Positions 1-64,000 of a stretch of 64,000 bases of DNA are shown here, one piece after another. The DNA is taken from the IMG/VR virus record IMGVR_UViG_3300044986_000857. One strand, given 5' to 3'. How positions within the stretch are numbered: position 1 is the first letter of the stretch; every line of letters starts with the position of its first letter. This stretch comes from an uncultured virus (IMG/VR IMGVR_UViG_3300044986_000857) (Duplodnaviria; Heunggongvirae; Uroviricota; Caudoviricetes). The translations under genes and the position numbers were made by a program. The notes beneath the pieces were generated by a model that saw only the letters and a list, made by a program, of their open reading frames with translations, was not told the origin of the DNA and did not search any database.

Positions 1-1
1 G

Positions 2-715
2 CGCGCTGCCGTACGCCCACGAAAGGATGCGCGCGTCGAGGCACCCGGCGTTGTTGCCGACGAGCGCCAGCACGAACGACAGCTTCGCGATCGACAAGCC
101 AAGCGGCAGCGACGTGTTCAAGCACAGGTCGCGGCGAAGCTCGTCGTCACGCATGCCCTCCTGCATCCTCGCCACGATCTGCGGCACGTAGTCGTAGAAC
201 GACAGGAACCAATCGGGCCGGCTGTTCTGCAACCCCACGCTGGCCTTCTCGCAGAGCACCCGCAGCTTCGCCCGGTTCGGCAGCACGCCGTCGACGAGGT
301 AGGGCACAAGCAGGGCTTGCAGGCGCAGCGTCGCGTCGATGCCCGTCTGCACCGACGCGAGCGCGAACACGCCCGCCGACAAGACGACCTGTTCCGTCGG
401 CGCTGTCTCGCGCCAGTACCGCGCCGCCCGCTGCGCGTGCGCGCTGTATCCGCTCACAAACTCGTTCTGCACGGGCTTGCGGGCGGTGAGCGGAACGAGC
501 GTCGGGTTCGCGGCGATGCGGCTCGGCAGGCGGGCTTGCGCGCGGACAAGCTCGGGCGCGAAGTACGCGCCGCCTTGGTGCATGACGCAGACGACGTCAT
601 CGTCGGCGACGTCGATGACGTCGAGCGTCAGCAGATCGAACACGCGGCCGGTGCCCGGCTCGATGACGCCCGTGGCGACGCGACCTTCGTGGTCGATGCG
701 ATGCAGACAGAACAC
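2..715 (-). CDS. HhH-GPD DNA glycosylase-like protein (3' end outside the window)
   Basis: Hand-translated open frame from GTG at 715, not in the ORF track. LPLGLSIAKLSFVLALVGNNAGCLDARIL resembles the helix-hairpin-helix plus catalytic Asp of Ogg-type glycosylases. Confidence 0.5.
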   Translation of the reverse strand, partial: MFCLHRIDHEGRVATGVIEPGTGRVFDLLTLDVIDVADDDVVCVMHQGGAYFAPELVRAQARLPSRIAANPTLVPLTARKPVQNEFVSGYSAHAQRAARYWRETAPTEQVVLSAGVFALASVQTGIDATLRLQALLVPYLVDGVLPNRAKLRVLCEKASVGLQNSRPDWFLSFYDYVPQIVARMQEGMRDDELRRDLCLNTSLPLGLSIAKLSFVLALVGNNAGCLDARILSWAYGSA

Positions 716-727
716 GGTGTGACCCTT

Positions 728-1876
728 TCAGCGCTTCTTCGGCTTCCGCCACCACGGCACGAACTCGTCGGGGTCCGGCGGGGGTGGCGGCGCGGCGGCT
801 GCCTCGGCGCGCAACGTCGCAAGCTCGTCTTCCAGCCGGGCAGCCTCGGCTTCGTGCGCGCGGGCTTCGGCGAGCGCTTCCAGATCGTACCGGGCGCGAA
901 CGCGGGCGTGCTCGGCGGCCATTTCATGCGCGGCGATCTTGACCCGGTACTGCATCCAAATCTCTGACGAATACGGGTTTTCCCGCACACCCTCCGCACC
1001 GTCACCTGCGGCCCGATACGCGCTCGGCGGCGACGGAACGCCAACCGACTCGCGCTCGGTCAGGGCTTCGCGCAAGTCCTCACGAAAATCCTTCACAAAG
1101 AAGTGGTCTTCGTCCTTGTCGGCGAGCGCTTCAGTCAGCTGCATGACGCGCGGCAGGCTTGTGATGTCCTTGCCGAGCGCCGACGCGGCGAGGTTCGTCA
1201 GCAGCGCACCAAGCGAGGAATCCATTGTGCTGTAGGTGCTCTTCTTGCCCTGTCGCACGGTCGGCGGCTGCCAGATGCCGACGTCGCCGATGAACAGGCT
1301 GCCGTCAGGGCGACGCAGCGCCAAAAGGTCGTCCTGCACGCGCCAGCCCGTCTCCTGCTCCAACGCGAGCAGGCGCGTTTCGAGCGCGTAGAACTCGTCG
1401 GGCGTCAGGGTGTCGGCGAGGTCGCCGTATTCGCGCACCAACGCGGGCGTGCCGTCGGACAACTCGACGTAGATGGTCCGCGGCACGACGTCGTAGCCCA
1501 TTTCGGCAAGCTCGTTGGCGACGCCGGCTTCGTGCATCATGTTGCGCTGTTGGTCGGCCCGGGTCCAGCGCTGCTTGTTGCCGTAGAGCGCTTGCGCCGC
1601 CGCGACCTTGACCGTGATCGGACCCTTCGCGGTCTGCGTCAGGAACGTCTGGCCGAAGTTTCCGCGACCCAAGGGCGCGCCGTGCTCGCGCGCGTGCTCG
1701 GCGACGACGGCGGCCTCGCGCACTTTGGGCAAGTCGAAGTGCCCCTCGGTCAACGTCGGCGGGTAGTCCAGCCACTCGCTCTTGACGGTGTAGTACGGCT
1801 CGCCGCCGCGCGTCTCACGCACTTCGCGGCTGCGGTACTCCGACCGGCCGGCGCGAGCGGGGTTCTTGCGCTTCAT
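728..1876 (-). CDS. Protein kinase-like protein
   Basis: Gly loop LGRGNFG, ITVK lysine, HE (alphaC), LVREY, VQDD catalytic loop and DVG (DFG-like). GGAG precedes ATG 1876. Confidence 0.7.
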   Translation of the reverse strand: MKRKNPARAGRSEYRSREVRETRGGEPYYTVKSEWLDYPPTLTEGHFDLPKVREAAVVAEHAREHGAPLGRGNFGQTFLTQTAKGPITVKVAAAQALYGNKQRWTRADQQRNMMHEAGVANELAEMGYDVVPRTIYVELSDGTPALVREYGDLADTLTPDEFYALETRLLALEQETGWRVQDDLLALRRPDGSLFIGDVGIWQPPTVRQGKKSTYSTMDSSLGALLTNLAASALGKDITSLPRVMQLTEALADKDEDHFFVKDFREDLREALTERESVGVPSPPSAYRAAGDGAEGVRENPYSSEIWMQYRVKIAAHEMAAEHARVRARYDLEALAEARAHEAEAARLEDELATLRAEAAAAPPPPPDPDEFVPWWRKPKKR

Positions 1877-1890
1877 ATCACGCTCCAAAC

Positions 1891-2928
1891 TCAAAACGGC
1901 AGAATCTCGTCCTCGTCGGGCCAGCTGGGCAAGTCGGCATCCTCGCCCGGCTGTCGTCCCGCCGGCAGGGCGGGGCGGTCGCGGTCGTAGGTGACGGCTT
2001 CCAAGAGCAAGTCTTCCTCGCCCATGTTTGGATCGTACGCCACGCCGTATCGCGTGTAGTCGGGATACGTCGGGCGCAAGCCTTCTTCCTGTCCGCGAAG
2101 TTCGATCTCTTCCTGTGTGTGTCGTGCAGTCACGAACGAGGGCATCTGAACGTCTTGTAAGCCCGGCACCGTGCGGAGCATATCGAGCAGCGGGGCCACC
2201 TGCCGCCACGTCTTCGCCTTCGACGTGGCGAGTGCGTGGTTGAACGCTTCCCGCAGACAGCAGAACTTCGTCTTGCGGTCGCCGCTCGCCATGAACGCAT
2301 CGAGCATCCCGTCAGTCCGCGGCAGCGGCGGGGGCTTCTTCGCCTCGCCCCGCTGCCATGCGAGGTACTGCCAATCGCGCTTGCTAAGGTCGTAGTCTTC
2401 GATGCGGTTGTCGTCGAGGATGATGTCGAGCACCTTCCAACGCTCGCGAGGCAGCGCGTCAGCGAGGCGATGCGCTTTTTTCAGCTTCTCGACGTCCGTG
2501 CGCGAGCGCTTCGCCGCGGCGGCGGCCTCTTTCGCTGCGGCCTTGGCGGCGGCCTCGGCCTCTTGCTTCGACGGGCGGCGCGGCGGCGTTCCCGGGGGCA
2601 TGAAGACGTCCTGCACCAGCTTGTGCAAGGCGTCAGTGCGAACGAGCATCCGGTGCCCGGTTTCGTCGTGACGCAAGTCGGCGACGGTGACTTCGCCCAT
2701 GCGCTGCACGCGCAGCACCTCGTAGTGCCCGGCCTGCGCGCCGTGTGGCACGCGCACTTTCTCGCCGGGCGCGGGCTTGACCGGCAGCTGGGCGGCGATG
2801 CGGGGGTCGTAGACGTAGCGGTACTTCTTCTTGTGCCCGGGCCACGGGATGCGGCGCAGGTACTTGTGCTCCGCGCCGTTCTCGATCAACTCGTCGGGGT
2901 CGTCGTCGAAATCGTCGTACGCGGTCAT
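1891..2928 (-). CDS. Hypothetical phage protein with HKYLRR...KYRYVY motif
   Basis: ATG 2928 overlaps the upstream stop (ATGA); natural-looking composition from this start. Confidence 0.7.
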   Translation of the reverse strand: MTAYDDFDDDPDELIENGAEHKYLRRIPWPGHKKKYRYVYDPRIAAQLPVKPAPGEKVRVPHGAQAGHYEVLRVQRMGEVTVADLRHDETGHRMLVRTDALHKLVQDVFMPPGTPPRRPSKQEAEAAAKAAAKEAAAAAKRSRTDVEKLKKAHRLADALPRERWKVLDIILDDNRIEDYDLSKRDWQYLAWQRGEAKKPPPLPRTDGMLDAFMASGDRKTKFCCLREAFNHALATSKAKTWRQVAPLLDMLRTVPGLQDVQMPSFVTARHTQEEIELRGQEEGLRPTYPDYTRYGVAYDPNMGEEDLLLEAVTYDRDRPALPAGRQPGEDADLPSWPDEDEILPF

Positions 2929-4571
2929 TCTTCGCCCTCGTCGTCGTCGTCGTAAAGGTCGTCGTCGTACGTCCACATACCGCCCATCGGCTGCGCGTAG
3001 GCGGCGCGGGCGAGCGCGGCCACTTCGGGGTCGGTGTACGCGAGCGGATCGGGGTTTTCGCGCATCGCGCCCTGCATCTGGTCCAACGCGGGCGGCATCT
3101 GCCGCATCTGCCGCAGCTGCCGTCGCAGCGCGTCTGCTTGGTCCAGCAACTCCCGCCGACGCCGTTCGTCCGGCTCGTTCGCCGCGCTGTCCCACAGTTC
3201 GTTGACCTCGGCGAAGACGCGCTCCTTTGCAGCGCTGGCAGCTTCCCACGTCTGCCCCTTCACGGGCGGTGCGAACGGGTCGATGCCGATGCGCTGCATG
3301 GCAAGCAGACCGGGTCGCAGATCGCCGATCTCTTCGATGGCTTGCGCGTGCGCTTCCCCGCCAAGCTGTGCGGTCAACGCGCGAAGGCGCGAAATCTTCC
3401 GCAGCAACGGGTCGTATGCGTCTGCTCTTGTCGGCATGTTCAAGTGGTTCACCAGAAACTCGACGACGGCGCGCACGTCGTCGACGCCCGCCTCGCCCTT
3501 GAACACGGCCTCGTCGGGATCGAAGCCCGGGATGCGGTTGGCCTTGCCCTTGACTTGCTTTACCCGCTGCTCGGGCAGACGCACCTCGATCGTGAACTTC
3601 GGCTTTCCGGCGGGCGTGCGGATTCCGTAAATGTCCATTTTTCCTTCTTCGACGCGCTCCCTGTAGTGCTCGCCGCCCACACAAATGCCAAGGCCGACCG
3701 GCGGCGACATTCCTTCCAGCGTCAGCTGCGCGGGGCGCAGCTTCGCGACGTAGAAGCCCCGCGCCGACGCGCCGCCGATGCTGTTGTTGGTGCCGTCGTA
3801 GCGATAGACGACGTCATCGGGCGCGAAGTCCATGCCTCGCAGCACAGTCATCACTTCGCCGATGTTCACGCGCAGAACGAGCGCGTCTTCCGTCCGCGTT
3901 GCGTGCGCGCTGGCGAACTCGTCGCGTCCGCGAATGACGCCTTTCTTCCAGCGCCAAATAGAAGCGTCCGGGTCGCGCAGCGCCATCCACTCTTTGTTCG
4001 TCATCTTCACTTTACGCAAAAACTCGACGCCCTCCCCCGTCAAGATTTCCACGGCGACGCGCACATCGCTGTCCGTGACGTACGGCCAAACGCTCTTCAA
4101 GAACGCTTTGCGGGCAATCTGATGCTTTCGACGTCCTCGTCCTCTGTGATAGCTGCGCTCGCCCAACGGCACAATCGTTTTCGTGTCGCTGACCACCACG
4201 CCGGGGTCTTGCCCCGACAGACTTCCCCCCATCAACAGCTCTTCCGCTCCGACTTCGTCAAGGTAGTAGAGATCGTCGATTCCAACCTTGTCAAAATACT
4301 CTGGTCCTGACAGCATCGTCGACACTACTTCAAGCGCCCTCTTCGACAAGCCTACCGGCTTGAACAGCTCAAGCGCAGCTGAAATCAAGCCTTTCAGCTG
4401 CTTGTTTTCTTGCGCCTTGCGAAACACTCTTTCTACTTCTTTTCTTTCCAGCCGATCCCTGACGTGCTGCACGACCGCCATGATGCGCTTGCTCTCGGCC
4501 TCGGCGTGCGCCACGGACGGGTTCTCGTAGGGGTAGTCGTAGTCGGCGTCGGGGTTGTAGCGGTAGCGCAT
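2925..4571 (-). CDS. PcfJ-like domain protein
   Basis: LEG...ICVGG..Y...V..G...IYGIR...GKPKFTIEV...VKQVKGKANR matches the PcfJ-like pattern. Confidence 0.7.
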   Translation of the reverse strand: MRYRYNPDADYDYPYENPSVAHAEAESKRIMAVVQHVRDRLERKEVERVFRKAQENKQLKGLISAALELFKPVGLSKRALEVVSTMLSGPEYFDKVGIDDLYYLDEVGAEELLMGGSLSGQDPGVVVSDTKTIVPLGERSYHRGRGRRKHQIARKAFLKSVWPYVTDSDVRVAVEILTGEGVEFLRKVKMTNKEWMALRDPDASIWRWKKGVIRGRDEFASAHATRTEDALVLRVNIGEVMTVLRGMDFAPDDVVYRYDGTNNSIGGASARGFYVAKLRPAQLTLEGMSPPVGLGICVGGEHYRERVEEGKMDIYGIRTPAGKPKFTIEVRLPEQRVKQVKGKANRIPGFDPDEAVFKGEAGVDDVRAVVEFLVNHLNMPTRADAYDPLLRKISRLRALTAQLGGEAHAQAIEEIGDLRPGLLAMQRIGIDPFAPPVKGQTWEAASAAKERVFAEVNELWDSAANEPDERRRRELLDQADALRRQLRQMRQMPPALDQMQGAMRENPDPLAYTDPEVAALARAAYAQPMGGMWTYDDDLYDDDDEGEE

Positions 4572-4579
4572 GGGTCCAC

Positions 4580-4605
4580 ACTGTCGCAAACCGCCATGCT
4601 ACGGT
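4580..4605. promoter_or_regulatory. Overlapping divergent late-type promoters
   Basis: Plus strand: GTCGC-N12-TACGGT, 6 nt before ATG 4612. Minus strand: GTAGC-N12-GACAGT, 8 nt before ATG 4571. Confidence 0.55.
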
Positions 4606-4611
4606 AGAGGA

Positions 4612-4881
4612 ATGAAGCGCGCGTGGCTCTGGATCGTGGCGGCGGCGACGGCGGTGGCAGCGGCGGTAGCTGGCATCGTCCTGCTTGTTCTGACCGGGCA
4701 GCGAAAGACACCCGTGTTGCCCCCGCCCGAGCGGCCCGACACGCCGCCCGTCGACAAGCCCCTCGTCACGCTGCGCCCCATCGACGACTACGAGACGACC
4801 AAGGCGGTGCCTGTCGCGGCACCGGATGCCGTGATCACGCGCATCAACGCCCGGCACAGCGACAACGGAGACAAGCCATGA
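4612..4881 (+). CDS. Small protein with N-terminal transmembrane helix
   Basis: MKRAWLWIVAAATAVAAAVAGIVLLVL; ATGA-coupled to the next gene. Confidence 0.7.
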   Translation: MKRAWLWIVAAATAVAAAVAGIVLLVLTGQRKTPVLPPPERPDTPPVDKPLVTLRPIDDYETTKAVPVAAPDAVITRINARHSDNGDKP

Positions 4882-5090
4882 GTTACCACTTGCAGGGGTT
4901 CGCGCAGCTGCCCGCCAAGACACCCGACCTCGAAACCCCGGTCAGCGCCACCATCGGCATCCCCGGGTTCAACATCGACGTTCCGATCGTATCGAAGGAA
5001 CGTCTGTACCTCGCCATCGGGTTCAGCGTGTTCGTCGGCGCAATCGGCGGCACCGTGCTCGCATCGTATCTCAAGCGAGCGCAGTCGTGA
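4878..5090 (+). CDS. Small C-terminally anchored membrane protein
   Basis: Starts MSYHLQGFAQ; C-terminal hydrophobic helix followed by KR. Confidence 0.7.
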   Translation: MSYHLQGFAQLPAKTPDLETPVSATIGIPGFNIDVPIVSKERLYLAIGFSVFVGAIGGTVLASYLKRAQS

Positions 5091-5524
5091 GACTCGCCCT
5101 CGCGCTCGCCTCGCTCGTCGCCCTCCCAGCGCAGGCTCCAAACCCGCCAGCCTTGGCCGTAGGCGCGGACTGCGGCACGCGGGCAGGCTCGTACACGCTC
5201 GTCCGAAACGACGTGCTGGCGAAGATGGACGCCGCCGAAGAGAACCTTGCGAAAGCGGAAGCCGCGCTCAAAAAGGCCCAAGCGGACCTGCAAGCGCTCG
5301 ACGCCGCGTTCGACAAGCTGCAAGGGCAGAAGACGCAGCTGGTCGAGCACGTCGACCTGTTGGAACGGGTGCTGAAAGAGCAGCGCGAGGCGTGTACGGC
5401 GGGCCAGAACGCCAGCGACATCGCCGCGGAAGCGTGGGAATGGGCTGACGCCCCGCTCGCCTTCACGGCGGGCGCGGGCATGTGCATCGGCGTTGCGTGG
5501 GGTCTGACGCAGGTACAGCGCTAG
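5087..5524 (+). CDS. Coiled-coil protein with signal-like N-terminus and C-terminal hydrophobic helix (possibly spanin-like)
   Basis: Hydrophobic N-terminus, heptad-rich centre and C-terminal TM, near the endolysin. The spanin role is inference. Confidence 0.6.
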   Translation: MRLALALASLVALPAQAPNPPALAVGADCGTRAGSYTLVRNDVLAKMDAAEENLAKAEAALKKAQADLQALDAAFDKLQGQKTQLVEHVDLLERVLKEQREACTAGQNASDIAAEAWEWADAPLAFTAGAGMCIGVAWGLTQVQR

Positions 5525-5528
5525 CCGG

Positions 5529-5822
5529 TCAGTCGTTTTTTCTCAGGAAGAAGTAGAGCACCGCGAGTCCAGCCACGGCTCCGATCAGCCAGCCCGTGTT
5601 GCTCTTGTTGCCGGCACTTCCAGCGTCTTCAACCGTTTCAAAGCGAATGGTGAGCTTTTCTCCATCCTTCGCTGCGGCGACACGCAGCATGTCTGCGCGG
5701 GCGACCTTGACAAGCGTGTCGCCTTCCTTGAACTGGATAGGGTCAGCCGCGGACTTCAACAGATTGCGCGCCTGCTCTCTTCGGCTTTCGCGTACTACGA
5801 CGTTTTGCGTGATCACCGCCAT
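5529..5822 (-). CDS. Small C-terminally anchored membrane protein
   Basis: GGAGG RBS; ends WLIGAVAGLAVLYFFLRKND. Confidence 0.75.
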   Translation of the reverse strand: MAVITQNVVVRESRREQARNLLKSAADPIQFKEGDTLVKVARADMLRVAAAKDGEKLTIRFETVEDAGSAGNKSNTGWLIGAVAGLAVLYFFLRKND

Positions 5823-5863
5823 GCAAACCTCCGCGTCGGGTTTTACCGCACCCGGGCGCTACG

Positions 5864-6670
5864 TCAGCCGTCGGCCTTCTTCGCCTTCTTCGGCTTCTTT
5901 TCCGAGGGAGCCTTCTTCAACGCCTTCTCCAACTCGGCGATGCGCTGCTCGACCTCTTCGGCGTCGAACGGCAACTCGGGAAGCTCCGGGGCCGGCTTCT
6001 TCTCGGCGTCGGCGAGGCGCGCTTCCAGCGATGCGATCTTGGCTTCCAGCGCGACCTTGTCGGCGGCGCGCGCCGCTTCGCACGCCTTGTGGTCGCCCTT
6101 GTCGTCCTGCAACTCGATCTTCTTCTCCTTGATCTCCAACTCCTTCATGCGCTGTTCGTGCTTCTGCTTCGCGAAGCTCTGGTAGAACTTCCACGCAGCG
6201 CCGCCGCCGCCGACGGCGATCAGCGTGAGCAGCACCGTGACGCCCGTGCCCCCGCTGCCGTCTCGCGGCAAGAGCGCTTGAATCTCGGCCACGGCCGTTG
6301 TCGCAGCCGGCGCTTCGGTCACATGCGCGAGCGGGGCCGCGGGCGGTCCCTGCAACGGCGCGGGCAGGGGCGCGGCCTTGCTCTCGCGCTCGACGGCAGC
6401 GTCGGCGGCGTCGGTGGCGTCGGTGGCGTCGGCGCTGTCTTGCGCGGGGGATGCTGGTTCGGTCATGGCTGGTTCCTTCTTTGTGTGCGCTGGGCGCGTG
6501 TTGAAAGCGGTGTTGGGGTCGTAGATGGTGAAGCACTCGCCCACGGGGATGCGACAGCCGCTCGCCGCAGTAAGCGCGCCCACCGGCAAGCATCCCTGTC
6601 CGTCTCGCGGAATGTCGTCGGCGAACTCGCACTCGGGCAGAAGCGGCCCGGCGTCGACGGGGTCGGTCAC
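5864..6670 (-). CDS. Membrane protein with coiled coil (holin candidate); alternative start at 6466
   Basis: GTG overlaps the endolysin stop; one TM (VTVLLTLIAVGGGGAAW) followed by a charged coiled coil. Confidence 0.6.
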   Translation of the reverse strand: MTDPVDAGPLLPECEFADDIPRDGQGCLPVGALTAASGCRIPVGECFTIYDPNTAFNTRPAHTKKEPAMTEPASPAQDSADATDATDAADAAVERESKAAPLPAPLQGPPAAPLAHVTEAPAATTAVAEIQALLPRDGSGGTGVTVLLTLIAVGGGGAAWKFYQSFAKQKHEQRMKELEIKEKKIELQDDKGDHKACEAARAADKVALEAKIASLEARLADAEKKPAPELPELPFDAEEVEQRIAELEKALKKAPSEKKPKKAKKADG

Positions 6671-7128
6671 TTGGGCATCCCGGGCGTGTAGACGGTCTTG
6701 CCGCCTTCGCGCGACGCGGTGAGGATCTGGCCGCGCTGCTTGCCGACCCGCTTGTGCGAGACGTGAATCCAGCCACCGTTCGGGTCGCCGGGCACAAGGA
6801 ACTCGCATATGAGCTGGTCAAAAGGGAGCTTCATCGCCACGATCTTCTTCGCGAGCGCGAGGTTGTCGAAGCCGTCGAACTCGATGTCCGCGGCTTCACC
6901 CGTGCTGTGCTGGCTGGTGTTGCTCCCGCCGACCGCCTTGTTCACGGCTGCGCTGCGAAAGCCGCTGTTGACGCGCATGGGCTTGCCCATCGCCACGCGC
7001 AGCGGCTCCAACACGTTCACGCAGAGCGCGCGAAGGTTCTCGACGACGTCGGGCGGCGGCGTGTTGTCGGCCTTGACCGACGTGCGGGTCATTTCAGCGA
7101 GGGTGAAGTGAGGCGACAGCTGGGTCAT
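6667..7128 (-). CDS. Peptidase M15A endolysin
   Basis: LSPHFTLAEM, SGFRS...N..VGG...SQH..GEAAD and WIHVS zinc-ligand motifs. Confidence 0.9.
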   Translation of the reverse strand: MTQLSPHFTLAEMTRTSVKADNTPPPDVVENLRALCVNVLEPLRVAMGKPMRVNSGFRSAAVNKAVGGSNTSQHSTGEAADIEFDGFDNLALAKKIVAMKLPFDQLICEFLVPGDPNGGWIHVSHKRVGKQRGQILTASREGGKTVYTPGMPK

Positions 7129-7134
7129 GCCGCG

Positions 7135-7157
7135 AGCGTATCGGGTCGATTTGCAAC
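7135..7157 (-). promoter_or_regulatory. Late-type promoter (leaderless spacing)
   Basis: GTTGC-N12-TACGCT, 6 nt before ATG 7128. Confidence 0.55.
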
Positions 7158-7181
7158 GCAGCGCAGCTACACGCTCGACGC

Positions 7182-7228
7182 AAAAAAAGAGACGCGAACC
7201 GGCAGGGGGAAACCGGATCGCGCCTCTC
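7182..7228 (-). terminator. Intrinsic terminator
   Basis: Stem GAGGCGCGA.CCGG / CCGG.TCGCGTCTC followed by a T run on the minus strand. Confidence 0.65.
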
Positions 7229-7263
7229 ACCCGCCAACGGCTACCCGCCAAGGTGCCGCCGAC
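7182..7263 (-). ncRNA. Candidate small RNA of about 80 nt
   Basis: TTGACA(7297-7292)-N16-TAAAGT(7275-7270) upstream; hairpin plus T7 downstream (7228-7182); no credible ORF; two TTGGCGGGT motifs. Confidence 0.5.
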
Positions 7264-7307
7264 ACAACCACTTTACTCGCGTCCTGCCCGTTGTCAACCC
7301 CGTCGGG

Positions 7308-8123
7308 TCATGTGTTCGTGCTCTCGGTGTGCGTGACTTCGACCCACAGGTTGCCGTCAAAGACGAAGGTGAACGTACCGCCGGGGTCAATCTTCTTCGT
7401 CGCGTTCGACATCGACAGCTTTTCGGCAACGCCCCGCTGCAAGGTGACGTGTCGACCCGTCGTGTCGACGTTCAAGATGATCTGAACCTGTCCGAGCACA
7501 GCGCCGGGGAGATTGATCTGCGGCGTCGACGTCAACGTGTGATTCACGCCGTTGGTCTGGATGCGGTGCAAGAGAGCGACGGGCGTGATCTGGTCGGTGT
7601 TGGCGCTGATCGTCTGGATCGGGCCGGTGCCGAGAACGAACGACGAGATCGGAGCCGTGATCGAGATCGGCACCGTCGTCGCCGACGTGACGTGGCCCTT
7701 CGCGTCCACCGTGACGCGGGCGCTGTTGCTCGCGTCGCCGTAGGTGCCCGCGACGACGCCGCTCGCGTCGTGACTCACGACGGGGTTGCCGCCGGGCGTG
7801 ACGTTGATCGGCGCGATGCCCGTGACGCTTGCTACGCCGCCGCCAGAGACGCCCACCGGCTTCCAGATCGAGAACGCTGCGTCCCAGATGAACCACGACT
7901 CGTCAGCCCGGCTCATGCGGACGTCGCCGTCCTCGTTGCCGGTCGCGGGGAGCGCCGCGAAGTCCGCGACCTCGGGGCGAACGTGGCACTCGTCGATCCA
8001 ATCGCCAAGAATCCACTCGTAGGGTGTCGCTGGTGTTCCAACGGGCGACCCCGTAGGAACGGGCGGGAAGCCCGGCAGATTGTTCAGCTGCTTGCGGATC
8101 TTGTCGTTCCAGTTTTGCGTCAT
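7308..8123 (-). CDS. Fibre/spike protein, QNWN anchor family copy 1
   Basis: N-terminal ~85 aa closely similar to the 55187 and 60735 genes; fibre-like motif GVVAGTYG...VTVDAKGHVTSAT. Confidence 0.75.
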   Translation of the reverse strand: MTQNWNDKIRKQLNNLPGFPPVPTGSPVGTPATPYEWILGDWIDECHVRPEVADFAALPATGNEDGDVRMSRADESWFIWDAAFSIWKPVGVSGGGVASVTGIAPINVTPGGNPVVSHDASGVVAGTYGDASNSARVTVDAKGHVTSATTVPISITAPISSFVLGTGPIQTISANTDQITPVALLHRIQTNGVNHTLTSTPQINLPGAVLGQVQIILNVDTTGRHVTLQRGVAEKLSMSNATKKIDPGGTFTFVFDGNLWVEVTHTESTNT

Positions 8124-8138
8124 CGATCCCTCCGGTTT

Positions 8139-8861
8139 TCAACAACCGCCGCAACCACAGCTGCACACGGGATTGTGTCTCAAGTCTAGGTGCGCCGGCC
8201 GCGGCCGCACGCCCGGCCCAAGCGTCTGCACGTCGTCGGCGTCGTAGCTGATACGGACCCCGAACGCGCCTTCCGCGCACTCGTCGCACTCGCGCTCGGT
8301 GTGGTCGTCGTAGCCGTGCTGAATCAGAATGACGTGCCCGAGTTCGTGCATGAGCACGGCGTCGATGCGCTCGGGCGGCTGCGCGGCGAGCTTCGGCCTC
8401 ACGTACACCGTGTCGCCGTCGGTGGCCGCGAACGCGCGGCGTGAGCGCGGGTCGCGCCCGGCGAGCGCTGCTTCCTCGTCGACGACGAGCGTGGCGTGCG
8501 TGTTGATCATGGCGCACAACTCGTCGAAGCGTTCATGCAGCGGGTCGGGGTTTCGCCGCGCACCGCCGAGCCGCTTCGCGCGTCGCACGGCGTCGGCAAA
8601 CGCCGTGTTGATGCTCGACGACTGACCCCACAGCGCGTACCACGACCAGAACCCCGGGCTGCCCGGGTCGTCGAGGTTGTCGCGTTGGTGGCGGTTCCAG
8701 TACCGCTCGCGGCGCGCGGTGTCCTTGTGCTGCGTGAAGTCCTGCATCGACGAGTCGCCGAAGTGAACGACCTTGCCGCGCCCCGACGCCGTCGGCACGC
8801 GCACCATCCACTTCTTGCCCGGGCGCGTCGAGCGCTGCCGCTTGTAGTATTCGTCCGACAC
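8139..8861 (-). CDS. Two-domain protein: DUF5754-like domain plus zincin metallopeptidase-like domain
   Basis: KKWMV...VHFG...DFTQHKD..RR..Y..RH...SPGFWS..LW, then RRNP, then HELGH...E, then HNP and a CSCGCGGC tail. Confidence 0.65.
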   Translation of the reverse strand: MSDEYYKRQRSTRPGKKWMVRVPTASGRGKVVHFGDSSMQDFTQHKDTARRERYWNRHQRDNLDDPGSPGFWSWYALWGQSSSINTAFADAVRRAKRLGGARRNPDPLHERFDELCAMINTHATLVVDEEAALAGRDPRSRRAFAATDGDTVYVRPKLAAQPPERIDAVLMHELGHVILIQHGYDDHTERECDECAEGAFGVRISYDADDVQTLGPGVRPRPAHLDLRHNPVCSCGCGGC

Positions 8862-8877
8862 GATACGCTCTCCCCGC

Positions 8878-9072
8878 ATGAAACCTTACGTGGACCCTGT
8901 CGACGTGATCGCGCGGCCCTTCGCGGCCTTCTTCACCGAACTGTTCTGCGCTTCAGCCCGTCCGAACCCTGACTCGGTCGGCACCGCGCGCCTGCCCGCC
9001 GTCGATGACGTCGTGCGCTTCGACCTCTGCGTCGAGTGCTTGCGCGCACACGACGAGTGCTCCTGCGACTAG
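8878..9072 (+). CDS. Small Cys-rich hypothetical protein
   Basis: Fills the gap between two minus-strand genes; ends CVEC...CSC. Confidence 0.35.
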   Translation: MKPYVDPVDVIARPFAAFFTELFCASARPNPDSVGTARLPAVDDVVRFDLCVECLRAHDECSCD

Positions 9073-10247
9073 CGACGGCGACGGTGCGGGTTCTGCCTCG
9101 CCCACGCCTCTTCGTCGTTCCACAGGGTTGAAAGTCCCGCAGCGGCAAGATCGACCAACGTGGGGAACGACTCGACGACGTCGCCCTCGCTCGCGTTCTC
9201 AATCTCGTCTTGTGCTCTCGCCGCCCCGTACTGGTTGTATCCCATGCCGCTCTCGGCGAGCGCCCACGTCCATTCCAGCCACGCGCTCAAGGGCATCTGC
9301 TCAAACGCAGACTCGATCGCGTGCTGCGCCAGTTCCTTCGTTTCGTTGCGCGGCTGGTCGACGGCGAAGTGCTTGACGGCGTGCCACAGCACACGTCGCG
9401 CTTCTTGACTGAACGGCACGTCGACGAGGTCTGTGGACGTCCTCGACACGCTCTCTGCCGCGCGCGCCTCGCGCGCCGCGCGAGCCTTTTCGTACGCCGC
9501 GTCGGCTTCTTCCTCGGCGATGCGTGCGGCTTCTTCTTGGGCGCGCAAAGCGGCTTCTTGCGCCCGCAAATCGGCCTCGGAGATACGCGATACGCGCTCT
9601 GGTTCTCTGACCGGAGCAAGAACAGGAGCCGGCGCGGGTGCTGCCTTCTTGCCCCCGGTGAAGAAATCGAAAAAGCCGTTGCGTCGCAGGGCGCGCGGGT
9701 TCTTGCGCGGCTTGTCGTCGATCGGCATGCCGAACATGTCGACCTGTCGCGTGTCACTGGCCGCAGGCTTTTTCTTCTTCGGCTTGGCCTCGTACGACGA
9801 GGGCGCGAACAAGCCCTGCTGCACGACCTCGGCGCGCAGCTGCAACTCGCTCTGCTTTCGCCGCTGGCGCTCCTGCTCTTCGGCTTCCAAGCGCTCGCGC
9901 TCGACCCGCTCCGAGATCGCCTTGTAGTCGGGCAACTCGGGCGGCTGGAACGCCGCCGAACGCGCCAGCCGCGCCGCCCGCGCCTCGTCCGACCCGTACC
10001 ACGGCTCGTCGTCGGGGTTGCCGACCGGCTCGCTGCCCGACCGATGCTTCATGTGCTGAAAGATTCCCATGACGTAGGGCCAATCGCGCGCACGGCCCTG
10101 CCGCGCTGCGCTGGCCTTCGCCATGCGCCACAGCCGCTCGTCGCGCGCGGTGTGGACGACGCTCGCCGGGTTCTCGACGACGTCGACGTCGTCGTCCTCG
10201 TAATCGGTATCGGATTCAGCGTACTCGGGCGGGTTGTAGCGCGGCAT
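9069..10247 (-). CDS. Multi-segment protein punctuated by xNP motifs
   Basis: RYNP, VENP, GNP, RKNP, RRNG and RQNP separate compositionally distinct blocks. Confidence 0.8.
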   Translation of the reverse strand: MPRYNPPEYAESDTDYEDDDVDVVENPASVVHTARDERLWRMAKASAARQGRARDWPYVMGIFQHMKHRSGSEPVGNPDDEPWYGSDEARAARLARSAAFQPPELPDYKAISERVERERLEAEEQERQRRKQSELQLRAEVVQQGLFAPSSYEAKPKKKKPAASDTRQVDMFGMPIDDKPRKNPRALRRNGFFDFFTGGKKAAPAPAPVLAPVREPERVSRISEADLRAQEAALRAQEEAARIAEEEADAAYEKARAAREARAAESVSRTSTDLVDVPFSQEARRVLWHAVKHFAVDQPRNETKELAQHAIESAFEQMPLSAWLEWTWALAESGMGYNQYGAARAQDEIENASEGDVVESFPTLVDLAAAGLSTLWNDEEAWARQNPHRRRR

Positions 10248-10253
10248 GCCGTG

Positions 10254-10276
10254 AGTCTATCCCGCGCGCCTGCTAC
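10254..10276 (-). promoter_or_regulatory. Late-type promoter (leaderless spacing)
   Basis: GTAGC-N12-TAGACT, 6 nt before ATG 10247. Confidence 0.7.
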
Positions 10277-10280
10277 GCGG

Positions 10281-10892
10281 TCACGCCTTCTTTCGACGCC
10301 GCTTCTTCTCGGGGTTCAGCAGCGGCGCAGCCGGCGACAGCGTCGGAGCCGGGGCTGGGTCGAGCGGCATCACGATCGGAGCCATGACCGGCACCGTGAC
10401 GTGGACCGGCTCGCTCTGCACCGCGACCGGCGCGGGGTTCGACAGCAGCGGCGCAGCCGGCGCGTGCGGCATGGTCAGGTTGACCGTGACGTTCGGCATC
10501 GCTGCGGGTGCGGGGGCCGGGTTCTCGCGCAGCGGCCCCGGTCCGTCGTCACTCTCGGCGTCGTCCTCGTCTCCGTCCTCGCCGGACGACGACAAGGCCG
10601 AGAGCAGGGCGATGCCTGCGCCAGCTGCAAGCAACCAGAAAAGACCGTTGCCGCCGCTACCGCCGCCTCCCGACGGTGGCGCGGGCGGCATCGGCCCGGG
10701 TGCCTCTCCGAGCTTGCGCGCACGGGGGTCGAGCGCGCGTTCTACTTGCGATACGGTTTCGTATCGGTAGCCGTTCAACCGCACGCCTTCGCGGTCGGCG
10801 GCCTCGCGCGTGCCGTGAGGGTTGTTGCCTCGCCTGTCGGCGACGTCGAACGCCTGACGACGCAGCGCTTCGTGCAACTTGCTGGAACGCAT
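10281..10892 (-). CDS. Pro-rich membrane protein with xNP motifs
   Basis: GGAG RBS; central TM LFWLLAAGAGIALLSAL; NNP, RENP, SNP, LNP. Confidence 0.7.
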   Translation of the reverse strand: MRSSKLHEALRRQAFDVADRRGNNPHGTREAADREGVRLNGYRYETVSQVERALDPRARKLGEAPGPMPPAPPSGGGGSGGNGLFWLLAAGAGIALLSALSSSGEDGDEDDAESDDGPGPLRENPAPAPAAMPNVTVNLTMPHAPAAPLLSNPAPVAVQSEPVHVTVPVMAPIVMPLDPAPAPTLSPAAPLLNPEKKRRRKKA

Positions 10893-10903
10893 CGCGGCTC
10901 CGT

Positions 10904-11446
10904 TCAATCTTCGCCGTCGTCGCCCTTGCCATCGTCTGCGTCGTCGTCATCGGGCGGGTTTTCGCGTGCGCCTTCGCCAGCACCGACCATCGGCATCACG
11001 TACTTCTGCGCCGCCCATAGCGCCGCAGCGCCCACACCCGCAGCGACGGCGAGCTTGAACCACGGCCAACCCTCGTCCTTCTTGTCGGTGCCGTTGGTGC
11101 CCGCCAGCTGCGGAGCAACGTAGGCGGAAGGCGCAGGGGGATAGGATACCGGCGGGGCGACGGGCGCGGAGGGGGGTGGAAAAACACCCTGCTGCGCGAG
11201 AATGGCACGTTCACGCTCCGTCGGCTCGCGGAACTCTTCGTACTTCTCGACGTTGCCAGTCTTGCGATTGCGCACGGCGCGGGCGACGCGCATGTGTCCC
11301 GGGGACGGGAACACGGCGACGAGCGTTTCACGCAAATCTTCGCCATCGGAGTCGATGGTCGGGCTAGCAGCATCCAAGGGCTTACCGCCCTGCCCGTATC
11401 CAAAGATTCCGTCGGGGCCGGGCTGCGTGAAAATGCCGTCGCTCAT
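10904..11446 (-). CDS. Membrane protein
   Basis: Two N-terminal DGIF repeats; TM WFKLAVAAGVGAAALW; RENP before an acidic tail. Confidence 0.7.
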   Translation of the reverse strand: MSDGIFTQPGPDGIFGYGQGGKPLDAASPTIDSDGEDLRETLVAVFPSPGHMRVARAVRNRKTGNVEKYEEFREPTERERAILAQQGVFPPPSAPVAPPVSYPPAPSAYVAPQLAGTNGTDKKDEGWPWFKLAVAAGVGAAALWAAQKYVMPMVGAGEGARENPPDDDDADDGKGDDGED

Positions 11447-11454
11447 GTGACCTC

Positions 11455-11829
11455 TCAGGTAGGCGCGATGGTGCTCTTTTGTCGCGTTGCCGCGCCGATT
11501 GCAAGTACCACGAAGAGCCCGCCCACGACCCACGGCAAGATCGAGGGTGTCTCGCCCTTGATGGTCAACTCGGTTTCGATCTTTTTGTTTGGATCACCAC
11601 CGACGATCTTTCGCAAGCGCTCCCGCAAGTCGTTGACGCGCTTGTTCGCCGTCGCGATCAACGGGTCGAGACGCGCTTGCGCAGCCGTGTCAGGCGGGTT
11701 CTTGAACTCGGCGTCGTTCCATTGGTCGAGCAACGTCTGCTGCTCTGCCTGCGCGGCTTTCAGCTGCGCGTTAAGCTGCTGCGCCGAACTTGCCGCCGCA
11801 GCGCCGAGGCCGCCCAAAACGTATGACAT
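11455..11829 (-). CDS. Small C-terminally anchored membrane protein
   Basis: Starts MSYVLGGLG; coiled coil; C-terminal TM. Confidence 0.75.
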   Translation of the reverse strand: MSYVLGGLGAAAASSAQQLNAQLKAAQAEQQTLLDQWNDAEFKNPPDTAAQARLDPLIATANKRVNDLRERLRKIVGGDPNKKIETELTIKGETPSILPWVVGGLFVVLAIGAATRQKSTIAPT

Positions 11830-11833
11830 ACGC

Positions 11834-12517
11834 TCACGCCCTTCGGAGTCTCGACCAGAGAAACCAAGTGCCCCCAGCGATCAACGCCAGATGCACAAGG
11901 CCCAAGCCGCCTTCGTCCTTTGACGCTGTTTCGGCTTTGTCCTTTTCCGGCGCAACCGGCTTGCCGGTTTCGGGTGTCGTCAGCTTGGCGTCGGGGCCGG
12001 GAATGACGCTGCCGTCAGGGAGGACAGCGGGAGTGCGCGTCTCGATGACCGGGGCGGCGGGCGGGGCGGCGACGGGGGTACGCTCGATGCGCGACTCGCC
12101 GGCAGCGGCGCGAACGTCCTCTTGCGAGGCACCACCCTTGATCGCCGCCATCGCGGCCTCGTTGGCCTTGGCGGCGATCTGCTCGATGCACTTCAACAGG
12201 CTGTCAATGTCGCTCTGCACCTTCTTCCGCGCTTTCGGCTCCATCGACGACGCTTTGTGCTTCAGTCGCTCGACGAGAACCGCCAGCCGTTCTTCATACT
12301 TGCGCTGCTGCTGCTTCAACTCGCGCACCAACTCAAGGCACTTCTTGACGTCGACGCCGACCAACGACGTTTCGGCCTTGGTGCGGGGGCGCAGCATGCG
12401 TCGCGCGACGAGCGGCGAAGCCATCGTCACCGACGGCAGGGGTGGTGCCGGCTCACGCGGACGCAGCGCGCGCTCGGGGATCTTCACTTCGACGCCATTC
12501 ATGGCACAGTAAGCCAT
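11834..12517 (-). CDS. Coiled-coil protein with C-terminal membrane anchor
   Basis: AAGGAG RBS before ATG 12517; ends LALIAGGTWFLWSRLRRA. Confidence 0.75.
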   Translation of the reverse strand: MAYCAMNGVEVKIPERALRPREPAPPLPSVTMASPLVARRMLRPRTKAETSLVGVDVKKCLELVRELKQQQRKYEERLAVLVERLKHKASSMEPKARKKVQSDIDSLLKCIEQIAAKANEAAMAAIKGGASQEDVRAAAGESRIERTPVAAPPAAPVIETRTPAVLPDGSVIPGPDAKLTTPETGKPVAPEKDKAETASKDEGGLGLVHLALIAGGTWFLWSRLRRA

Positions 12518-12539
12518 CGGTTGCTCCTTGAGACGCGCA

Positions 12540-12562
12540 ACGATACCGGACAGCGTTGCTAC
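12540..12562 (-). promoter_or_regulatory. Late-type promoter
   Basis: GTAGC-N12-TATCGT. Confidence 0.65.
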
Positions 12563-12563
12563 G

Positions 12564-12773
12564 TCAGCGACGCAGCGCGAAGACGGCGACGGCAACGAGA
12601 GCCAACCCGCCGACGATCAGGCCGGTGTTCGACTTGTCGGCGTCGTCGCCTTCAAACTTGTCCCCGACCGACATCAACTTGCTCTGCTGAAATGGTGACA
12701 GCTTCGCCGTCAGCGTCGGGCTGATGGTGACGGCGATTTTTGGACGGGGCAACGAACCGATAGCGTACGACAT
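12564..12773 (-). CDS. Small C-terminally anchored membrane protein
   Basis: Starts MSYAIGSL. The tail KSNTGLIVGGLALVAVAVFALRR resembles KSNTGWLIG of the 5529 gene. Confidence 0.7.
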   Translation of the reverse strand: MSYAIGSLPRPKIAVTISPTLTAKLSPFQQSKLMSVGDKFEGDDADKSNTGLIVGGLALVAVAVFALRR

Positions 12774-12781
12774 TTTCTACC

Positions 12782-13498
12782 TCATTCGTGGGCTTCTGGC
12801 CCGAGCTTGCCCTGCCTGCGGGCGTTGACCAACTTGTCATAGAACTGCTGGGGCATCGTCACGCCGAACACCAACGCACCCGCGAAGTCGATGCGCAGGT
12901 CGCCTGTTCCGATCTGATACGGATTTGGCACCGGGTTCGTCGGAGACGTAGGAGCCAGCTGGAACGTCACTTCGAACTTCTGGCCGGCAGGCACCAGCAC
13001 CGTCGACAGCGGATTGCCGAAGCCGACGGTCGAGCCAATCACGCGATCGTTCGTCGCCCACGTAAGGCCACGCTGCACGAAACGCACGTTGTCCGAAGCA
13101 CCCACCAACGTCTGGGGCGCGTTGTAGTTGGTCTCGGTCGTAAACGGCGGCGCACCGCCCTTGAGCATGTTCCACAAGAACCAGCCCTGCGCCGTGCCCT
13201 GCCAGATGCTCGTCGCGGGCGGGGCCGGCGGGTTGTTGTCGACCTCGTTGATCAATGCTGCTGTCTCGCTGGGCGTGCCGGGGTTCGACCGCGCCCACAG
13301 ATGCGGCAGCACGCCCATCACGACCTCGACGGTGTCCTTTGGCACTTGATGCGAGTGGACGATGTAGACGCCCGTGGAGAGGATAGGCGCGTTGCTCGCC
13401 GTCAGATCGTGGCGCTCGTCGCGGTAGAAGGGACGGATCTGCTCGTCGACGAGAAACCGCAGCGGGTCGATCGACGGAAACGGAATGCCGATGCTCAC
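12782..13498 (-). CDS. Putative jelly-roll virion protein (divergent array member)
   Basis: Beta-rich; FLWNML, VLVPAGQKFEVTF and terminal ALVFG strand as in its neighbours. Confidence 0.55.
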   Translation of the reverse strand: MSIGIPFPSIDPLRFLVDEQIRPFYRDERHDLTASNAPILSTGVYIVHSHQVPKDTVEVVMGVLPHLWARSNPGTPSETAALINEVDNNPPAPPATSIWQGTAQGWFLWNMLKGGAPPFTTETNYNAPQTLVGASDNVRFVQRGLTWATNDRVIGSTVGFGNPLSTVLVPAGQKFEVTFQLAPTSPTNPVPNPYQIGTGDLRIDFAGALVFGVTMPQQFYDKLVNARRQGKLGPEAHE

Positions 13499-14418
13499 AC
13501 GTACGCCCCTTCCTTAAGGACGTCCTGACGGTCGTAGTGCCGGATGCCGTGCATTTCGACCCGAACGGTCAACTGCTGATTGCGCTTGCCTTGGTTGCGA
13601 TCGTCAACGAAGCGGTAAGGCAACACGCCGCTGCTCGCGTCGACCTGATACAAATCCATGATCGGGCGGAACAAGAAAGAAACCTGCGCGTCGCGTTCGA
13701 ACAGCCACGGCGTGTCGAAGTCGAACAACTCGCTGTCGGGCGCGATGCGAACCTGCGTGCTGTTGCCCCGCGTGTTGAGCAGCGCGCCGTGCGGCATCCA
13801 ATCCTGCGCGTACTGCCGCCCGCTCTTCTCGTCGATGATGTTCCAGAAGAACGGCAGATACGGTAGGTATCCCCACGTGCCGAGCACCTGTTGCTGCCAA
13901 GTGTATGCGTACGGCTTGGTGTCCAAGTCTTCGGAAAAGCCGCCGAGGCCGGTTGTTTGAAGGTAGTCGTTGAGCGCGTAAATCCAAGGACGGCTCACGC
14001 CCGACACTTCCGTCATGCCTGCTTCCAGCGTCACGACGAGATTCTGCACAGACAGAACGCCCGGCGGCGGGAACAAGATGGGCACTCGATACGTTTGACC
14101 AGCCTTTACGATAGGATTGCAAAGAAGATTGTCAATAAAGTTAAATACGCCCGGGGTAGTGCTTTGTGGAAAATACGGAAACTTTGGAATAGTGATCTGC
14201 TCTTGCGTATTCGCCTTGAACACGACCTCGCCCGACACGGCCGCCGGCACGCCGTCGATCATGGGCGAGGACAAACGCCTCTGAATGCCGTTCAGCTGTG
14301 CGCGGAGTCCGCGAGCGCGGTCGGCCAGCGATTGCAGCCAACCGACACCTTGCCCAGACGAGCCGCGTACAACGCGACCTGTCTCGACCACGCGAGTAGG
14401 GATCCTTCGGTTCGTCAT
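13495..14418 (-). CDS. Putative single jelly-roll capsid paralogue
   Basis: N-terminal helix; WNIIDEKSGRQY; PWLFERDAQVSF; terminal VRVEMHG. Confidence 0.6.
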   Translation of the reverse strand: MTNRRIPTRVVETGRVVRGSSGQGVGWLQSLADRARGLRAQLNGIQRRLSSPMIDGVPAAVSGEVVFKANTQEQITIPKFPYFPQSTTPGVFNFIDNLLCNPIVKAGQTYRVPILFPPPGVLSVQNLVVTLEAGMTEVSGVSRPWIYALNDYLQTTGLGGFSEDLDTKPYAYTWQQQVLGTWGYLPYLPFFWNIIDEKSGRQYAQDWMPHGALLNTRGNSTQVRIAPDSELFDFDTPWLFERDAQVSFLFRPIMDLYQVDASSGVLPYRFVDDRNQGKRNQQLTVRVEMHGIRHYDRQDVLKEGAYV

Positions 14419-15107
14419 CGGTAAGCTCCCGGCCGCTTCTCACCTTCAAGCACGCCCACGATCTTGTACTGATTCTGCCTTGTCGGGCTTTCAAGTGCAG
14501 CGTCAATCGTACGCGCGCCGAGATACGTCGGCGTCACGCGACACGTCAGCGTCTTGCCCCGGGGGAAGAACCACGGAATGTCGAACACCATGCCCGACGG
14601 CGTCTGGGTCGCTGCCGTCCAGATCGGCAAGCCAAGGCCGGGGGCGGGCAGCGTGCTCCACTTTTCTACGTTCACGCAGTACGTCGCCGCCGCCGGAATG
14701 TTTGTCGACTGTACTTCGCGTCCGTCAAAGATGAAGGCAAACTCTGCGTCCATCTGACATTCAAAGTCACTCGACCGCGTATCGGAAGGCACAATACCCG
14801 GACTATTGGGCTGTGCCGTGAACGACGTCGGACGGTATGCTACTTCGGACGGCGCTACGCCCGTAGGGTCCACGACACGGCAGTACGGGTACAGCATGAA
14901 GCGGTACGCCCAGAAGTCCGCGTCAGCAGGCACGTTGAAGACGAGGTTCGCCGCCGCAGCCGTGCCCTGCTGGAACTCGGCCGACGCGACGAGCGGCGTG
15001 TAGACCCGATCGCCGCTGCGCAGCACGCGCGTAGCGTTCGCTGCCTGCCTCGCGCGCTCCAAGAGTCGCGAGGCCGCTTCGGCTTGCGATACGATTTCGT
15101 TGAGCAT
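14415..15107 (-). CDS. Putative single jelly-roll capsid paralogue
   Basis: VPADADFWA; DGREVQ; PWFFPRGKTLTC; terminal IVGVLEGEK. Confidence 0.6.
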   Translation of the reverse strand: MLNEIVSQAEAASRLLERARQAANATRVLRSGDRVYTPLVASAEFQQGTAAAANLVFNVPADADFWAYRFMLYPYCRVVDPTGVAPSEVAYRPTSFTAQPNSPGIVPSDTRSSDFECQMDAEFAFIFDGREVQSTNIPAAATYCVNVEKWSTLPAPGLGLPIWTAATQTPSGMVFDIPWFFPRGKTLTCRVTPTYLGARTIDAALESPTRQNQYKIVGVLEGEKRPGAYR

Positions 15108-15122
15108 GACGCTCCTTTGCGC

Positions 15123-15842
15123 TTATGCGCCGTAGACCTTGTAGCCGTAAAGAGACAAAAACAAACGGTTGGGAACGATCTTGATGTTCTCTTCGTCGAA
15201 AGACGGCGTCTTCGGAGCCATGTTGTACGCCTCGACGCGCACCGTGCTCGCGCGGGGAAGAGTGAACTCCGAGAAGATGCTGTTCTTGAAGTTGCTGCCA
15301 AGCCCGAAACGGAAGCTCGACAGGAACGACAAAGGCACCGCGCCCCGATCGCGGTCAAACGGCCCGGTCGTGATGCCCGGGGTCAGATTGCGTCCCGTGT
15401 TTCCGTCGACGAGACGAATGAGAATGTTGGCAAACGGGTACTCAGGGGTGCCCTGCGGCGACTCCAAAAACAGTCCTTCGGGGTAGTTGTCGTCGTCAAA
15501 AGGAAAGTCGTCGATGATGCTTGACCGCAGCGCCACCATGACGCGCGTGCAAACGAACGCCGCGTCTTCCTGCACGCGAATCGTGCCTCGATACGGGTTG
15601 CCGAAACCCGTTGGCGAGCCTCCGACGCCTTGCTCGTACGTGAAGACTTGAATGCCGTTTTGCCGATCGTTGTCGTCGGTCGCGCCGAACCACGCAACGC
15701 GGTGCTCGCTGGATACGTCGCTGGCTGTCTCGACGGCGACACGGCCTTCCTTGACCTTGGCGATTTCTTCGTCGACCAGCTGCAACGTGCGCCGCGTCGA
15801 GACGAGAAGATCGCGAGCCGCAAACAGTTTTTCTACGCTCAC
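15123..15842 (-). CDS. Putative single jelly-roll capsid paralogue
   Basis: VQEDAAFVC; IRLVDGNTGRNL; FTLPRASTVRV; terminal LFLSLYGYK. Confidence 0.6.
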   Translation of the reverse strand: MSVEKLFAARDLLVSTRRTLQLVDEEIAKVKEGRVAVETASDVSSEHRVAWFGATDDNDRQNGIQVFTYEQGVGGSPTGFGNPYRGTIRVQEDAAFVCTRVMVALRSSIIDDFPFDDDNYPEGLFLESPQGTPEYPFANILIRLVDGNTGRNLTPGITTGPFDRDRGAVPLSFLSSFRFGLGSNFKNSIFSEFTLPRASTVRVEAYNMAPKTPSFDEENIKIVPNRLFLSLYGYKVYGA

Positions 15843-16453
15843 ATGCCCTCCCGATAGCCCGACAGGTAGAGCGCAACGACGTAGGCGTCGTAGCTCTCGT
15901 CCTTCAAGTCGCCGCCGAAAGCAAGAAGTTCAACCTCAAAAGTGAACGTCTCCATCGGTTCGATCACCAGCGGATCGCGAAACGACAGATGGTTTCCGGC
16001 TTCTCGCCTACCGCCCGCGAACATCGACACGCGCTTGTCTGCGTATTGCTTCTGCGTGATCGACGTAAGGAAGTTCCAGCGAAAATAAGGCGGAAGCACG
16101 TTGGCCGCCAAGCGAGGATCGTAGATGCGCGCGTTGCTGGCGGTGTTGACGAAGTATCTGTCAAACGCCAACTCGCGCAGGTACAGACGTGACGCCCCGT
16201 TCGTCCAGATGCCTCGCTTGACGTTGTTGCCCCAGCGCGCGTCGCTGTTGACGGGCGGGATCTGCCCGGCTTCGCCTTCGATGTTGTACGTCGACGGCAG
16301 GTTGTCGAAGCGCACTTCAATGGAGGCGTTCGTCAGAAGCTCGCGCGACACCGGGGGCGACGGTTCAATGCGCTTTCGCGCTCGATCAATCAGCGCATCG
16401 GCGGCCTTGTTCAAGTCGATCAGGGTCGACCAGAGAGAAGAGTCGGCAGTCAC
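15839..16453 (-). CDS. Putative single jelly-roll capsid paralogue
   Basis: FRWNFLTSITQKQY; PLVIEPMETFTF; terminal VALYLSGYR. Confidence 0.6.
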   Translation of the reverse strand: MTADSSLWSTLIDLNKAADALIDRARKRIEPSPPVSRELLTNASIEVRFDNLPSTYNIEGEAGQIPPVNSDARWGNNVKRGIWTNGASRLYLRELAFDRYFVNTASNARIYDPRLAANVLPPYFRWNFLTSITQKQYADKRVSMFAGGRREAGNHLSFRDPLVIEPMETFTFEVELLAFGGDLKDESYDAYVVALYLSGYREGM

Positions 16454-17103
16454 AGGGCGCTCCTATCCGGCACTTCGTGTCCGACGAACGACAGCTTCAC
16501 GCGGTAGGCGTTGATAGCCCCGCCGAAAAAGAAGCCCGGCAGATTGCCTGCGTCGACGACAGACACGAACGGGTCGATCGACGCAAACAACGCGGTGCCC
16601 CCTCCGAGGACGGCGCGACGCGGCAACCACAACGGCTCGACGTATCCGCCACCAAGGAACAAGCTCGGCTGCGGTTGATCGCACCACTCGCGATCGGTGC
16701 CCGTATCGCGAATCTTCCACAAGAAATCGAAGTACACCAGCCGCGAGCCCCACGGCAGAGTAGCGAACACCGTCGTCGGTTCGCCGGTAAAACGATCGAT
16801 TCCTTGCCCGACCGCCTGTACGAAGCTCTCGACGTATGCACAGCGAAACACCGTGCCGTTCTCGACGTTGACCGACCGTTCCTGCGGAACGAGCGATCCG
16901 GCTTGGAAGTCAAACTCGATCGTGTACCGCCGGTTTCGCGCGCCGTCGAAGTCCGTCGGAAACTGCCCGCCGGGCGCGTTCTTCGCCGTGATGGCTTCCA
17001 ACTGCTGCGTCTTGCTTTCCAGCTGACGCTGCAACTTGCGGTACTCGTTGGTGAGGTCGACGATCGCCTGCTGGATGGCGATCGAGTCCATGACGTCAGA
17101 CAC
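16450..17103 (-). CDS. Putative single jelly-roll capsid paralogue
   Basis: GGAGG before GTG 17103; VENGTVFRC; WKIRDTGTDREW; terminal VKLSFVGHE. Confidence 0.6.
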   Translation of the reverse strand: MSDVMDSIAIQQAIVDLTNEYRKLQRQLESKTQQLEAITAKNAPGGQFPTDFDGARNRRYTIEFDFQAGSLVPQERSVNVENGTVFRCAYVESFVQAVGQGIDRFTGEPTTVFATLPWGSRLVYFDFLWKIRDTGTDREWCDQPQPSLFLGGGYVEPLWLPRRAVLGGGTALFASIDPFVSVVDAGNLPGFFFGGAINAYRVKLSFVGHEVPDRSAL

Positions 17104-17857
17104 CCGGCACCTCCACGTACTGCCGCCCCTTGAGGACGAGGCAGACATACGCCTTGACCTGCAAGCCCGTCACTTCGGCCGTGTCGAAGCCGGGCTGGAT
17201 CTCGTTCAAGTACAAGCGCGGCTCGATGTTGCTTCCCTTATCAAAACGAATCGGGCTCGCGATCTTGCGATGCGCGATGCGGCCTGACTGAAACAACTCG
17301 ACGGGGAGACGACCTTCGTGCAGCCGGCGACCGCGCAGGCGGTCATACAACTCCACGTCAAAGCTGATGTTCATTTGATTGGGTATCGTGACCGAAAGCT
17401 GGCCGAACGTACCGCCGAAGAAGTCCATCGGCATCGCGCCGCCGTTCTGGTCGACGACGTTGTCGAAAATGTCGCCGACCGGGCCGATGCGCGGCACTTC
17501 ATAGCCGGGGTCTGCGGTATATCCGATGTTGATGAAGCCGTAGGCCGCGAGGCTCTGCACTTCGAACGTCAACTCGCGCCCGATCAGCGCGTTGCCGTTG
17601 CGGGCCGTAACGGGCGTTGCAGGCGGGTTGGTCGCCGAAACAAGTGGCAGCGGGCCGTAGAGCAGCGGCAGCGCGTACGGAATGATCTTGCCCGGGTACT
17701 GGTCTGCCGGGGCCGGCTCGTTCAGCATGTCGTTGATGTCCGCGAACTTCGCGGAGATCGTGTCCATGAACCGCTTGAAGGGCAGCTGGCGGTGCTTGTC
17801 GAGCAGGTTGCCGAAGTCTGGCTTGACATCGTAGTCGGGTTGCTTCGTGCGGCTCAT
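17096..17857 (-). CDS. Putative single jelly-roll capsid paralogue
   Basis: VELYDRLRGRRL; PIRFDKGSNIEP; terminal VCLVLKGRQ. Confidence 0.6.
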   Translation of the reverse strand: MSRTKQPDYDVKPDFGNLLDKHRQLPFKRFMDTISAKFADINDMLNEPAPADQYPGKIIPYALPLLYGPLPLVSATNPPATPVTARNGNALIGRELTFEVQSLAAYGFINIGYTADPGYEVPRIGPVGDIFDNVVDQNGGAMPMDFFGGTFGQLSVTIPNQMNISFDVELYDRLRGRRLHEGRLPVELFQSGRIAHRKIASPIRFDKGSNIEPRLYLNEIQPGFDTAEVTGLQVKAYVCLVLKGRQYVEVPGV

Positions 17858-17907
17858 GCGCCCTCGCGGTTTGGCTGCGGTTGCAGCCCGTGATTCACTT
17901 GCCGCGC

Positions 17908-17930
17908 ATCCTGTCACAGCCCGTTGCTAC
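17908..17930 (-). promoter_or_regulatory. Late-type promoter for the paralogue array
   Basis: GTAGC-N12-CAGGAT. Confidence 0.5.
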
Positions 17931-17988
17931 GGCACAAGGGCTTGACTCACGCGAACGCGGCGTTACTGAACATACACAAGGGGAAACC

Positions 17989-18957
17989 ATGACCGTCTGC
18001 GGAATCTACGCGATCAAAAACACCGTCAACGGCAAGCTCTACATCGGGCAGTCCCTCGACGTCCTGCAACGATGGCGGCAGCACAAGCACCGTCTCGACG
18101 AAGGCACGCACTTGAACGCCCATCTTCAAGCTGCGTGGCAAATGCACGGGGCCAACTCCTTCCTGTTCCAAGTGCTACGCGTTTGCGAACCTGACGCACT
18201 CGGCACGACCGAAGAAGCCGTGCTCGCCGCTGTTTCGCCCGACCTTCGCTACAACATCGGCCCGGCCGGCGACAACCCCACGCGCGGCTTGAAGCACGGC
18301 GAGAGCGTGCGCGCGAACATGAGCCGCGCCAAAGGCGGGCGTCCTGTCGTCGCGACGAACGTGGAGACGGGAGAAGAGCGGCGTTTCGCGCATTTGAAAC
18401 AAGCTGTCGACATTCTTGGTTTGTCCTACGCGCATGCGTGGGAGGCGTGCAACGGAAAGGGAGGCCGCCCCACCGTGAAAGGTTGGCGCTTCCGTCACGA
18501 CTCCGACTACGTGCCGCCTGCTCCGAAAGAAAAATCGCCGCGCAAGCGTCTTGATCGGCGCAGTCGAGAAATCGTCGGCACCCACGTCGACACCGGAGAA
18601 GAAATCCGCTTTGCGCGTGTCGCGGCTGTGCGCGAGCGCGGATTCATGCGCGAGAGCGTGATCAAGTGTTTGGCCGGGCAGATGAACACGCACGGAGGCT
18701 ACCGCTGGCGCTATGCTGACGGGCTGCCCCACGGAACGCTGGACGATGCGTGGAAGGCCAAACTACGTCAACCTCGAAAGCACGGAAACAGCGCGTCTCG
18801 GCCTATCGTCGGAACACACGTCGTCACCGGAGAAGTCGTACGTTTTTCTTATCTTGCCGAAGCCGCGCGCGCGGTGGGGGTCAGCGGACCCGCGCTCAAC
18901 CGTATGATTGCGGGCAAATCGAAGAGCGCTGGCGGGTATGTGTGGAAATACGAGTAA
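17989..18957 (+). CDS. Free-standing GIY-YIG homing endonuclease with NUMOD-type repeats
   Basis: GIYAIKN...LYIGQS...R...H...N.HLQ; three C-terminal repeats of the type G...R.F...A...G..W. Confidence 0.9.
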   Translation: MTVCGIYAIKNTVNGKLYIGQSLDVLQRWRQHKHRLDEGTHLNAHLQAAWQMHGANSFLFQVLRVCEPDALGTTEEAVLAAVSPDLRYNIGPAGDNPTRGLKHGESVRANMSRAKGGRPVVATNVETGEERRFAHLKQAVDILGLSYAHAWEACNGKGGRPTVKGWRFRHDSDYVPPAPKEKSPRKRLDRRSREIVGTHVDTGEEIRFARVAAVRERGFMRESVIKCLAGQMNTHGGYRWRYADGLPHGTLDDAWKAKLRQPRKHGNSASRPIVGTHVVTGEVVRFSYLAEAARAVGVSGPALNRMIAGKSKSAGGYVWKYE

Positions 18958-18990
18958 AAGAAAAGAGCCGCGAGAGCGGCTCTTTTCTTT
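18957..18990. terminator. Bidirectional intrinsic terminator
   Basis: Perfect 15-bp inverted repeat AAAGAAAAGAGCCGC-GAGA-GCGGCTCTTTTCTTT between convergent genes. Confidence 0.85.
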
Positions 18991-19024
18991 GACAACAATA
19001 GCGACCGAAATCGCTATTATTGTA

Positions 19025-19768
19025 CTACTGGACGTCACGGGTCTTGATGCCATCCAGAATCACGCCGAGCATCTTGATGCCGTCGAAGGCATTGAGGTAC
19101 GCGAGCGGGTCGAGAGCAGCGGTGTACGACGTGGCCGCTTCGCCGCCTTCGCCCGACGTACCGGCCGTCGTACCAGCGCCAGCGCCGGGGACGTTGCCGG
19201 TGATCGGCTTGAACGGGAAGAAGTCAAGGCGAACCGAGATACCCTGACGTGCAGGAATCGGAATATCCTTGGCAAGCAAAAGTACATTTTCGTGAGAAGG
19301 CCACCCGTTGCTCACGATATTGCGCTGGTTCACAGTCGAAGAACCAAACACACCCATACCGGCGGGGGTGTAGACCAGCTGCGAGGTGAACTGGTCCTTC
19401 TCGCCGGCCTTGAACGTCAGGTGGCAGCCGTACGAGAGCAGGCTGTAGAGGTCCACAGCGCGGTCAGCGTCAGCGGCGACCGAGTCACCCGACAGGGCCG
19501 GGAGCAGCTGCGGATTGCCGTACGCGCCGAACGCCGACGCATCCTTGAGCGACTGGAAGAATTCCAGCGCGCGGATCGCCTTCACAACGTAGGTCTGGTC
19601 GCTCTGGAGAGCGCCGGCCGTCGCCATGTTGGTGAACTCTTCCGACGAGGTGTTGGGGTTCGCGAAGAGGCGAACGCCGTTGATCACCGAGGACAGACCG
19701 ATACCACGAACGGCCATATCCCAAAGCGGCTGGTGGATTCGTTCGCGCGCGCCATCAAAACGAGGCAT
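19025..19768 (-). CDS. Candidate major capsid protein (single jelly-roll type)
   Basis: Strong AGGAAGGA RBS and downstream terminator; HQPLWD...TNM...G.L; IPIPARQGISVRL; terminal LGVILDG strand shared with the array. The fold is inferred. Confidence 0.55.
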   Translation of the reverse strand: MPRFDGARERIHQPLWDMAVRGIGLSSVINGVRLFANPNTSSEEFTNMATAGALQSDQTYVVKAIRALEFFQSLKDASAFGAYGNPQLLPALSGDSVAADADRAVDLYSLLSYGCHLTFKAGEKDQFTSQLVYTPAGMGVFGSSTVNQRNIVSNGWPSHENVLLLAKDIPIPARQGISVRLDFFPFKPITGNVPGAGAGTTAGTSGEGGEAATSYTAALDPLAYLNAFDGIKMLGVILDGIKTRDVQ

Positions 19769-19865
19769 TGTATTACCGTTTCCTTCCTGCGTTTTTAGAC
19801 AGGTGGCATCCTGTTTTGTGAAGGTCCGACACTACACCATGTAATGTCGGAACATCAAAGTTTTT

Positions 19866-21023
19866 TCAACGAGAGAGCATCGGCATCTTGGTAAAGATAC
19901 CGCCTTCGCCCGGAGCGAACTCCGTGGCGTTGTCGTGGCCGCCACGGTCTTCCAGCAGGCCGAGGCCGCCCGTGGCCGCCCATTCCATCTGGTTGTCACC
20001 GTAGTTGCGCGGACGGAACGGGTGAGCCTGCCCGACGGTGGTGTACTCACCCACGCCACGGAAGATCCCGCTGCCAACGGTGGTGTACTCACCGACGCCG
20101 TGGAAGATGCCGCCGCCGACGGTGGTGTACTCACCCAGCGAAAGCGCCTTCTTGGCCTTGCCGAGCAGGCTGTCGTCCTTGACAGACGGATCCATCGCAG
20201 CCGCGCCGACGGCCTGCACGATCGCGCCGATCATGCCGCCGATGGCGATGGCACCCTTGTAACGGGGCGCGACCTTGTCGGCGACAACGAACGCAACCGC
20301 CGAGAGAGCCGCCGTAGCGAGCGCGGGGCTGTACTTGCCGAGGGTCGACGCGCCCTTGGACGGATCTTTCTCGTCGGCAAGAAAGCTCTTCTTGAACGTC
20401 GTGTTGCCCGCCTTGTCCTTTTCCATGACGAGCATTTCGGCGATGTACTTGCCAGCCAGCGTCAGACCGACGAGGCCGCCGGCACCGACCAGCGCGACCG
20501 GCGCGATCAGCTTGGCCGATTCCATCAGGCTGCCGTTCGACTTCAAGGTCATGGCCTTGATCAGCGGCGACTTGAGCGCCTTGTTGCGACCGCGGTCACG
20601 CACGACAGCGGCGAGCGCCGACAGACGAGCCGCCTGCGCCGAGTGCGCGCGCTTGGACGTGCCCTTGGCACGCTTGGCCGCACGGCGCTGCGCCTTGGCC
20701 GACCGCTCCAACGCGGACGACACGCGCTTGCGCTGATTGGCCTCTTCGCGCTTGATGGCCTTCGCCCAATCGGACTTCCAACCACGCTTCTTCGAGAAAT
20801 CGAATCGGGCGGGCGCGTCCGAACGACCGGCTTCGGCAGCCATGATTGCCGCCGTCGACGACGTTTCGCCACCCGCAATCGCGGCGAGCGCCGCATCGGC
20901 TTCCACCGAGGCTGCCGCCTCGGGGCCGTTGCGACGCAGCCGGCGGCGCGGGTTCTTCTTGAGGACGACGTGACGGACCTTGTACTTCGCGCGCGGGTTG
21001 CGGCGGTGCTTGCGACGAGCCAT
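19866..21023 (-). CDS. Basic core-like protein with GEYTTVG repeats
   Basis: Arg/Lys-rich N-half with RRNP, KKNP, RRNG; hydrophobic helices; three GEYTTVG; DNATEFAPGEGGIF. Confidence 0.8.
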   Translation of the reverse strand: MARRKHRRNPRAKYKVRHVVLKKNPRRRLRRNGPEAAASVEADAALAAIAGGETSSTAAIMAAEAGRSDAPARFDFSKKRGWKSDWAKAIKREEANQRKRVSSALERSAKAQRRAAKRAKGTSKRAHSAQAARLSALAAVVRDRGRNKALKSPLIKAMTLKSNGSLMESAKLIAPVALVGAGGLVGLTLAGKYIAEMLVMEKDKAGNTTFKKSFLADEKDPSKGASTLGKYSPALATAALSAVAFVVADKVAPRYKGAIAIGGMIGAIVQAVGAAAMDPSVKDDSLLGKAKKALSLGEYTTVGGGIFHGVGEYTTVGSGIFRGVGEYTTVGQAHPFRPRNYGDNQMEWAATGGLGLLEDRGGHDNATEFAPGEGGIFTKMPMLSR

Positions 21024-21067
21024 TGTGAAATCTCCTGATAAGGTGCGAAAGAGGGAAGAGAGACGCC

Positions 21068-21089
21068 CCCGCTCGCGTCAACGAGCGGG
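21068..21089. other. Intergenic hairpin
   Basis: CCCGCTCG-CGTCAA-CGAGCGGG between the two basic paralogues. Confidence 0.5.
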
Positions 21090-21099
21090 AGCTGTCAGG

Positions 21100-22467
21100 T
21101 CACTCGCGGAAGATGCCACCCGACAGAACGCCGCCCTCACCGGGGGCGAACTGCGACGCATCATCGAGGCCGCGCAGCGAGTCGGCCGCGAATTCGGTGG
21201 CGTTGTCACCGCCGCCGCCGACGGTCGTGTACTCACCGAGGCCGTGGAAGATGCCCGCGCCGACGGTCGTGTACTCGCCGATGCCAGCAGCCTCAGCGGC
21301 CGGAGCCGCAGCCGGCGCGACGGGCAGCAGCGCAGCCCTCACGCTCGACGCCCAATTGCCCTTGCCTTCCGTGTCGGTTTCGACGGACGCCATGACGGCC
21401 TGCACGATCGCGCCGATCATGCCGCCGATCATCACCGCGCCCTTGAAGCGCGGAGCGACCTTGTCAGCGACCATGTAGCCGACGATCGAGAGGCCCGCAG
21501 TCGAGAGCGCCGGGGTGTACTTGCCGAGCGCCGACAAGCCCTTCGTCGGATCCTTCTCGTCGGCAAGAAAGCTCTTCTTGATCACAGCGTTGCCTGCCGT
21601 GTCCTTCTCCATGACGATCATGTCGGCGATGTACTTGCCGGCCATCGCAAGACCGACAAGACCAAGGCCGCCAACCGCCGCCTGCGGAGCGAGCAGCTTG
21701 GCTGCCTGCACGACGCCTTCAAAGCCCGGGTTCGACCGGGTCATCATGGCGTGCTGCAAGCCGCGGATCGCCGGGCGAATCTTCTTGGCCGAGGCGCGCG
21801 AGTGGGCGAGCGACGAGATCGCGCTGGCGCGACGGATCTGCGCCGAGAGGGCGCGACGGCGCAGCGAGCGCTTCGGGGCCTTCTTCGCGCGCTTCTTGAG
21901 CGTGGCGACCGTACGCTTCGCCTTGGCCCGGAACTTCTTGGAGAGCGGGTTCGCGTGACGGCGACGACGGCGCTTCGCGGCCGGGTTCGCCTTGGCAGCG
22001 CGACGACGGCGGCGACGCGACGCGGGGTTCGCCTTGACAATGATGTTGGCGACAACACGCTTCTTGCGACGACGACGACGCGACGGAGACGCCTTCTTGG
22101 CCTTCGCCTTCTTCTTCGCCTTCTTCGCGGGGTTCTTCTTCAGACGTCGCTTGACGAACTTGCCATGCCGATCACGCTTGGGGAGTGCCACGGGGTTCTT
22201 CCTCTTCTTTTTGGGCTTCTTCTTGCCCGGATTCATGGTTGGAGCAGCTGCACCCGCAGCAGCGCGGTGCGCCCGATGCGCCTCACGTGCTCCGAGGTAC
22301 AAATCGCGCGCCGATTCAGCGGCGTAGCGAGATCCACGATACATCCCGCTTCCAAGACGTCGCGCCCATTCCGGGTTGTGCCGCGCCGTCATACCCGGGC
22401 GACCCGGATTGACGACAAGCAACTCGACCGGATTGGACCGCATGCGGCGGTGTCGTGTCAAAGCCAT
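21100..22467 (-). CDS. Highly basic core-like protein, paralogue of 19866-21023
   Basis: About ten xNP motifs between Arg/Lys runs; C-half closely similar to its neighbour (KKSFLADEKDP, VADKVAPR, GEYTTVG). Confidence 0.85.
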   Translation of the reverse strand: MALTRHRRMRSNPVELLVVNPGRPGMTARHNPEWARRLGSGMYRGSRYAAESARDLYLGAREAHRAHRAAAGAAAPTMNPGKKKPKKKRKNPVALPKRDRHGKFVKRRLKKNPAKKAKKKAKAKKASPSRRRRRKKRVVANIIVKANPASRRRRRRAAKANPAAKRRRRRHANPLSKKFRAKAKRTVATLKKRAKKAPKRSLRRRALSAQIRRASAISSLAHSRASAKKIRPAIRGLQHAMMTRSNPGFEGVVQAAKLLAPQAAVGGLGLVGLAMAGKYIADMIVMEKDTAGNAVIKKSFLADEKDPTKGLSALGKYTPALSTAGLSIVGYMVADKVAPRFKGAVMIGGMIGAIVQAVMASVETDTEGKGNWASSVRAALLPVAPAAAPAAEAAGIGEYTTVGAGIFHGLGEYTTVGGGGDNATEFAADSLRGLDDASQFAPGEGGVLSGGIFRE

Positions 22468-22473
22468 GTGGGG

Positions 22474-22496
22474 AACCTAGCAAGGTTGATAGCTAC
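22474..22496 (-). promoter_or_regulatory. Late-type promoter (leaderless spacing)
   Basis: GTAGC-N12-TAGGTT, 6 nt before ATG 22467. Confidence 0.7.
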
Positions 22497-22521
22497 ACCA
22501 CGCGCGGTGTCGCTTTGGCTG

Positions 22522-23229
22522 TCAGTAGACGATGCCGCGCTCGTCAAAGTGCATCCGGCCGCCCTTGACGATGATCAGCTTCCACTTCGGGTCGTGAATG
22601 ATCACCGTCTTCTGGTCAACGCAGCCGTACACTTTCGCGCCGCGATTGATCTGAATGTCCGCGCCGTCCTCGCCGTCGTCGAGACCGAACGAAAGCGGTG
22701 TCGCAAGCTCTGCAACTTCCACCTGCCCGTTTTCGTTGACCGCCCCAGAAACAAGGTCGCCAACGGTCTTGTCGGGGTTGCTTCGCGCACTTGCCGGCAG
22801 CTTCTTCGTCAGCATGTAGACCGACGGCTTGCTGTCGAAGTGGTGAATGTAGTCGTTGGTCTTGCGCCCCGACTCCCACTTGCCGCTGCGGTACACGATG
22901 TTGTGCGCTTGTCCGACGCACAGCATCCCGTCGTCCTCGGAACACCCGCCGCTGACCACAAACCTGTTGCGCGGCTCCTTGCGGTGCCACATGCGGTAGA
23001 CGTCCTCGGCGTCCTTGCGCGGATTCTTCCTGATAGGCCGCCAGCTGGCCGGGTCATTCGGCGGCAGCTTGTGTGAACCGACGACGGGCTTGGTCATCAC
23101 CTTGGGAACACCGCCCTCTTTTCCAAAAGCGAGCGCACGTTCGCTGGCTTCCAACCACGTCGGCCAACCGGAATCAATGTTGATACCGTGAATGTCGACG
23201 ACGTACCACTTGTATTCCGGGCGGTTCAC
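22522..23229 (-). CDS. Hypothetical virion-module protein
   Basis: GTGA-coupled start; RKNP and RSNP between segments. Confidence 0.75.
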   Translation of the reverse strand: MNRPEYKWYVVDIHGINIDSGWPTWLEASERALAFGKEGGVPKVMTKPVVGSHKLPPNDPASWRPIRKNPRKDAEDVYRMWHRKEPRNRFVVSGGCSEDDGMLCVGQAHNIVYRSGKWESGRKTNDYIHHFDSKPSVYMLTKKLPASARSNPDKTVGDLVSGAVNENGQVEVAELATPLSFGLDDGEDGADIQINRGAKVYGCVDQKTVIIHDPKWKLIIVKGGRMHFDERGIVY

Positions 23230-23690
23230 TTGAGCGCCTTTTGGACAAGAACACCGACAATGCCAGCGACGCATGCTGCGAGGATGGCTTGGCCGATGTT
23301 GGGTTTGACTTCAATCTCGACAGGCGGGTTCGTCGGCAGCGTCACCGGCTCGCCGATATCTCCGAGGCCCGCGAGCGCCCCTCGCAACGCCGGGCCGCTG
23401 CCTCCCTTGTCGGCGAGCATCGCGGCAACCGGATCACCACCAGCGCGAACGGCGATCACACCGCGAGCGCGTGTGCCCGTGCCGATAGGCTGCGCGCCGG
23501 GCGGCAGGATGAAAGCGAGCGCTTCGGGCGAGAAGCCGATCGTGGCTTGCGCCCCCAGCCCGGGACACAACTCTGGCGGGCGATTGGGTGCCCGAAACTT
23601 CGTACCGACGATGCCGTGGTCCCGCGCTGTACCGGGGCAGTCGTAGTAGCTGTAGATGCGCCGTGCCGGATCGTAGACGGAGCAGATCAT
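23226..23690 (-). CDS. C-terminally anchored membrane protein
   Basis: GAGG RBS; PGLG and LAGLG motifs; C-terminal TM. Confidence 0.7.
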   Translation of the reverse strand: MICSVYDPARRIYSYYDCPGTARDHGIVGTKFRAPNRPPELCPGLGAQATIGFSPEALAFILPPGAQPIGTGTRARGVIAVRAGGDPVAAMLADKGGSGPALRGALAGLGDIGEPVTLPTNPPVEIEVKPNIGQAILAACVAGIVGVLVQKALK

Positions 23691-23706
23691 GGCGTCCTCA
23701 TAGTGG

Positions 23707-24222
23707 TCAAAGCGAATACGATCGTGCGAAACCAACGCGGCGGTGCATGATCGCCGTTCCGTCGTCGGCGACAGGATCGACCGTAGCCCACACCCTCTCG
23801 CCCGCCGCGTTTCCGCCCCCAGCGTCAGCCGTGCGAAGCGCAACCTGACAGAACACGTGGCTTGGGTTCTTGTCCTCAAACCCGACAACCATGAACCGAC
23901 ACTCGTTGCCGATGGACATAAGCATCGCCGCAAGCAGCGTCGCGAGGTCATCGCAGTCGCCGCCGCCGAGCGCCAAGACCTTTTGCGGTGAGATTACAAG
24001 CTCGACGTCGTGAATGTCCCGAACGTAGCGGACGTGCTGGCAGACCCAGTTATAGATGGCAAGGATCTCGCCGTTGTAGTCGCCGGGCTGCAAGTCCCGA
24101 ACAATCTCGCGCGTGAGCCGCAAGATGCCGAGGTCTTTCTTCGCAGCGTGCGCAAGGTTGCGCATAGCAACGATCGTGTCGTCAAGCGACGGGTTCTTCT
24201 TGATGGTTCCGCGCAGCTGCAT
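23707..24222 (-). CDS. Transglutaminase-like cysteine protease (candidate maturation protease)
   Basis: GDCDD (Cys), SHVF (His) and VDP (Asp) form the papain-like/transglutaminase triad; WV..HVRY..D upstream. Confidence 0.8.
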   Translation of the reverse strand: MQLRGTIKKNPSLDDTIVAMRNLAHAAKKDLGILRLTREIVRDLQPGDYNGEILAIYNWVCQHVRYVRDIHDVELVISPQKVLALGGGDCDDLATLLAAMLMSIGNECRFMVVGFEDKNPSHVFCQVALRTADAGGGNAAGERVWATVDPVADDGTAIMHRRVGFARSYSL

Positions 24223-24229
24223 CCCGTCG

Positions 24230-24252
24230 ATGCTACGCCGCTTGGTTGCTAC
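24230..24252 (-). promoter_or_regulatory. Late-type promoter (leaderless spacing)
   Basis: GTAGC-N12-TAGCAT, 7 nt before ATG 24222. Confidence 0.7.
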
Positions 24253-24255
24253 ATG

Positions 24256-24285
24256 AAAAAACCCGCCCGGTGGCTGCCGGGCGGG
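24256..24285 (-). terminator. Intrinsic terminator
   Basis: 9-bp stem CCCGCCCGG/CCGGGCGGG followed by T6 on the minus strand. Confidence 0.75.
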
Positions 24286-24302
24286 GCGGGGACGTCAACC
24301 TG

Positions 24303-24629
24303 TCAGTCTTCGTCTTCGTCGTCTTCGTCGTCCTCGTCGTCTTCGTCGTCCTCGTCAACTTCTTCTTCGACGAGCGCCGCATCGAGGTAGCAATCCGTCG
24401 CGGACGCAACCATCGTTTCGATAGCGCTTCCGAACAACGCGGTGAGGTTGTCGACGGCTTGCCCCTTGATCTCTTTGTCCACTTTCTCTTCGACGTTCTC
24501 GCTGCACCACTTGTCAACGGATGCGCGGAACAACTGACGGGTCAGCTGTTCGATCTCCATCCCGGTGTCGACTTTCGGCCGCTTGGGCTTGTGGCCGGCT
24601 TTCGCGGCCTTCGCGTGTACTTCGACCAT
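24303..24629 (-). CDS. Hypothetical protein with acidic tail
   Basis: TGATG-coupled start; D/E-rich C-terminus. Confidence 0.65.
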   Translation of the reverse strand: MVEVHAKAAKAGHKPKRPKVDTGMEIEQLTRQLFRASVDKWCSENVEEKVDKEIKGQAVDNLTALFGSAIETMVASATDCYLDAALVEEEVDEDDEDDEDDEDDEDED

Positions 24630-26671
24630 CACGCCACCTCGTCTTCTTCGTCTTCGTCGCTGGTCGTCCAAAGCTCAAACGCCTTCGTCACGGTCTCTTC
24701 GCCTCGCGGCGACAAAATCACCCAATCCGACGGGACGTTCTGCTGGATGAACGAAAGCAGCTGGTCCGAGTCGCCAAGTCCTGCGGCCATCGACATCAAC
24801 GCCGGGGCGCGTTCATAGAACGGTTCAAGAATCTGCGACACGATCTGCTCTGGCGTCATGTTCTTCTGGACGGCGAAGTCGATGTTCTTGACGAGCAACA
24901 CCGCCGCTCCGACCAGATCCTCGTCGCCCTTCGGCAACGTGATCTCCTTCAAGTCGTTCGCAAGCTCTCCCGCCGGCTGCTGCTCGGGCGCTGCCGCCGT
25001 CGCCGTCGCCGGGGCCGGGTTTTCAATCGGAGCCTGCGGCGCGGGCAGCGCGGCTTGCTTGGGGCCAAGGTCGAGCACCACCGGCTTCGGCATCAGCATC
25101 GGCTGCGGCGGGTTCGCGTACGGCATCGGAGCCGGCGCGGCCTGCGCCGCGCGAGCCTGCGCCCGCGCCGCCATAGCCTGTTGCGCGATCGGCAACACCG
25201 TCGTCGCCAGCTTCTCACCAACCTCCATCACCTTGTCCAGCGTCGACTCGGGTGCGTCATCGCCCGTGAGCGTGCTTCGCAGATTGTTCAGCGTGAGCAA
25301 CTGCTTTGCGAGGCTGTCGATCCCACCCGTCTCGGCACGCTTCGCGAGCGTGTCGATCTGAAACTGCATCGACTGCATAAGCATCTGCTGATTGTTCTGC
25401 GCAGCGTCCTGCGTCAGCTTCATCATCAGCTGCAACTGCTCCTTCTCGCTGTTGTTTCGCTCACGAAGCGCGGCGACTTCAGCTTCGTGACGACGCTGTC
25501 GTTCAGCTTCGTCGCGTCGCAGCTGCTCGCGTAGCTCTTCGCGCTTGATCTCGTCTTCGTGACGACGTGCTTCGCGTTCTTCTCGTTCGCGCGCCTTTGC
25601 TTCTTCATATCGCCTACGCTCTTCTTCGCGCTCGACCCGGCGGCGTTCTTCTTCGCGGCGTCGGTCTTCACGCTCTTCTTCGCGTCGTCGATCTTCTTCG
25701 CGACGCTGCTCATCGCGTCGTCGTTCCTCTTCGCGGCGGCGCTCTTCACGCTCTTCGCGCTGCGCCTCCATCAACGCTTTCGTTGAATCCGACGTCTTCG
25801 AAAGCAGGTTCTCGACGAGCGGGAGGATCGCCGGGAGAATCTGCGTGATCGCGCTGCTGCTGTCAGACTTGTTCTTCTCGACGACCTGCATGAGACGCTG
25901 CGATGCGCGTTCCTGCGCTTCGATAACTGACTGCATCATACTCGCGACCTCGTCTTGCTTCGCCTGCGCAGCGCGCTGCGCAGCAGCGATGGCGTTGTCG
26001 TGATCCAGCGGCATCTTTGCCTCGCCCGCGATGCGAATGCGCTCTTGCTTGATGATTCCTTGCCGCCCCGTGATCGGATGCGGGCCAAACACCTTGAGCA
26101 CGAACAGACCGCCACCGTACGATCGCTCGATGTCTTCGACTTTGATCCGATCGTGGTGCGTCGCCAAGTAGCCGCTGCAATCCACACCCGACCGCGTCTT
26201 GTTCGGCTCGACGCGCTCGACGCGCACTTCGTACTCGCGGCTCGCAAAGTTCAGCGACGCGAGCAGCGTGTCGATCTCTTGGTACGCGGTATCCGATGCA
26301 GCCTGCAACGAGCGGAAGCCCGGCGCGGCTGCGATCTCGTCGCGCGTCAGACCCATGTTGCGCGGGCCACGAATGCCGCGCCCAGCCGGCGGCGCGGGCA
26401 GCACCGGAGCGACCGTCTCGTTCTTGTTCTTCGGCGGGCGACCGCGCTTGGGCTTCTCTGCGGCAGTCACAACCGACGGAGCCGGCGGCGGCAGCTGTGA
26501 CGCTGCTCCCGTCGACGGCGGCGGCGAAAACTGCACCGGGCCGTCGTCTTCGTCGTCTTCGTCGGCGAAGTCGTCATCATCGACGTCGGGATCGTCGCTG
26601 TCTGGCAGCGCGTCGAGAAACGCGCCCAGCTTCTCGTCTTCGTCTTCGTCGAGCGGCTTATTGCGCGGCAT
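24629..26671 (-). CDS. Large coiled-coil protein with an E/R-rich charged helix
   Basis: GGAG before ATG 26671 (the longer ORF start overlaps the upstream gene); long EERRR tract. Confidence 0.8.
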   Translation of the reverse strand: MPRNKPLDEDEDEKLGAFLDALPDSDDPDVDDDDFADEDDEDDGPVQFSPPPSTGAASQLPPPAPSVVTAAEKPKRGRPPKNKNETVAPVLPAPPAGRGIRGPRNMGLTRDEIAAAPGFRSLQAASDTAYQEIDTLLASLNFASREYEVRVERVEPNKTRSGVDCSGYLATHHDRIKVEDIERSYGGGLFVLKVFGPHPITGRQGIIKQERIRIAGEAKMPLDHDNAIAAAQRAAQAKQDEVASMMQSVIEAQERASQRLMQVVEKNKSDSSSAITQILPAILPLVENLLSKTSDSTKALMEAQREEREERRREEERRRDEQRREEDRRREEEREDRRREEERRRVEREEERRRYEEAKAREREEREARRHEDEIKREELREQLRRDEAERQRRHEAEVAALRERNNSEKEQLQLMMKLTQDAAQNNQQMLMQSMQFQIDTLAKRAETGGIDSLAKQLLTLNNLRSTLTGDDAPESTLDKVMEVGEKLATTVLPIAQQAMAARAQARAAQAAPAPMPYANPPQPMLMPKPVVLDLGPKQAALPAPQAPIENPAPATATAAAPEQQPAGELANDLKEITLPKGDEDLVGAAVLLVKNIDFAVQKNMTPEQIVSQILEPFYERAPALMSMAAGLGDSDQLLSFIQQNVPSDWVILSPRGEETVTKAFELWTTSDEDEEDEVA

Positions 26672-27290
26672 CGGTGGCGGCTCCTTCGCTTCCGTTGACA
26701 GGCGCAGCGGCGCTACCCGGCGCGTTGTTTCCTTCGATGATGGCATCGGGTTCGCGGGCAACGGCCACAGCGGCGTTGCCTGCGGCGACGAGGCTGGCAA
26801 CGGCGCTGCCTGCACCGGAGGCTGCACCGGAGGCTGCGTTTTCTTCCGCACCACCAGCACCGTCGGATTCGACCTCGGCGTCCTCTTCGTCCTCGCCATT
26901 CAGTTCTTCCTCGATCGCCTGCATGGTGGCGACGACTTGCTGCGCGGCGTCGACAAACTTCGCACGCAACTCAGCGGGAGCCTTGCCCGTGTCCTGCAAA
27001 CCCTTGTTCGTCGCCGTGTAGAAGCCTGCCGTGACCATCGTTTCGTCGAGCAGGGTCGCAAGCATCACGATCGTATCGCGCGCCTGTGCGAGCACATCGC
27101 CGTCGTTTTGCAGCGCGTCCTCGATGTCGTTGATCGCCTCTTCGTGCTCGGCGAGCGCTTCGCCAACCGCGCCCGCGAGCTTGCGAATCAGCGGGAAAAG
27201 ATAGTTGAGCGCCAGCTGCTTGCCGTCGACGTGGTTCGCCTTCGACAACCGATCTTCGTATTTCTGCAATACGGTCGCAAACTCTTGCAT
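26658..27290 (-). CDS. Hypothetical helical, acidic protein
   Basis: Natural-looking ORF in operon order. Confidence 0.7.
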   Translation of the reverse strand: MQEFATVLQKYEDRLSKANHVDGKQLALNYLFPLIRKLAGAVGEALAEHEEAINDIEDALQNDGDVLAQARDTIVMLATLLDETMVTAGFYTATNKGLQDTGKAPAELRAKFVDAAQQVVATMQAIEEELNGEDEEDAEVESDGAGGAEENAASGAASGAGSAVASLVAAGNAAVAVAREPDAIIEGNNAPGSAAAPVNGSEGAATDAAQ

Positions 27291-27293
27291 CGT

Positions 27294-27947
27294 TCACTTC
27301 CCTTCCGGTTCGGGTTTCTTTGCGCGCGGCTTGCGCGGCTTCTTCGCGGGCGCGTCTGGCTCGGCAGCCGGCGTGGCCGGCTCTTCCGCCTTTGGCGCGA
27401 AGATTTCGTCGAGCGCCTTGTCGGCGTCGGAGGACAGCGTCACGCCCGGGATGCTTTCGCCGGGCTTGATGATGTTGATCTGCGGGCCGTTGATGATGTC
27501 GTCGACGGACAGCCGATCGGGTCGCTTGCCGCCCTTCTGGAACGGATCGGGCGGCGGATCGGGGATCTTCTCGCGCAGCGCCGCAATCTCTTGCAGCGTC
27601 ATCGGGTTGAACTCTTCAAACGTCGGGTCAAACTTCTGCCAGCCGTGCTCTGCAAGGCCGATCGCCCGGGCAACAAGCGCGAACAGGCCGGGCATCGGCC
27701 GACGCTCGTACCTGTTGCACTTGGTAGGAAACTCCTCGGAGACAAACTCCAACGGCCAGCCGGCCATGAGCGTGCAGGCTCGTTGCTTCTCTCCGTCCCG
27801 CATGGTATCGGCGTTGTTCGCAGCGAATTTCTGCATCACCGACCAGTAGTGCTTGCAAACGTAGCCGGTTTTCTCGCCGTTGCAGATGCACGGCGCGTTC
27901 ATCATCAAACTTCGCGCTTCTGCGCCGGGATCGTGAATGAGTGTCAT
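27294..27947 (-). CDS. Cys-containing hypothetical protein (possible zinc binding)
   Basis: CIC...CKHYW...C...C; first gene of the leftward arm. Confidence 0.7.
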   Translation of the reverse strand: MTLIHDPGAEARSLMMNAPCICNGEKTGYVCKHYWSVMQKFAANNADTMRDGEKQRACTLMAGWPLEFVSEEFPTKCNRYERRPMPGLFALVARAIGLAEHGWQKFDPTFEEFNPMTLQEIAALREKIPDPPPDPFQKGGKRPDRLSVDDIINGPQINIIKPGESIPGVTLSSDADKALDEIFAPKAEEPATPAAEPDAPAKKPRKPRAKKPEPEGK

Positions 27948-28602
27948 GGGTTCGCACCCTACTCTTGACCCGATAAGAATAACAACCCCTTATTCTAAAC
28001 CAAAATCTTTGACTTTTAGCCAAGCAAAAGGCAAGTCTAAAGCTAAAAATCAGCTTGATAAAGAGATACTTTGGAAGCTGATTGTAGCCGCCGACGGTCA
28101 CTTGGCGACCGTCGCGGGGGTCGTCGGAGTGCGCGAAAACGCGATCACGCAGCGTCTTTTGGGGCGCTACTTGGGCGCGCGGTGGCGCGCATGGAAGGCC
28201 GCGCAAAGCGAGATCCGCCGGAAAGGGAAGCAGAGGCGCGGCTGGTGGCGTTGGCGACTGCGCGGCATGGGCATTGACCCCTTGTCGCTCGATCCGTCGG
28301 ATCCGACGTGGCGCGCGTGTTTCGTCGCGCCGCGTGGCGCGGCCGTCCGCGACGCCGCCGCCGCGCTCCGGGCGGCCGGCGTCGACGTCCGCACGCCCGC
28401 CGGGATCCTCGCCGTCGTCGACGCCGTCGCCGCGCGCGTCGCCAACGACGCCGCCGCCTTGCGCCGCGTCGCGCCGGACGCGCCGCCGGGCGACGGTGGA
28501 CACCCGGTGGACAGTCCCGGGGCCGCCGCCGCGCACGGTGGACACCCGGTGGACAGTGCCGGGGCCGCCGCCGCGCACGGTGGACACCCGGTGGACACCT
28601 GA
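27937..28602 (+). CDS. Possible Fis-type HTH protein reading into the repeat array (start uncertain)
   Basis: EILWKLIVAADGHLATVAGVVGVRENAITQRL resembles a Fis HTH; the C-terminus is encoded by the repeats. Confidence 0.4.
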   Translation: MSVMGSHPTLDPIRITTPYSKPKSLTFSQAKGKSKAKNQLDKEILWKLIVAADGHLATVAGVVGVRENAITQRLLGRYLGARWRAWKAAQSEIRRKGKQRRGWWRWRLRGMGIDPLSLDPSDPTWRACFVAPRGAAVRDAAAALRAAGVDVRTPAGILAVVDAVAARVANDAAALRRVAPDAPPGDGGHPVDSPGAAAAHGGHPVDSAGAAAAHGGHPVDT

Positions 28603-28736
28603 CCGGGCCGCCGCCGCGCACGGTGGACACCCGGTGGACACCTGACCGGGCCGCCGCCGCGCACGGTGGACACTCGGTGGACAGTCCCGGGGCCGCCGCT
28701 GGCCCTCGTGGACACGCGGTGGACACGCGGTGGACG
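28494..28736. repeat. Tandem 42-43 bp repeats with paired GTGGACA boxes (candidate origin)
   Basis: Units start at 28494, 28536, 28578, 28621 and 28664, followed by a degenerate triple box; boxes within a unit are 11 bp apart. Confidence 0.9.
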
Positions 28737-28819
28737 CCGATTGCATCGGCATCACGCGCCCGGCTTTTCGCGGTCCCGGCGCTTTGCAACGCTGTTTCAG
28801 CCGGTGCGTGATGCCGATG

Positions 28820-28859
28820 GGATCCGGGCCGGATCCGGGGCGCGGATCCGGCCGGATCC
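28820..28859. repeat. Cluster of four GGATCC palindromes
   Basis: GGATCC at 28820, 28831, 28844 and 28854. Confidence 0.8.
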
Positions 28860-29071
28860 GGCCCCGTGCGGTGCGCCGCCGATACGGTAGAAAAGACGGC
28901 GAGACACCGCAAAACGCCGGAGATTCAAGGGGTTAGCCGGGCTTGCGCTTCGCGGTGGCGTATCGGGCGCGACCGTGCTACGGTACAGGTGCCCGGTGCC
29001 ACCGGCCGGGCCGGGCGACACCCGCCGCCCGCCACCCCCCGCCGCACCCGCCCGACCCGGAGACACCCGCC

Positions 29072-30361
<1,290 letters not shown>

Positions 30362-30387
30362 CCCCCGGCGCGTCGACGGCCGCCACC

Positions 30388-30443
30388 GTCGACGCGCCCG
30401 GCCCCGGTGCCGTGTCCCCCGGACGCGACACCCGGGCCGGGCG
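30388..30443. repeat. Early-region intergenic hairpin repeat
   Basis: GTCGACGCGCCCGGCCCCGGT...GCGACACCCGGGCCGGGC, closely matching 35969-36029. Confidence 0.75.
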
Positions 30444-30485
30444 ATCCCCGCCCGGCGACCCGCCACCCCCGACCCCGGAGCTACC

Positions 30486-31484
30486 ATGCCCGTCCTCGAC
30501 ACTCGCCCCGCCCACCTCGCCGCCGACCTGCACCTCGTGACGTGGGGCGCACCCGCCGGCTGTAGCTGGCCCGTCGCGACCGTCCGCGACCTCGCGACGG
30601 CGGCCGGGGCCGCCGCCCTCGCCGCGCAGCTGCCCGACGTCGTGACGCCCGTGGCCGCCCTCGGTCGCGCCGTCCGCGACGTGTGCCCGCCGCACCACCG
30701 ATGGATCCACGCCGGGACGTCGGAGGGACACAGCCGCTGGCTTTTTTGCGCCTCCGACGTCGACGACACCCGCGCCCGGATCGAGGGGTACGACGGAGTC
30801 GACGCCGCCCCCGACGGCACGCTGGCGATCGACGCGGGCGTGCCCGCCGCCGTCGCCGCCGCGCTGCGCGCCGCATACGACGCCGCGCGCGGCGTCGTCG
30901 ACGCCTCGCGCGTCAACGCCGCCGTCGCCCGCGTGCTCGCGTCGCGCGGCACCCGGAGCGTCAAGATCGCCCCCAACGGGTACCTCGTCGACGGCGTCGA
31001 CGCCGACGTGCGCGCCGCCGTCGACGCCGTCGCCCGGCTGGGCGGGCTCGCCGTGTGCCTCCCGATCCCCGCCGCCGCCGCGCCGACCCTCGCCGCGCCG
31101 GTCGCCCGCGCCGTCGCCGACGAGGCCCGCGCCGTGCTCGACGACGTCGCCGCCCTCGCCGCCCGGTGCCGCGCGTCTGCCGCCGGGGAGCCGGGCGCAC
31201 CGGACGTCCGCGCCGGGTCCGGCGAGACGGCCCGCCGGTCGCTCGACGAGGCGCGCGAGCGTCTCGCGGCGTGGCGGGATCGTCTGGGCGTGCAGCTGTC
31301 CGACGTGGATCGCGCCCTCCGAGAGTCCGGCGATGCCCTCGCCGTCGCGCTGCGCGCCGCCCTCGCCGCTCAGGACGGCCGCCGCGACGCCGCCGCCGGC
31401 CGCGCCCCGGCCGCCCTGCCCGATGGCGCGGTCGACGCCGCCGCCCGCCGCGCCGCCCGCCGCGCCGCCCGCGCCGCCGAGTAG
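30486..31484 (+). CDS. Hypothetical protein between the AAA+ and vWA genes
   Basis: GGAG RBS; Ala-rich; position typical of AAA+/vWA-associated accessory genes. Confidence 0.7.
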   Translation: MPVLDTRPAHLAADLHLVTWGAPAGCSWPVATVRDLATAAGAAALAAQLPDVVTPVAALGRAVRDVCPPHHRWIHAGTSEGHSRWLFCASDVDDTRARIEGYDGVDAAPDGTLAIDAGVPAAVAAALRAAYDAARGVVDASRVNAAVARVLASRGTRSVKIAPNGYLVDGVDADVRAAVDAVARLGGLAVCLPIPAAAAPTLAAPVARAVADEARAVLDDVAALAARCRASAAGEPGAPDVRAGSGETARRSLDEARERLAAWRDRLGVQLSDVDRALRESGDALAVALRAALAAQDGRRDAAAGRAPAALPDGAVDAAARRAARRAARAAE

Positions 31485-31536
31485 CGTCGACCGCTCGCCC
31501 CGCGCGCCCGATCCGATCGGGCGCGTCGGCGAGCGG

Positions 31537-31571
31537 TTGACGCCGCCCGCCTTGGCCGATAGGATCGGCCA
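31537..31571 (+). promoter_or_regulatory. Sigma70-type promoter with an overlapping palindromic operator
   Basis: TTGACG-N17-TAGGAT; TGGCCGAT-AGG-ATCGGCCA covers the -10; a second CCGAT-N3-ATCGG lies at 31508-31520. Confidence 0.75.
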
Positions 31572-31607
31572 CACCCGCCCGACACCCGCCACCCCGGAGG
31601 CCCGACC

Positions 31608-33203
31608 GTGACCCGCCCCCTACCCGCCACCCTCACCGAACCCGCGCCGTCGACGCGCGAGCGCAGCGCGTACGCGCGCGTGACCTACCCCGCCGCCCTC
31701 GCCGACCACGCCGCGCTCGTCGACGTCGCCAGCGACCCCGGCGAGGCCGCCGCGCTCGTCGCCGAGACGCACGCCGCCCTAGTCGACCCGGACGGCGGGC
31801 GCGACCTGCCCGCGCCGAGCGCGATCGGGGCCGCCGTCGCCCGCGCGCTGCGCGCCGCGCCCGAGTGGCAGGCCCTCGCCGACGTCGCCGCCGGCAGCCC
31901 CCGGATCGCCGCCGAGGCGACGGCGACGCTCGCGCCCGCGATCCGCGCCGCGCTCGTCCGCGCGCAAGCCGGCCGCACCGACGGACGCGGCGCGGGGCTG
32001 GCCCTCGCCGCCGCCCGCGCGCGGCTGGAGCGCGCCCGGGCCGCCGCCGCCGCCGCCCGCGCCGAGGCCGACGCCGCCGAGGCCGCCGCCGACGCCGTCG
32101 CCACTGACCCGGCCGCCGACGACGCCGCCCTCGACGCCGCCGAGGATGCCGCCGACGCCGCCCGGGCCGCCGCCGACGCCGCCGGGCGCGACGCCGCCGA
32201 CGCCGCCGACGCCGCCGACCGCGCGGGCGCGGCGTGTCAGGCGGCCGGGGCCGTCGCCGGCCGGATCGATGCGACCGCCGGCCCGGCCGTCGCCGCCGCC
32301 GTCGCCGCCGCCGCCCGGGTCGCGGGCGAGGCCGCCGCCGACCACGCCGCCCTCGCCGGGTGCGGGCTGGCCGCCGCGATGGGCGCGGACACCCCGGACG
32401 AGATCCCGGGCGACGTCGTCGACGCGCTGCGCGGGGCCGATCTGCGGGCGCTCCTGCGTCTCGTCGGCGCGCTGCGCGCCGCGCTGCGCGCCGGGCGCGC
32501 GACGCGGCACCTGCCCGGGCGCGACGGCGTCGTCGGTCGCGACGTCGGCGGGCTGGATCGGATCGCGGACCTCGCGCCGATGACCCGGGCCGCCCTCGCC
32601 GGGCACCTTGGCGGCGGGCTGGCATCGCTGGCCGCGCTGCGTCTCGTACAGGGCACGGCGGCGATCGTCGACCGTGGCGGCGGGCACGCGCACCGGGGTC
32701 ACGTCGCCGTCGTCGTCGACCTGTCCGGCAGCATGGAGGGTGCCCGCGCGACGTGGGCGCGAGCGCTGGCCCTCGCCGTCGTGCTGGAGGCCCGCGCCGA
32801 GCATCGCGCCGCCGCCGTCGTCACCTACTCCGGCACCGTGCGCGGAACGGCCCTCGCCGACACGCCCGCCGGCATGGCCGATGCCGTGCGGCTCTTGTGC
32901 GCGCCCGCCAGCGGCGGGACCGCGACCGGGGCCGCCCTCGCCGCCGCCCTCGCCGCGCTCCGCCAGCTGCCCCGCAGCGGCGACGCCGCCGACGTGCTCC
33001 TCGTGACCGATGGCGACTGGACCGCCGACGCCGTCGCCGGCTATCCCACCGCGCCCGGGTCGCCGCGCCTGCGGGTCGTCACCGTGGGCGGCGCGATGCC
33101 CCCGGACGTCTCGCCCGCCGTCGCCGAGGCGTGGACGGTCGACGTCGTCGAGGGGGCCGAGGGCGAGCGACACGCCGTGTCGATCGCCCGGGCCGTCGTC
33201 TGA
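31608..33203 (+). CDS. vWA (ViaA-like) domain protein
   Basis: MIDAS DLSGSM, GGT, LVTDG; GGAGG RBS. Confidence 0.85.
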   Translation: MTRPLPATLTEPAPSTRERSAYARVTYPAALADHAALVDVASDPGEAAALVAETHAALVDPDGGRDLPAPSAIGAAVARALRAAPEWQALADVAAGSPRIAAEATATLAPAIRAALVRAQAGRTDGRGAGLALAAARARLERARAAAAAARAEADAAEAAADAVATDPAADDAALDAAEDAADAARAAADAAGRDAADAADAADRAGAACQAAGAVAGRIDATAGPAVAAAVAAAARVAGEAAADHAALAGCGLAAAMGADTPDEIPGDVVDALRGADLRALLRLVGALRAALRAGRATRHLPGRDGVVGRDVGGLDRIADLAPMTRAALAGHLGGGLASLAALRLVQGTAAIVDRGGGHAHRGHVAVVVDLSGSMEGARATWARALALAVVLEARAEHRAAAVVTYSGTVRGTALADTPAGMADAVRLLCAPASGGTATGAALAAALAALRQLPRSGDAADVLLVTDGDWTADAVAGYPTAPGSPRLRVVTVGGAMPPDVSPAVAEAWTVDVVEGAEGERHAVSIARAVV

Positions 33204-33239
33204 CCCGCCCGGCCGGCGAGGGGCCGCCCCCTCGCCCGC

Positions 33240-33288
33240 CGCCGTCGTGCCCCGTCCGATTCACCCGATCGGATACGGCACGACGGCG
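33240..33288. repeat. Intergenic hairpin with a CCGATCGG core
   Basis: CGCCGTCGTGCC...GGCACGACGGCG stem enclosing TCCGAT...ATCGGATAC. Confidence 0.65.
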
Positions 33289-33332
33289 ACGGCAACCGCC
33301 GCCGCAGACCCGCAACGAAAGGACCGCCCGCC

Positions 33333-33670
<338 letters not shown>

Positions 33671-33671
<1 letters not shown>

Positions 33672-33748
33672 CCCCGCCGGGCGTTCTGCCCGGCCCCGGT
33701 GCCGCGTCCGATCCTATCGGATACGCCACCGGGGCCGCGCTCGACGAC
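33671..33748. repeat. Early-region intergenic repeat with CCGAT-CCT-ATCGG
   Basis: Nearly identical to 34731-34803. Confidence 0.85.
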
Positions 33749-33783
33749 CGAGCCGGCGAACCCGCAACGAAAGGACACCCGCC

Positions 33784-34089
33784 ATGCCTGACCCCGTCCC
33801 CGTTCCCGCCCCCGCCCCCGCCCGCGTCTGGCGCGTCGTCACGTCCAACGGCGCTTTCTGGCAGATCCACCACGTCGTCGCCGTCGACGAAGCCGCCGCC
33901 CGCGCGCTCGCCGAGAGCGAGCACGGCGCGAACGACCCACGCGCGCTCGCTGCCGAGGCGCGCGCCGCCGCCGAGATCGGAGAAGACCCCGCCGGGCGCT
34001 ACGCAGCACACCGCGTCGACGAAGTCGACGACGCCGATCCCGAAAACTTCCGCGCGGTTTCGTTCGTCGCCGCTGGCGGGGAGGGTTGA
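33784..34089 (+). CDS. Hypothetical protein
   Basis: AAAGGA RBS and ACCCGCCATG start context. Confidence 0.7.
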   Translation: MPDPVPVPAPAPARVWRVVTSNGAFWQIHHVVAVDEAAARALAESEHGANDPRALAAEARAAAEIGEDPAGRYAAHRVDEVDDADPENFRAVSFVAAGGEG

Positions 34090-34092
34090 TCA

Positions 34093-34326
34093 ATGCCGTA
34101 TCCTATCCCGCTCACAATCGAAGCCCTCGCCGTCGTCGAGGAAACCGGCCTGACCCCGCGCGAGATTGCCCGCGACGTCGCCGACGTTCGCGCCGGCTAC
34201 CTGACCCGCGCCGCCCTGCTCGCGCTCTGTCTCGACGGTGCCGAGGATGACCGCATCCCCGGCTGGCGTTCGTACGTCGCCGCCGTCGTCGCCGCCGCGA
34301 AGAGCGCGCGGCGGATCTGCGCTTGA
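34093..34326 (+). CDS. Hypothetical protein
   Basis: GGAGGG RBS; natural-looking ORF. Confidence 0.65.
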   Translation: MPYPIPLTIEALAVVEETGLTPREIARDVADVRAGYLTRAALLALCLDGAEDDRIPGWRSYVAAVVAAAKSARRICA

Positions 34327-34358
34327 CAACTGACACCGCGTGCCGATACTATCGGCAC
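34323..34358 (+). promoter_or_regulatory. Sigma70-type promoter with an overlapping palindromic operator
   Basis: TTGACA-N18-TACTAT; perfect GTGCCGATA-C-TATCGGCAC over the -10. Confidence 0.8.
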
Positions 34359-34403
34359 ACCCGCCCGCAACCCACAACCCGCCAACGAAAGAAAGAGGCC
34401 GCC

Positions 34404-34730
34404 ATGCTCGACAACAACAACACCGCCACCAACACCGACGCGCCGACCGTTGACCACATGGGCCGCCCGGTGCGCGTCGTCCGCGATTGCTTCCTCGTCG
34501 TGAAGGGCACCGCGCCGCGCTGCCGCAAGGTCGACACGCACATCGTCAAGATCGGGGACCGCCCCGTCGACGTCGACCCGGCTACCGTCATGCCCGAGGC
34601 GCGCGCCCACCTCGCCGCGTTCAAGAACGTGCAGCGCGCGAAGCTGTGCCTGCACTACACCGAGATCGGCGACGTGTTCCGCACCGTGCTGATTTTCGAT
34701 ACCCGCCACGTCGAGATCAACCTGCTGTGA
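34404..34730 (+). CDS. Hypothetical protein
   Basis: AGAGG RBS before ATG 34404. Confidence 0.7.
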   Translation: MLDNNNTATNTDAPTVDHMGRPVRVVRDCFLVVKGTAPRCRKVDTHIVKIGDRPVDVDPATVMPEARAHLAAFKNVQRAKLCLHYTEIGDVFRTVLIFDTRHVEINLL

Positions 34731-34803
34731 GCCCCGCCGGGCGTTCTGCCCGGCCCCGGTGCCGTGTCCGATCGGATACGCCACCGGGGCCGCGCTCGAC
34801 GAC
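34731..34803. repeat. Early-region intergenic repeat
   Basis: Copy of 33671-33748 with the core shortened to TCCGATCGGA. Confidence 0.85.
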
Positions 34804-34898
34804 GGCGACGTCAACGACGCGGCGACCCGCCGACAACCGCAACCCGCACCGGAGCACACCCGCCAATGTCCCGAGCACAACCCCACGGAGGATCCGCC

Positions 34899-35522
34899 GT
34901 GACCGACAAACACAAGGCCCTGTCGACGCTCTTTCGAGCGCTGGCCGAGCACACCAGCGACGACAAGAGCCGCCCGAGCCACCTTCACCACGTCCGCGTC
35001 TGGTGCGTCCCCGCGCCGACGCCGCCCGAGCCCGCCGACGGCGAGGCCGCCGCGCCCGCGCCGGTCAAACCCGATACGATCCGTTTCGAGGCCACCGACG
35101 GGCACGCGCTCGTTCGCGTCGACGTCCCCGCGACGTACTTTGACGACGTCGGGTTCACGCCGGACGGCTACTACAACCCCAAGAGCGCCGCCGCGCTGTT
35201 GAACGTCGGCAACGCGCCGATCGCCGTCGGCGACGCCGTCGCCGGGGAGTGGTACTGGCCGCACACCGATCAGGTCATTCCGGGCGAGACGCTGGCCCCG
35301 GGCGCGGCGTGCTGCTTCAACCCGGTCTTGCTTGGGTCCGTGTTGGACACGATCGCCAAGATCGCCCACGGCTTCGACACCAAAAAGATCGACCCGGTGC
35401 GCGTCCAGTTCGGGCAGGCGTCCGTCGACCCCTGCCGCATCACCCGCCGTCTCGTCGCGTGGTACGGCAGCGACCGCTTTGACGTCGACGTCGTCGCCGT
35501 CGTCATGCCCTGCCGTCTCTGA
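34899..35522 (+). CDS. DNA polymerase III beta-clamp-like protein (partial clamp)
   Basis: D.SRP..L..V, EATDGHAL, WP..DQVIP and FNP.LL resemble DnaN domains II-III; GGAGG RBS (alternative ATG at 34866). Confidence 0.6.
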   Translation: MTDKHKALSTLFRALAEHTSDDKSRPSHLHHVRVWCVPAPTPPEPADGEAAAPAPVKPDTIRFEATDGHALVRVDVPATYFDDVGFTPDGYYNPKSAAALLNVGNAPIAVGDAVAGEWYWPHTDQVIPGETLAPGAACCFNPVLLGSVLDTIAKIAHGFDTKKIDPVRVQFGQASVDPCRITRRLVAWYGSDRFDVDVVAVVMPCRL

Positions 35523-35567
35523 GTCTCGCCCGCAACCACAACCCGCCAACGAACGAAGGAGCACCCG

Positions 35568-35936
35568 ATGACCACCGCAATCGCAAAGATCACGAAGCCT
35601 GCGAAGAAGGCCACGAAGAAGCCCGCGAAGAAGGCCGCGAAGAAGGGCACGAAGATCGCCAAGCCCGCGAAGCCCGAGCCGACCGACGCCATGATTGACC
35701 GGGTCGTCGACCTCGTCGACGACGCGAACGACATGATCGCAGACCTTGACGAAGCATGCGCCGCCGACACCGTCGACGAATACAACGACGCCGTCGCGCA
35801 AGCGTCAAAGAAGCTCGCCCGGGTGATGCGCGGAATGGCCGCGCTCGCCGGCAAGCTGGACCCCGAGGCGTTCGCCGCCGCGCAAACGAAAGCGCGCCAG
35901 CTGCCCGTCCTTCGCGCGCCCGCCCTGCCGCAGTAG
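35568..35936 (+). CDS. Protein with a histone-like KPAKKA N-terminus
   Basis: AAGGAG RBS; KPAKKATKKPAKKAAKK. Confidence 0.75.
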   Translation: MTTAIAKITKPAKKATKKPAKKAAKKGTKIAKPAKPEPTDAMIDRVVDLVDDANDMIADLDEACAADTVDEYNDAVAQASKKLARVMRGMAALAGKLDPEAFAAAQTKARQLPVLRAPALPQ

Positions 35937-35968
35937 CCCCCGCCCGGCGCGTCGTCGTCAGCCGCGAC

Positions 35969-36029
35969 GTCGACGCGCCCGGCCCCGGTAGCGTGTCCGA
36001 TCCTATCGGATGCGACACCCGGGCCGGGC
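35969..36029. repeat. Early-region intergenic repeat with CCGAT-CCT-ATCGG
   Basis: GCCCGGCCC...GGGCCGGGC stem around the palindromic core at 35997-36009. Confidence 0.8.
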
Positions 36030-36059
36030 AACCCGCCCCGGCACGAAGGAGAACCCGCC

Positions 36060-36416
36060 ATGCCTCACACGTTCTGTTGTCTCTGCGGTGTGGAGACGCC
36101 CCGCGCCGCCGTCAGCGCCCCGCGCGTCTTCGCCGCGAACCTCTTGACCGTATGCCCGACGTGCGACGACCGCGAGACCGCGCGCCGCGCGTGCGTCTGC
36201 CGTGGGCACGGCTGGCTCGTCTCGACGTCGTCCGAGTACGGAACGACCATCGAGCGCTGCGACAGCTGCGCCGTGTTCGTCAACGACTTCGCCGCCGCTG
36301 CCACCGCGAAGGCCGCCGTGCGCGGCGACGCCGCGACCGATGACGCCGACGTCGTCGGCACGTCGGCGTGCGAAGCGTTCGTCAACGCAATCATGCACGA
36401 CCGGGGGATTCGATGA
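36060..36416 (+). CDS. Zinc-finger-like protein
   Basis: Several CxxC pairs; AAGGAG RBS. Confidence 0.7.
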   Translation: MPHTFCCLCGVETPRAAVSAPRVFAANLLTVCPTCDDRETARRACVCRGHGWLVSTSSEYGTTIERCDSCAVFVNDFAAAATAKAAVRGDAATDDADVVGTSACEAFVNAIMHDRGIR

Positions 36417-36667
36417 AAAAGTGGTTCTGGACCGAGCCCTTGCCCGGCACGTCGTTGTACCCGCACCACCGTCGATGGGATTGTCGACGTGCAATCATTG
36501 AAGCGTTGCGCTGGCGCGACAAGCCCGCCGAAGCGGCGTGGTGGCTAGGTCGCGCCGAGGCGTTCAATATGGTCATGTTCGACTGCGCCGATCCGCTCGC
36601 CGCCGCGTACGCGGCGCGGATCGAGAAGATCCGCCGCGCGATGGGCCGCGCCATGCTCAACCGCTGA
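36413..36667 (+). CDS. Hypothetical protein
   Basis: ATGA-coupled start. Confidence 0.65.
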   Translation: MKKWFWTEPLPGTSLYPHHRRWDCRRAIIEALRWRDKPAEAAWWLGRAEAFNMVMFDCADPLAAAYAARIEKIRRAMGRAMLNR

Positions 36668-36686
36668 CCCGCAAAGGAGACCCGCC

Positions 36687-37004
36687 ATGCCCCGACGACC
36701 CCGAGAACCCAAGCGCGTCGACAAACCCGCGCGCCTGCCGATCCGCGCGCTCGACCGTAACCGCAAGCCCCACACGTTCCGCCCCGGTGACACCGTGCGC
36801 GTGTTCCCCGAGATGGGGCCGGGCGGCCGGCACCCGCTCGACGTCGACGGGCAGGGCTTCTACGTCGACACCGTGCGCGCGACCTATCGCACCATGCTCG
36901 ACTGCACGACGGCGTTCGGAAAGCCGGTCGTGCGTCTGACCGAATGCGTCGTTCTCACGCAGTCGTCGTGGGCGCGCTGCGACCAGCTGGAGGCTGTCAA
37001 ATGA
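36687..37004 (+). CDS. Hypothetical protein
   Basis: AAGGAG RBS. Confidence 0.7.
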   Translation: MPRRPREPKRVDKPARLPIRALDRNRKPHTFRPGDTVRVFPEMGPGGRHPLDVDGQGFYVDTVRATYRTMLDCTTAFGKPVVRLTECVVLTQSSWARCDQLEAVK

Positions 37005-37333
37005 CCGACCCGCGCCGCATACGCGCCGCCGTCGTCGACGCTCTGCACGACCGCGACGCCGAGCACATCACGCCCGGCAACCTTGGAACGACGACTGCCC
37101 GGCTCGCCGGGCGCGCGGTTGCCGTCACCGTGACCGAGCGCGCCGACGAGTACGTCGCGCTCGACCTGCACCGCGACCCGGAAGCACCCGCGCCCGGGTG
37201 GCGGCCCCGCTTCCACGTCGTCGTCACGCTGGACGGTCAGCTGCACGCGACTGTTTCGTCTGACGACAACACCGTGGGCGCGCTCGCGTGCGCGCTCGAT
37301 GACGCCCTCGCTTCTGTGTCTGCTGCTACCTGA
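37001..37333 (+). CDS. Hypothetical protein
   Basis: GGAGG RBS and ATGA coupling. Confidence 0.65.
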   Translation: MTDPRRIRAAVVDALHDRDAEHITPGNLGTTTARLAGRAVAVTVTERADEYVALDLHRDPEAPAPGWRPRFHVVVTLDGQLHATVSSDDNTVGALACALDDALASVSAAT

Positions 37334-37359
37334 TACAATCCGCTGAAAGGAAACCACCA

Positions 37360-38010
37360 ATGACCTTCCTCGCTCCCATCCCGCTGCCCGTCAAAGCCCC
37401 GTCTCTCGACAGCTGGCAGGCGTTCGTCTCGTCGCACGTCGACACGTTCTTCGCCCGCAACTGCGCGAACGCGCAGTTCGACGGCGTCGTCTTGATGATG
37501 CTCCCCCTGCCCGACGCGCTCCCATTGATCGCCATCGAAGACGAGTACGACAACGAAGACACGCTGCTGCAACAGGTCGCCGCCGCCGCTGATGCGCTGG
37601 GCGACCTGACGTCGTTCGTTCCCGCGAACGACGCCGGGCACGTCGTCGTCGCGTGGCCCTACGTCTGCGCCAGCCGCGACCACCGCGCGTTCATCCACGA
37701 GCTTTTGCGCAGCGTCGCCGAGACGACCGGCGCGGTCGCGTGCGCGGTCGTGAACGAGTGCTGGCTGCGCACCGACCTGTCGGCTCCGTCGGGAACCGGC
37801 GAAGAAAACATCATGGCCCTCGTCGAGCGCGAAGGCCACGACACAATCGCGTGCGTGGCCCGCATCGAAGGCGGGCCGCGTTCGCGCACGCTCGCACCGT
37901 GGCGCGACTTGCCCGGCACGGCTACTGGACCGCTGGCAGGGAGTATCCTGCCCCGCGTTCCTCGTGGATTCACGCCCAAGATCAACGTCTCCACGGTGGG
38001 GGAGGCATGA
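37360..38010 (+). CDS. Hypothetical protein
   Basis: AAAGGA RBS. Confidence 0.75.
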   Translation: MTFLAPIPLPVKAPSLDSWQAFVSSHVDTFFARNCANAQFDGVVLMMLPLPDALPLIAIEDEYDNEDTLLQQVAAAADALGDLTSFVPANDAGHVVVAWPYVCASRDHRAFIHELLRSVAETTGAVACAVVNECWLRTDLSAPSGTGEENIMALVEREGHDTIACVARIEGGPRSRTLAPWRDLPGTATGPLAGSILPRVPRGFTPKINVSTVGEA

Positions 38011-38282
38011 CCGCCGTTGTGATCACCGCTGTTCCAACCGACGACGGCGACCGCATCGCCGGATACCGTGTGCTGAAAGCGTACGACGCCGACGACGGGC
38101 GCGTCGTGCTCGTCGACCGTCCGCAGTACGTCATGCGCTACGTCGTGGCGTATCAGCCGCGACACGCGCGCGGATGGGTCGATGGCGTGCTGCATGACGA
38201 ACTCGACGACGCGCTCGACACGTTCGTCGTGCGAACGAACCACTACGCCGCGCACAGGGGTTGCCGATGCCACGCAAGCTGA
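38007..38282 (+). CDS. Hypothetical protein
   Basis: GGAGG RBS and ATGA coupling. Confidence 0.65.
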   Translation: MTAVVITAVPTDDGDRIAGYRVLKAYDADDGRVVLVDRPQYVMRYVVAYQPRHARGWVDGVLHDELDDALDTFVVRTNHYAAHRGCRCHAS

Positions 38283-38545
38283 ACCCCGGGCGCGGCGAAC
38301 GCGCCACGCAGATTGCAAAGGCCGCGGGTGCTGCGCTGAAAGAAGCGCGCACGTTCGCCAAGCTCTCGCAGGCCGCCGTCGCCGCGCAGATCGGCGTATC
38401 TCGTCAGCTGTACGTCGACATTGAGGCCGGGCGGGTTTCGCCGCGCGTCGATCAGGTCGACGCAATCGCGCAAGCGTGCGGAGTGTCGCCGACGACCATT
38501 ATCCGGCGCTGCGTCGACCTGATCAACGCCGCGCCGTCGACCTAG
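38267..38545 (+). CDS. XRE/Cro-family HTH regulator
   Basis: LKEAR...LSQAAVAAQIGVSRQLYVDIEAGRVSP. Confidence 0.9.
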   Translation: MPRKLNPGRGERATQIAKAAGAALKEARTFAKLSQAAVAAQIGVSRQLYVDIEAGRVSPRVDQVDAIAQACGVSPTTIIRRCVDLINAAPST

Positions 38546-38549
38546 CCCT

Positions 38550-38765
38550 TCAAACCATCACGCCGGGCAGGGCATCGAGCAAGTGGCGTAGCGCGACCAC
38601 GTGCGAGGTGTCCTGCCCAGCGCTGCGTTGCGCCTCTTCGATGGCGTCGAGGTGCTTTGCCAGCTGGGCGCTGTAACTGATGAACGCCTCGCGCTCGTCG
38701 TCGGTCAGGGGCGCGCTGCGCATGATGACGGCGCGGATCGTATCGAGTGTGGAAGAGGGAGGCAT
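38550..38765 (-). CDS. Small hypothetical protein
   Basis: Helical, natural-looking ORF convergent with the HTH gene. Confidence 0.45.
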   Translation of the reverse strand: MPPSSTLDTIRAVIMRSAPLTDDEREAFISYSAQLAKHLDAIEEAQRSAGQDTSHVVALRHLLDALPGVMV

Positions 38766-39039
38766 GCGCGGCAGAGTAGCGCGCCCACATGCACCGGCAT
38801 GCGCCGGCAGCGTGCGCCAGAAAGACAAACGCCCCCGGTACCGGAGGCGTCTGCTTGAACGAAGTGCTCATGTCCGTTCGCTTCGACCCGCTATCGCAGG
38901 GCGCAACCGCAGTAAAACACCAGCCCTTGTGGCTGTCAAGCGAAGAACGGCACAAAAAGATCGAGCCACGCGCCCCGCGTTCGAACGGGCGCAAAGCGCG
39001 TGCGGCGGGCGCGCGCGAGGCGGGTGTGGCTGGGGGGTC

Positions 39040-39630
39040 GGCCTAGTATGTATTTGGTCCCTAAAAAACGACAACGTGAGAAAAACGCCGTGTCAAGGGG
39101 TCAAAATGTGTCCGTGTCAAGGGGTTTTTCGTCGCAAGCCCATGCGGCGCGTCCATGACTTTTGTGCCGGTTTGGTGCGGTTGTGTTCCGAGCCCCTTTT
39201 TCGGTTTTCGCGTTCTTCCCCCAAATCTCACAACCGCTTTTTCGGCCACAACCGCTCCTAACCGCGCCACAACCGCACCGATTTTTTTTCTAATACGGCT
39301 TTGCAAAGCCCTTTCTAACTAGTTCACAACCGCACAACCGTAAAATGTCTCTATCCCCCTCCAAGTTAGGCTGTGTGCCCTTCGTATCCTACCTTTTTGT
39401 AATCAAAGGTAGGACATTCATGACAAACACATCTAAATTCCCCGGCTATGGGGCGTGTGTGGTTGTGAGCTTTTGCCCTTGCACCCCTTGACACGCCACG
39501 CATTCAAAAAAAATAATCTTTACAAAAATGAGATTTTCTTTGCGCGCGGCGTAAGCAGGTTGACGGCAGCCCAGATCGCGTGGTAGACCCCGACCCGCTC
39601 ATGTTCGCCCCTCCGACCTTTCGCAAGGTG
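39040..39630. promoter_or_regulatory. AT-rich control region with CACAACCG and CGTGTCAAGGGGT repeats (candidate origin)
   Basis: CACAACCG at 39229, 39247, 39268, 39325 and 39333, inverted at 39177-39185. CGTGTCAAGGGGT twice (39089, 39113) and inverted near 39483. TTGACG-N18-TAGACC at 39560-39589. Confidence 0.7.
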
Positions 39631-39634
39631 GCTC

Positions 39635-42403
39635 ATGCTTTGGCTTTTCGGCAGCAAGGACACGCGGCCCGGCGTGTCGGTACTCGATCAAGCGCAACAG
39701 CTGGAAGACACGATCGACGTGTGGACGGAGCTGCTCGACAGCCCCACCGTCGTCGCCGACAAGGCTGGCAAGGAAGCAGCCTTTGTCGTCACGGGTGCCC
39801 GGTACTTCCCCGAGGCTGATACCCGGTCAAAAGAAAACATTGACGTCGTCGAGACTCTTGTGCTCGACGTCGACAAGGTTGCGATACCGGAAGCGGACCT
39901 TCTCGCCGCGCTCGATGGCACGCGCGCCATCGTCTACACCAGCCCGTCGCACACCGCGTCCGATCCTCGCTGGCGCGTCCTGCTGCCGCTTTTCACGCCG
40001 TTGCCCCCCAAGAAGCATCGGGCGCTCGTAGAATGGCTCTCGGACAATCTTGTGTCTGGCTACCCCGGATGCATCGACGCCGCCCGAACGGGCGACCCGT
40101 GCCGGCTGGGGTTCATCCACGTCACGCTGAACCCGCAGGACTACAAGTGGCACAACCTGCCCGGCCCACGGTTTGACTGGACTGGGCTCGACCTGCCCGA
40201 CGAAGCGTGGCAGCCCGCAGGCCCGCTTTCCGGCCTGACCCGGTCCCCGCTGTGGTCCGACCGGCAAACGGCCCTCAAACAAGCCTTCCGGCGCTTTGCG
40301 GAGACGGGCTTGGGGCTTGGCCCGGGGCAGGGCCGCACGATGACCCTGTGGGACACGGCGTTGTGCCTGTGGTGGGACTGGGCCGCCGAGGACGAGACGT
40401 TCGTTCGTGAAGTGCTGGATCAAGTCAACGGCAACTTCGCGGTGCCGGAAGATTCCGACACGATCGAACGCAAGATGCGCGAGGCGTACGCGCGCACGGT
40501 GGGCGACCAGCGCGTAGGCCAAAAGCGCGGCACTTACGGCATCCTGCGGGAGCCGCAAAACGTCGTCACGCGGCAAGCGATCACGGAGTACGCGCGCCGG
40601 CTGAAACGGCGCTCAAAGGGCGACAGCAGCGTCGTCGGCGAAGCGCTTGTGCGGCTGGCGAAGGGCGAGACATTCTCCGACGACCCGGAGACGTGGCGCG
40701 GCCTTGCGACGAAGTGCGCGTACGAACTGGCGCGAGCGTTTCCGAACGAGCGCCCCGAACGGCTCTCCGAGCATTTCCGTCCGTCGCTTTCGGCGATGCG
40801 GCACGCGGGCAGCGCAGCGCTGCCGACGGATGACGAGATCAAGACGTTCATCACGACGCGGCTCGACAGCCAACGACGAGCAAAAGAGGAACAGGAACAG
40901 CGACGCGAGCACGAAGCGGAAAAGCAGATCGAACTGGCGACGAACGGGGGGCGGAGCAAGCCATACACGAAAGCGGAAGTGTCGGCGTGGAAGTCGACGG
41001 TGGGGCTGGAAGACAACAACTGGATCGTGGTGAACAACAACGCGGTCTACGTGTTCTGCGATGGAACATGGAAAGGCCCGTACAATGAAATGGAGTTTGA
41101 AGCGAGCGGACGGCGCGACCTCGCCGCCGCCGAGCAGGGCGGGTTCGTCCACTTGAGCAAGATCACGGAAGACGGCGAGGTCAAAGCGTTGCCGCTGAAA
41201 TCGTTGGTGCAGCGGTACGGCAGACAAGCGGGTACGCGAATCGAAATGTGGTGCGAACACGCATGGTTCTGCACCGAGGACAACGAGCTTGTACTTGCCG
41301 GGCCTACGCGCAATCCGATCACGCCGAAGTACGATCCGCAGGTCGACACATGGCTGCGGGCCATGACGGGGCGCAGCGTCGCGCCGAACAAGAAAGAAGC
41401 AGCGGCGCGCACGTCGGACGACGACTTTGATACGATCTGCGATTGGCTGGCGTGCGTCGTGGAGACGCGCTACCCGCTCGTCGCGCTGTACCTGCAAAGC
41501 CCACTCAAGCATGGCAAGGGGCTGTTGGCGAACGGTGTCGGGCGTATCTGGCGAAGAGGCTGCATCGACATCGACGCTGCGTTTCATCCGAGCGGGTTCA
41601 ACGCGCTGCTGGCGGAAAGCCCGTTCGCGTGGGTCGACGAAGAGTTCCCCAAGAATCTGAACCCGTCGGAAATCCTGCGTCGCGGGTTGGCGAAACGCGA
41701 TCACACGTTCACGCGCAAGTTCAAGGATTCGGGCAAGCTGTATGGCTGCGTTCGCGTGTTGATCACGGCGAACAACAACGACGTGCTCGACCGAAAAGAG
41801 CGGCTGACAAAGGAAGATCACGACGCCGTCGCAACGCGCTACGCGCACATCAAAGTCAACGACGAGGCTAAAAAATACTTGGAAACGGTCGGGCAAGTGG
41901 TACACGATAGCTTCGTCGAGGACAATCGAATCGCAGCGCACACGCTCTGGCTGCACGAACAGAGGTTCGCAGCGATCAAGAAGCGAGGCTCGCGGTTTCT
42001 CGTCGAAGTGAACAACGTACGCATCGCGAACCTAATGGTGACGAACAGACCGGAGGCGAGCGCGATCTTGACGGCGCTCACCAACAGCATCGTCGAAGGA
42101 CGAAAAGCGGATTGGTATTCGCTGAACAAAGGAGAAGTCTGGATCAACAGTGTCGGGGCTGTGTTGCAGGCAAAACTAGTCGACCCCGCGTTGCGTGTGA
42201 CGGAGAAAGAAATGATCCGCACGCTGCGCGCTATGTCGACGGGCGAGAGGCAAGCAAAGTTGGTCGACGACAAAAAGTACGTGAAAATGTGGGAGCTTGA
42301 CCTGCCGACGATCAAATCTTGGTGTGATGAAACACAAGTCGTCGAGTACGACGCCTTGATCAAAAAGATCAACGAAAAGGAAAATCAAAATGGGACTGCA
42401 TAA
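39635..42403 (+). CDS. AEP primase-polymerase fused to an SF3-like helicase
   Basis: LVLDVD and YTSPSH...RWRVLLP at the N-terminus; HGKGLL, WVDEE and LITAN at the C-terminus. Confidence 0.85.
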   Translation: MLWLFGSKDTRPGVSVLDQAQQLEDTIDVWTELLDSPTVVADKAGKEAAFVVTGARYFPEADTRSKENIDVVETLVLDVDKVAIPEADLLAALDGTRAIVYTSPSHTASDPRWRVLLPLFTPLPPKKHRALVEWLSDNLVSGYPGCIDAARTGDPCRLGFIHVTLNPQDYKWHNLPGPRFDWTGLDLPDEAWQPAGPLSGLTRSPLWSDRQTALKQAFRRFAETGLGLGPGQGRTMTLWDTALCLWWDWAAEDETFVREVLDQVNGNFAVPEDSDTIERKMREAYARTVGDQRVGQKRGTYGILREPQNVVTRQAITEYARRLKRRSKGDSSVVGEALVRLAKGETFSDDPETWRGLATKCAYELARAFPNERPERLSEHFRPSLSAMRHAGSAALPTDDEIKTFITTRLDSQRRAKEEQEQRREHEAEKQIELATNGGRSKPYTKAEVSAWKSTVGLEDNNWIVVNNNAVYVFCDGTWKGPYNEMEFEASGRRDLAAAEQGGFVHLSKITEDGEVKALPLKSLVQRYGRQAGTRIEMWCEHAWFCTEDNELVLAGPTRNPITPKYDPQVDTWLRAMTGRSVAPNKKEAAARTSDDDFDTICDWLACVVETRYPLVALYLQSPLKHGKGLLANGVGRIWRRGCIDIDAAFHPSGFNALLAESPFAWVDEEFPKNLNPSEILRRGLAKRDHTFTRKFKDSGKLYGCVRVLITANNNDVLDRKERLTKEDHDAVATRYAHIKVNDEAKKYLETVGQVVHDSFVEDNRIAAHTLWLHEQRFAAIKKRGSRFLVEVNNVRIANLMVTNRPEASAILTALTNSIVEGRKADWYSLNKGEVWINSVGAVLQAKLVDPALRVTEKEMIRTLRAMSTGERQAKLVDDKKYVKMWELDLPTIKSWCDETQVVEYDALIKKINEKENQNGTA

Positions 42404-42824
42404 CTTTCGACAAGTGTTCCTGCCCTACGGATTCCGCAAAAAGGAAGGCAAGCACGGCGTCGAGTGGGAAGCGTTCAACAGGGAGTACAGCCCGCTCGGC
42501 TGCATCGTTCCGCACATGCAGGTTTCGTTCGTCGACGTGGCGAGTGAGCAAGAACGAGAGCGGGTTCACGAAAGCACGCGAAAAGCGATTGCGCGGGCAC
42601 ATAAGCGAATCGAAAAGTACATAGACCGTATCGCGTTCGAAACCAACACAAGGAAAGACACGTTCTGGCTTTACGACGACGGGTGCTATCCCGATCGCGA
42701 CGAGCGAAGCTGGAACACGTACCAGCTGCGCCTTGAAGCGTTGTGCCTTGCCGGAAACACGGATCGTCTCACCAAGAGGCTGCAAAGCATCCTCAAGCAA
42801 CTACCCGGGGTGCTCATCTCGTGA
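42390..42824 (+). CDS. Hypothetical protein
   Basis: AAGGA RBS; overlaps its neighbours in operon order. Confidence 0.7.
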   Translation: MGLHNFRQVFLPYGFRKKEGKHGVEWEAFNREYSPLGCIVPHMQVSFVDVASEQERERVHESTRKAIARAHKRIEKYIDRIAFETNTRKDTFWLYDDGCYPDRDERSWNTYQLRLEALCLAGNTDRLTKRLQSILKQLPGVLIS

Positions 42825-44323
42825 ACGACGAAAACATTGACCTCACAAGCCTTGTCGCGCAGCACCTTGAAGTGCGCGTGTCAGCCGACGGCAAGAGCCG
42901 GCTGTACTTCCCCGGCACCGACGATGCGTACTTTGGTTCGACCTTGTCGCCGTCGGCGGTGAGCACGGCCGAGGACTGCATGCACAAGTGGGGGCTGCAA
43001 CGCCTCGACAACGTGCCGAGGACGGAGAACTATCAAGCAGAGCGAGGCACGACGGTACACGCGCAGCTGGAAGCATGGTTGAAGCACGGCACCGCGCCGA
43101 TCACGAAGGGCATGGCGAAGGTGCTGGAGCACTTCCCCGCGCCCGGCGCGTGCGAGACCGAAGGCGAGTTTGGGTTCGTTTTTGGCCGACCGGATCGTGA
43201 GTACGTCCACAAAGGCCGCTTCGACGTCCGGCAGGTGGGCGTCATCCAAGACTTGAAGACGACGGGCGATCTGCGCTGGAAGAAGACCGAGGCGCAGCTG
43301 CGCGCGGACTTGCAGGCGAACGTGTACGCGCTCTCCGAAATGCTGCGAAGCAATCTGGATACGGTGCGGTGCAAGTGGGTGTACGCGCAGGTTCCAACAC
43401 CCGTGCGGCTCGACGACAAAGGCGAAGTCGACCACGAAGCGTCGTTGCGCGAAGCACGCAACCCAGACTTCGAAATCAAGCGCGTGGAATGCACCGAGGC
43501 GACCTTGACTCGCGCCGAGGTCATGCGTACGTTGTCGTTGTTCGTACCGCTCGCGGAACGAATGATGGACGCAATCGAGAATGGCAAACGGGCTGCGGAC
43601 CTTCCGAAAGAATCGTCCGCGTGTGAATCGTACGGCGGGTGTCCGTACAAGAAGTCCGGTGCGTGTGAAGTGCCGGCGGGTGGCGGTCTGCTCGCCATCT
43701 TGAAGCAAGACAAAGCGCGCGACGCGAGCAAGACCGCGTCGACGACAACGACAGCAAACACGGAGAAGAAAATGGGATTGCTTGGGAAGTTCAACAACGC
43801 AGCGAAGCCGGCGGAAACGAAAGCAGAAGAGGTCGTGGTGCAGGCCGCGCCGGCTCCGACGCCGGCTTCAACACCCCCGCCAGCTGCGCCCGCACCCGCG
43901 CCCGCCGCAGCGGCGAAGGGATCGTTGGCCGCGCGTCTCGCAGCCGTCGTCGGCGGCGGGGCGAAGGCGTCGGCGGTGAGTGCGGCGCTCGATGCTGCGC
44001 CGACCCATAGCGTGCATGCGACGGGCGTGAATCCGCCGGATGCTGCGCCGACGTGGACGAAGGAAGAGCAGGCGATCGAATCGGAGAAGATCACGGCGGG
44101 CGTCAAGGCTGCCAAGGGCACCGATGCGCTGCCGGCCGAGTCGATCACCGCGCAGACAGCCGCAGCGGCCGAAGCGGAGATCGAAGCGGAGAAGGCCGCG
44201 AAGAAGACGACGAAGAAGGCGGCGGTGAAGGGGGGTGCCCCGGTGCTACCGTCAGACGACGGGATGCTCGCGGTGTTGACGCGCATCGCTGACGCGCTGG
44301 AAAAGATCGCAAACAAGGGCTGA
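42821..44323 (+). CDS. Cas4/AddB-like PD-(D/E)XK nuclease with an Ala/Pro/Lys-rich tail
   Basis: SPS...C, G..VH..LE, GRFD, DLKT, Q..VY, and C....CPY.....C. Confidence 0.85.
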   Translation: MNDENIDLTSLVAQHLEVRVSADGKSRLYFPGTDDAYFGSTLSPSAVSTAEDCMHKWGLQRLDNVPRTENYQAERGTTVHAQLEAWLKHGTAPITKGMAKVLEHFPAPGACETEGEFGFVFGRPDREYVHKGRFDVRQVGVIQDLKTTGDLRWKKTEAQLRADLQANVYALSEMLRSNLDTVRCKWVYAQVPTPVRLDDKGEVDHEASLREARNPDFEIKRVECTEATLTRAEVMRTLSLFVPLAERMMDAIENGKRAADLPKESSACESYGGCPYKKSGACEVPAGGGLLAILKQDKARDASKTASTTTTANTEKKMGLLGKFNNAAKPAETKAEEVVVQAAPAPTPASTPPPAAPAPAPAAAAKGSLAARLAAVVGGGAKASAVSAALDAAPTHSVHATGVNPPDAAPTWTKEEQAIESEKITAGVKAAKGTDALPAESITAQTAAAAEAEIEAEKAAKKTTKKAAVKGGAPVLPSDDGMLAVLTRIADALEKIANKG

Positions 44324-44330
44324 ACAGACC

Positions 44331-47321
44331 ATGACTACGACGACCGCCAAGAAAGATGGTGGCGTCGCGGCACGGTTCGGCAAGAGCCTCAATCCCTTCG
44401 ACAAGAAGGGCTGGGGTGCCGTCGGGCGCTCGTCGGAGTTCCGGCGAGTCGCTGCCCTGCCACGACGCACGCATTGGGACGACGTGAGCGAGGCGATGAC
44501 GCTCGCGTTCGCTTTGCCGCCGCGCACGGACTGCACGACGGCGTGCGTGTGTCGCGGCGCGGGCCACATGCGCTTGAAACCGAGGCAAGCGTGGGCGCTC
44601 GCGGAGTTTTTCGAGCGGCGTGGAGGCATCGCGCTGCTAGGGCCGGGGGAAGGCAAGGCGCAGCCGCTTGACGCGCAAGTGTTGACGCCAACGGGGTTTG
44701 TGCGCATGGGCGAAGTTCAGCCGGGTATGCAAGTTTGCACACCTGACGGCGGTTCGGCTCGCGTTTTGGGCGTGTACCCGCAAGGCATGAAGAAGGTGTA
44801 TCGAGTCGTTTTTTCTGACGGCACGGCTACCGAGTCTTGCGATGAACATTTGTGGAAAGTTTCTAGCAAGCAGCGGCGCAAGAACGAGAGAAGAGACGCG
44901 AAGTTTCCTCGGTGGGAAGTAAAGCCTCTGTTTGAGATCATAAAAAACGTCGACGCAGGTTACTCGATCCCTATCACGCAGCCCGTTTTGTTCGCACCGC
45001 AAGAACCGCTGCCCATTGACCCTTATCTGCTCGGGGTGCTTCTCGGAGACGGCAGCATAAAGTACGGATCGATCTCTGTTTCAACAAGCGCGCGAGATTC
45101 GGCGCATATGCTCGCGATGGTACAGAAGGCTTGTATTGGTAAAGGCTATGAACCGCGAGGTATTGCGGAGCACACTTCAGCGCAAGTTATCCGCATTCGA
45201 AACAAGCAGCACATGAAGGACACGATTCAAGACGCTTTGCGCGAGTTGAGCCTTTTTGGCTGCGGCTCTGAAGATAAGTTTGTCCCAACACGGTATCTCC
45301 ACGCTTCTGTCGAAGACCGGATGGCGCTTCTTCGCGGGCTTCTTGACACCGACGGATATGTCTCGGAAAAAAGCAGCGTGTCCTTTGTTTCTGTGTCCAA
45401 GAGCCTTGCCGACGCTGTGGTTTTCCTGACGCAATCTCTCGGCGGCGTGGCCACGGTCACTACCGGCAACAAGACCTTTACCTACAAAGGCGAGAAGAAA
45501 GTCGGCAAGACATTTTACAAGGTTTCTGTACGACTTTCTGTTTGCCCCTTCACGCTTCCGTTCAAGACGGCAAGGTGGACAAAGCATTCAAAGTATTTCC
45601 CGACGAAGATCATCCGAAAGATTGAGTTCGTTGGCGAAAAACAAACACAATGTATTTCCGTGGACTCGTCCGACAGACTGTATCTGACGGACAAGTTCAT
45701 CGTCACGCACAACACCCTTGTCTCTCTGCTGACGGCTCCTTTGCTTGGTTGGCAGCGCCCGGTGTTGTTCGTGCCGGCAGGCTTGCGGGACAAGACGGTG
45801 CGCGTCGACTACCCGGCGTTGGCGAGGCATTGGCGGCTGCCGGCGAACCTCGACATTCGCTCGTACGAAGAGTTGTCGCGGGTCGCGTTCGCCGACTACC
45901 TATCCAAGCGTCGTTTGCCTGACGGTATCATCTGCGACGAGGTACACGCGCTCAAGAACAGAGGCGCAGCGCGCACCAAACGTCTGCTCCGGTACTTCTC
46001 GGAGTTTCCGGGGACCGAGTTCGTCGGCATGAGCGGGTCAATCGTGAATCGCTCGCTGATGGACTACGGGCACCTGACGTTGCTGGGTCTGAAAGATCAT
46101 GCGCCGCTGCCGCACGGGTTCATCGAGTTGAAGACGTGGGCTGATGTGCTCGACGAGGGCGTTGCCGACGAGGCGCGACCGAAGCCCGGCGCGCTGCTCG
46201 ACCTCTGCGCGCCCGGGGAGGAACCACGCGACGGGTATCGTCGGCGTCTCTTGGAGACACACGGTGTGATCTCGTCGCCGGACCTGTCGACGAACGTGGG
46301 CTTGCAGATTTTTGAACAGCCGATGCCGTCGATGCCCCAAACGGTGGTGGATGCGTTCGTCCGTCTGCGCAATACGGCAGAGTTGCCGGGCGGCGAAATG
46401 TGCGCGACGGCGCTGGAACAGATACGCCACGCAAAAGAGCTTGTGCTGGGCTTCTACTACCGCTGGGTGTGGCCGGGTGGCGTGCGCGACGACGAGTGGT
46501 TGGAGGCACGGCGCGCGTGGCGCTCGTTCGTCCGCAAGACGACGCAGCGCAGCCACGGAGGCCGGTACTTCGACACCGAGTTGCAGGTCGCCAATGGCGT
46601 GCGCGCGGGCGACCTCGTCTGCCCTGACAGCGAGTACGAGACGTGGGTGCGCGTGCGCGACGATCGCAAGGCGAAGTGGGGCGCAGCGGAGCCGCCCAAG
46701 GAGACCGTGTGGCTGTCCGACTACATGCTGCAAGAGGTCGAGCGCTGGGTCGCTGAGAGCGACAAGCACACGCTGCCCGGGGCAGTTGGGTCAGGGGCGA
46801 TCGTGTGGGTCGAGTCGATCGGGTTTCTCGACGAGCTACGCAAGCGAGGGCATACCTGCTACGGCGCGGGCGAGAACGGGATCGTGCATGAGGACGGCAA
46901 GCGCACGGTCTTCGCAAGCATGGCGCACACCGTCGGCAAGAATCTGCAAGCGTTCTCGAAAATGCTCTTCACAAGCCCCTTGACTTCGGGTAAAGCGTGG
47001 GAACAAGCATTGGCGAGAGAGCATAGGCCGGGGCAGACAGCTGACGACGTGATCGTGCACGTCTACCTCGGATGCAGAGAGACGTGGTGGTCGTTCTGGA
47101 ACGCGCGCAAGGACGCGCGCTACATCGAAGCGACCTTGGGACAGCGGCAGCGATTGAATCAGGCGACGATTGTAGTGACGGAGGAACAGGAAGTGGTGAA
47201 GCGCCATGACGGAGGCAGCCCATTGTGGGCGTCTACCGGCTTGGCCCGATTGGATGCAGCAAACCCGCAGCGTCCCGTCGACGACAAGAGTGCAGAAACA
47301 ACAACGGAAGAGCAGGAGTGA
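44331..47321 (+). CDS. SNF2-like SF2 helicase containing an intein
   Basis: Walker A GEGK/T split by the intein; DEVH; MSGS; G.NLQ; EQALAREHRPGQ. Confidence 0.9.
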   Translation: MTTTTAKKDGGVAARFGKSLNPFDKKGWGAVGRSSEFRRVAALPRRTHWDDVSEAMTLAFALPPRTDCTTACVCRGAGHMRLKPRQAWALAEFFERRGGIALLGPGEGKAQPLDAQVLTPTGFVRMGEVQPGMQVCTPDGGSARVLGVYPQGMKKVYRVVFSDGTATESCDEHLWKVSSKQRRKNERRDAKFPRWEVKPLFEIIKNVDAGYSIPITQPVLFAPQEPLPIDPYLLGVLLGDGSIKYGSISVSTSARDSAHMLAMVQKACIGKGYEPRGIAEHTSAQVIRIRNKQHMKDTIQDALRELSLFGCGSEDKFVPTRYLHASVEDRMALLRGLLDTDGYVSEKSSVSFVSVSKSLADAVVFLTQSLGGVATVTTGNKTFTYKGEKKVGKTFYKVSVRLSVCPFTLPFKTARWTKHSKYFPTKIIRKIEFVGEKQTQCISVDSSDRLYLTDKFIVTHNTLVSLLTAPLLGWQRPVLFVPAGLRDKTVRVDYPALARHWRLPANLDIRSYEELSRVAFADYLSKRRLPDGIICDEVHALKNRGAARTKRLLRYFSEFPGTEFVGMSGSIVNRSLMDYGHLTLLGLKDHAPLPHGFIELKTWADVLDEGVADEARPKPGALLDLCAPGEEPRDGYRRRLLETHGVISSPDLSTNVGLQIFEQPMPSMPQTVVDAFVRLRNTAELPGGEMCATALEQIRHAKELVLGFYYRWVWPGGVRDDEWLEARRAWRSFVRKTTQRSHGGRYFDTELQVANGVRAGDLVCPDSEYETWVRVRDDRKAKWGAAEPPKETVWLSDYMLQEVERWVAESDKHTLPGAVGSGAIVWVESIGFLDELRKRGHTCYGAGENGIVHEDGKRTVFASMAHTVGKNLQAFSKMLFTSPLTSGKAWEQALAREHRPGQTADDVIVHVYLGCRETWWSFWNARKDARYIEATLGQRQRLNQATIVVTEEQEVVKRHDGGSPLWASTGLARLDAANPQRPVDDKSAETTTEEQE
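44658..45713 (+). mobile_element. Class 3 intein with a LAGLIDADG endonuclease (352 aa)
   Basis: Starts AQPLD and ends VTHN before Thr. WCT triad: EHLW, TQCISV, VTHN. Endonuclease motifs LLGVLLGDG and LRGLLDTDG. Lower GC than the exteins. Confidence 0.9.
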
Positions 47322-47324
47322 GTC

Positions 47325-47819
47325 ATGGGTATTTTCGACAAGTTCAAGCAAGCTGAGACGATGGGGACGCGCCAGTACATCGAAGAGGGCATTCACGTCC
47401 TCGAAATCCGCCGCATCGAGCAGGGTTTGAGCAAGAACCCGAAGTCGCGCGGCGTCGAGAAGACGGTCGTCGAGTTCTCGGTTGTCGAGTCCGACACGAT
47501 GAAGGCCGGCATCAGCACCAGCCTCGTCGAAATGGAGACGTTGCAGGGTTATGCCGGCAACGTGTTGTCCTTCGTCGCGGGTGTGCTCGGCGTCAGCGTC
47601 GACGAGTTGAAGAACGACTCGGACTTCGAAGCGATCTTTGGTGGCGTGTTTGGCGCAGACCAGATTTTCACCGGCATGCTGGTGAAGTGCGTCGCGCAGA
47701 AGGTGCAGACGAAAAAGGGCGGCGAGTACACGGCGAAGTCGTGGTCGCCCGTCCACGCCGAAGACTACGCGCGATACGGCCGCGAAGCGCCGGCTGGCGC
47801 TCCGTCCAAGGCGGCCTGA
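47325..47819 (+). CDS. Possible ssDNA-binding protein
   Basis: Size, beta-rich pattern and position between helicase and polymerase; followed by a terminator. Function inferred. Confidence 0.5.
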   Translation: MGIFDKFKQAETMGTRQYIEEGIHVLEIRRIEQGLSKNPKSRGVEKTVVEFSVVESDTMKAGISTSLVEMETLQGYAGNVLSFVAGVLGVSVDELKNDSDFEAIFGGVFGADQIFTGMLVKCVAQKVQTKKGGEYTAKSWSPVHAEDYARYGREAPAGAPSKAA

Positions 47820-47827
47820 CGAGTTTC

Positions 47828-47873
47828 AGCGGGGGCGTCGCGCTCGCACGCCGCGACGTCCCCGCTTCTCTTT
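47828..47873 (+). terminator. Intrinsic terminator
   Basis: AGCGGGGGCGTCGCG/CGCGACGTCCCCGCT stem followed by TCTCTTT. Confidence 0.65.
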
Positions 47874-47897
47874 CCGAGTGTGCAGGACGAAACAATC

Positions 47898-48161
47898 ATG
47901 CAGGGTTTGAACGATCTTGTCGGAAAGAAAGTCGCGCTCGTCGATCGCGGTTTCGTCGTTGTCGAGGGGCGGATTGTGTACCCGACGGCGACGGGCGTGC
48001 TGCTCGCGTGCGACGACAAGGTTCTGCGCGTGCAGCTGCAAGGCGATGCAGAAGGCAGCGTGACGGTGTTCTTCGCGGAAGCGCTGCGTTGCGTGCGTGA
48101 AGCACCGGAAGCACCGGAAGCCCCGGCTGCGGAACAAGCGGAGCCGGCGCAGGGTGGTTGA
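47898..48161 (+). CDS. Hypothetical protein
   Basis: Small beta-rich ORF. Confidence 0.6.
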   Translation: MQGLNDLVGKKVALVDRGFVVVEGRIVYPTATGVLLACDDKVLRVQLQGDAEGSVTVFFAEALRCVREAPEAPEAPAAEQAEPAQGG

Positions 48162-48177
48162 ACAACAAGGGGGAAAC

Positions 48178-48393
48178 ATGAGCGAGCAGGAAGCGGAAGA
48201 GAGAGCGGAAGTGGAAGAAGTGTTTGTGCGCGGCGTTCACCCGACGTGGCACGATATGGAGAGGGCAGAGATCATCGCAGAGGCGAAGAAGCTGCCCGTC
48301 ATCACGCCGGTCATCGCGAGGATGATCGTGGCGCTGGAAGACGCGCACGAACGACTCGCGAGGATTGAACGATCGAGGGGCGTAAGCCGATGA
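48178..48393 (+). CDS. Hypothetical protein
   Basis: GGGGG RBS; ATGA-coupled to polA. Confidence 0.65.
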   Translation: MSEQEAEERAEVEEVFVRGVHPTWHDMERAEIIAEAKKLPVITPVIARMIVALEDAHERLARIERSRGVSR

Positions 48394-50507
48394 CGAACCT
48401 CTCGACGCGAGTTGCAGCGCTGTCGAGAGAAGCAAAAGAACGGGCGGCGCAGGAACAACCTGCGTCGCCCGCTCTTTCTCCCGACGTCGAGCTTGTCCCG
48501 GCCGCCGGCCTCGACTGCGAAACGTATCTGATACAGCCCGGCCGCGCCGCGCCGCAGCTGGTCGTGTGCGGCTACGAGACGCCCGATGGCCGGCAGGACG
48601 TCGTCGTGCAGGCGGGGCACGCGCAGCGCTTCCTCGCATGGACTGAGCGGCTTCTGGCAGAGCGTATGCCGCTCGTCGGGCACAACGTCGCGGCGTTCGA
48701 CTTCGCGGTCATCGCCGCCGATGCTTACGAGCGTCACGGCGTCGACGTCGGCGACGCGGTCATGCAGCGTATTTTCGATCTGCTCGACGCCGGGCTCGTC
48801 GAGGACACGCTGCTGCGCGAGCGCTTGATCGACCTCGCCGAAGGCACGCTCGGCAAGGACTTCGACAACGCGACGAAGGACGGCAACCCGCGTCGCAAGA
48901 GCTACGGGCTCAAGAGCCTCGCGAAGCGCTACCTCGGCGTCGATATGGACAAGACTTCATGGCGCACCGGATACGCGGCGCTCGACGGAAAACCGCTTGA
49001 CGACTGGCCGAAGGGTGCGCGCGACTACGTCGTCGACGACGTCACGGTCGCCCGCCGGGTCGCCGATGCGCAGGCGAAGCGAGCCGGCGTGTGGCGCATC
49101 CCCAACAGCAGCGAGCAAAGCAAGGCCGCGTTCTCGTTCCAGTTGCTCTCGTCGTGGGGGCTGCGCACCGACCCGCAGGCGGTTCGCCAGTACGACGCCG
49201 ACCTCGACCGGGAGGCGCGCAGGTTCCAGCGCATCGTTCGCGCGGAAGGACTGATACGATCCGACGGAAGCCGGGACACCAAGCGCGTGCATGCGCTCGT
49301 CGAGAAAGCCTACAACGACGCCGGGCTGGAAGTGCCGCGCACCGAGACCGGACAGGTCAGCACGGCAGGCGCGGTGCTAGAAGAGATCGCGCTGGTGCGC
49401 TTGCGGAACACCGGCACGCTCACGCACAAGCCCGATGGCAGCGTCGACGAGACGAGCCTGTTCGACGAGCCGCTGTACGCCTACTCGCAGCTGGTTTCGA
49501 TCCAGAAGTTGCAGGGCACGTACCTGCCGGTGCTGTATGCGGGCATCCACCGGCCGATCAACGCCGGCTTCGAAACGGTGCTCGAAACAGGCCGGTCGTC
49601 GTGGCACAACCCGAACATCACGAACCTGCCCCGGGGAGGGAGCAAGACGCTGCTGCAACGCTTGCAGGCCCGGGTACGCGAAGCGTTCGTGCCTCGCCCG
49701 GGGTACGTCTTCTGCTCCGTCGACTACGACACGTTGGAGTTGCGGACGCTGGCGCAGGTCTGCTTGTGGTTGCTCGGGCGTTCGAAGCTAGCGGACGCGC
49801 TGAACGCGGGTCTCGATCCGCACATGATGCTGGCGGCCGATCAGTTTCTCCACATCAGCTACGAAGAAGCGATCAAGCGCAAGAAGGACAAAGACGTCGT
49901 CGAGATGCGCACGCTTTCAAAAGCCGTGAATTTCGGCCTGCCCGGCGGCATGGGGTCCGAGTCGTTCCGCGACTTCGCCAAGGCTAGCTACGACGTGATC
50001 TTGTCGTCGGAAGAGGCGAAAGCGCTGAAAACCAAGTGGCTCGCACAATGGCCGGAAATGAACGACTACTTCAAGGTCATCGCGTCGCTGGTGCGAGGTT
50101 ACGACGACAAGGGCAACGGCATCGGAGACATCGAGCAGTTCGTCAGCGGGCGCATCCGGGGCCGGGCGCGGTACACCGCTATGGCGAACGGGTACTTTCA
50201 AGCGGCGGCAGCCGACGGCGCGAAGGCGGCGGTGTACGCGCTCGCGAAGGCTTGCTACACACGGCAGGGTGTGTTAGCAGGTTCGCGTAGCGTAGCTTTC
50301 ATCCACGACGAGGTCATCATGGAGCACCCGGAAGCGACCGCGTCGGACAGGGCGAAGGTGCAAGCGCAGATCATGGTCGACGAAATGCAACAGGTCTGCC
50401 CCGACGTGAAGATCACGGCGAGCCCGGCTCTGATGAAGCGCTGGTACAAGGGTGCCGACGCCGTCTACGACAAGAACAACAACCTGATTCCGTGGGAGCC
50501 GAAGTGA
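48390..50507 (+). CDS. polA: Family A DNA polymerase with 3'-5' exonuclease
   Basis: Exo motifs LDCET, GHNVAAFD, YVVDD; TGR; motif A DYDTLELR; motif B RTLSKAVNFG; motif C IHDE. Confidence 0.95.
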   Translation: MTNLSTRVAALSREAKERAAQEQPASPALSPDVELVPAAGLDCETYLIQPGRAAPQLVVCGYETPDGRQDVVVQAGHAQRFLAWTERLLAERMPLVGHNVAAFDFAVIAADAYERHGVDVGDAVMQRIFDLLDAGLVEDTLLRERLIDLAEGTLGKDFDNATKDGNPRRKSYGLKSLAKRYLGVDMDKTSWRTGYAALDGKPLDDWPKGARDYVVDDVTVARRVADAQAKRAGVWRIPNSSEQSKAAFSFQLLSSWGLRTDPQAVRQYDADLDREARRFQRIVRAEGLIRSDGSRDTKRVHALVEKAYNDAGLEVPRTETGQVSTAGAVLEEIALVRLRNTGTLTHKPDGSVDETSLFDEPLYAYSQLVSIQKLQGTYLPVLYAGIHRPINAGFETVLETGRSSWHNPNITNLPRGGSKTLLQRLQARVREAFVPRPGYVFCSVDYDTLELRTLAQVCLWLLGRSKLADALNAGLDPHMMLAADQFLHISYEEAIKRKKDKDVVEMRTLSKAVNFGLPGGMGSESFRDFAKASYDVILSSEEAKALKTKWLAQWPEMNDYFKVIASLVRGYDDKGNGIGDIEQFVSGRIRGRARYTAMANGYFQAAAADGAKAAVYALAKACYTRQGVLAGSRSVAFIHDEVIMEHPEATASDRAKVQAQIMVDEMQQVCPDVKITASPALMKRWYKGADAVYDKNNNLIPWEPK

Positions 50508-51175
50508 ACCAACAGCTGAACAAAGCCGTCGACGCGGCGTTGCGTCGCGAAGTCGCGGCGCAGGCCGGCAAGTCGATGTTCTCGCGCGACGGCCGACTCC
50601 GACACGAGTTGGAAGGCAACGTCGGAGGCAACATCCACCTCGGAGAGTACCTACAGCTGGGCGACATTCCATACGCCCCGGAGCCGTGGGGCAGCGAGCA
50701 CGCGACAAACCTTGCCCGGCTCTCGGAGTACATGGCGAGCCTGCCCGGCAACATGGGCGGCGTTGTGGGCGGCCCGCTGGCGAAGGAAGATCAGAAGATC
50801 CTCTGGGCCGTCGCCACGCTCTACGCAGTCGGCCGCGCACAAGGCGAGGCAAACTTTGCGGAGCGCAGCGCGGCGTTCGCCGACAAGTACCTGCGCAGCG
50901 GCGCGGCGTCGAACACGTCGTGGGCGAAAGAGAGTGTGCGTGACGAGGTCTGTCGGTTGATCTTGAAGCACGCTGACCCGCGCGCAATCGACGAGGACAA
51001 GCGGTTGCAGGTCTTCAACGACGCTCGACGGTACGAAATGGCGCGCATGCAGCCGAACACGTCGGAAGGGCTCAAGATTCTCCGCGAATGGTGTGCGCCC
51101 GAAAAGTTCTATACGGGATTTGCCAAAGACAAGATCAACCTTCGCGCTTGGATGCTCAAGCGCGGCTGGAAGTGA
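50504..51175 (+). CDS. Degenerate HD-domain-like protein
   Basis: ATLYAVGR, AERSA, LILKH and FNDARR align with the HD-fold pattern, but the HD dyad is missing. Confidence 0.45.
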   Translation: MNQQLNKAVDAALRREVAAQAGKSMFSRDGRLRHELEGNVGGNIHLGEYLQLGDIPYAPEPWGSEHATNLARLSEYMASLPGNMGGVVGGPLAKEDQKILWAVATLYAVGRAQGEANFAERSAAFADKYLRSGAASNTSWAKESVRDEVCRLILKHADPRAIDEDKRLQVFNDARRYEMARMQPNTSEGLKILREWCAPEKFYTGFAKDKINLRAWMLKRGWK

Positions 51176-51182
51176 GGTAGAA

Positions 51183-51554
51183 ATGGGTATCTCAGCTAAT
51201 CAGTTCTGGTCGACGAGCAAAAACGGCAAAGCCATGATCGTCATGCTCGCGCAGCGGGGCGACGTTGAGTTGTGCCGCGACATTTGCGAGTGGTTGGTCT
51301 CGGAGAAGCGCAAGGCGATCGAGGCCGAAGCCCGCGCAGACGGACGCAGCGAGACACAGGCCAAGACGATCTCGGCGGAAGCCTGCGGAGGCTTGCAGAG
51401 AGCCGCCGAAGCAATCGGAGACAGGAACGTCGAAGGCCAAACAGCGTCCGTCATCGACGCGCTGTACGCCCGGCACTACGCCGCCGGCAAGGCGACATAT
51501 GATAAGGCTATGGCCGACCTCGCCGATGCGCTCCGGCGAAAGGTGCAGGACTGA
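51183..51554 (+). CDS. Hypothetical protein
   Basis: GAGG RBS. Confidence 0.7.
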   Translation: MGISANQFWSTSKNGKAMIVMLAQRGDVELCRDICEWLVSEKRKAIEAEARADGRSETQAKTISAEACGGLQRAAEAIGDRNVEGQTASVIDALYARHYAAGKATYDKAMADLADALRRKVQD

Positions 51555-51557
51555 CGG

Positions 51558-52133
51558 GTGGCGAACAACAAGACCCGCTGGACGAAAGACGACCCGCCAA
51601 ACACTTTGCTCGCGATCGACCCCGGTGCTCGCTACCCGAAGAGCGGCGTACCGTATGCGGGCGCAGCCTACTTCCAATGGGGCGAGTTGGTCTGGGCCGG
51701 GCTGGTGAAGGCGCACGGCGTCGTCGCTCCTTTTGGCCGACCGAACGAGTTGGTGCATCGCGTGTTGCAGTCTGCCGGTATCCCGCGCACGAAACACGAC
51801 CCCGGGGAGCCGTTGACAGTCCTCGCCGTCGAGGTTCCGCGCGTGTACGTCGGAGGGAAAGCGCGACCCGAAGACATCGTGCAGCTGGCGGTCATCGCGG
51901 GTGCCTTTTGCGGCGGCGTCGAGGCCGAGTTCTACTCTTGCCCGCGTCCGTCGGAGTGGAAGGGAACGATCGACGGCGACATTTTGTGCGATCGGGTGAT
52001 GAACAAGATCGCAAACACAGCAGAGCGCATGATCATCGGGCGAGCCGAGGGCGGAACGACGTCGCACGTGCAAGACGCCTTTGGGCTTGGTTGTTGGGTT
52101 CTTGGACGTATGGGAACAGGAGGCGTGGTGTGA
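51558..52133 (+). CDS. RuvC-like Holliday junction resolvase
   Basis: LLAIDPG, LAVE, PSEWK, HVQDAFGLG. Confidence 0.8.
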   Translation: MANNKTRWTKDDPPNTLLAIDPGARYPKSGVPYAGAAYFQWGELVWAGLVKAHGVVAPFGRPNELVHRVLQSAGIPRTKHDPGEPLTVLAVEVPRVYVGGKARPEDIVQLAVIAGAFCGGVEAEFYSCPRPSEWKGTIDGDILCDRVMNKIANTAERMIIGRAEGGTTSHVQDAFGLGCWVLGRMGTGGVV

Positions 52134-52426
52134 TGACGACGTTGAAAGACTGCACGGGATGCAAACACCACTCGACGCTGCGGCGGCCAAAGGTCGTCGA
52201 CGGCACCGGGTTTGACGATCAGATCGAGTTTTCCGACGACGACGAGACGGTGTACGTGTGTCGCGCCGAAAGCGGCCCGTACGCGGGCGGCAAGGAAGTC
52301 GGCACGCTCCCGGTGTCGTGCTCGTCGTGGACGGCGTGGACGAAAGCGGGAGCGGACAGGCTCGCCGAGCTTGATCGCATGATTGCAGCGCAGAACGAAC
52401 GATTGAGAAAAAGGGGTGACGAATGA
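52133..52426 (+). CDS. Cys-containing hypothetical protein
   Basis: CTGCKH...C...C; TGATG coupling. Confidence 0.65.
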   Translation: MTTLKDCTGCKHHSTLRRPKVVDGTGFDDQIEFSDDDETVYVCRAESGPYAGGKEVGTLPVSCSSWTAWTKAGADRLAELDRMIAAQNERLRKRGDE

Positions 52427-53046
52427 CGACGACGATGGTGAATCTGGCGCAAAAGGAAAAGCTGGCGCAGGACGCGGCGAACGAGAGCGAAAGCATGCTT
52501 GCGTTGCTGCACTCGTTCGAAGTGACGACGAAGGAGTCGTTCGAAGAGTGCGCTGCGATCTTGAAAGACGTGACCGGGCGGATCAAGTTTCTCGACGAGG
52601 AACGCAAGATTTCCGTCGAGCCGCTGAACCATGAAGTCAAGCGCATCAACGGCTGGTTCAAGCCAGCGCTCGACAGGCTCAAGGACATTCAGACCACGAT
52701 CAAGACCGCGATGGCCCGGTACGAGGTCAGGCAGCGCGAAGAACAGCAGCGGCTCATGGCGGCAGCGGCAGCGGAAGCGCAGCGCGTTCTCGTCACGAAC
52801 CCGGAAGGCATGGCCGGCGCGCAGGCGTTGGTCACGCAAGCCGCAGCGGCGCAGGCCCCGACGGTGTCGGGTGTGAGCGGTCGCGAAGTATGGACGTGGG
52901 AAGTCGTCGACGAGGTAGCGCTGGATCGCAGGTTTTTGATGCCGAACCCGAAGGCGATCGAGGCGTGGGTCAAGGAACACGGCGACAAGGACGTCCCGGC
53001 GGGCGTCAAGGTGGTGCGCGATGTCCGGTACATTGTCCGTTCGTGA
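52423..53046 (+). CDS. Phage coiled-coil protein
   Basis: EERK...EPL...INGWFKP; WTWEVVD...VPAGVKV. Confidence 0.75.
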   Translation: MTTTMVNLAQKEKLAQDAANESESMLALLHSFEVTTKESFEECAAILKDVTGRIKFLDEERKISVEPLNHEVKRINGWFKPALDRLKDIQTTIKTAMARYEVRQREEQQRLMAAAAAEAQRVLVTNPEGMAGAQALVTQAAAAQAPTVSGVSGREVWTWEVVDEVALDRRFLMPNPKAIEAWVKEHGDKDVPAGVKVVRDVRYIVRS

Positions 53047-53788
53047 GGGCAAGAAACTGGCGAGGAAGAATCCGCTCGTCGACAAGCCCGTCAAGGTCAA
53101 CCAGATCCAGAGGCGGGGCTACTTCGCCGGGCAGGAGATCATCGACAAGACGCGCATGCACTTGGAGCCTGCCGAGTTGCAGCGCTTCTTTTCGTACATG
53201 CCCGTCACGTCGTTTTGGTATCCGTACTTCTTCATCCAATACTTTTACGGCTGCCGGCTGTCAGAGCCGGCGTTGCTTCTCGACGAGGACATTTCGTTCG
53301 AACGCAACCAGATCGTGATACGACGGCTCAAGAAGGTGAGCGAGGCCGCCGGCTACAAAGAGCACGTCTACCCGATGGACCCGCGCGTGTTGGAGTCGGT
53401 CAAGACGGCATACCGTTGGAAAGAACACCGACGCCAGAAGGACAACCCGTTCTTGTTCCCCTCGCAGCGCCGTCGAGCAAAGACCGGCGCGGAGCGCTTG
53501 TCGCAGTTGCGGAACATTGACGGCTGGCAAGCGGTGTCAAGGTTCACGGCACACCGCGTCTTCAAGCAGATCGCGAAGGCGTTGAAGCTGCCTGAGAATC
53601 TGCAACACTCGCACGTGCTACGGCACACTCGGGCGACGCTTCTGCTAGCGTCGGGCGTCGCGGAGGAACAAGTGCAGTACCTTCTCGGACACGGCAGCGT
53701 GCAAATGACACGCAGATATCTCGGTGTCGCCGAAAGCATGCGCGAAGCGCTGAACAGCGAAGTGCTGCGCAAGGGGCTTGGACTGTGA
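53021..53788 (+). CDS. Tyrosine recombinase (catalytic domain only; start uncertain)
   Basis: GCRLSE, K, HVLRHT, LLGH and RRY give the full R-K-H-R-H-Y set. Confidence 0.9.
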   Translation: MSGTLSVREGKKLARKNPLVDKPVKVNQIQRRGYFAGQEIIDKTRMHLEPAELQRFFSYMPVTSFWYPYFFIQYFYGCRLSEPALLLDEDISFERNQIVIRRLKKVSEAAGYKEHVYPMDPRVLESVKTAYRWKEHRRQKDNPFLFPSQRRRAKTGAERLSQLRNIDGWQAVSRFTAHRVFKQIAKALKLPENLQHSHVLRHTRATLLLASGVAEEQVQYLLGHGSVQMTRRYLGVAESMREALNSEVLRKGLGL

Positions 53789-54075
53789 GCATCTGGGGCC
53801 ACGAAAACGTCAAGGTAGAAAAAGACCCTGACAAGCGATGCTGGTATGTGCGGACGCTGCAAGGCGGCCTGCTCTGCACGATTCCGTGGGCCGATGCCTT
53901 TCGCGAGCTTAACGCGGCCCCGGACTACGCCGCTGCGGTCGCAACGTGCATGGGGCACCCCAAGACGACGTTGTCGCCAGCGGAAGAACGATTGGCGTAC
54001 GTCGACTCGCTGCCAAAAGAAAAGAGGGGCGACAACGTCGTCGAGGTCGATTTCAAAGCCAAGAGGCGAAAATGA
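53785..54075 (+). CDS. Hypothetical protein
   Basis: GTGA coupling; ends NVVEVDF. Confidence 0.7.
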   Translation: MSIWGHENVKVEKDPDKRCWYVRTLQGGLLCTIPWADAFRELNAAPDYAAAVATCMGHPKTTLSPAEERLAYVDSLPKEKRGDNVVEVDFKAKRRK

Positions 54076-54347
54076 AAATCAACTTGACGCCCGAAATGGG
54101 CGCGATGATGCAGCAGATGGTGTTCACGGCGCGGCAGATGGCCGAAGAAGCCGGGACGGACTGCGACGCGCCCGGCTGTAACGCTCTGACGCTTGGCATC
54201 AGGTGCGCCAACTGCTCGCGTAGGCTCTGCGTTGGGCACTCGTATTGGCACATGGCAGGCGGCGCTGTCACGACCTATTGCCCGTACTGCGTGCTCGCGC
54301 AAAATCACAACCTCTTTTCCGACGGCGACGACGAGGGGGAGGAATGA
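54072..54347 (+). CDS. Zinc-finger protein
   Basis: C....C, CANC, C..H, CPYC. Confidence 0.7.
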   Translation: MKINLTPEMGAMMQQMVFTARQMAEEAGTDCDAPGCNALTLGIRCANCSRRLCVGHSYWHMAGGAVTTYCPYCVLAQNHNLFSDGDDEGEE

Positions 54348-54754
54348 TGGACCTGCTCAAAACGCTGTTGTGGGTTGCCGACGAGAACGCAGCAGAAGTG
54401 CGCGAGCGGGAACGCTCGCGAGTAGGTTCGGCCATCGTCACCGCAAAAGAGATCGAAGAGAGCGAGTGGCAGGCGATGACGGCGAAGCTGCGTCGGCGGC
54501 AACAGCTGCTCGGCGAAGCACTAGAGAGCGAAGACGAAGATGACGGAGAAGCGCTGGTCCTTGTCATGCACGTGCTCACGCAAAGCAAGCACCCCTTGAC
54601 GGCGTTTGAGGTCATGCGGCACTTGCAGCGCGCAAGGCTTCTTTCGTTGGAGTTCCCAGCGGCAGCAAGAGCGCAGACGACGGCGCTGCTCAATCGTCTG
54701 CGCGTAGCAAACCGGGTATGGCAAGATACACACGGTAGGTGGTCTTTGTTATGA
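54344..54754 (+). CDS. Possible winged-helix protein
   Basis: VL.....PLTAFEV..HL...LLNRL.....V.....GRWSL. Confidence 0.55.
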   Translation: MMDLLKTLLWVADENAAEVRERERSRVGSAIVTAKEIEESEWQAMTAKLRRRQQLLGEALESEDEDDGEALVLVMHVLTQSKHPLTAFEVMRHLQRARLLSLEFPAAARAQTTALLNRLRVANRVWQDTHGRWSLL

Positions 54755-54770
54755 CGCCCCGGAGAAAGCT

Positions 54771-55160
54771 GTGCCAGACGCCACAACGCCCACGATCGCG
54801 CTGACGGAAATGCTCGCGTACGTTTCTCTTGGTGCTTCGTTGTTGGTCGCAGGGCGCGTGGTGTTCTCGACGGAAAGCGCTGTCAAGAGTCTGGAAAAGA
54901 CCTCAACGGAGCACGGCAACAGCTTGAACGCTCTCTTGGCATCGTCAGTCGACATCAAGACGGCACACGCCGCTCTCGTCGAGCGAGTCAACAGCATCAA
55001 CGCGACGATGGAAAGCAAGGCCAGCGTCGAAAGCGTCTCTGCGGTTCGCGAAGCTATCGAAAAAGCGGTCGATAATCTTCGGCGCGAGCAGGAAGTCGCC
55101 AACAAGTCAGTCATTCAGCATCTTGAGCGCATTGAAGCCAAGATGGAAAAGCGGTCTTAA
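54771..55160 (+). CDS. Membrane-anchored coiled-coil protein
   Basis: N-terminal hydrophobic helix followed by heptads; GGAG RBS. Confidence 0.7.
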   Translation: MPDATTPTIALTEMLAYVSLGASLLVAGRVVFSTESAVKSLEKTSTEHGNSLNALLASSVDIKTAHAALVERVNSINATMESKASVESVSAVREAIEKAVDNLRREQEVANKSVIQHLERIEAKMEKRS

Positions 55161-55186
55161 AAACAAGCGTGTAGCTCGGAGAAAGC

Positions 55187-56014
55187 ATGCAAAACTGGAA
55201 CGACCAGATCCGCAAGCAGCTGAACAACCTGCCGGGCTTTCCGCCTGTGCCGACAGGCACGCCGGCAGGTACGCCAGCGACTCCGTATGAATGGATCCTC
55301 GGAAACTGGATCCAAGAGTGCCGCGTTCGCCCAGCTGCCGCCACGTTTGCGACGCTGCCCGCCACGGGCAATCAAGTTGGGGACATTCGCGCGTCTCTCG
55401 CCGATCAGGCGTGGTACATCTGGGACGGCGCGATCTGGCAGCCGATGGCGGGTGGAGGTGGTGCGGTCAACAGCGTGACCGCGTCGGCCCCGTTGGCGTC
55501 GTCGGGCGGTGCCAACCCTGACCTTTCGTTTCCGTCATGGCCCGCGAACGCTGCGGGTGTCTTGACGAACGACGGAGCGGGCGCGCTGTCGTGGTCTGCG
55601 GCGTCAGCGCCAGCGACAGTCGACGTGCCGGCGACCGCGCAAGAAATCCTCGTTGCGGGCGATCTCGTTCGCTTCGTGAACGCGGCTGGCAGCCCGCGCG
55701 TGCAGAAGGCCGATGCGACGAACACCGATGCACGGCTCAACGCCGTTGGTTTTGCTGTCGCGGGCGCTGCGGCGGGCGCTGCGGTCACGGTGCGGATCGC
55801 GGGTGTTGCCGACGTTCCTGTCGCGCTGTTCGATCTGCCTGCGCCTACTCCGGTGAACGTCGGCCAGCGGGTATTTGTGTCGACGACAGCGGGAAAAGTG
55901 ACGTTGACTGCGCCATCTGCGTCGGGCGACATTGTGCAGCGCGTAGGCGTGCTTGTCGACGGCAGCGGAAGCCCGAAGGTGCTGGTGCAAATCGGCGACC
56001 CGACTTTGCTTTGA
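55187..56014 (+). CDS. Fibre/spike protein, QNWN anchor family copy 2
   Basis: Conserved N-terminus; VTASAPL.SSGG; C-terminal module shared with the 58733 gene. Confidence 0.8.
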   Translation: MQNWNDQIRKQLNNLPGFPPVPTGTPAGTPATPYEWILGNWIQECRVRPAAATFATLPATGNQVGDIRASLADQAWYIWDGAIWQPMAGGGGAVNSVTASAPLASSGGANPDLSFPSWPANAAGVLTNDGAGALSWSAASAPATVDVPATAQEILVAGDLVRFVNAAGSPRVQKADATNTDARLNAVGFAVAGAAAGAAVTVRIAGVADVPVALFDLPAPTPVNVGQRVFVSTTAGKVTLTAPSASGDIVQRVGVLVDGSGSPKVLVQIGDPTLL

Positions 56015-56046
56015 TTTCGGCTACAACATTTTGAAGCGAGAAAAAG

Positions 56047-57189
56047 ATGCCGAGCAAAAAGCCTCTTGTCGTCAGCAGCGGTACGATGCAGCAGCTTCCG
56101 ACCGCAGACCAGCTTGAAGTCAACGACCTGTCGGTAGCAGGCAACGTGCAGTTTGCAGAGGGCGCTGCACGGTCTATTGCCGTTCAAACGCCCGCAACGC
56201 TCAACGCCAACGGAAACAACCTCACCGTTTCGGCTGCAGCAGGCAACAACGATGGCAACGGGGGCAGCCTTTCGTTGTCTGCGGGTTCCGGAGGTGGAGG
56301 CGGCTCAGTCACCATTTCGGCAGGAAACTCTAGCGGTCTGGCGTTAGGCGGCGATGTTACCATCAACGCAGGCACAGGCGGCGTAGACGCGGGCGTTGTC
56401 AATCTTGGCTCTAATGTCTATTTTGAACCTACCCAGAACCATGTTTTTGCTGTAAAGCAGCCTACGTCAAACAATACATCGGGTAAAAATCTTCAAGTCG
56501 CCGCCGCCGCAGGCGCGGGAACAGGAAATGGCGGCGACCTTACCCTCGTAGCAGGTAGCTCTTTAAGTCTTGGTCTTGGTAGTGCTTCCGGTTCCGGCGG
56601 AAACGTCATCTTGTCTGCCGGCGCAGGGGGGAGCAGCGCCGGTGCCGGGGGCAACGTCACGATCAGCGGCGGTGTGGCTAGCGCAGGTCTTACGTTTGGA
56701 GGAACAGTCACGATCAACGCGGGGTCGGGACCGGCGGGCGCAGGAAACATAAACATCGGTACAGCCACCACGGACTCCTTGACACTTGGCACTACCGGCG
56801 TAGGAAACGTATTTGCCAACGGTCCTTTTTCGACCAATGGTTCTTTTTCCGTAAACGAAAGACTTATTTACGCAGCGGTCAACACGCCCGCGCAAATAAC
56901 GGTAGATCAAAACAACTACACGCTTGCCAACGCGGTCATCTTTCGGTTGTCCTCTAACGCAAGCAGAAACATCACAGGTTTTGCAGGCGGCTCAAACGGG
57001 CGAACGATCACGATCATAAACGTCGGCCTAAACAGTATTGCTCTGCAAAATCAAAGCGCGTCTAGCGCGGTAAATAACCGTATCATAACAGGTACAGGAC
57101 TAGCTTTGACGCTTGCGGCTGACAACGTCGCTACGCTTATTTACGACGGTACTACGGCGCGCTGGCGTGTTGTTTCTGTCCGACAATGA
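56047..57189 (+). CDS. Gly-rich fibre protein
   Basis: Repeated GG.V.I.AG motifs; lower-GC 3' part. Confidence 0.8.
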   Translation: MPSKKPLVVSSGTMQQLPTADQLEVNDLSVAGNVQFAEGAARSIAVQTPATLNANGNNLTVSAAAGNNDGNGGSLSLSAGSGGGGGSVTISAGNSSGLALGGDVTINAGTGGVDAGVVNLGSNVYFEPTQNHVFAVKQPTSNNTSGKNLQVAAAAGAGTGNGGDLTLVAGSSLSLGLGSASGSGGNVILSAGAGGSSAGAGGNVTISGGVASAGLTFGGTVTINAGSGPAGAGNINIGTATTDSLTLGTTGVGNVFANGPFSTNGSFSVNERLIYAAVNTPAQITVDQNNYTLANAVIFRLSSNASRNITGFAGGSNGRTITIINVGLNSIALQNQSASSAVNNRIITGTGLALTLAADNVATLIYDGTTARWRVVSVRQ

Positions 57190-57237
57190 GATCGTTTTCT
57201 TTTTCGTTTAGTTTTGCAAAGTGCAAGGAGAAAAAGT

Positions 57238-57454
57238 GACGCAGTTCAAGTACCTCGGTGAACCCCCTCGCAGCTTCGTCGCGGCTTACGGGCCGACGAA
57301 GCGCATCGCCGTCCCGAAAAAGGACGGCAGCAAAACCGTTTTGGAGAATCCTGACGGGTTTCCGATCGGAGACGTCGTCCCGTTCGATTTCACCGATCCT
57401 ATGTCGCTGATGATCATGCGTGCCGACACGCGCTTTGAGGAAGTGACCGGCTGA
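57238..57454 (+). CDS. Small hypothetical protein (start approximate; ORF open from 57221)
   Basis: AAGGAG upstream of a GTG; ORF in operon order. Confidence 0.55.
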
Positions 57455-57455
57455 T

Positions 57456-58265
57456 ATGCCCGACTTTCGCGCGCTCGTTGCAAAGCAAGGCGTCTTGCAA
57501 GGGATCACAACAGCGGACACGCTCGTCGTCGGCAACAAGGTTGACGCGACAGGCGCGACGTCGTTGTCCATCGGCGACACCAACGCGACGGCGTTGTCGT
57601 TGTCGCGCCCCGGTGCGACGACGACGGTACAAGGCCCGCTGAATCTGACGAACGCAACGACGTCGATTGCCTCGATTAGCGCGCCGGGTTTTGACGCGCC
57701 TTCGTTGGGCGCGTCAATGTCTGTTGGGGGTAGTCTGGCCGGGACGGTGAATCTCGGTCGCCCCGGAAGTCTGGTGAGCATCGCGTCGAACGTCGAGGTT
57801 TCGGGCAAGATCAGAGGAATCCCGCCCGTTGGCCCCGGCCAGCTTCTTCAGTTTTCGGGCACGCTGTTTCAAAACAGCGGCTACGTCCCCGGCGTCGGCG
57901 AGTTCAGCACGCCTTCGGCCTTCGGCTTCTTCCCCGTCCAGAACGCCAACTTTGTTTTCAATCCCGCCGATTTGTTCGGTATTACCAACACCTACCGAAT
58001 CCGCGTCGCGGTGCGCGTCGATGGCGCGTTCAACGACGGGCTTCATTGTATGCTGCGTCAAGTAGTGATCGGCGGCGTAGAGAGCGGTGTGCCGGGGCTT
58101 CTGGATTTTGGTTCTGGCGTCGCGCAGATTTACCAAGCAGTCAGCAACACGCGCACCATATCAACTACCAACTGGGTTTGGCTTCGCCCGTATTTCGCTG
58201 CGTACAACGGCGGCAACGGTGCGACGTTGCAAGACGTGACAGTCTTTTTGGAAGAATGGTTCTAA
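57456..58265 (+). CDS. Fibre/spike protein
   Basis: N-terminus similar to the 58733 gene (ALV...G......TL.VG..DA...T.L.IG.T.AT); distinct beta-rich C-terminal domain. Confidence 0.75.
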   Translation: MPDFRALVAKQGVLQGITTADTLVVGNKVDATGATSLSIGDTNATALSLSRPGATTTVQGPLNLTNATTSIASISAPGFDAPSLGASMSVGGSLAGTVNLGRPGSLVSIASNVEVSGKIRGIPPVGPGQLLQFSGTLFQNSGYVPGVGEFSTPSAFGFFPVQNANFVFNPADLFGITNTYRIRVAVRVDGAFNDGLHCMLRQVVIGGVESGVPGLLDFGSGVAQIYQAVSNTRTISTTNWVWLRPYFAAYNGGNGATLQDVTVFLEEWF

Positions 58266-58266
58266 C

Positions 58267-58707
58267 GTGGACAAGCAACAGGTCATCGAAAAGATCGCAC
58301 GCGACGTGTTCCCTGACGGACCCACGGTGCAGAAAAGCAACGTGGCGGTCCTCGGCGACGACGTCGTGCTGTTCGACCCGGCGACAAACCCCACGGAACC
58401 CGAGGCCGTCTATGCGTTCTCGCAGACAGACGGGGTGTGCTCGCTGGTCGACGTCCCGAAGCAGACCGCTGAACAATGGCTGACGGGGCAAGGCTACTCG
58501 TCGACGCGCTTGGTGACGCTGCTTGATTTGGAAGCGCGGCTGACGGCGGCGCAGAAGTCGTCGCCGAAGCTGGCGGCGACGCGAGCGTGGACAAACGATT
58601 TGCTCGCCGCGAGCATGGCCGATGCAGCGCCGCGTTACGTCTGGCTTCCGGCTCCATACTCTTTCTCTGACGTGACAGCAGAAGCATTTGCTGTTTTGAC
58701 GCAATAA
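58267..58707 (+). CDS. Hypothetical protein (possible fibre chaperone)
   Basis: Directly follows a fibre gene; function inferred from position. Confidence 0.6.
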   Translation: MDKQQVIEKIARDVFPDGPTVQKSNVAVLGDDVVLFDPATNPTEPEAVYAFSQTDGVCSLVDVPKQTAEQWLTGQGYSSTRLVTLLDLEARLTAAQKSSPKLAATRAWTNDLLAASMADAAPRYVWLPAPYSFSDVTAEAFAVLTQ

Positions 58708-58732
58708 CGATCGCAACTGAAAGGATCAGGTC

Positions 58733-60712
58733 ATGGCAACCAAGGCTCTCGTTATCGACGCAGGCACTACCAAGCGCGTGCCGGACGCGGAAACCCTTAT
58801 CGTCGGCGCGGGCATTGACGCTGCGACCCCGACAACGCTTACGATCGGCGGCACGACGGCGACGTCGATCACGCTCGGCAGCGCCACGATCCCGGTCAGC
58901 ATCCCCGGCGACGTCAACACCCTCGGCGGCACGACGTTCCAAAGCGACGCCACGTTTGAGGGCAACGTCACCTTCGGCAACGGCCCTGCCGACACGGTGG
59001 CGTTCGCGGCGTCCACCACCGTCGTCAGCAACATCGCTTTCGGCGGCGGTTCTCCGACGTACAAGATCACGAATCTTGCGAACGGCACGAATCCGAACGA
59101 CGCCGTCAACTTCTCGCAGCTTTCGTCTCTCGTTTCCGGCGTCACGGCGAGCGCCCCGTTGGCGTCGTCGGGCGGCTCGACTCCGAACATCAGCCTGACC
59201 GGCACGGTGGGCGTGGCGAACGGCGGTACGGGCGTCTCGACGGTTCCGACGAACGGCCAACTGCTGATCGGCAACGGCAGCGGCTACTCGGTCGCTGGCC
59301 TGACGGCGGGCAGCGGCGTGACCATCACCCCCGGCGCAGGCACGATCACGATCGCTGCGACCGGTTCGGGTGGCACGATCACCGGGTCGGGCACGGCGAC
59401 GCAGCTTGCCTACTTCACGGGCGCGTCGGCGATCGGGTCGGAGTCCGCGATCGGTAGCGATGCGCTCACTTGGGATTCGACGAACAACGCTCTGGGTATT
59501 CGCGTCGCTTCTGGTTCATTTACGTCGGGTGCTTCTCTCGACGTCGGCAGCGGGCAGATTGCGATCCCTGACGGCACCGCGCTCCTGCCGTCGATCGCTT
59601 TCCGCGACGACATGAACACGGGCTTCTACTCGCCGACGAACGACGTCATCGGCTTCACGGTGAACGGGGGCGAGATCGCACGCCTGCGCTTGGAAGGCGT
59701 AGGTTCGACGCCCGTGTTTCTGTTGGGTACGACCAGCGTGATCGGAGCGATCACCGTCGACAGCAGCGACCCTTCGGGCACCGCTGGCGTCGGCATGATT
59801 GCCCACGCGAACGCAGGCACCACGATCCAAGAGTCGTATCGTGGAGGTCAGTTTGCGGGTGTTCGTACACGGGGTACCAAAGGCGGGCCGACTCCGGTGG
59901 GCGCAGACGACGGCTTGTGGAACGCGCTTGGCGCGGGCTTCACGTCGGCGAGCGGGTACAACTACGGCGCGCTGATCACGTTCAAGGCCGAAGAAGCCTA
60001 CACCGCGTTGGCGTCGGGTGGACGCATTGAGTTCCACACGACGACGAATGGTAGCAGCGGCACCGCGACGCTCGGCGGCGCGACGACGGAACGGATGCGG
60101 ATTGCCAACAGCGGCCACGTCGGCATCGGCACCACGAACGTCAGCGGGCACCTGTTCAACATCGGTTCTGGGGCGAACGCAAACTTCGCCGTCGCCAGCG
60201 GCGGTCGCATCCACACCTACGGCGGTGCGGCACCTACGGACGGTCAAGTTCTCATCGGCAATACGGCAAACGGTCGCTTTGAAGCGGCCTCGCTGACAGC
60301 GGGCAGCGGTATCACGATCACCCCCGGCGCGGGAGCGATCACGATCGCCGCAACGGCGGGGACGGACTACTCCGTCGTCACCCTCACCACGGCGCAGCCC
60401 GCGAACACCGCCGTCACCGTGGCGGGCGCGGCGGCGATTGCGACGGCGGCTTCGACGTCGCGCGTGGCGGGCATCGTCACGGCGACGAACACGGTGAAGG
60501 TGCTCGGCATCTGCACCTGCATCGTCGAAGGCGTGTTGTCGATCGCTGCGGGCGACGTCGTCTATCTGTCAGCAGCTACCGCAGGGCGTGTCACGAACGT
60601 CGCTCCGTCGACGGCGACGCAAGTGGTCGCTGAACTCGGCATCGCGACGGCGGCATCGTCGGGCGGCACCGTCGCGGTGCTTTGGCAGCCGAAGTCGATC
60701 GTCGTCCTCTGA
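58733..60712 (+). CDS. Long fibre protein
   Basis: KITNLANGT..NDAVNFSQL; V.VANGGTG; duplicated GQLLIGN...LTAGSG.TITPGAG.ITIAAT; ERMRIANSGHVGIGTT. Confidence 0.85.
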   Translation: MATKALVIDAGTTKRVPDAETLIVGAGIDAATPTTLTIGGTTATSITLGSATIPVSIPGDVNTLGGTTFQSDATFEGNVTFGNGPADTVAFAASTTVVSNIAFGGGSPTYKITNLANGTNPNDAVNFSQLSSLVSGVTASAPLASSGGSTPNISLTGTVGVANGGTGVSTVPTNGQLLIGNGSGYSVAGLTAGSGVTITPGAGTITIAATGSGGTITGSGTATQLAYFTGASAIGSESAIGSDALTWDSTNNALGIRVASGSFTSGASLDVGSGQIAIPDGTALLPSIAFRDDMNTGFYSPTNDVIGFTVNGGEIARLRLEGVGSTPVFLLGTTSVIGAITVDSSDPSGTAGVGMIAHANAGTTIQESYRGGQFAGVRTRGTKGGPTPVGADDGLWNALGAGFTSASGYNYGALITFKAEEAYTALASGGRIEFHTTTNGSSGTATLGGATTERMRIANSGHVGIGTTNVSGHLFNIGSGANANFAVASGGRIHTYGGAAPTDGQVLIGNTANGRFEAASLTAGSGITITPGAGAITIAATAGTDYSVVTLTTAQPANTAVTVAGAAAIATAASTSRVAGIVTATNTVKVLGICTCIVEGVLSIAAGDVVYLSAATAGRVTNVAPSTATQVVAELGIATAASSGGTVAVLWQPKSIVVL

Positions 60713-60734
60713 TAAACAGCAAGGGAACCCCGGC

Positions 60735-61493
60735 ATGCAAAACTGGAACAATCAGATCCGCAAGCAGCTGAACAACCTGCCGGGGTTCCCACCTGTTCCG
60801 ACGGGAACGCCGCCGGGCACGCCATCGACACCCTACGAGTGGATTCTTGGCGATTGGATCGACGAGTGTCGCGTACGGCCGGGCGTGAGCGTGCTTGGCG
60901 CGTTGCCAACGACGGGCAACGAAGTGGGCGACGTTCGTTTCGTTGTCGGCCTCGGTGCGTGGTACTGGTGGGACGGCGCGGCATGGCAACTGGTGGCAGG
61001 AAACGGCGCGGTGGACAGCGTCACAGCCAGCGCGCCTCTTTCGTCGTCCGGCGGCGGAAACCCGGACATCAGCTTCCCGTCGTGGCCCGCGAATGCTTCA
61101 GGCGCGTTGACGAACGACGGCGCAGGCAATCTTTCGTGGGCTGCGCCGGGCGGGACGCAGTTTGTTACGTTTCCGAGCACTGTAAGTTCGTCGTCCACCT
61201 TGCTTGTTGAGGCCGGTTCCGTAAAACTACCATTTGTAGTTTCAGCGGGAGCGGTTGGCTGCGAGTGTGCAGTTTTCTCAACAAGTCTAACAAGGGCTAG
61301 AGTTATCGCTTGGAATCTTGTCGGTAGTCAGATTGGTTCTTTTGTAGAAGCTGCGGCAACGACAGGATTGAGGATAGTTACGCCAGTATTTTGGCCTTCA
61401 GCTTTTACAGGGTGGGCAAGAATCACTATTGATCAGATACACACGCCTACCGCCGCTGTCTCTTTGCGCGGCGTATTTTTTGTAGAATCTTGA
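60735..61493 (+). CDS. Fibre/spike protein, QNWN anchor family copy 3
   Basis: First ~135 aa closely match the 55187 gene; unrelated AT-richer C-terminal region. Confidence 0.8.
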   Translation: MQNWNNQIRKQLNNLPGFPPVPTGTPPGTPSTPYEWILGDWIDECRVRPGVSVLGALPTTGNEVGDVRFVVGLGAWYWWDGAAWQLVAGNGAVDSVTASAPLSSSGGGNPDISFPSWPANASGALTNDGAGNLSWAAPGGTQFVTFPSTVSSSSTLLVEAGSVKLPFVVSAGAVGCECAVFSTSLTRARVIAWNLVGSQIGSFVEAAATTGLRIVTPVFWPSAFTGWARITIDQIHTPTAAVSLRGVFFVES

Positions 61494-61532
61494 TGGCTTT
61501 TAGTTCTTTCATAGTGAGGTGCCGCCCGAGCA

Positions 61533-61555
61533 GTAGCAAGCCCGCGCGCTAGCAT
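61533..61555 (+). promoter_or_regulatory. Late-type promoter (leaderless spacing)
   Basis: GTAGC-N12-TAGCAT, 6 nt before ATG 61562. Confidence 0.7.
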
Positions 61556-61561
61556 GCCGCC

Positions 61562-62217
<656 letters not shown>

Positions 62218-62221
<4 letters not shown>

Positions 62222-62421
62222 AGCAGAAGGTCAAGGTCGAGATCACGGTGTCTTTCGACGACGCGACGATGCAGCCCGACGTTGACGAAGCGCTTGTCGA
62301 CGCCATCGCGGGCCTGCGCCGGATGCTGGCCCTGCTGCCAGCGGTCAAGGGCAAGACGACGAGAGGCAAGCAAGTGGCGTTCAAGATCGTCGACGTCCAG
62401 CTGCCCAACGAGAAGTGGTGA
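62218..62421 (+). CDS. Hypothetical protein
   Basis: ATGA coupling. Confidence 0.6.
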
Positions 62422-62422
62422 C

Positions 62423-62445
62423 GTAGCAAGCCGATACGGTAGCTT
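62423..62445 (+). promoter_or_regulatory. Late-type promoter (leaderless spacing)
   Basis: GTAGC-N12-TAGCTT, 6 nt before ATG 62452. Confidence 0.7.
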
Positions 62446-62451
62446 TGTGGC

Positions 62452-62955
62452 ATGAGCGACCGCCCCTACCGCGTTGGCATGGCCCGCCCTGTCCAGCGTT
62501 ACATCGAGCCGACGGAAATCTACGAAGACCTCAAGCGTGGTCGGTCGACGACCATGCCTGACAACTTCGGGTACACGTGGACCCCGGTGAACGGGCTGGG
62601 GGGCGTCAACGGCGTCGGGTCGCTGCAAGAAGACCTGCTTGAGTTTGGGCAGGGTCTCTTGGAGGCCGGCGCGGGCGCGGCAAAGGAAAAGGCCAAGGAA
62701 GGCGTCGTTGACTTCATCAAGTCGACGCCCGGCAAGAAGCTGCTCGACGCTGTTGAAAGCAGCGCGCGTGCTGGCGTCGTCAAGGAAGTCAAGAAGAACG
62801 CGCCGAACCTGATGCTGTTCGCAGTCGCGGGCGGGGCCATCGGCGGCGCGCTCTCGGCGAAGCTCGGCAAGACCGGCACCGTGCTCGCCATCGGGCTTGC
62901 GGTGTGGTCGGGCTGGCAGCTGATGAACCCGGGCGACGCGCCCAAGAAGAAGTGA
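62452..62955 (+). CDS. Membrane protein with tandem NGLG/NGVG motifs
   Basis: VNGLGGVNGVGSL; two C-terminal TM helices. Confidence 0.8.
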   Translation: MSDRPYRVGMARPVQRYIEPTEIYEDLKRGRSTTMPDNFGYTWTPVNGLGGVNGVGSLQEDLLEFGQGLLEAGAGAAKEKAKEGVVDFIKSTPGKKLLDAVESSARAGVVKEVKKNAPNLMLFAVAGGAIGGALSAKLGKTGTVLAIGLAVWSGWQLMNPGDAPKKK

Positions 62956-62959
62956 GCGT

Positions 62960-64000
62960 ATGCCCCGCTTCGAACCGCAATACCTGACGGAGCATGACGG
63001 AACGCGACTGCGCGAGGCGCAGCACGCTCTCGTCAACGCGCGAGGTCACTACCTCGGCGAAGCTGCGTCGTTCGCCGGAACGACTGCGGCACCGTCGACG
63101 TCTGCGGAGAAAAAGGCAATCTTGCGGCAGAACCGGGCGCGGGCGCAGCGCGAGATTGAAAAGCGTATGCCCGGCGCGGTGACGGTCAACGCGGACGGTT
63201 CGCTGCACCTTGTCAATCCGCTGACGCCGATGAACAGGGCGATGGCCGATCTTCTGCGGCCGGCGCATGGCGTGATCGATTCGTCGCCGCTCTCTGCGGC
63301 AGACAAGACGAAGCTGAAAACGCAGCCGGTTACGTTTTTCGTTGATTTGTTTGACCCGGTGCTCGACGGTGTGCGAGACGTGCTCGTTGAAGTCATGCAG
63401 CGCGAGGGGTTCGTCTACGACCTGTCGACGCCGCCATTCATGTTCACGCTCGGGAATCCCGCGTTCAAGAACGTCAACATCCGGCTGTATCAGCCCGGCG
63501 ATGACCTGTTTGACGACGAGAGCCGAGGCATCATTCTGCGCGTGCGTATGTTGCTCGCGTACTTCGTTCTGTTCTTTCGCAAGCCCGCCGAGTTGCAGTT
63601 CTTGCTGATTAAAAAAGGGTTGGAGGCTTTGTTTGGCAAGGATGACACGCAGCTGGTGCCTGTCGGACAGGGCGGCGATGGGTCGTCATTCGACAAGCCT
63701 CGCATCGTGATGTCGATGCCTACGGTGTGGCGTGGCGGGTCGCGCAAAGAGATTCCGGCGGGACCTTACCTTATCAGACGGTACACAGCTTCGCCCCCGG
63801 GCCTTCCGACGCGCCGCGATCTTGACGACGTGACCAAGCTCGTTTGGGAGATTCCGCAGGACAACCGGAAGAACCAGACCAGATCGTTCGTGCAGCTGAC
63901 GCAAGCTGCATGGGATCAATGGCGGCGACCACGCGCCGGCCTTATCAACGCCCGTCTCGACGAAGGCCGCCCCATCAACGGCCTCGGCAGTCTCGGCATC
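62960..64000 (+). CDS. Hypothetical virion-module protein (3' end outside the window)
   Basis: Hand-translated open frame MPRFEPQYL...INGLGSLGI running to the window edge. Confidence 0.75.
   Translation, partial: MPRFEPQYLTEHDGTRLREAQHALVNARGHYLGEAASFAGTTAAPSTSAEKKAILRQNRARAQREIEKRMPGAVTVNADGSLHLVNPLTPMNRAMADLLRPAHGVIDSSPLSAADKTKLKTQPVTFFVDLFDPVLDGVRDVLVEVMQREGFVYDLSTPPFMFTLGNPAFKNVNIRLYQPGDDLFDDESRGIILRVRMLLAYFVLFFRKPAELQFLLIKKGLEALFGKDDTQLVPVGQGGDGSSFDKPRIVMSMPTVWRGGSRKEIPAGPYLIRRYTASPPGLPTRRDLDDVTKLVWEIPQDNRKNQTRSFVQLTQAAWDQWRRPRAGLINARLDEGRPINGLGSLGI

Follow-up and report, generated by a model that had tools for sequence, protein, structure and literature searches.

An Asn-Pro motif at module seams in late proteins of an uncultivated phage-like virus: a possible proteolytic processing site

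Polyvalent proteins of phages and conjugative elements unite several unrelated enzyme or effector domains in one polypeptide, show extensive mosaicism, are encoded among late or virion genes and often contain a metallopeptidase domain; release by such built-in peptidases has been predicted, and DarA and DdrB of P1 are cut before packaging into the head (Iyer et al. 2017, PMC5512222, cited from parts of the article). The late proteins described here, encoded on the minus strand of a 64,000-nucleotide stretch of an uncultured virus (IMG/VR record IMGVR_UViG_3300044986_000857; hereafter the window, meaning the whole stretch analysed), share this multi-domain mosaicism, a putative metallopeptidase (zincin) domain and the presumed late location. 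They differ at the joints: the cited parts of PMC5512222 describe no defined junction motif, whereas the joints here all carry a fixed Asn-Pro, with Arg or Lys favoured at position −2. The seam also segments polybasic membrane proteins, and the virus, of an uncultivated phage-like lineage, apparently lacks a tail and has a capsid protein of the jelly-roll type.

Processing during particle assembly offers a second comparison. The adenovirus protease recognizes a consensus in the precursors of core and cement proteins, and the T4 prohead protease removes N-terminal capsid-targeting leaders. In these systems, as would be the case here, a short consensus is read in many unrelated particle precursors, some of them polybasic and DNA-condensing; short leaders are taken off the N-terminus, and the protease gene lies among structural genes. 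Their sites are Gly-rich or of the Leu/Ile-x-Glu type, unlike Asn-Pro, and their folds differ from those of the candidates here, a transglutaminase-like Cys-His-Asp protein or a small zincin. The 2A 'StopGo' peptides of RNA viruses, with the consensus D(V/I)ExNPGP, are also Asn-Pro-containing module separators, and some of our seams read D-V-x-E-N-P; however, their defining Gly-Pro is missing here (NPGP at 1 of 620 NP), the upstream context is not conserved, and we know of no 2A peptide that works on bacterial ribosomes.

The dipeptide itself, with Pro as the first downstream residue, is the self-cleaving bond of bacterial RsgI, reovirus mu1 and aquareovirus VP5 (PMC10328401), the last two being viral capsid proteins, and of the NPTH site of FlhB/YscU-type export proteins (PMC3708937, PMC3430611). 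As far as the cited parts of these articles go, each has a single site in a folded catalytic domain, unlike the up to 10 sites per protein found here in flexible or low-complexity sequence and with upstream Arg/Lys.

Enrichment and form of the motif

The original prediction, made from the window's sequence, was that an xNP motif recurs across late proteins. This recurrence was confirmed, is stronger than first claimed, and every site that had been named in the late proteins is present. With our own gene calls and start codons, shuffling within each protein and a 'late' class defined by minus strand and neighbourhood with the capsid gene only, 30 late minus-strand proteins contain 51 NP against 18.4 expected, 25 [RK].NP against 2.15 and 20 R.NP against 1.33, each a count that none of 1000 shuffles reached. 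The excess is confined to late proteins outside the capsid-gene array. In these 22 proteins, 11 of which carry [RK].NP, we counted 41 NP (11.95 expected), 24 [RK].NP (1.58 expected) and 19 [PLAIVM][RK].NP (0.63 expected), with 0 of 2000 shuffles reaching any of these values. The capsid gene and its array (8 proteins) have 10 NP against 6.6 expected (232 of 2000 shuffles) and 1 [RK].NP against 0.63, and the remaining 52 proteins 31 NP against 17.8 (1 of 2000 shuffles) and 4 [RK].NP against 1.9 (254 of 2000), such that [RK].NP is enriched in the late non-array proteins and not elsewhere. The suggestion that NG is a general form of the motif did not hold (21 against 20.8 expected in late proteins), and none of the control dipeptides NG, PN, DP, QP and NA was enriched in the shuffle test of late minus-strand proteins.

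Among the 41 sites, position −2 is Arg in 19 and Lys in 5, position −3 is taken by P, L, A, I, V or M, and there is no residue preference downstream of the Pro. The consensus is [P/L/A/I/V/M]-[R/K]-x-Asn-Pro with a constant Asn-Pro core, which narrows the predicted placement 'after basic residues' to Arg or Lys specifically at −2. A preference restricted to residues upstream of and at the dipeptide resembles protease subsite recognition. Of 25 [RK]xNP sites, seven are no more than 15 residues from the start of their proteins, against 1.1 expected (P about 5e-5).

Loci of relatives were found with the probable capsid protein (19025-19768) as anchor and read with our own gene calls. The motif is kept in relatives spanning GC 0.44-0.67, with observed/expected [RK].NP of 14/1.7 in L004, 10/1.4 in L007, 8/0.6 in L010, 9/0.8 in L011 (L010 and L011 are near-duplicates), 5/0.4 in L016 and 6/0.8 in L017 (0 of 300 shuffles each), and 5/0.6 in L019 and 3/0.4 in L024 (1 of 300 shuffles each); it is also present in L003 re-read by ORFs. 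Even with the mild NP excess in the other genes, chance or amino-acid composition can be ruled out as the source of the pattern, since no shuffle among 2000 reaches the observed counts, the control dipeptides are flat and independent relatives as well as three protein families show the pattern again.

Modules are clearly shuffled among relatives at NP points, as would be expected of a DNA-level recombination junction, that is, a nucleotide word for cassette exchange that happens to read Asn-Pro in frame. This explanation is largely refuted and we regard it as highly improbable. The word AACCC occurs 41 times in the coding frame of the motif and is almost missing from the other two (2 and 1). 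Codon choice at the motif does not differ from that in the remainder of these genes (Fisher p 0.58, chi-square p 0.67), 6 different codons encode the −2 Arg/Lys, and the motif persists in relatives with a GC of 0.44 that use other codons, the codons of the relatives including AAT and all CCN. Because the motif is frame-specific while its synonymous codons vary as elsewhere in the same genes, the constraint acts on the protein and not on the DNA.

Asn-Pro at the seams of shuffled modules

The prediction that the motif marks domain boundaries was borne out: in three protein families, Asn-Pro lies exactly at the seams between shuffled modules, a protein-level junction signal between independently exchangeable modules of non-capsid late proteins. 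The mosaic protein 9069-10247 has five NP seams, PRYNP (10230-10244), VVENP (10167-10181), PVGNP (10014-10028), PRKNP (9696-9710) and, ahead of a basic tail of 5 residues, ARQNP (9087-9101); the six sites first counted are these five and one NG. The order of these modules varies among the 18 family members, always with xNP at the joints. The family has 88 NP against 10.3 expected, 88 of its 137 Asn stand directly before Pro, and the first 20 residues include an NP in 17 of 18 members. The ASVV module is preceded by NP both internally and at protein starts, where only 2-5 residues come before it. Among the ends of internal BLASTP segments, 160 of 323 fall at most 3 residues from an NP, against 10.2% of random positions.

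The protein 8139-8879 consists of a DUF5754 domain (E 2.6e-15), ARRNP (8547-8561), a zincin domain with HELGH (8334-8348), LRHNP (8169-8183) and a Cys-rich tail, with the motif standing between the two domains and before the tail as had been stated. In relatives, additional modules are found at one or the other NP site, every one of them flanked by a motif that it brings along, and 22% of 309 breakpoints in this family lie within 3 residues of NP, against 4% of random positions. In an AF2 model (mean pLDDT 81.5), confidence drops below 50 only at residues 1-7, 106-111 and 236-246. Both NP sites fall in two of these three stretches, predicted to be the inter-domain linker and the C-terminal tail, a location that comes from this one folded protein.

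A further family comprises 35 polybasic proteins, two of them in the window. Protein 21100-22467, with a hydrophobic C-terminal domain, has 10 NP against 0.77 expected (Asn at residues 12, 20, 31, 79, 91, 112, 147, 161, 173 and 246), in agreement with the roughly ten first noticed. For the homologous 19866-21023 (46% identical in the family alignment), the four sites first noticed resolve into two NP, HRRNP (20994-21008) and LKKNP (20949-20963), and two NG, LRRNGP (20922-20939) and LKSNGS (20529-20546), at columns that are NP in relatives; in the alignment of 26 rows that shows this, N163 is invariant and the following column is Pro in at least 90%. At a mean column identity of 23%, N246 (TRSNP, 21727-21741) is invariant in the 35 proteins and P247 present in at least 90%. 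P0100 has a module bounded by RHNP and RSNP in common with the N-terminus of 21100-22467 (E 4e-11, 66% identity over 35 residues). An NP-flanked, strand-like element of the ELLVVNPG type recurs at polybasic N-termini and in protein 6232-7041 of L007.

The motif is densest in this family (168 NP against 18.4 expected, 44% of all Asn preceding Pro, median spacing 24 residues); P0062 has tandem 16-residue basic units with one NP each, and several terminal sites lie within basic patches. Such features would suit a DNA-binding turn, comparable to SPKK or the AT-hook, in genome-condensing proteins, the other sites being basic DNA-tethering tags or incidental. We consider this very unlikely: the family's invariant site borders on the hydrophobic domain and is outside the basic repeats, many sites have acidic or neutral surroundings, such as those before the acidic tails of 10904-11446 and 2925-4571 and, in the family of 9069-10247, VVENP, PVGNP and the acidic seams, and the coincidence of NP with module seams is left unexplained.

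Termini and borders in other late proteins

In the two-part protein 22522-23274, IRKNP (23020-23034) parts an N-terminal module from a domain conserved in all relatives, whose beginning is shortly behind this site. All four forms with an N-terminal extension (the window, L004, L007 and L024) have an NP about 7-17 residues upstream of a conserved (M/E)WH, and all five short forms start at this (M/E)WH motif without an NP before it; a second site, ARSNP (22774-22788), is lost in L004. The membrane protein 10281-10907 has the four sites first noticed in it, RGNNP (10818-10832), LRENP (10518-10532), LLSNP (10434-10448) and PLLNP (10311-10325). All 3 proteins compared (window, L004, L015) have the site that follows a hydrophobic and acidic stretch, and 2 of 3 have the tail site, PLLNP, which precedes a basic tail. 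A second membrane protein, 10904-11446, has ARENP (10955-10969) before a 16-residue acidic tail, present in 2 of 4 proteins (kept in L004, not found in L007 and L009). The coiled-coil-rich protein 24629-26899 (756 residues) has PRSNP (26864-26878) at residue 11 and three further NP without a basic residue at −2; L004 has an NP at the same place (KPNP), and more distant orthologues start later.

Two proteins had been described as bracketed by the motif, and in both the sites stand while the identities are less firm. Protein 728-1876, of 382 residues, has KRKNP at residue 5 (1859-1873) and, ahead of an extension at the C-terminus, VRENP at residue 300 (974-988); its kinase likeness has no Pfam support even at E up to 5 and comes from a language-model feature score of 0.93 and predicted-structure TM of 0.40-0.52 only. 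The PcfJ-like protein 2925-4571 has YRYNP (4551-4565) and PYENP (4518-4532) at its N-terminus and MRENP (3051-3065) before a 42-residue tail that ends in an acidic run; its PcfJ match (24.5 bits) is below the 25-bit Pfam cut-off, and it had no homologue among the relatives' loci.

Candidate enzymes and the reading of the motif

Upstream of the capsid gene lies 23707-24222, a transglutaminase-like Cys-His-Asp protein (Transglut_core, E 4.1e-10 and 40.3 bits, the cut-off being 23) with the triad motifs GDCDD (23947-23961), SHV (23854-23862) and DPV (23770-23778). All 10 sequences compared have the triad C90, H122 and D149, and all 12 loci that reach far enough (including the near-duplicates L010 and L011) contain the gene 3-4.4 kb upstream of the capsid gene. 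Both observations count for cleavage. The anchor itself, 19025-19768, with 45 homologues, is not a motif carrier; its AF2 model (pLDDT 64) has viral jelly-roll capsid proteins as best matches (SPV1 6oj0_Z, Foldseek E 2e-3; VIA, Z 7.3-7.4), a similarity too low to prove common descent, and we consider it a probable jelly-roll capsid protein.

Sites that are not conserved count against cleavage, namely ARENP of 10904-11446, ARSNP of 22522-23274 and the IKKNP with which the transglutaminase-like protein had been said to open, which is present in the window but matched by NP in just 3 of 9 orthologues. The same holds for the joint without NP at which this protein is fused to a 23226-like domain in 4 relatives, and for the content in order-promoting residues around the sites, which does not differ from the rest of the proteins (0.237 against 0.264, p 0.13).

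Cyclization of the Asn side chain, the chemistry of asparagine lyases, could break the bond, perhaps triggered in the particle or on entry, and would make a sequence-specific protease unnecessary. The bond shared with RsgI, mu1, VP5 and FlhB, the restriction of the constant core to Asn-Pro and the Pro with which the downstream part always begins are consistent with self-cleavage, which we nevertheless judge decidedly unlikely. The described cases need a folded catalytic surrounding, the RsgI site being a turn between two strands in the cited part of PMC10328401. The two sites of 8139-8879 are instead in probably flexible, low-confidence stretches of the model, many others are in polybasic, low-complexity sequence, and the preferences for Arg/Lys at −2 and a hydrophobic residue or Pro at −3 indicate an external reader. 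Moreover, uncatalysed cleavage of Asn-Pro is slow, taking weeks.

An uncut short linear motif, either a docking tag for a capsid, membrane or packaging component, by which unprocessed proteins would be loaded into the virion, or an Asn-Pro element that, as a rigid turn or as the start of a helix, keeps modules apart and lets each fold by itself, fits the seam and linker location and the conservation as well as cleavage does. The enrichment near N-termini agrees with it, the ELLVVNPG-type element resembles a docking strand, and the N4 virion RNA polymerase and ArdC are polyvalent proteins delivered uncut (PMC5512222, cited in part). In the model of 8139-8879, a helix begins at residue 113, directly after N110-P111. 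Helices commonly start with an Asn N-cap and Pro in their first position; many sites lead instead into strands, acidic runs or tails of 4-9 residues. One tag per protein would be enough for loading, yet there are up to 10, and one per seam, and a passive linker would need neither the fixed dipeptide, nor a basic residue at −2, nor an NP 2-5 residues past the initiator Met. We hold an uncut motif to be rather unlikely.

The original suggestion of a cleavage site or virion-loading signal is thus plausible. To the reading that we consider most likely, endoproteolytic processing at these sites by a protease of the virus, we give an even chance; we infer the cutting, the bond cut, the enzyme and the role of the substrates as virion or delivered proteins. 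The best candidate enzyme would be the transglutaminase-like protein, and the second the putative zincin domain of 8139-8879, whose fold weakly resembles that of minigluzincins (4jiu, E 0.045, TM by target 0.58). Most endopeptidases disfavour a Pro right after the scissile bond, so a cut between Asn and Pro would need an unusual enzyme; a cut after the Pro would need a post-proline enzyme, an activity that we do not know for either candidate fold.

Under proteolytic processing, a cut in or beside Asn-Pro would set free the small modules and the enzyme domains of the mosaic precursors. N-terminal leaders, consisting of the Met and up to about 17 residues before the NP, and the short charged C-terminal tails past the last NP would be trimmed off. 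In two membrane-anchored proteins, the polybasic N-terminal halves would be cut into basic peptides of the size of protamines.

An Asn-Pro motif concentrated in late proteins

The dipeptide Asn-Pro (NP), often with Arg or Lys at position -2 ([RK]-x-N-P; positions are counted from the Asn-Pro core), recurs in proteins of the minus-strand gene block 1-26899, and every site named in the original prediction was found in the window. The genes of this block had been called late, a status that we infer from strand and neighbourhood. Expected counts and significance were obtained from shuffles (1000 for the all-late set, 2000 for the split by class and 300 for the loci of relatives). The 30 late minus-strand proteins contain 51 NP (18.4 expected; 0/1000 shuffles) and 25 [RK]-x-N-P (2.15 expected; 0/1000). 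The 22 late proteins outside the capsid array contain 41 NP against 11.95 expected and 24 [RK]-x-N-P against 1.58 (both 0/2000), the latter being carried by 11 of the 22. The eight products of the capsid gene and of the seven-gene array contain 10 NP (6.6 expected; 232/2000) and a single [RK]-x-N-P (0.63 expected), and the other 52 proteins have only a mild excess of plain NP (31 versus 17.8; 1/2000), with four [RK]-x-N-P versus 1.9 (254/2000). The predicted enrichment of NP over shuffled background in late relative to other proteins is thus confirmed.

The control dipeptides NG, PN, DP, QP and NA are all at expectation in the late set. NG, which had been proposed as a variant of the motif, is therefore not a general one, the exception being two homologous positions in the polybasic protein 19866-21023, which are NP in other members of its family. 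Among 41 sites, position -2 is occupied by Arg in 19 and Lys in five, one of P, L, A, I, V and M usually stands at position -3 and position -1 is polar, with no preference for the residues that follow Pro, so that the preference lies on the upstream side only. The extended form [PLAIVM][RK]-x-N-P is found 19 times in the 22-protein class (0.63 expected; 0/2000). With genes and start codons taken from our own codon-bias caller, the first 15 residues of the proteins hold 7 of the 25 [RK]-x-N-P sites (1.1 expected; P ~5e-5); the last 50 residues hold four versus 3.75 expected, which is not significant.

This signal acts on the protein and not on the DNA. A motif at the DNA level is rejected on the codon frame and on free synonymous codon use: in the late genes, the word AACCC is found 41 times in one codon frame, twice in another and once in the third, the Asn and Pro codons of the motif match those that these genes use for their other Asn and Pro residues (Fisher p 0.58; chi-square p 0.67), and the Arg or Lys at position -2 is encoded by six different codons. 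In relatives, the motif is written with AAT as well as AAC and with all four Pro codons.

Module seams in mosaic and polybasic families

The motif had been predicted to mark domain boundaries, a claim supported by homology breakpoints and by swapped modules in the mosaic families. The DUF5754-zincin protein (8139-8879) has 23 homologues, 20 of which were aligned with it. Proteins of this family begin with a DUF5754 domain, after which come [A/V][R/K]-x-N-P and then modules that differ between members. The zincin comes directly after the first site in the window protein and is preceded by an extra module in P0083, P0092 and P0093, this module ending in R-x-N-P in P0083 and P0093 and in ENP in P0092. 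P0095 and P0096 carry a domain named tyrosine phosphatase by the source (PF18905 in P0096), and P0084 and P0088 have further C-terminal modules past the second site (precomputed PF13772 and PF06094 in P0084). In P0100, the stretch between RHNP and RSNP shares 66% identity (E 4e-11) with the polybasic protein 21100-22467 at residues 29-59 of the latter and begins at the same RHNP in both proteins.

The 18 proteins of the 9069-10247 family are mosaics of ~40-110-residue modules in varying order, with x-N-P at every joint. They contain 88 NP versus 10.3 expected, Pro following 88 of 137 Asn residues (64%), and 17 of the 18 have NP within their first 20 residues. The module beginning ASVV has NP ahead of it both in internal position and as the first module, where only 2-5 residues come before it. 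Among internal ends of pairwise BLASTP segments, which are not mutually independent, 160 of 323 fall within three residues of NP in this family (10.2% for random positions) and 68 of 309 in the DUF5754 family (4.1%). In the 22522-23274 family, NP lies ~7-17 residues before the conserved domain in the four N-terminally extended forms (4/4), and all five short forms begin at that domain and have no NP.

The protein 8139-8879 was the one folded with AF2. Its model has a mean pLDDT of 81.5 and falls below 50 only at residues 1-7, 106-111 and 236-246; residues 106-111 correspond to the ARRNP joint, while residues 236-246 start at the Asn of LRHNP and reach the C-terminus. Since both sites lie in stretches with pLDDT below 50, the motif of this protein appears to sit in flexible joints. 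Taken over the motif sites in general, order-promoting residues are not significantly rarer or commoner within 10 positions of the motif than in the rest of the proteins. A short Cys-rich tail follows the last NP of the protein (8139-8183, minus strand), and a final Cys is present in most close relatives (P0080-P0094); one might speculate that it forms a cysteine switch that would hold the zincin inactive as long as the tail stays attached.

Upstream of the capsid gene lie two genes, 21100-22467 and 19866-21023, whose polybasic products combine a strongly basic N-terminal half with a hydrophobic C-terminal domain that is conserved. Exhaustive searching recovered 34 representative homologues. 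The 35 members contain 168 NP versus 18.4 expected, with a median spacing of 24 residues; Pro follows 44% of all Asn, and NP is found within the first 30 residues of 34 of the 35. At N246, just before the hydrophobic domain, the Asn is invariant in the 35 sequences and the Pro is kept in at least 90%, in an alignment with a mean column identity of 23%. RRL(R/K)RNP forms a second, almost invariant site. Some members contain tandem basic units with one NP each, such as the 16-residue repeats of P0062. A strand-like, NP-flanked element of the ELLVVNPG type is recurrent at polybasic N-termini (22405-22443, minus strand, in the window; polybasic genes of the related loci L012, L015, L016 and L017) and is internal in the homologue of 22522-23274 encoded by L007 (6232-7041); it might serve as a docking strand.

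Genomic setting and conservation in relatives

The window has a GC content of ~0.65, and a product identical to the probable capsid protein 19025-19768 is present on a contig of 77,793 bases. Genes for replication and for other functions make up the plus-strand half; their products include a family-A DNA polymerase, a primase/helicase, a PD-(D/E)XK nuclease, an intein-bearing ATPase, an integrase, and fibre-like and lysozyme-like proteins. The block 1-26899 encodes an M15 endolysin, the DUF5754-zincin protein, a weak PcfJ-like protein (2925-4571), a transglutaminase-like protein (23707-24222) and many proteins that gave no family match. The kinase label of 728-1876 found no Pfam match at E up to 5; language-model features (0.93 to kinase clusters) and predicted-structure TM values of 0.40-0.52 are leads only. 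Several features lie outside this block. GC reaches 0.75-0.82 across 28000-34000, a region with a MoxR-like AAA+ gene (29072-30361), a VWA-domain gene (31608-33203) and an unassigned gene, all almost devoid of Asn. The plus-strand P-loop ATPase of 996 residues (44331-47321), whose PHROG matches are labelled terminase and helicase/primase, contains a LAGLIDADG homing-endonuclease insertion of intein-like appearance. An Asn-rich plus-strand ORF (56047-57189; 40 Asn in 380 residues) with a very low coding score (9.5) occupies the part of the window lowest in GC and adjoins a cement-protein-like gene.

The product of 19025-19768 has 45 homologues, on contigs of up to 64-110 kb. Its model, of modest confidence (pLDDT 64), is a beta sandwich whose best structural matches are viral jelly-roll capsid proteins (SPV1, Foldseek E 2e-3; VIA Z 7.3-7.4 for Orf virus D13-like, SPMV and SPV1 proteins and 6.6 for FLiP); these scores, which fall short of proof, suggest a jelly-roll capsid protein. 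It is followed by seven co-oriented conserved genes of 200-310 residues (12782-17857, minus strand) that have no family match and are syntenic in relatives. BLASTP between these genes, with the capsid gene included, found no similarity below E 0.3, so we do not call them paralogues. A homing endonuclease gene of the GIY-YIG and NUMOD-like type (17989-18957, plus strand) lies between the capsid gene and the array, and L007 and L011 have an opposite-strand ORF at the same place. Since neither a portal nor an HK97-type capsid protein could be recognised within the window and its terminase-labelled PHROG matches fall only on the intein-bearing ATPase 44331-47321, the virus may belong to a large non-tailed phage lineage.

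Searches of a phage collection with 21100-22467 (tblastn) and with window 1-25000 (megablast) gave no match, and IMG/VR scans with 19866-21023, 19025-19768 and the alignment A1 gave no usable loci. A search with aligned homologues of the capsid protein yielded 24 loci with GC contents of 0.44-0.67, of which 23 are metagenomic and one comes from a Gemmatimonadota MAG. Genes were called on the 16 loci of at least 5 kb and [RK]-x-N-P was counted on the capsid-gene strand. The motif is in excess in L004 (14 versus 1.7 expected), L007 (10 versus 1.4), L010 (8 versus 0.6), L011 (9 versus 0.8), L016 (5 versus 0.4), L017 (6 versus 0.8) and L002 (5 versus 1.0), each with 0/300 shuffles, and in L019 (5 versus 0.6) and L024 (3 versus 0.4), each with 1/300. 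The signal is weaker in L014 (R-x-N-P, 4 versus 0.6), L015 (3 versus 1.1) and L012 (2 versus 0.9), and the motif is absent from L009, L018 and L022, which comprise the capsid gene and the array side only. L003, read by ORFs, encodes a polybasic ORF of 216 residues with nine NP. An in-frame stop there (5572-6933) splits the polybasic gene into this basic ORF and one of 198 residues, the first Met of which lies four residues ahead of the family-invariant NP; an error of assembly could account for this, as could a natural split close to the seam.

Proposed processing at the seams and its alternatives

These observations fit a short linear motif that is read on the protein and is present at every seam of exchangeable modules. 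The original prediction had suggested a shared cleavage site or a virion-targeting signal, and a function in cleavage or packaging is plausible: as in viral maturation motifs, sites recur above chance, lie in linkers or at borders and in some cases hold a conserved position. Proteolytic processing by a viral enzyme seems the likeliest mechanism, with about an even chance of being right; the transglutaminase-like protein or the zincin is the candidate enzyme that may cut precursors at the motif. Processing accounts for three features that a passive linker leaves unexplained, namely NP right after the initiator Met, NP ahead of tiny charged tails and the segmentation of polybasic regions by NP. 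Against it, several sites are poorly conserved: ARENP of 10904-11446 is kept in two of four proteins, ARSNP of 22522-23274 is missing from L004, and three of nine orthologues of the transglutaminase-like protein have its N-terminal NP. A Pro beside the scissile bond is also awkward for most proteases.

The product of 23707-24222 matches Transglut_core (PF01841) at 40.3 bits (cut-off 23), and its motifs GDCDD, SHV and DPV (C90, H122, D149) are invariant in 10/10 sequences; this score and the intact Cys-His-Asp triad place it in the transglutaminase-like superfamily. In 12/12 loci that extend far enough, the gene is found at 3-4.4 kb from the capsid gene on its upstream side, L010 and L011 being near-duplicates. 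In four relatives (L015, 6995-7846; L017, 4197-5084; L019, 7037-7933; L024, 3923-4789), the protein is fused to a homologue of window 23226-23735 and to a C-terminal hydrophobic stretch, and the joint has no NP. These fusions end in the hydrophobic stretch and basic residues, which suggests a membrane-anchored enzyme. A PDB sequence search with the transglutaminase-like protein found nothing below E 0.03, and a complex prediction with residues 222-270 of 21100-22467, run without controls, returned no verdict (score 0.00) and counts neither for nor against such a pairing. The HELGH zincin of 8139-8879 has a weak fold match to minigluzincins and was found in one locus, L004, the only close relative that reaches that far.

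An uncut docking tag or an insulating turn, the next explanation in rank, is rather unlikely; it would suit sites in flexible joints and would leave the initiator-proximal sites, the charged tails and the polybasic segmentation to be explained. Self-cleavage at Asn-Pro, as in RsgI, reovirus mu1 and reportedly FlhB, has a decidedly smaller chance of applying here. Asparagine lyases have their scissile Asn in a folded surrounding that polarises its side chain; the two modelled sites lie in low-confidence stretches. Self-cleavage is described for RsgI and reovirus mu1 in PMC10328401. With just as slight a probability, Asn-Pro alone could be a two-residue 'release code', in which the modules between seams would be separable by Asn-cyclisation and not by a site-specific protease, perhaps with the transglutaminase-like enzyme acting generically on the Asn side chain. 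The genes would then encode plug-and-play polyproteins, and the polybasic halves would give rise to protamine-like peptides that condense DNA; the chemistry is likened to that of reovirus mu1, FlhB and RsgI. A 2A/StopGo reading was rejected, NPGP accounting for one of 620 NP and the upstream residues being variable, with no conserved D(V/I)Ex stretch. A DNA-binding turn, which the basic units of the polybasic proteins might bring to mind, is highly improbable for a motif that also joins the modules of the DUF5754 and 9069-10247 families. A nucleotide recombination word, given the codon usage, hardly deserves credence, and chance, given the shuffles, has a negligible probability.

Processing at the seams would follow the same logic as the maturation sites of adenovirus and T4. 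It also matches the release by built-in peptidases outlined for polyvalent proteins in PMC5512222; unrelated domains in one polypeptide (the DUF5754 family) and mosaicism (the DUF5754 and 9069-10247 families) are also seen here, and the place of the MPTase-type peptidase might be taken by the HELGH zincin. In literature outside subscription journals and supplements, our searches turned up no account of such a motif, which appears to be a processing or junction motif of viral precursor and polyvalent proteins.

Even if uncut, so strict a seam made of one dipeptide is unusual, Pro following Asn at the rates seen in the 9069-10247 and polybasic families, and offers a parsing marker for these proteins. 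The short seam could possibly be useful as a linker in protein engineering. Cutting at the seams, if it occurs, would mean that the known protease specificities or self-cleaving linkers gain a new one, and a sequence rule would predict the mature products of many uncharacterised viral proteins. Dozens of small effector modules and basic peptides would then be put together, swapped and set free in these viruses by way of a single junction that is simple and portable, which would explain how mosaic 'polyvalent' proteins gain modules without loss of function.

What the first reader, a model, noticed from the sequence alone, without database searches (positions are those of the whole stretch)
7182..7297. 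Candidate sRNA complementary to the shared start-codon context of the early genes
Seen: on the minus strand TTGACA-N16-TAAAGT is followed by about 80 nt without a credible ORF, ending in a hairpin and U7. This RNA contains UUGGCGGGU twice (plus-strand ACCCGCCAA at 7229 and 7243). Its complement ACCCGCCA lies in early-gene leaders: touching the ATG at 29065, 33777, 34858, 36053 and 36680, and just upstream of the RBS at 30458, 31584, 34377 and 35541. The last two match over 11 nt (ACCCGCCAACG). Inference: one trans-acting antisense RNA could block translation of the whole early module. Alternatively the motif is a protein-binding site.
Basis: partly seen in the sequence, partly recalled or inferred. 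Interest (0 to 1): 0.75.

Follow-up and report, generated by a model that had tools for sequence, protein, structure and literature searches.

The report
Candidate phage anti-leader small RNA
An uncultured lake-water phage has a tiny promoter-to-terminator unit whose roughly 80-base RNA carries two mirror copies of a tag found at the translation starts of about ten of its non-structural genes, so one RNA may control their translation together, but no transcript has been seen.

Summary
On the minus strand, 7297-7182 holds TTGACA-N16-TAAAGT, a 5' hairpin, the strongest intrinsic terminator in the window and U7. The predicted ~82-nt RNA carries UUGGCGGGU twice.

Its complement, ACCCGCCA, is the most start-enriched 8-mer in the window. 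There are 12 copies in the 28.9-37 kb block against 0.38 expected, and 11 of the 12 lie between -28 and +22 of a start codon, covering 10 genes. All 10 leaders carry a two-part tag, which mirrors the two seeds.

- Both seeds lie largely inside a stable hairpin.
- Predicted binding energy is barely better than for G-rich shuffles.
- All five relatives found lack the cassette. The two records checked also lack the tag (one of the five, plus a sixth relative).
- Four DNA runs hold an identical copy, so covariation cannot be tested.
- No RNA data exist.

Best reading (about 0.4): a trans-acting antisense RNA, also present as the 3' end of the tail operon, that blocks ribosome binding on the tagged messages. 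Rivals are a transcription junction or attenuator whose match is a relic or chance, and a DNA-binding protein that recognises the same motif.

The nearest known systems are the start-associated sequences of Cluster K mycobacteriophages and the P1 c4 RNA. Interest is moderate to high.

The parts
7292..7297 (-). -35 hexamer TTGACA, 11 nt after the stop codon of the upstream tail gene
7270..7275 (-). -10 hexamer TAAAGT (16-nt spacer); the start site is inferred at about 7263-7265
   Evidence: start site inferred from spacing
7182..7263 (-). Predicted ~82-nt two-hairpin RNA. The same sequence forms the 3' end of any transcript reading out of the tail gene.
   Evidence: -48.2 kcal/mol, z -4.5, 0 of 200 shuffles as stable; no known RNA family
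7233..7263 (-). 5' hairpin that holds both seeds. Four nt of seed 1 form the apical loop.
   Evidence: -19.6 kcal/mol, z -2.4, 4 of 200 shuffles as stable
7243..7251 (-). Seed 1, UUGGCGGGU (plus strand ACCCGCCAA)
   Evidence: opening cost 5.8 kcal/mol
7229..7237 (-). Seed 2, UUGGCGGGU (plus strand ACCCGCCAA; ACCCGCCAACG matches 34377 and 35541 over 11 nt)
   Evidence: opening cost 7.7-9.4 kcal/mol
7182..7228 (-). Intrinsic terminator: G+C-rich hairpin followed by U7 (7188-7182)
   Evidence: most stable of 42 candidates in the window
7308..8123 (-). Upstream gene: tail or depolymerase-like protein (weak Phage_depo_C match, below Pfam's cut-off)
6667..7128 (-). Downstream gene: M15 peptidase endolysin. 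It starts 53 nt after the U-tract and has no obvious ribosome-binding site.
29047..29072 (+). Two-part tag abutting the ATG of the MoxR-type ATPase gene
30447..30465 (+). Two-part tag 20 nt before ATG 30486
31574..31629 (+). Two-part tag before GTG 31608 (VWA-domain gene), plus a further copy at +15..+22
33309..33348 (+). Variant tag (CCGCCCGCC) abutting ATG 33333, plus an ACCCGCCA copy at +9..+16
33761..33784 (+). Two-part tag abutting ATG 33784
34323..34384 (+). Sigma-70-like promoter (TTGACA-N18-TACTAT) overlapping a palindrome, followed by a two-part tag 19 nt before ATG 34404
34843..34865 (+). Two-part tag abutting ATG 34866. An alternative in-frame GTG at 34899 has a better ribosome-binding site.
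35529..35548 (+). Two-part tag 19 nt before ATG 35568
36032..36060 (+). Two-part tag abutting ATG 36060
36668..36687 (+). Two-part tag abutting ATG 36687
51573..51608 (+). Possible eleventh tagged start in the replication module: a leader-like two-part tag ending 6 nt before an in-frame TTG at 51606
   Evidence: for the sequence context; the start codon is my inference and no family match supports it

Best explanation
The 178-bp spacer between the tail gene and the endolysin gene (7130-7307, minus strand) is a small transcription unit. A sigma-70-type promoter drives an RNA of about 82 nt that ends at a strong intrinsic terminator. Transcripts reading out of the tail operon would end at the same terminator and so carry the same sequence as their 3' end.

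The RNA has a 5' hairpin holding two copies of UUGGCGGGU, 14 nt apart, followed directly by the terminator hairpin and U7. I propose it acts in trans as an antisense RNA.

Proposed steps:
1. The apical loop and weak upper stem of the 5' hairpin nucleate on the single-stranded ACCCGCCA(A/U) unit next to the start codon.
2. The hairpin then unzips, and the second seed pairs with the upstream (A/G)CCCGC(C/A) unit of the same leader.
3. The resulting duplex covers the ribosome-binding site and/or the start codon of about ten consecutive non-structural genes (29072-36687), and perhaps one at 51606, and blocks 30S binding.

Shown here: the sequence signals, the fold, the motif statistics, the positions relative to starts, and the complementarity. 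Inferred: that the RNA is made, that it pairs in vivo, the direction of the effect (repression), its timing, and any chaperone.
For: 1. Signals.
- A perfect -35, a 16-nt spacer and TAAAGT. The strict pattern occurs 3 times in the window against 0.27 expected. One of the other two sits right in front of a tagged leader (34323); the third is at 14135 on the minus strand.
- The terminator is the strongest of 42 candidates.
- The whole RNA folds with z -4.5.

2. The tag is real and lies at the translation level.
- 12 copies in the block against 0.38 expected, all on the coding strand.
- 11 of 12 lie between -28 and +22 of a start codon, covering 10 genes.
- By my arithmetic, such windows cover about 7% of the block.
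- 7 of the 10 starts are the first possible start codon of their ORF, so they were not chosen with the motif in mind.
- An unbiased count makes ACCCGCCA the top start-enriched 8-mer (8 start regions, 26-fold).

3. The mirror.
- Only 0.42% of 82-nt windows outside the block (466 of 111,074, from 6 loci) contain the complement at all.
- The cassette is the only one of those loci that is non-coding, carries two copies, and sits between a promoter and a terminator.
- The two copies share exactly the 9-mer and nothing around it.

4. The two-part match.
- 10 of 10 leaders have a second unit 10-21 nt upstream. The null rate is 0.125 over the whole block and 0.33 within spacers.
- In 3 of the 10 cofold structures one contiguous segment containing both seeds covers both units.

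5. Orientation. The cassette copies lie on the same DNA strand as the tags, although local transcription runs the other way. RNA-RNA pairing requires exactly this.

6. Accessibility of targets. The tags fold mostly unpaired, downstream of strong spacer hairpins.

7. Cofold ranking. The top 8 of 73 start regions are tagged genes (-19.5 to -26.1 kcal/mol; median of all -3.9). 8 of 10 tagged targets reach -19 or lower, which 0 of 60 shuffled heads matched.
Against: 1. Both seeds are mostly paired in a hairpin of -19.6 kcal/mol. Only 4 nt of seed 1 and 3 nt of seed 2 are free.

2. Thermodynamics is not specific. Heads with the same dinucleotide content bind the C-rich leaders with a mean of -17.7 (sd 2.2) against -19.4 observed, and 15 of 60 do as well or better.

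3. Two tagged genes score poorly: 33784 at -14.0 and 36060 at -5.6.

4. No conservation.
- In all five relatives that cover this junction, the tail gene is followed at once by the endolysin (L043) or by two small membrane ORFs and then the endolysin (L037, L044, L045 as printed; L001 is the same contig as L037). A sixth relative, L038, has a different arrangement.
- The two relatives with longer records show no tag enrichment: 1 copy in 39 kb and 3 in 110 kb, and no start-enriched 8-mer of this kind.
- Neither record has the MoxR gene.

5. Four DNA runs carry the cassette without a single difference, so there is no covariation.

6. Five other copies of the complement sit in ordinary coding sequence, for example inside the GIY-YIG gene at 18930. 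A single copy can therefore arise by chance.

7. The loose promoter scan is not enriched, and promoter activity in an unknown host is not testable here.

8. A protein that recognises the same 9 bp in DNA would explain the shared motif equally well.
Confidence: 0.42

Rival explanations
1. The cassette is a transcription junction only. It would be the terminator of the tail operon plus a promoter or attenuator that sets how much RNA polymerase reads on into the lysis genes (endolysin at 7128, a spanin-like gene below it). The two anti-tag copies would then be a relic of an inverted leader-type sequence, or chance, with no trans function.
For: - The cassette sits exactly at the tail/lysis boundary and replaces what in relatives is a direct gene overlap or two small membrane ORFs.
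- The terminator is strong and the endolysin lacks its own ribosome-binding site and promoter.
- Read on the plus strand, the cassette looks like a leader of the 'tag, tag, ribosome-binding site' type without a start codon.
- The seeds are buried in a hairpin.
- Binding energy is no better than for many shuffles.
- Single copies of the complement occur by chance in coding DNA.
Against: - A promoter placed upstream of a strong terminator makes a short RNA whatever else it does.
- No alternative anti-terminator fold appears; the minimum-energy structure holds 22% of the ensemble and matches the centroid except at the terminal 5' pair.
- There is no homology beyond 11-13 nt with any leader, so a recent inverted copy is not supported.
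- Two exact 9-mers whose flanks differ, in the one mini-unit of the window, are unlikely by chance. From the rate is about 0.4% per 82-nt window for a single copy.
Confidence: 0.3
2. ACCCGCCA(A) is the DNA site of a phage or host protein, a stoperator-like repressor or roadblock. The protein would bind at the head of each tagged gene and at two tandem sites just downstream of the cassette promoter. The shared motif would then reflect one protein, not RNA pairing.
For: - The motif is short, asymmetric and in many copies, as in known phage operator families (recalled: the stoperators of Cluster A mycobacteriophages).
- The tandem copies lie at about +14 to +35 of the cassette promoter, and a tag lies at about +18 of promoter 34323.
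- Palindromes with a CCGAT...ATCGG core sit in the same spacers and could be operators.
- An HTH protein is encoded at 38261-38542.
Against: - The position is fixed relative to start codons, not to promoters. Five copies end in the A of the ATG.
- The spacing of the two units varies from 10 to 21 nt, which suits flexible RNA pairing better than a rigid dimer.
- The orientation relative to transcription is reversed at the cassette, whereas stoperators keep one orientation relative to transcription (recalled, not tested).
Confidence: 0.18
3. The cassette is a lambda-type late or lysis control unit: a constitutive promoter that makes a short terminated RNA unless an antiterminator modifies RNA polymerase. 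The repeats would serve as part of the loading or pause site.
For: A promoter, a short RNA, a strong terminator and then lysis genes is the layout of lambda PR'-tR' (recalled).
Against: - The gene upstream is a tail or depolymerase-like protein, not an antiterminator.
- The structural genes lie upstream, not downstream.
- No Q-like family was reported among the 58 ORFs scanned.
- This model does not explain why the repeats mirror the leader tag.
Confidence: 0.07

Closest known systems
[quoted passage not shown] 2011, PMC3203893, passages read; status in 2024-2025 from passages of PMC11373665 and PMC12699233)
   Same: - A short asymmetric motif in 11-19 copies, found only in the non-structural half of the genome.
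- One orientation, within a few bases of start codons, mostly ATG.
- About half have an upstream inverted repeat, later proposed to hold a promoter. Compare the palindrome and promoter at 34323 and the hairpin elements in six other spacers.
[quoted passage not shown] That parallels the cassette.
- Function unknown; the authors left open a factor that is 'either RNA or protein'.
   Different: - The sequence is unrelated. The SAS contains the ribosome-binding site itself. Here the tag lies beside or after it.
- The tag here is in two parts.
- The host is probably a Gram-negative or other high-GC freshwater bacterium (inferred only).
- No antisense RNA has been proposed in the passages I read.
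c4 antisense RNA of phages P1 and P7 (Citron and Schuster 1990, seen only as cited and summarised in the review PMC12197685; details recalled)
   Same: A small phage RNA with two short recognition sequences that pair with two matching sites in a target message and block translation at a ribosome-binding site.
   Different: - c4 acts on one operon, next to which it is encoded, and is cut out of a longer transcript (recalled).
- The RNA here would act on about ten separate start regions 22-30 kb away.
- No Rfam model, C4 included, matched the region even at E up to 10.
T4 RegA translational repressor and RegB endoribonuclease (recalled; the review PMC3014915 was seen only in the search listing)
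   Same: Shut-off of many early messages after transcription, through a shared feature of their translation-start regions.
   Different: Those factors are proteins. Here the candidate factor is an RNA and the shared feature is a private tag.
Plasmid countertranscript RNAs (nearest Rfam model ctRNA_pGA1)
   Same: A two-hairpin RNA of about 80 nt whose second hairpin is the terminator, with a loop that could start pairing.
   Different: - Those are cis-encoded opposite their single target.
- The match scores 16.2 bits against a gathering score of 45 (E = 3.8), which is not significant.
3'-UTR-derived, Hfq-dependent small RNAs of enterobacteria (recalled)
   Same: The RNA sits at the 3' end of an operon, shares its terminator, may have its own promoter inside or after the last gene, and has a long U-tail.
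   Different: Those seeds are usually single-stranded; here they lie in a stem. Neither the host nor a chaperone is known.

Membership tests
SAS/ESAS-type start-associated motif system (kind of element, not homology) | Short asymmetric motif in many copies, far above chance | tested here: met
   19 copies against 2.76 expected in the window; 12 against 0.38 in the block
SAS/ESAS-type start-associated motif system (kind of element, not homology) | Copies lie next to the start codons of non-structural genes, in one orientation | tested here: met
   11 of 12 lie within -28..+22 of a start, and 12 of 12 are on the coding strand
SAS/ESAS-type start-associated motif system (kind of element, not homology) | Consensus GGGATAGGAGCCC, which includes the ribosome-binding site (consensus taken) | tested here: not met
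   The tag is ACCCGCCA and lies beside or after the GGAG. This is an analogue, not a member.
SAS/ESAS-type start-associated motif system (kind of element, not homology) | A subset has an upstream inverted repeat, with a putative promoter | tested here: inconclusive
   Hairpin or palindrome elements occur in 7 of 11 spacers. Only one overlaps a consensus promoter (34323).
P1/P7 c4 antisense RNA family (Rfam) | Match to the family covariance model | tested here: not met
   No C4 hit at E up to 10 in 6500-8000. No family reached its gathering score anywhere in the window.
P1/P7 c4 antisense RNA family (Rfam) | Two recognition sequences complementary to two sites in the target leader | tested here: met
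   Two seeds 14 nt apart; the two-part tag is present in 10 of 10 leaders. This shows resemblance in mechanism only.
Intrinsic (Rho-independent) terminator | G+C-rich hairpin directly followed by a U-run | tested here: met
   Hairpin of -25 kcal/mol plus U7, the strongest of 42 candidates. The consensus scan missed it, probably because of an unpaired position in the stem (my inference).
Sigma-70-type promoter | -35 and -10 hexamers with 16-18 nt spacing; activity in the host | tested here: inconclusive
   10 of 12 consensus positions with a perfect -35. Activity cannot be tested and the host is unknown.
Lambda-type Q antitermination unit (PR'-tR') | An antiterminator gene just upstream, and the late structural genes downstream of the terminator | tested here: not met
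   The upstream gene is a tail or depolymerase-like protein, and the structural genes lie upstream
Stoperator-type repressor sites (Cluster A mycobacteriophages; features recalled) | Asymmetric sites that keep one orientation relative to the direction of transcription | tested here: not met
   The cassette copies lie opposite to local transcription, while the tags lie with it (with the gene map)
Hfq-dependent trans-acting sRNA | Single-stranded seed, terminator with a long U-tail, dependence on a chaperone | tested here: inconclusive
   U7 is present. The seeds are mostly paired. The chaperone cannot be tested.

The most novel reading that the evidence does not exclude
A phage encodes one small RNA, made from its own promoter and also carried as the 3' end of the tail operon. 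Its tandem seeds read a private two-part 'address' placed at the translation starts of a whole block of about ten non-structural genes. A single RNA would then set or shut off translation of the block. This would give start-associated sequences, unexplained since 2011, an RNA partner. It would also add to what may be a recurrent phage strategy, because earlier notes of this scan (unchecked by me) describe similar tag-and-mirror pairs in unrelated phages.
Probability: 0.4. Interest if true: 0.8.

Novelty: new variant of a known kind. Interest (0 to 1): 0.56.

Why it matters
Known phage antisense RNAs act on one neighbouring gene or operon. Known shut-off of early messages through a shared start-region feature uses proteins (T4 RegA and RegB, recalled).

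An RNA that addresses about ten scattered start regions through a private tag would be a regulon-scale RNA switch inside a virus. It would offer a testable mechanism for start-associated sequences, whose role passages from 2024 and 2025 still call unknown. It would also be a compact, orthogonal tag-and-antitag pair of possible use in synthetic biology.

In four full-text searches and in passages of a 2025 review of phage small RNAs (where 'early gene' does not occur) I found no such case in print. That is only as wide as those searches.

Tried and rejected
- Expression data: no RNA holder was listed for 3000-12000, so nothing can be said about expression.
- Population variation: contigs of four DNA runs (X2, X3, X9, X13) laid on 6400-8400 cover the cassette with no differences. 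The only variants are at 7980, 8352, 8359 and a 1-base gap at 7636, so there is no covariation signal. The low word shares reflect thin, broken coverage.
- Known phages: megablast of 5000-12000 and of 28500-37500 found nothing. blastn of the cassette gave only 26-nt chance-level hits.
- Relatives: endolysin and tail-protein searches found 36, 2 and 3 loci. Every relative that spans the junction lacks the cassette.
- Early-block protein 34899-35519: no relative in viral or genome contigs. The MoxR gene is absent from G001 and G002.
- Pattern scans in viral contigs: the tandem seed pattern hit 4 unrelated repeat arrays. A 17-nt leader word hit 3 unrelated contigs. One of those, L046, shares 21 nt in a hairpin-leader-ATG context, but its record shows no start association for its 5 copies.
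- No whole genome is held for the window.
- There are no tRNAs and no Rfam families.
- Extended homology between the cassette and the leaders: none beyond 11-13 nt.
- The third non-coding-looking copy of the complement, at 18930, lies inside a GIY-YIG-type ORF, so it was dropped.
- The repeat finder on the block was swamped by GCC-type low-complexity repeats and gave only the positions of the spacer palindromes.
- Rows dropped before counts: I removed three spurious ORFs from the gene list (34717 minus strand, 9369 plus strand, and the over-long endolysin ORF). I added the endolysin start at 7128 and the alternative start at 34866, giving 73 start regions.
- The second permitted genome-contig scan and the protein searches of the large databases were not used. 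Without genomic context they could not test tag-mirror covariation.
Full report
WHAT THE WINDOW IS

The window has 64.8% G+C. No whole genome is held for it. Its DNA occurs in lake-water and freshwater metagenome runs.

Family scans of 58 ORFs gave a sparse phage picture:
- an M15 endolysin (6667-7128, minus strand);
- a weak depolymerase-like tail protein (7308-8123, minus strand);
- family A DNA polymerase, primase, a helicase carrying a LAGLIDADG insert, an exonuclease and a tyrosine recombinase, all on the plus strand between 39.6 and 54 kb;
- a MoxR-type ATPase and a VWA-domain protein at 29-33 kb.

Genes between 0.7 and 28 kb run on the minus strand. Genes between 29 and 54 kb run on the plus strand. 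The 28-34 kb stretch has 75-82% G+C and a C-rich coding strand. Calling the 29-37 kb block 'early' is my inference from its position at the head of the plus-strand non-structural arm.

THE OBSERVATION

Read on the minus strand:
- The tail gene stops at 7310-7308.
- TTGACA lies at 7297-7292 and TAAAGT at 7275-7270, with a 16-nt spacer.
- An RNA starting near 7263 would run 82 nt to the U7 at 7188-7182.
- The endolysin ATG follows at 7128. Homologues in relatives start at the equivalent residue, so the longer in-frame ORFs listed are not genes.

The RNA folds into two hairpins, at -48.2 kcal/mol with z -4.5; 0 of 200 shuffles were as stable.
- The 3' hairpin plus U7 is the strongest intrinsic terminator candidate of the 42 in the window.
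- The 5' hairpin alone is -19.6 kcal/mol with z -2.4; 4 of 200 shuffles were as stable.

The strict promoter pattern occurs three times in the window against 0.27 expected. One of the other two sits directly before a tagged leader, at 34323. The looser consensus scan is not enriched.

No Rfam family matches. The best hit is ctRNA_pGA1 at 16.2 bits against a gathering score of 45, with E = 3.8.

THE TAG

ACCCGCCA occurs 19 times in the window against 2.76 expected. It occurs 12 times in 28,900-37,050 against 0.38 expected from block-wise dinucleotide shuffles, with a maximum of 3 in 500. The extreme composition of the block is therefore not the cause.

All 12 copies are on the coding strand. 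Their positions are as follows:
- Five end in the A of an ATG, or directly abut it.
- Four lie 16-20 nt before a start codon.
- Two lie within the first eight codons.
- One (34701) is internal.

So 11 of 12 lie between -28 and +22 of the start codons of 10 genes. Seven of those ten starts are the first possible start codon of their ORF, so their choice did not depend on the motif.

An unbiased count of 8-mers in -30..+3 of all predicted starts puts ACCCGCCA first: 8 start regions, 26-fold enrichment.

Every one of the ten leaders also has a second, looser unit, CCCGC followed by C or A, 10-21 nt upstream. The null rate is 0.125 over the block and 0.33 within its spacers. The tag is therefore in two parts.

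The spacers upstream of the tags hold strong hairpins, many with a CCGAT...ATCGG core. The tags themselves fold mostly unpaired.

A further leader-like two-part tag ends 6 nt before an in-frame TTG at 51606. That this is a start codon is my inference.

THE LINK BETWEEN CASSETTE AND TAG

Outside the block, only 466 of 111,074 windows of 82 nt (0.42%, from six loci) contain the complement of the tag at all. Five of those loci are single copies in coding sequence. One lies in a GIY-YIG-type ORF. The sixth locus is the cassette.

The cassette differs from the other five in four ways:
- It is non-coding.
- It is bracketed by a promoter and a terminator.
- It holds two copies.
- The copies share exactly the 9-mer and nothing beyond it.

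There is no wider homology between the cassette and any leader.

The copies lie on the same DNA strand as the tags, although local transcription is reversed. The cassette RNA is therefore antisense to the tagged messages.

In cofold models, the 5' hairpin opens and pairs in two or three segments across the ribosome-binding site and start codon. In 3 of 10 targets one contiguous segment containing both seeds covers both units.

The top 8 of 73 start regions by binding free energy are tagged genes, at -19.5 to -26.1 kcal/mol against a median of -3.9. The other two tagged genes score -14.0 and -5.6.

WHAT WEAKENS THE READING

- Seeds. Only the 4-nt loop of seed 1 and the last 3 nt of seed 2 are unpaired. 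Opening costs 5.8 kcal/mol for seed 1 and 7.7-9.4 for seed 2.
- Energy control. Heads with the same dinucleotide content bind the ten leaders at a mean of -17.7 (sd 2.2) against -19.4 observed, and 15 of 60 do as well or better. None, however, reaches 8 strong targets. A G-rich RNA meets C-rich, G-poor leaders whatever its order, so the energies add little beyond the exact-word match.
- Relatives. In the 83% relative (L043) the tail gene overlaps the endolysin start. In L037, L044 and L045 two small membrane ORFs lie between the two genes. L038 is arranged differently again. The cassette is therefore a lineage-specific insertion.
- Longer records. G001 (39 kb) and G002 (110 kb) have 1 and 3 copies of the 8-mer. 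Neither has the MoxR gene, and neither has a start-enriched 8-mer of this kind. G001 starts at the homologue of window position 42.9 kb, so its early block, if it has one, is off the contig.
- Population data. Four DNA runs carry the cassette unchanged.
- No RNA run was listed (recorded under Tried and rejected).

MECHANISM AND RIVALS

I put about 0.42 on a trans-acting antisense RNA that blocks initiation on the tagged messages. It would be made from its own promoter and also carried as the 3' end of tail-operon transcripts. Because the promoter resembles the host consensus, like 34323 and 39488, the RNA may be made throughout infection and reinforced late. That timing is speculation.

The rivals are:
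- A plain junction or attenuator for the lysis genes, with the match a relic or chance (0.30).
- A DNA-binding protein that shares the 9-bp site (0.18). The fixed position relative to start codons, the variable spacing of the two units, and the reversed orientation relative to transcription argue against it.
- A lambda-like antitermination unit (0.07), which fails on gene order.

COMPARISON WITH WHAT IS KNOWN

The tag system works like the start-associated sequences of Cluster K mycobacteriophages. In those phages:
- the motif is asymmetric and in many copies;
- it occurs only in the non-structural half of the genome, in one orientation, beside start codons;
- about half the copies have upstream inverted repeats;
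- the function is unknown, with the factor left open as 'either RNA or protein';
- the role was still called unknown in 2024 and 2025.

Four K1 phages each carry one reversed copy that is not at a gene start. In Anaya I located that copy, with one mismatch, inside the 385-bp non-coding gap between genes 96 and 97. A rightward transcript there would carry the anti-SAS. That parallels the cassette, but I did not follow it further.

The window's tag is not a member of that family by sequence. The candidate RNA resembles the P1/P7 c4 RNA in having two recognition sequences, but it matches no model, and its targets are many and distant.

EARLIER NOTES OF THIS SCAN

A word search returned eight AI notes on other phage genomes that describe a leader tag plus a mirrored copy in a small RNA or hairpin. 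Three of them report that tag and mirror change together in relatives, and one is marked as checked later. I did not test any of them. No look-alike of this cassette was found by sequence, and there were no notes for this genome. They raised my estimate modestly, from about 0.35 to about 0.42. They are not evidence for this locus.

VERDICT

It would be a new variant of known kinds (phage antisense RNA, start-associated motifs). Interest is 0.56.

Noticed in passing
window 28000-34000: This block has 75-82% G+C, against 60-67% elsewhere in the window, with a C-rich coding strand. Its ORFs are full of GCC/GAC-type low-complexity repeats (Ala, Asp and Pro runs), including the MoxR-type ATPase and VWA-domain genes. 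It looks compositionally foreign to the rest of the phage.
   Followed up: partly
window 28490-28740: About five tandem copies of a roughly 60-nt unit built around GGTGGACACCCGGTGGACA lie just upstream of the tagged block. They could be iterons of an origin or a regulator array.
   Followed up: no
window 30379-30440, 31500-31570, 33240-33290, 33678-33750, 34340-34358, 34738-34790, 35969-36025: Strong hairpin or palindrome elements recur in the spacers of the block, many with a CCGAT...ATCGG core. Some stems use G-U pairs, which suggests RNA-level structure. One element overlaps the promoter at 34323. They resemble the extended SAS of Cluster K phages.
   Followed up: partly
window 7130-7307 compared with L037 3798-4160, L044 2130-2490, L045 4798-5170 and L043 1754: The cassette occupies the place where three relatives have two small membrane (holin-like) ORFs and a fourth has a direct stop/start overlap. 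No homologue of those small ORFs was found anywhere in the window by tblastn. A gene for a membrane-anchored coiled-coil protein (spanin-like) follows the endolysin, ending at about 5864.
   Followed up: partly
window 17971-18957 (+): A GIY-YIG-type homing-endonuclease-like ORF lies on the opposite strand inside the minus-strand structural operon, followed by a bidirectional-looking terminator at about 18957-18990. The family call is from reading the translation, not from a scan.
   Followed up: no
window 44331-47321 (+): A 996-aa helicase/primase-like protein carries a LAGLIDADG homing-endonuclease domain at residues 319-389, so it probably holds an intein.
   Followed up: no
window 39096, 39120 (-) and 39488 (+): Three copies of CCCCTTGACAC lie in the A+T-rich control region next to the HTH gene (38261-38542). 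They look like divergent promoters sharing an extended -35 box.
   Followed up: no
window 24262-24285 (-): The second-strongest minus-strand terminator in the window (a 9-bp all-G/C stem plus T6) lies inside the structural operon. Its arms contain the CCCGCCCGG word, which also occurs in the upstream unit of several leader tags.
   Followed up: no
L051 (Anaya JF704106) 39871-39883 (-), record positions about 59870-59882: The single reversed start-associated sequence of mycobacteriophage Anaya lies in a 385-bp non-coding gap between genes 96 and 97, after a clear terminator. A rightward transcript there would carry the complement of the SAS, making it a possible anti-SAS RNA.
   Followed up: partly
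L046 1930-2050 (record G003, 30,896 bp): An unrelated 53% G+C viral contig shares 21 identical bases with the leader at 34372-34392, in the same hairpin, leader, ATG layout. Its record has 5 copies of ACCCGCCA, which are not start-associated. This is probably chance.
   Followed up: partly
window 51573-51608 (+): A leader-like two-part tag (ACCCGC..ACGAAAGAC.ACCCGCCA) ends 6 nt before an in-frame TTG, which would start a protein with the residues LLAIDPG. It may be an eleventh tagged gene, lying outside the main block.
   Followed up: no
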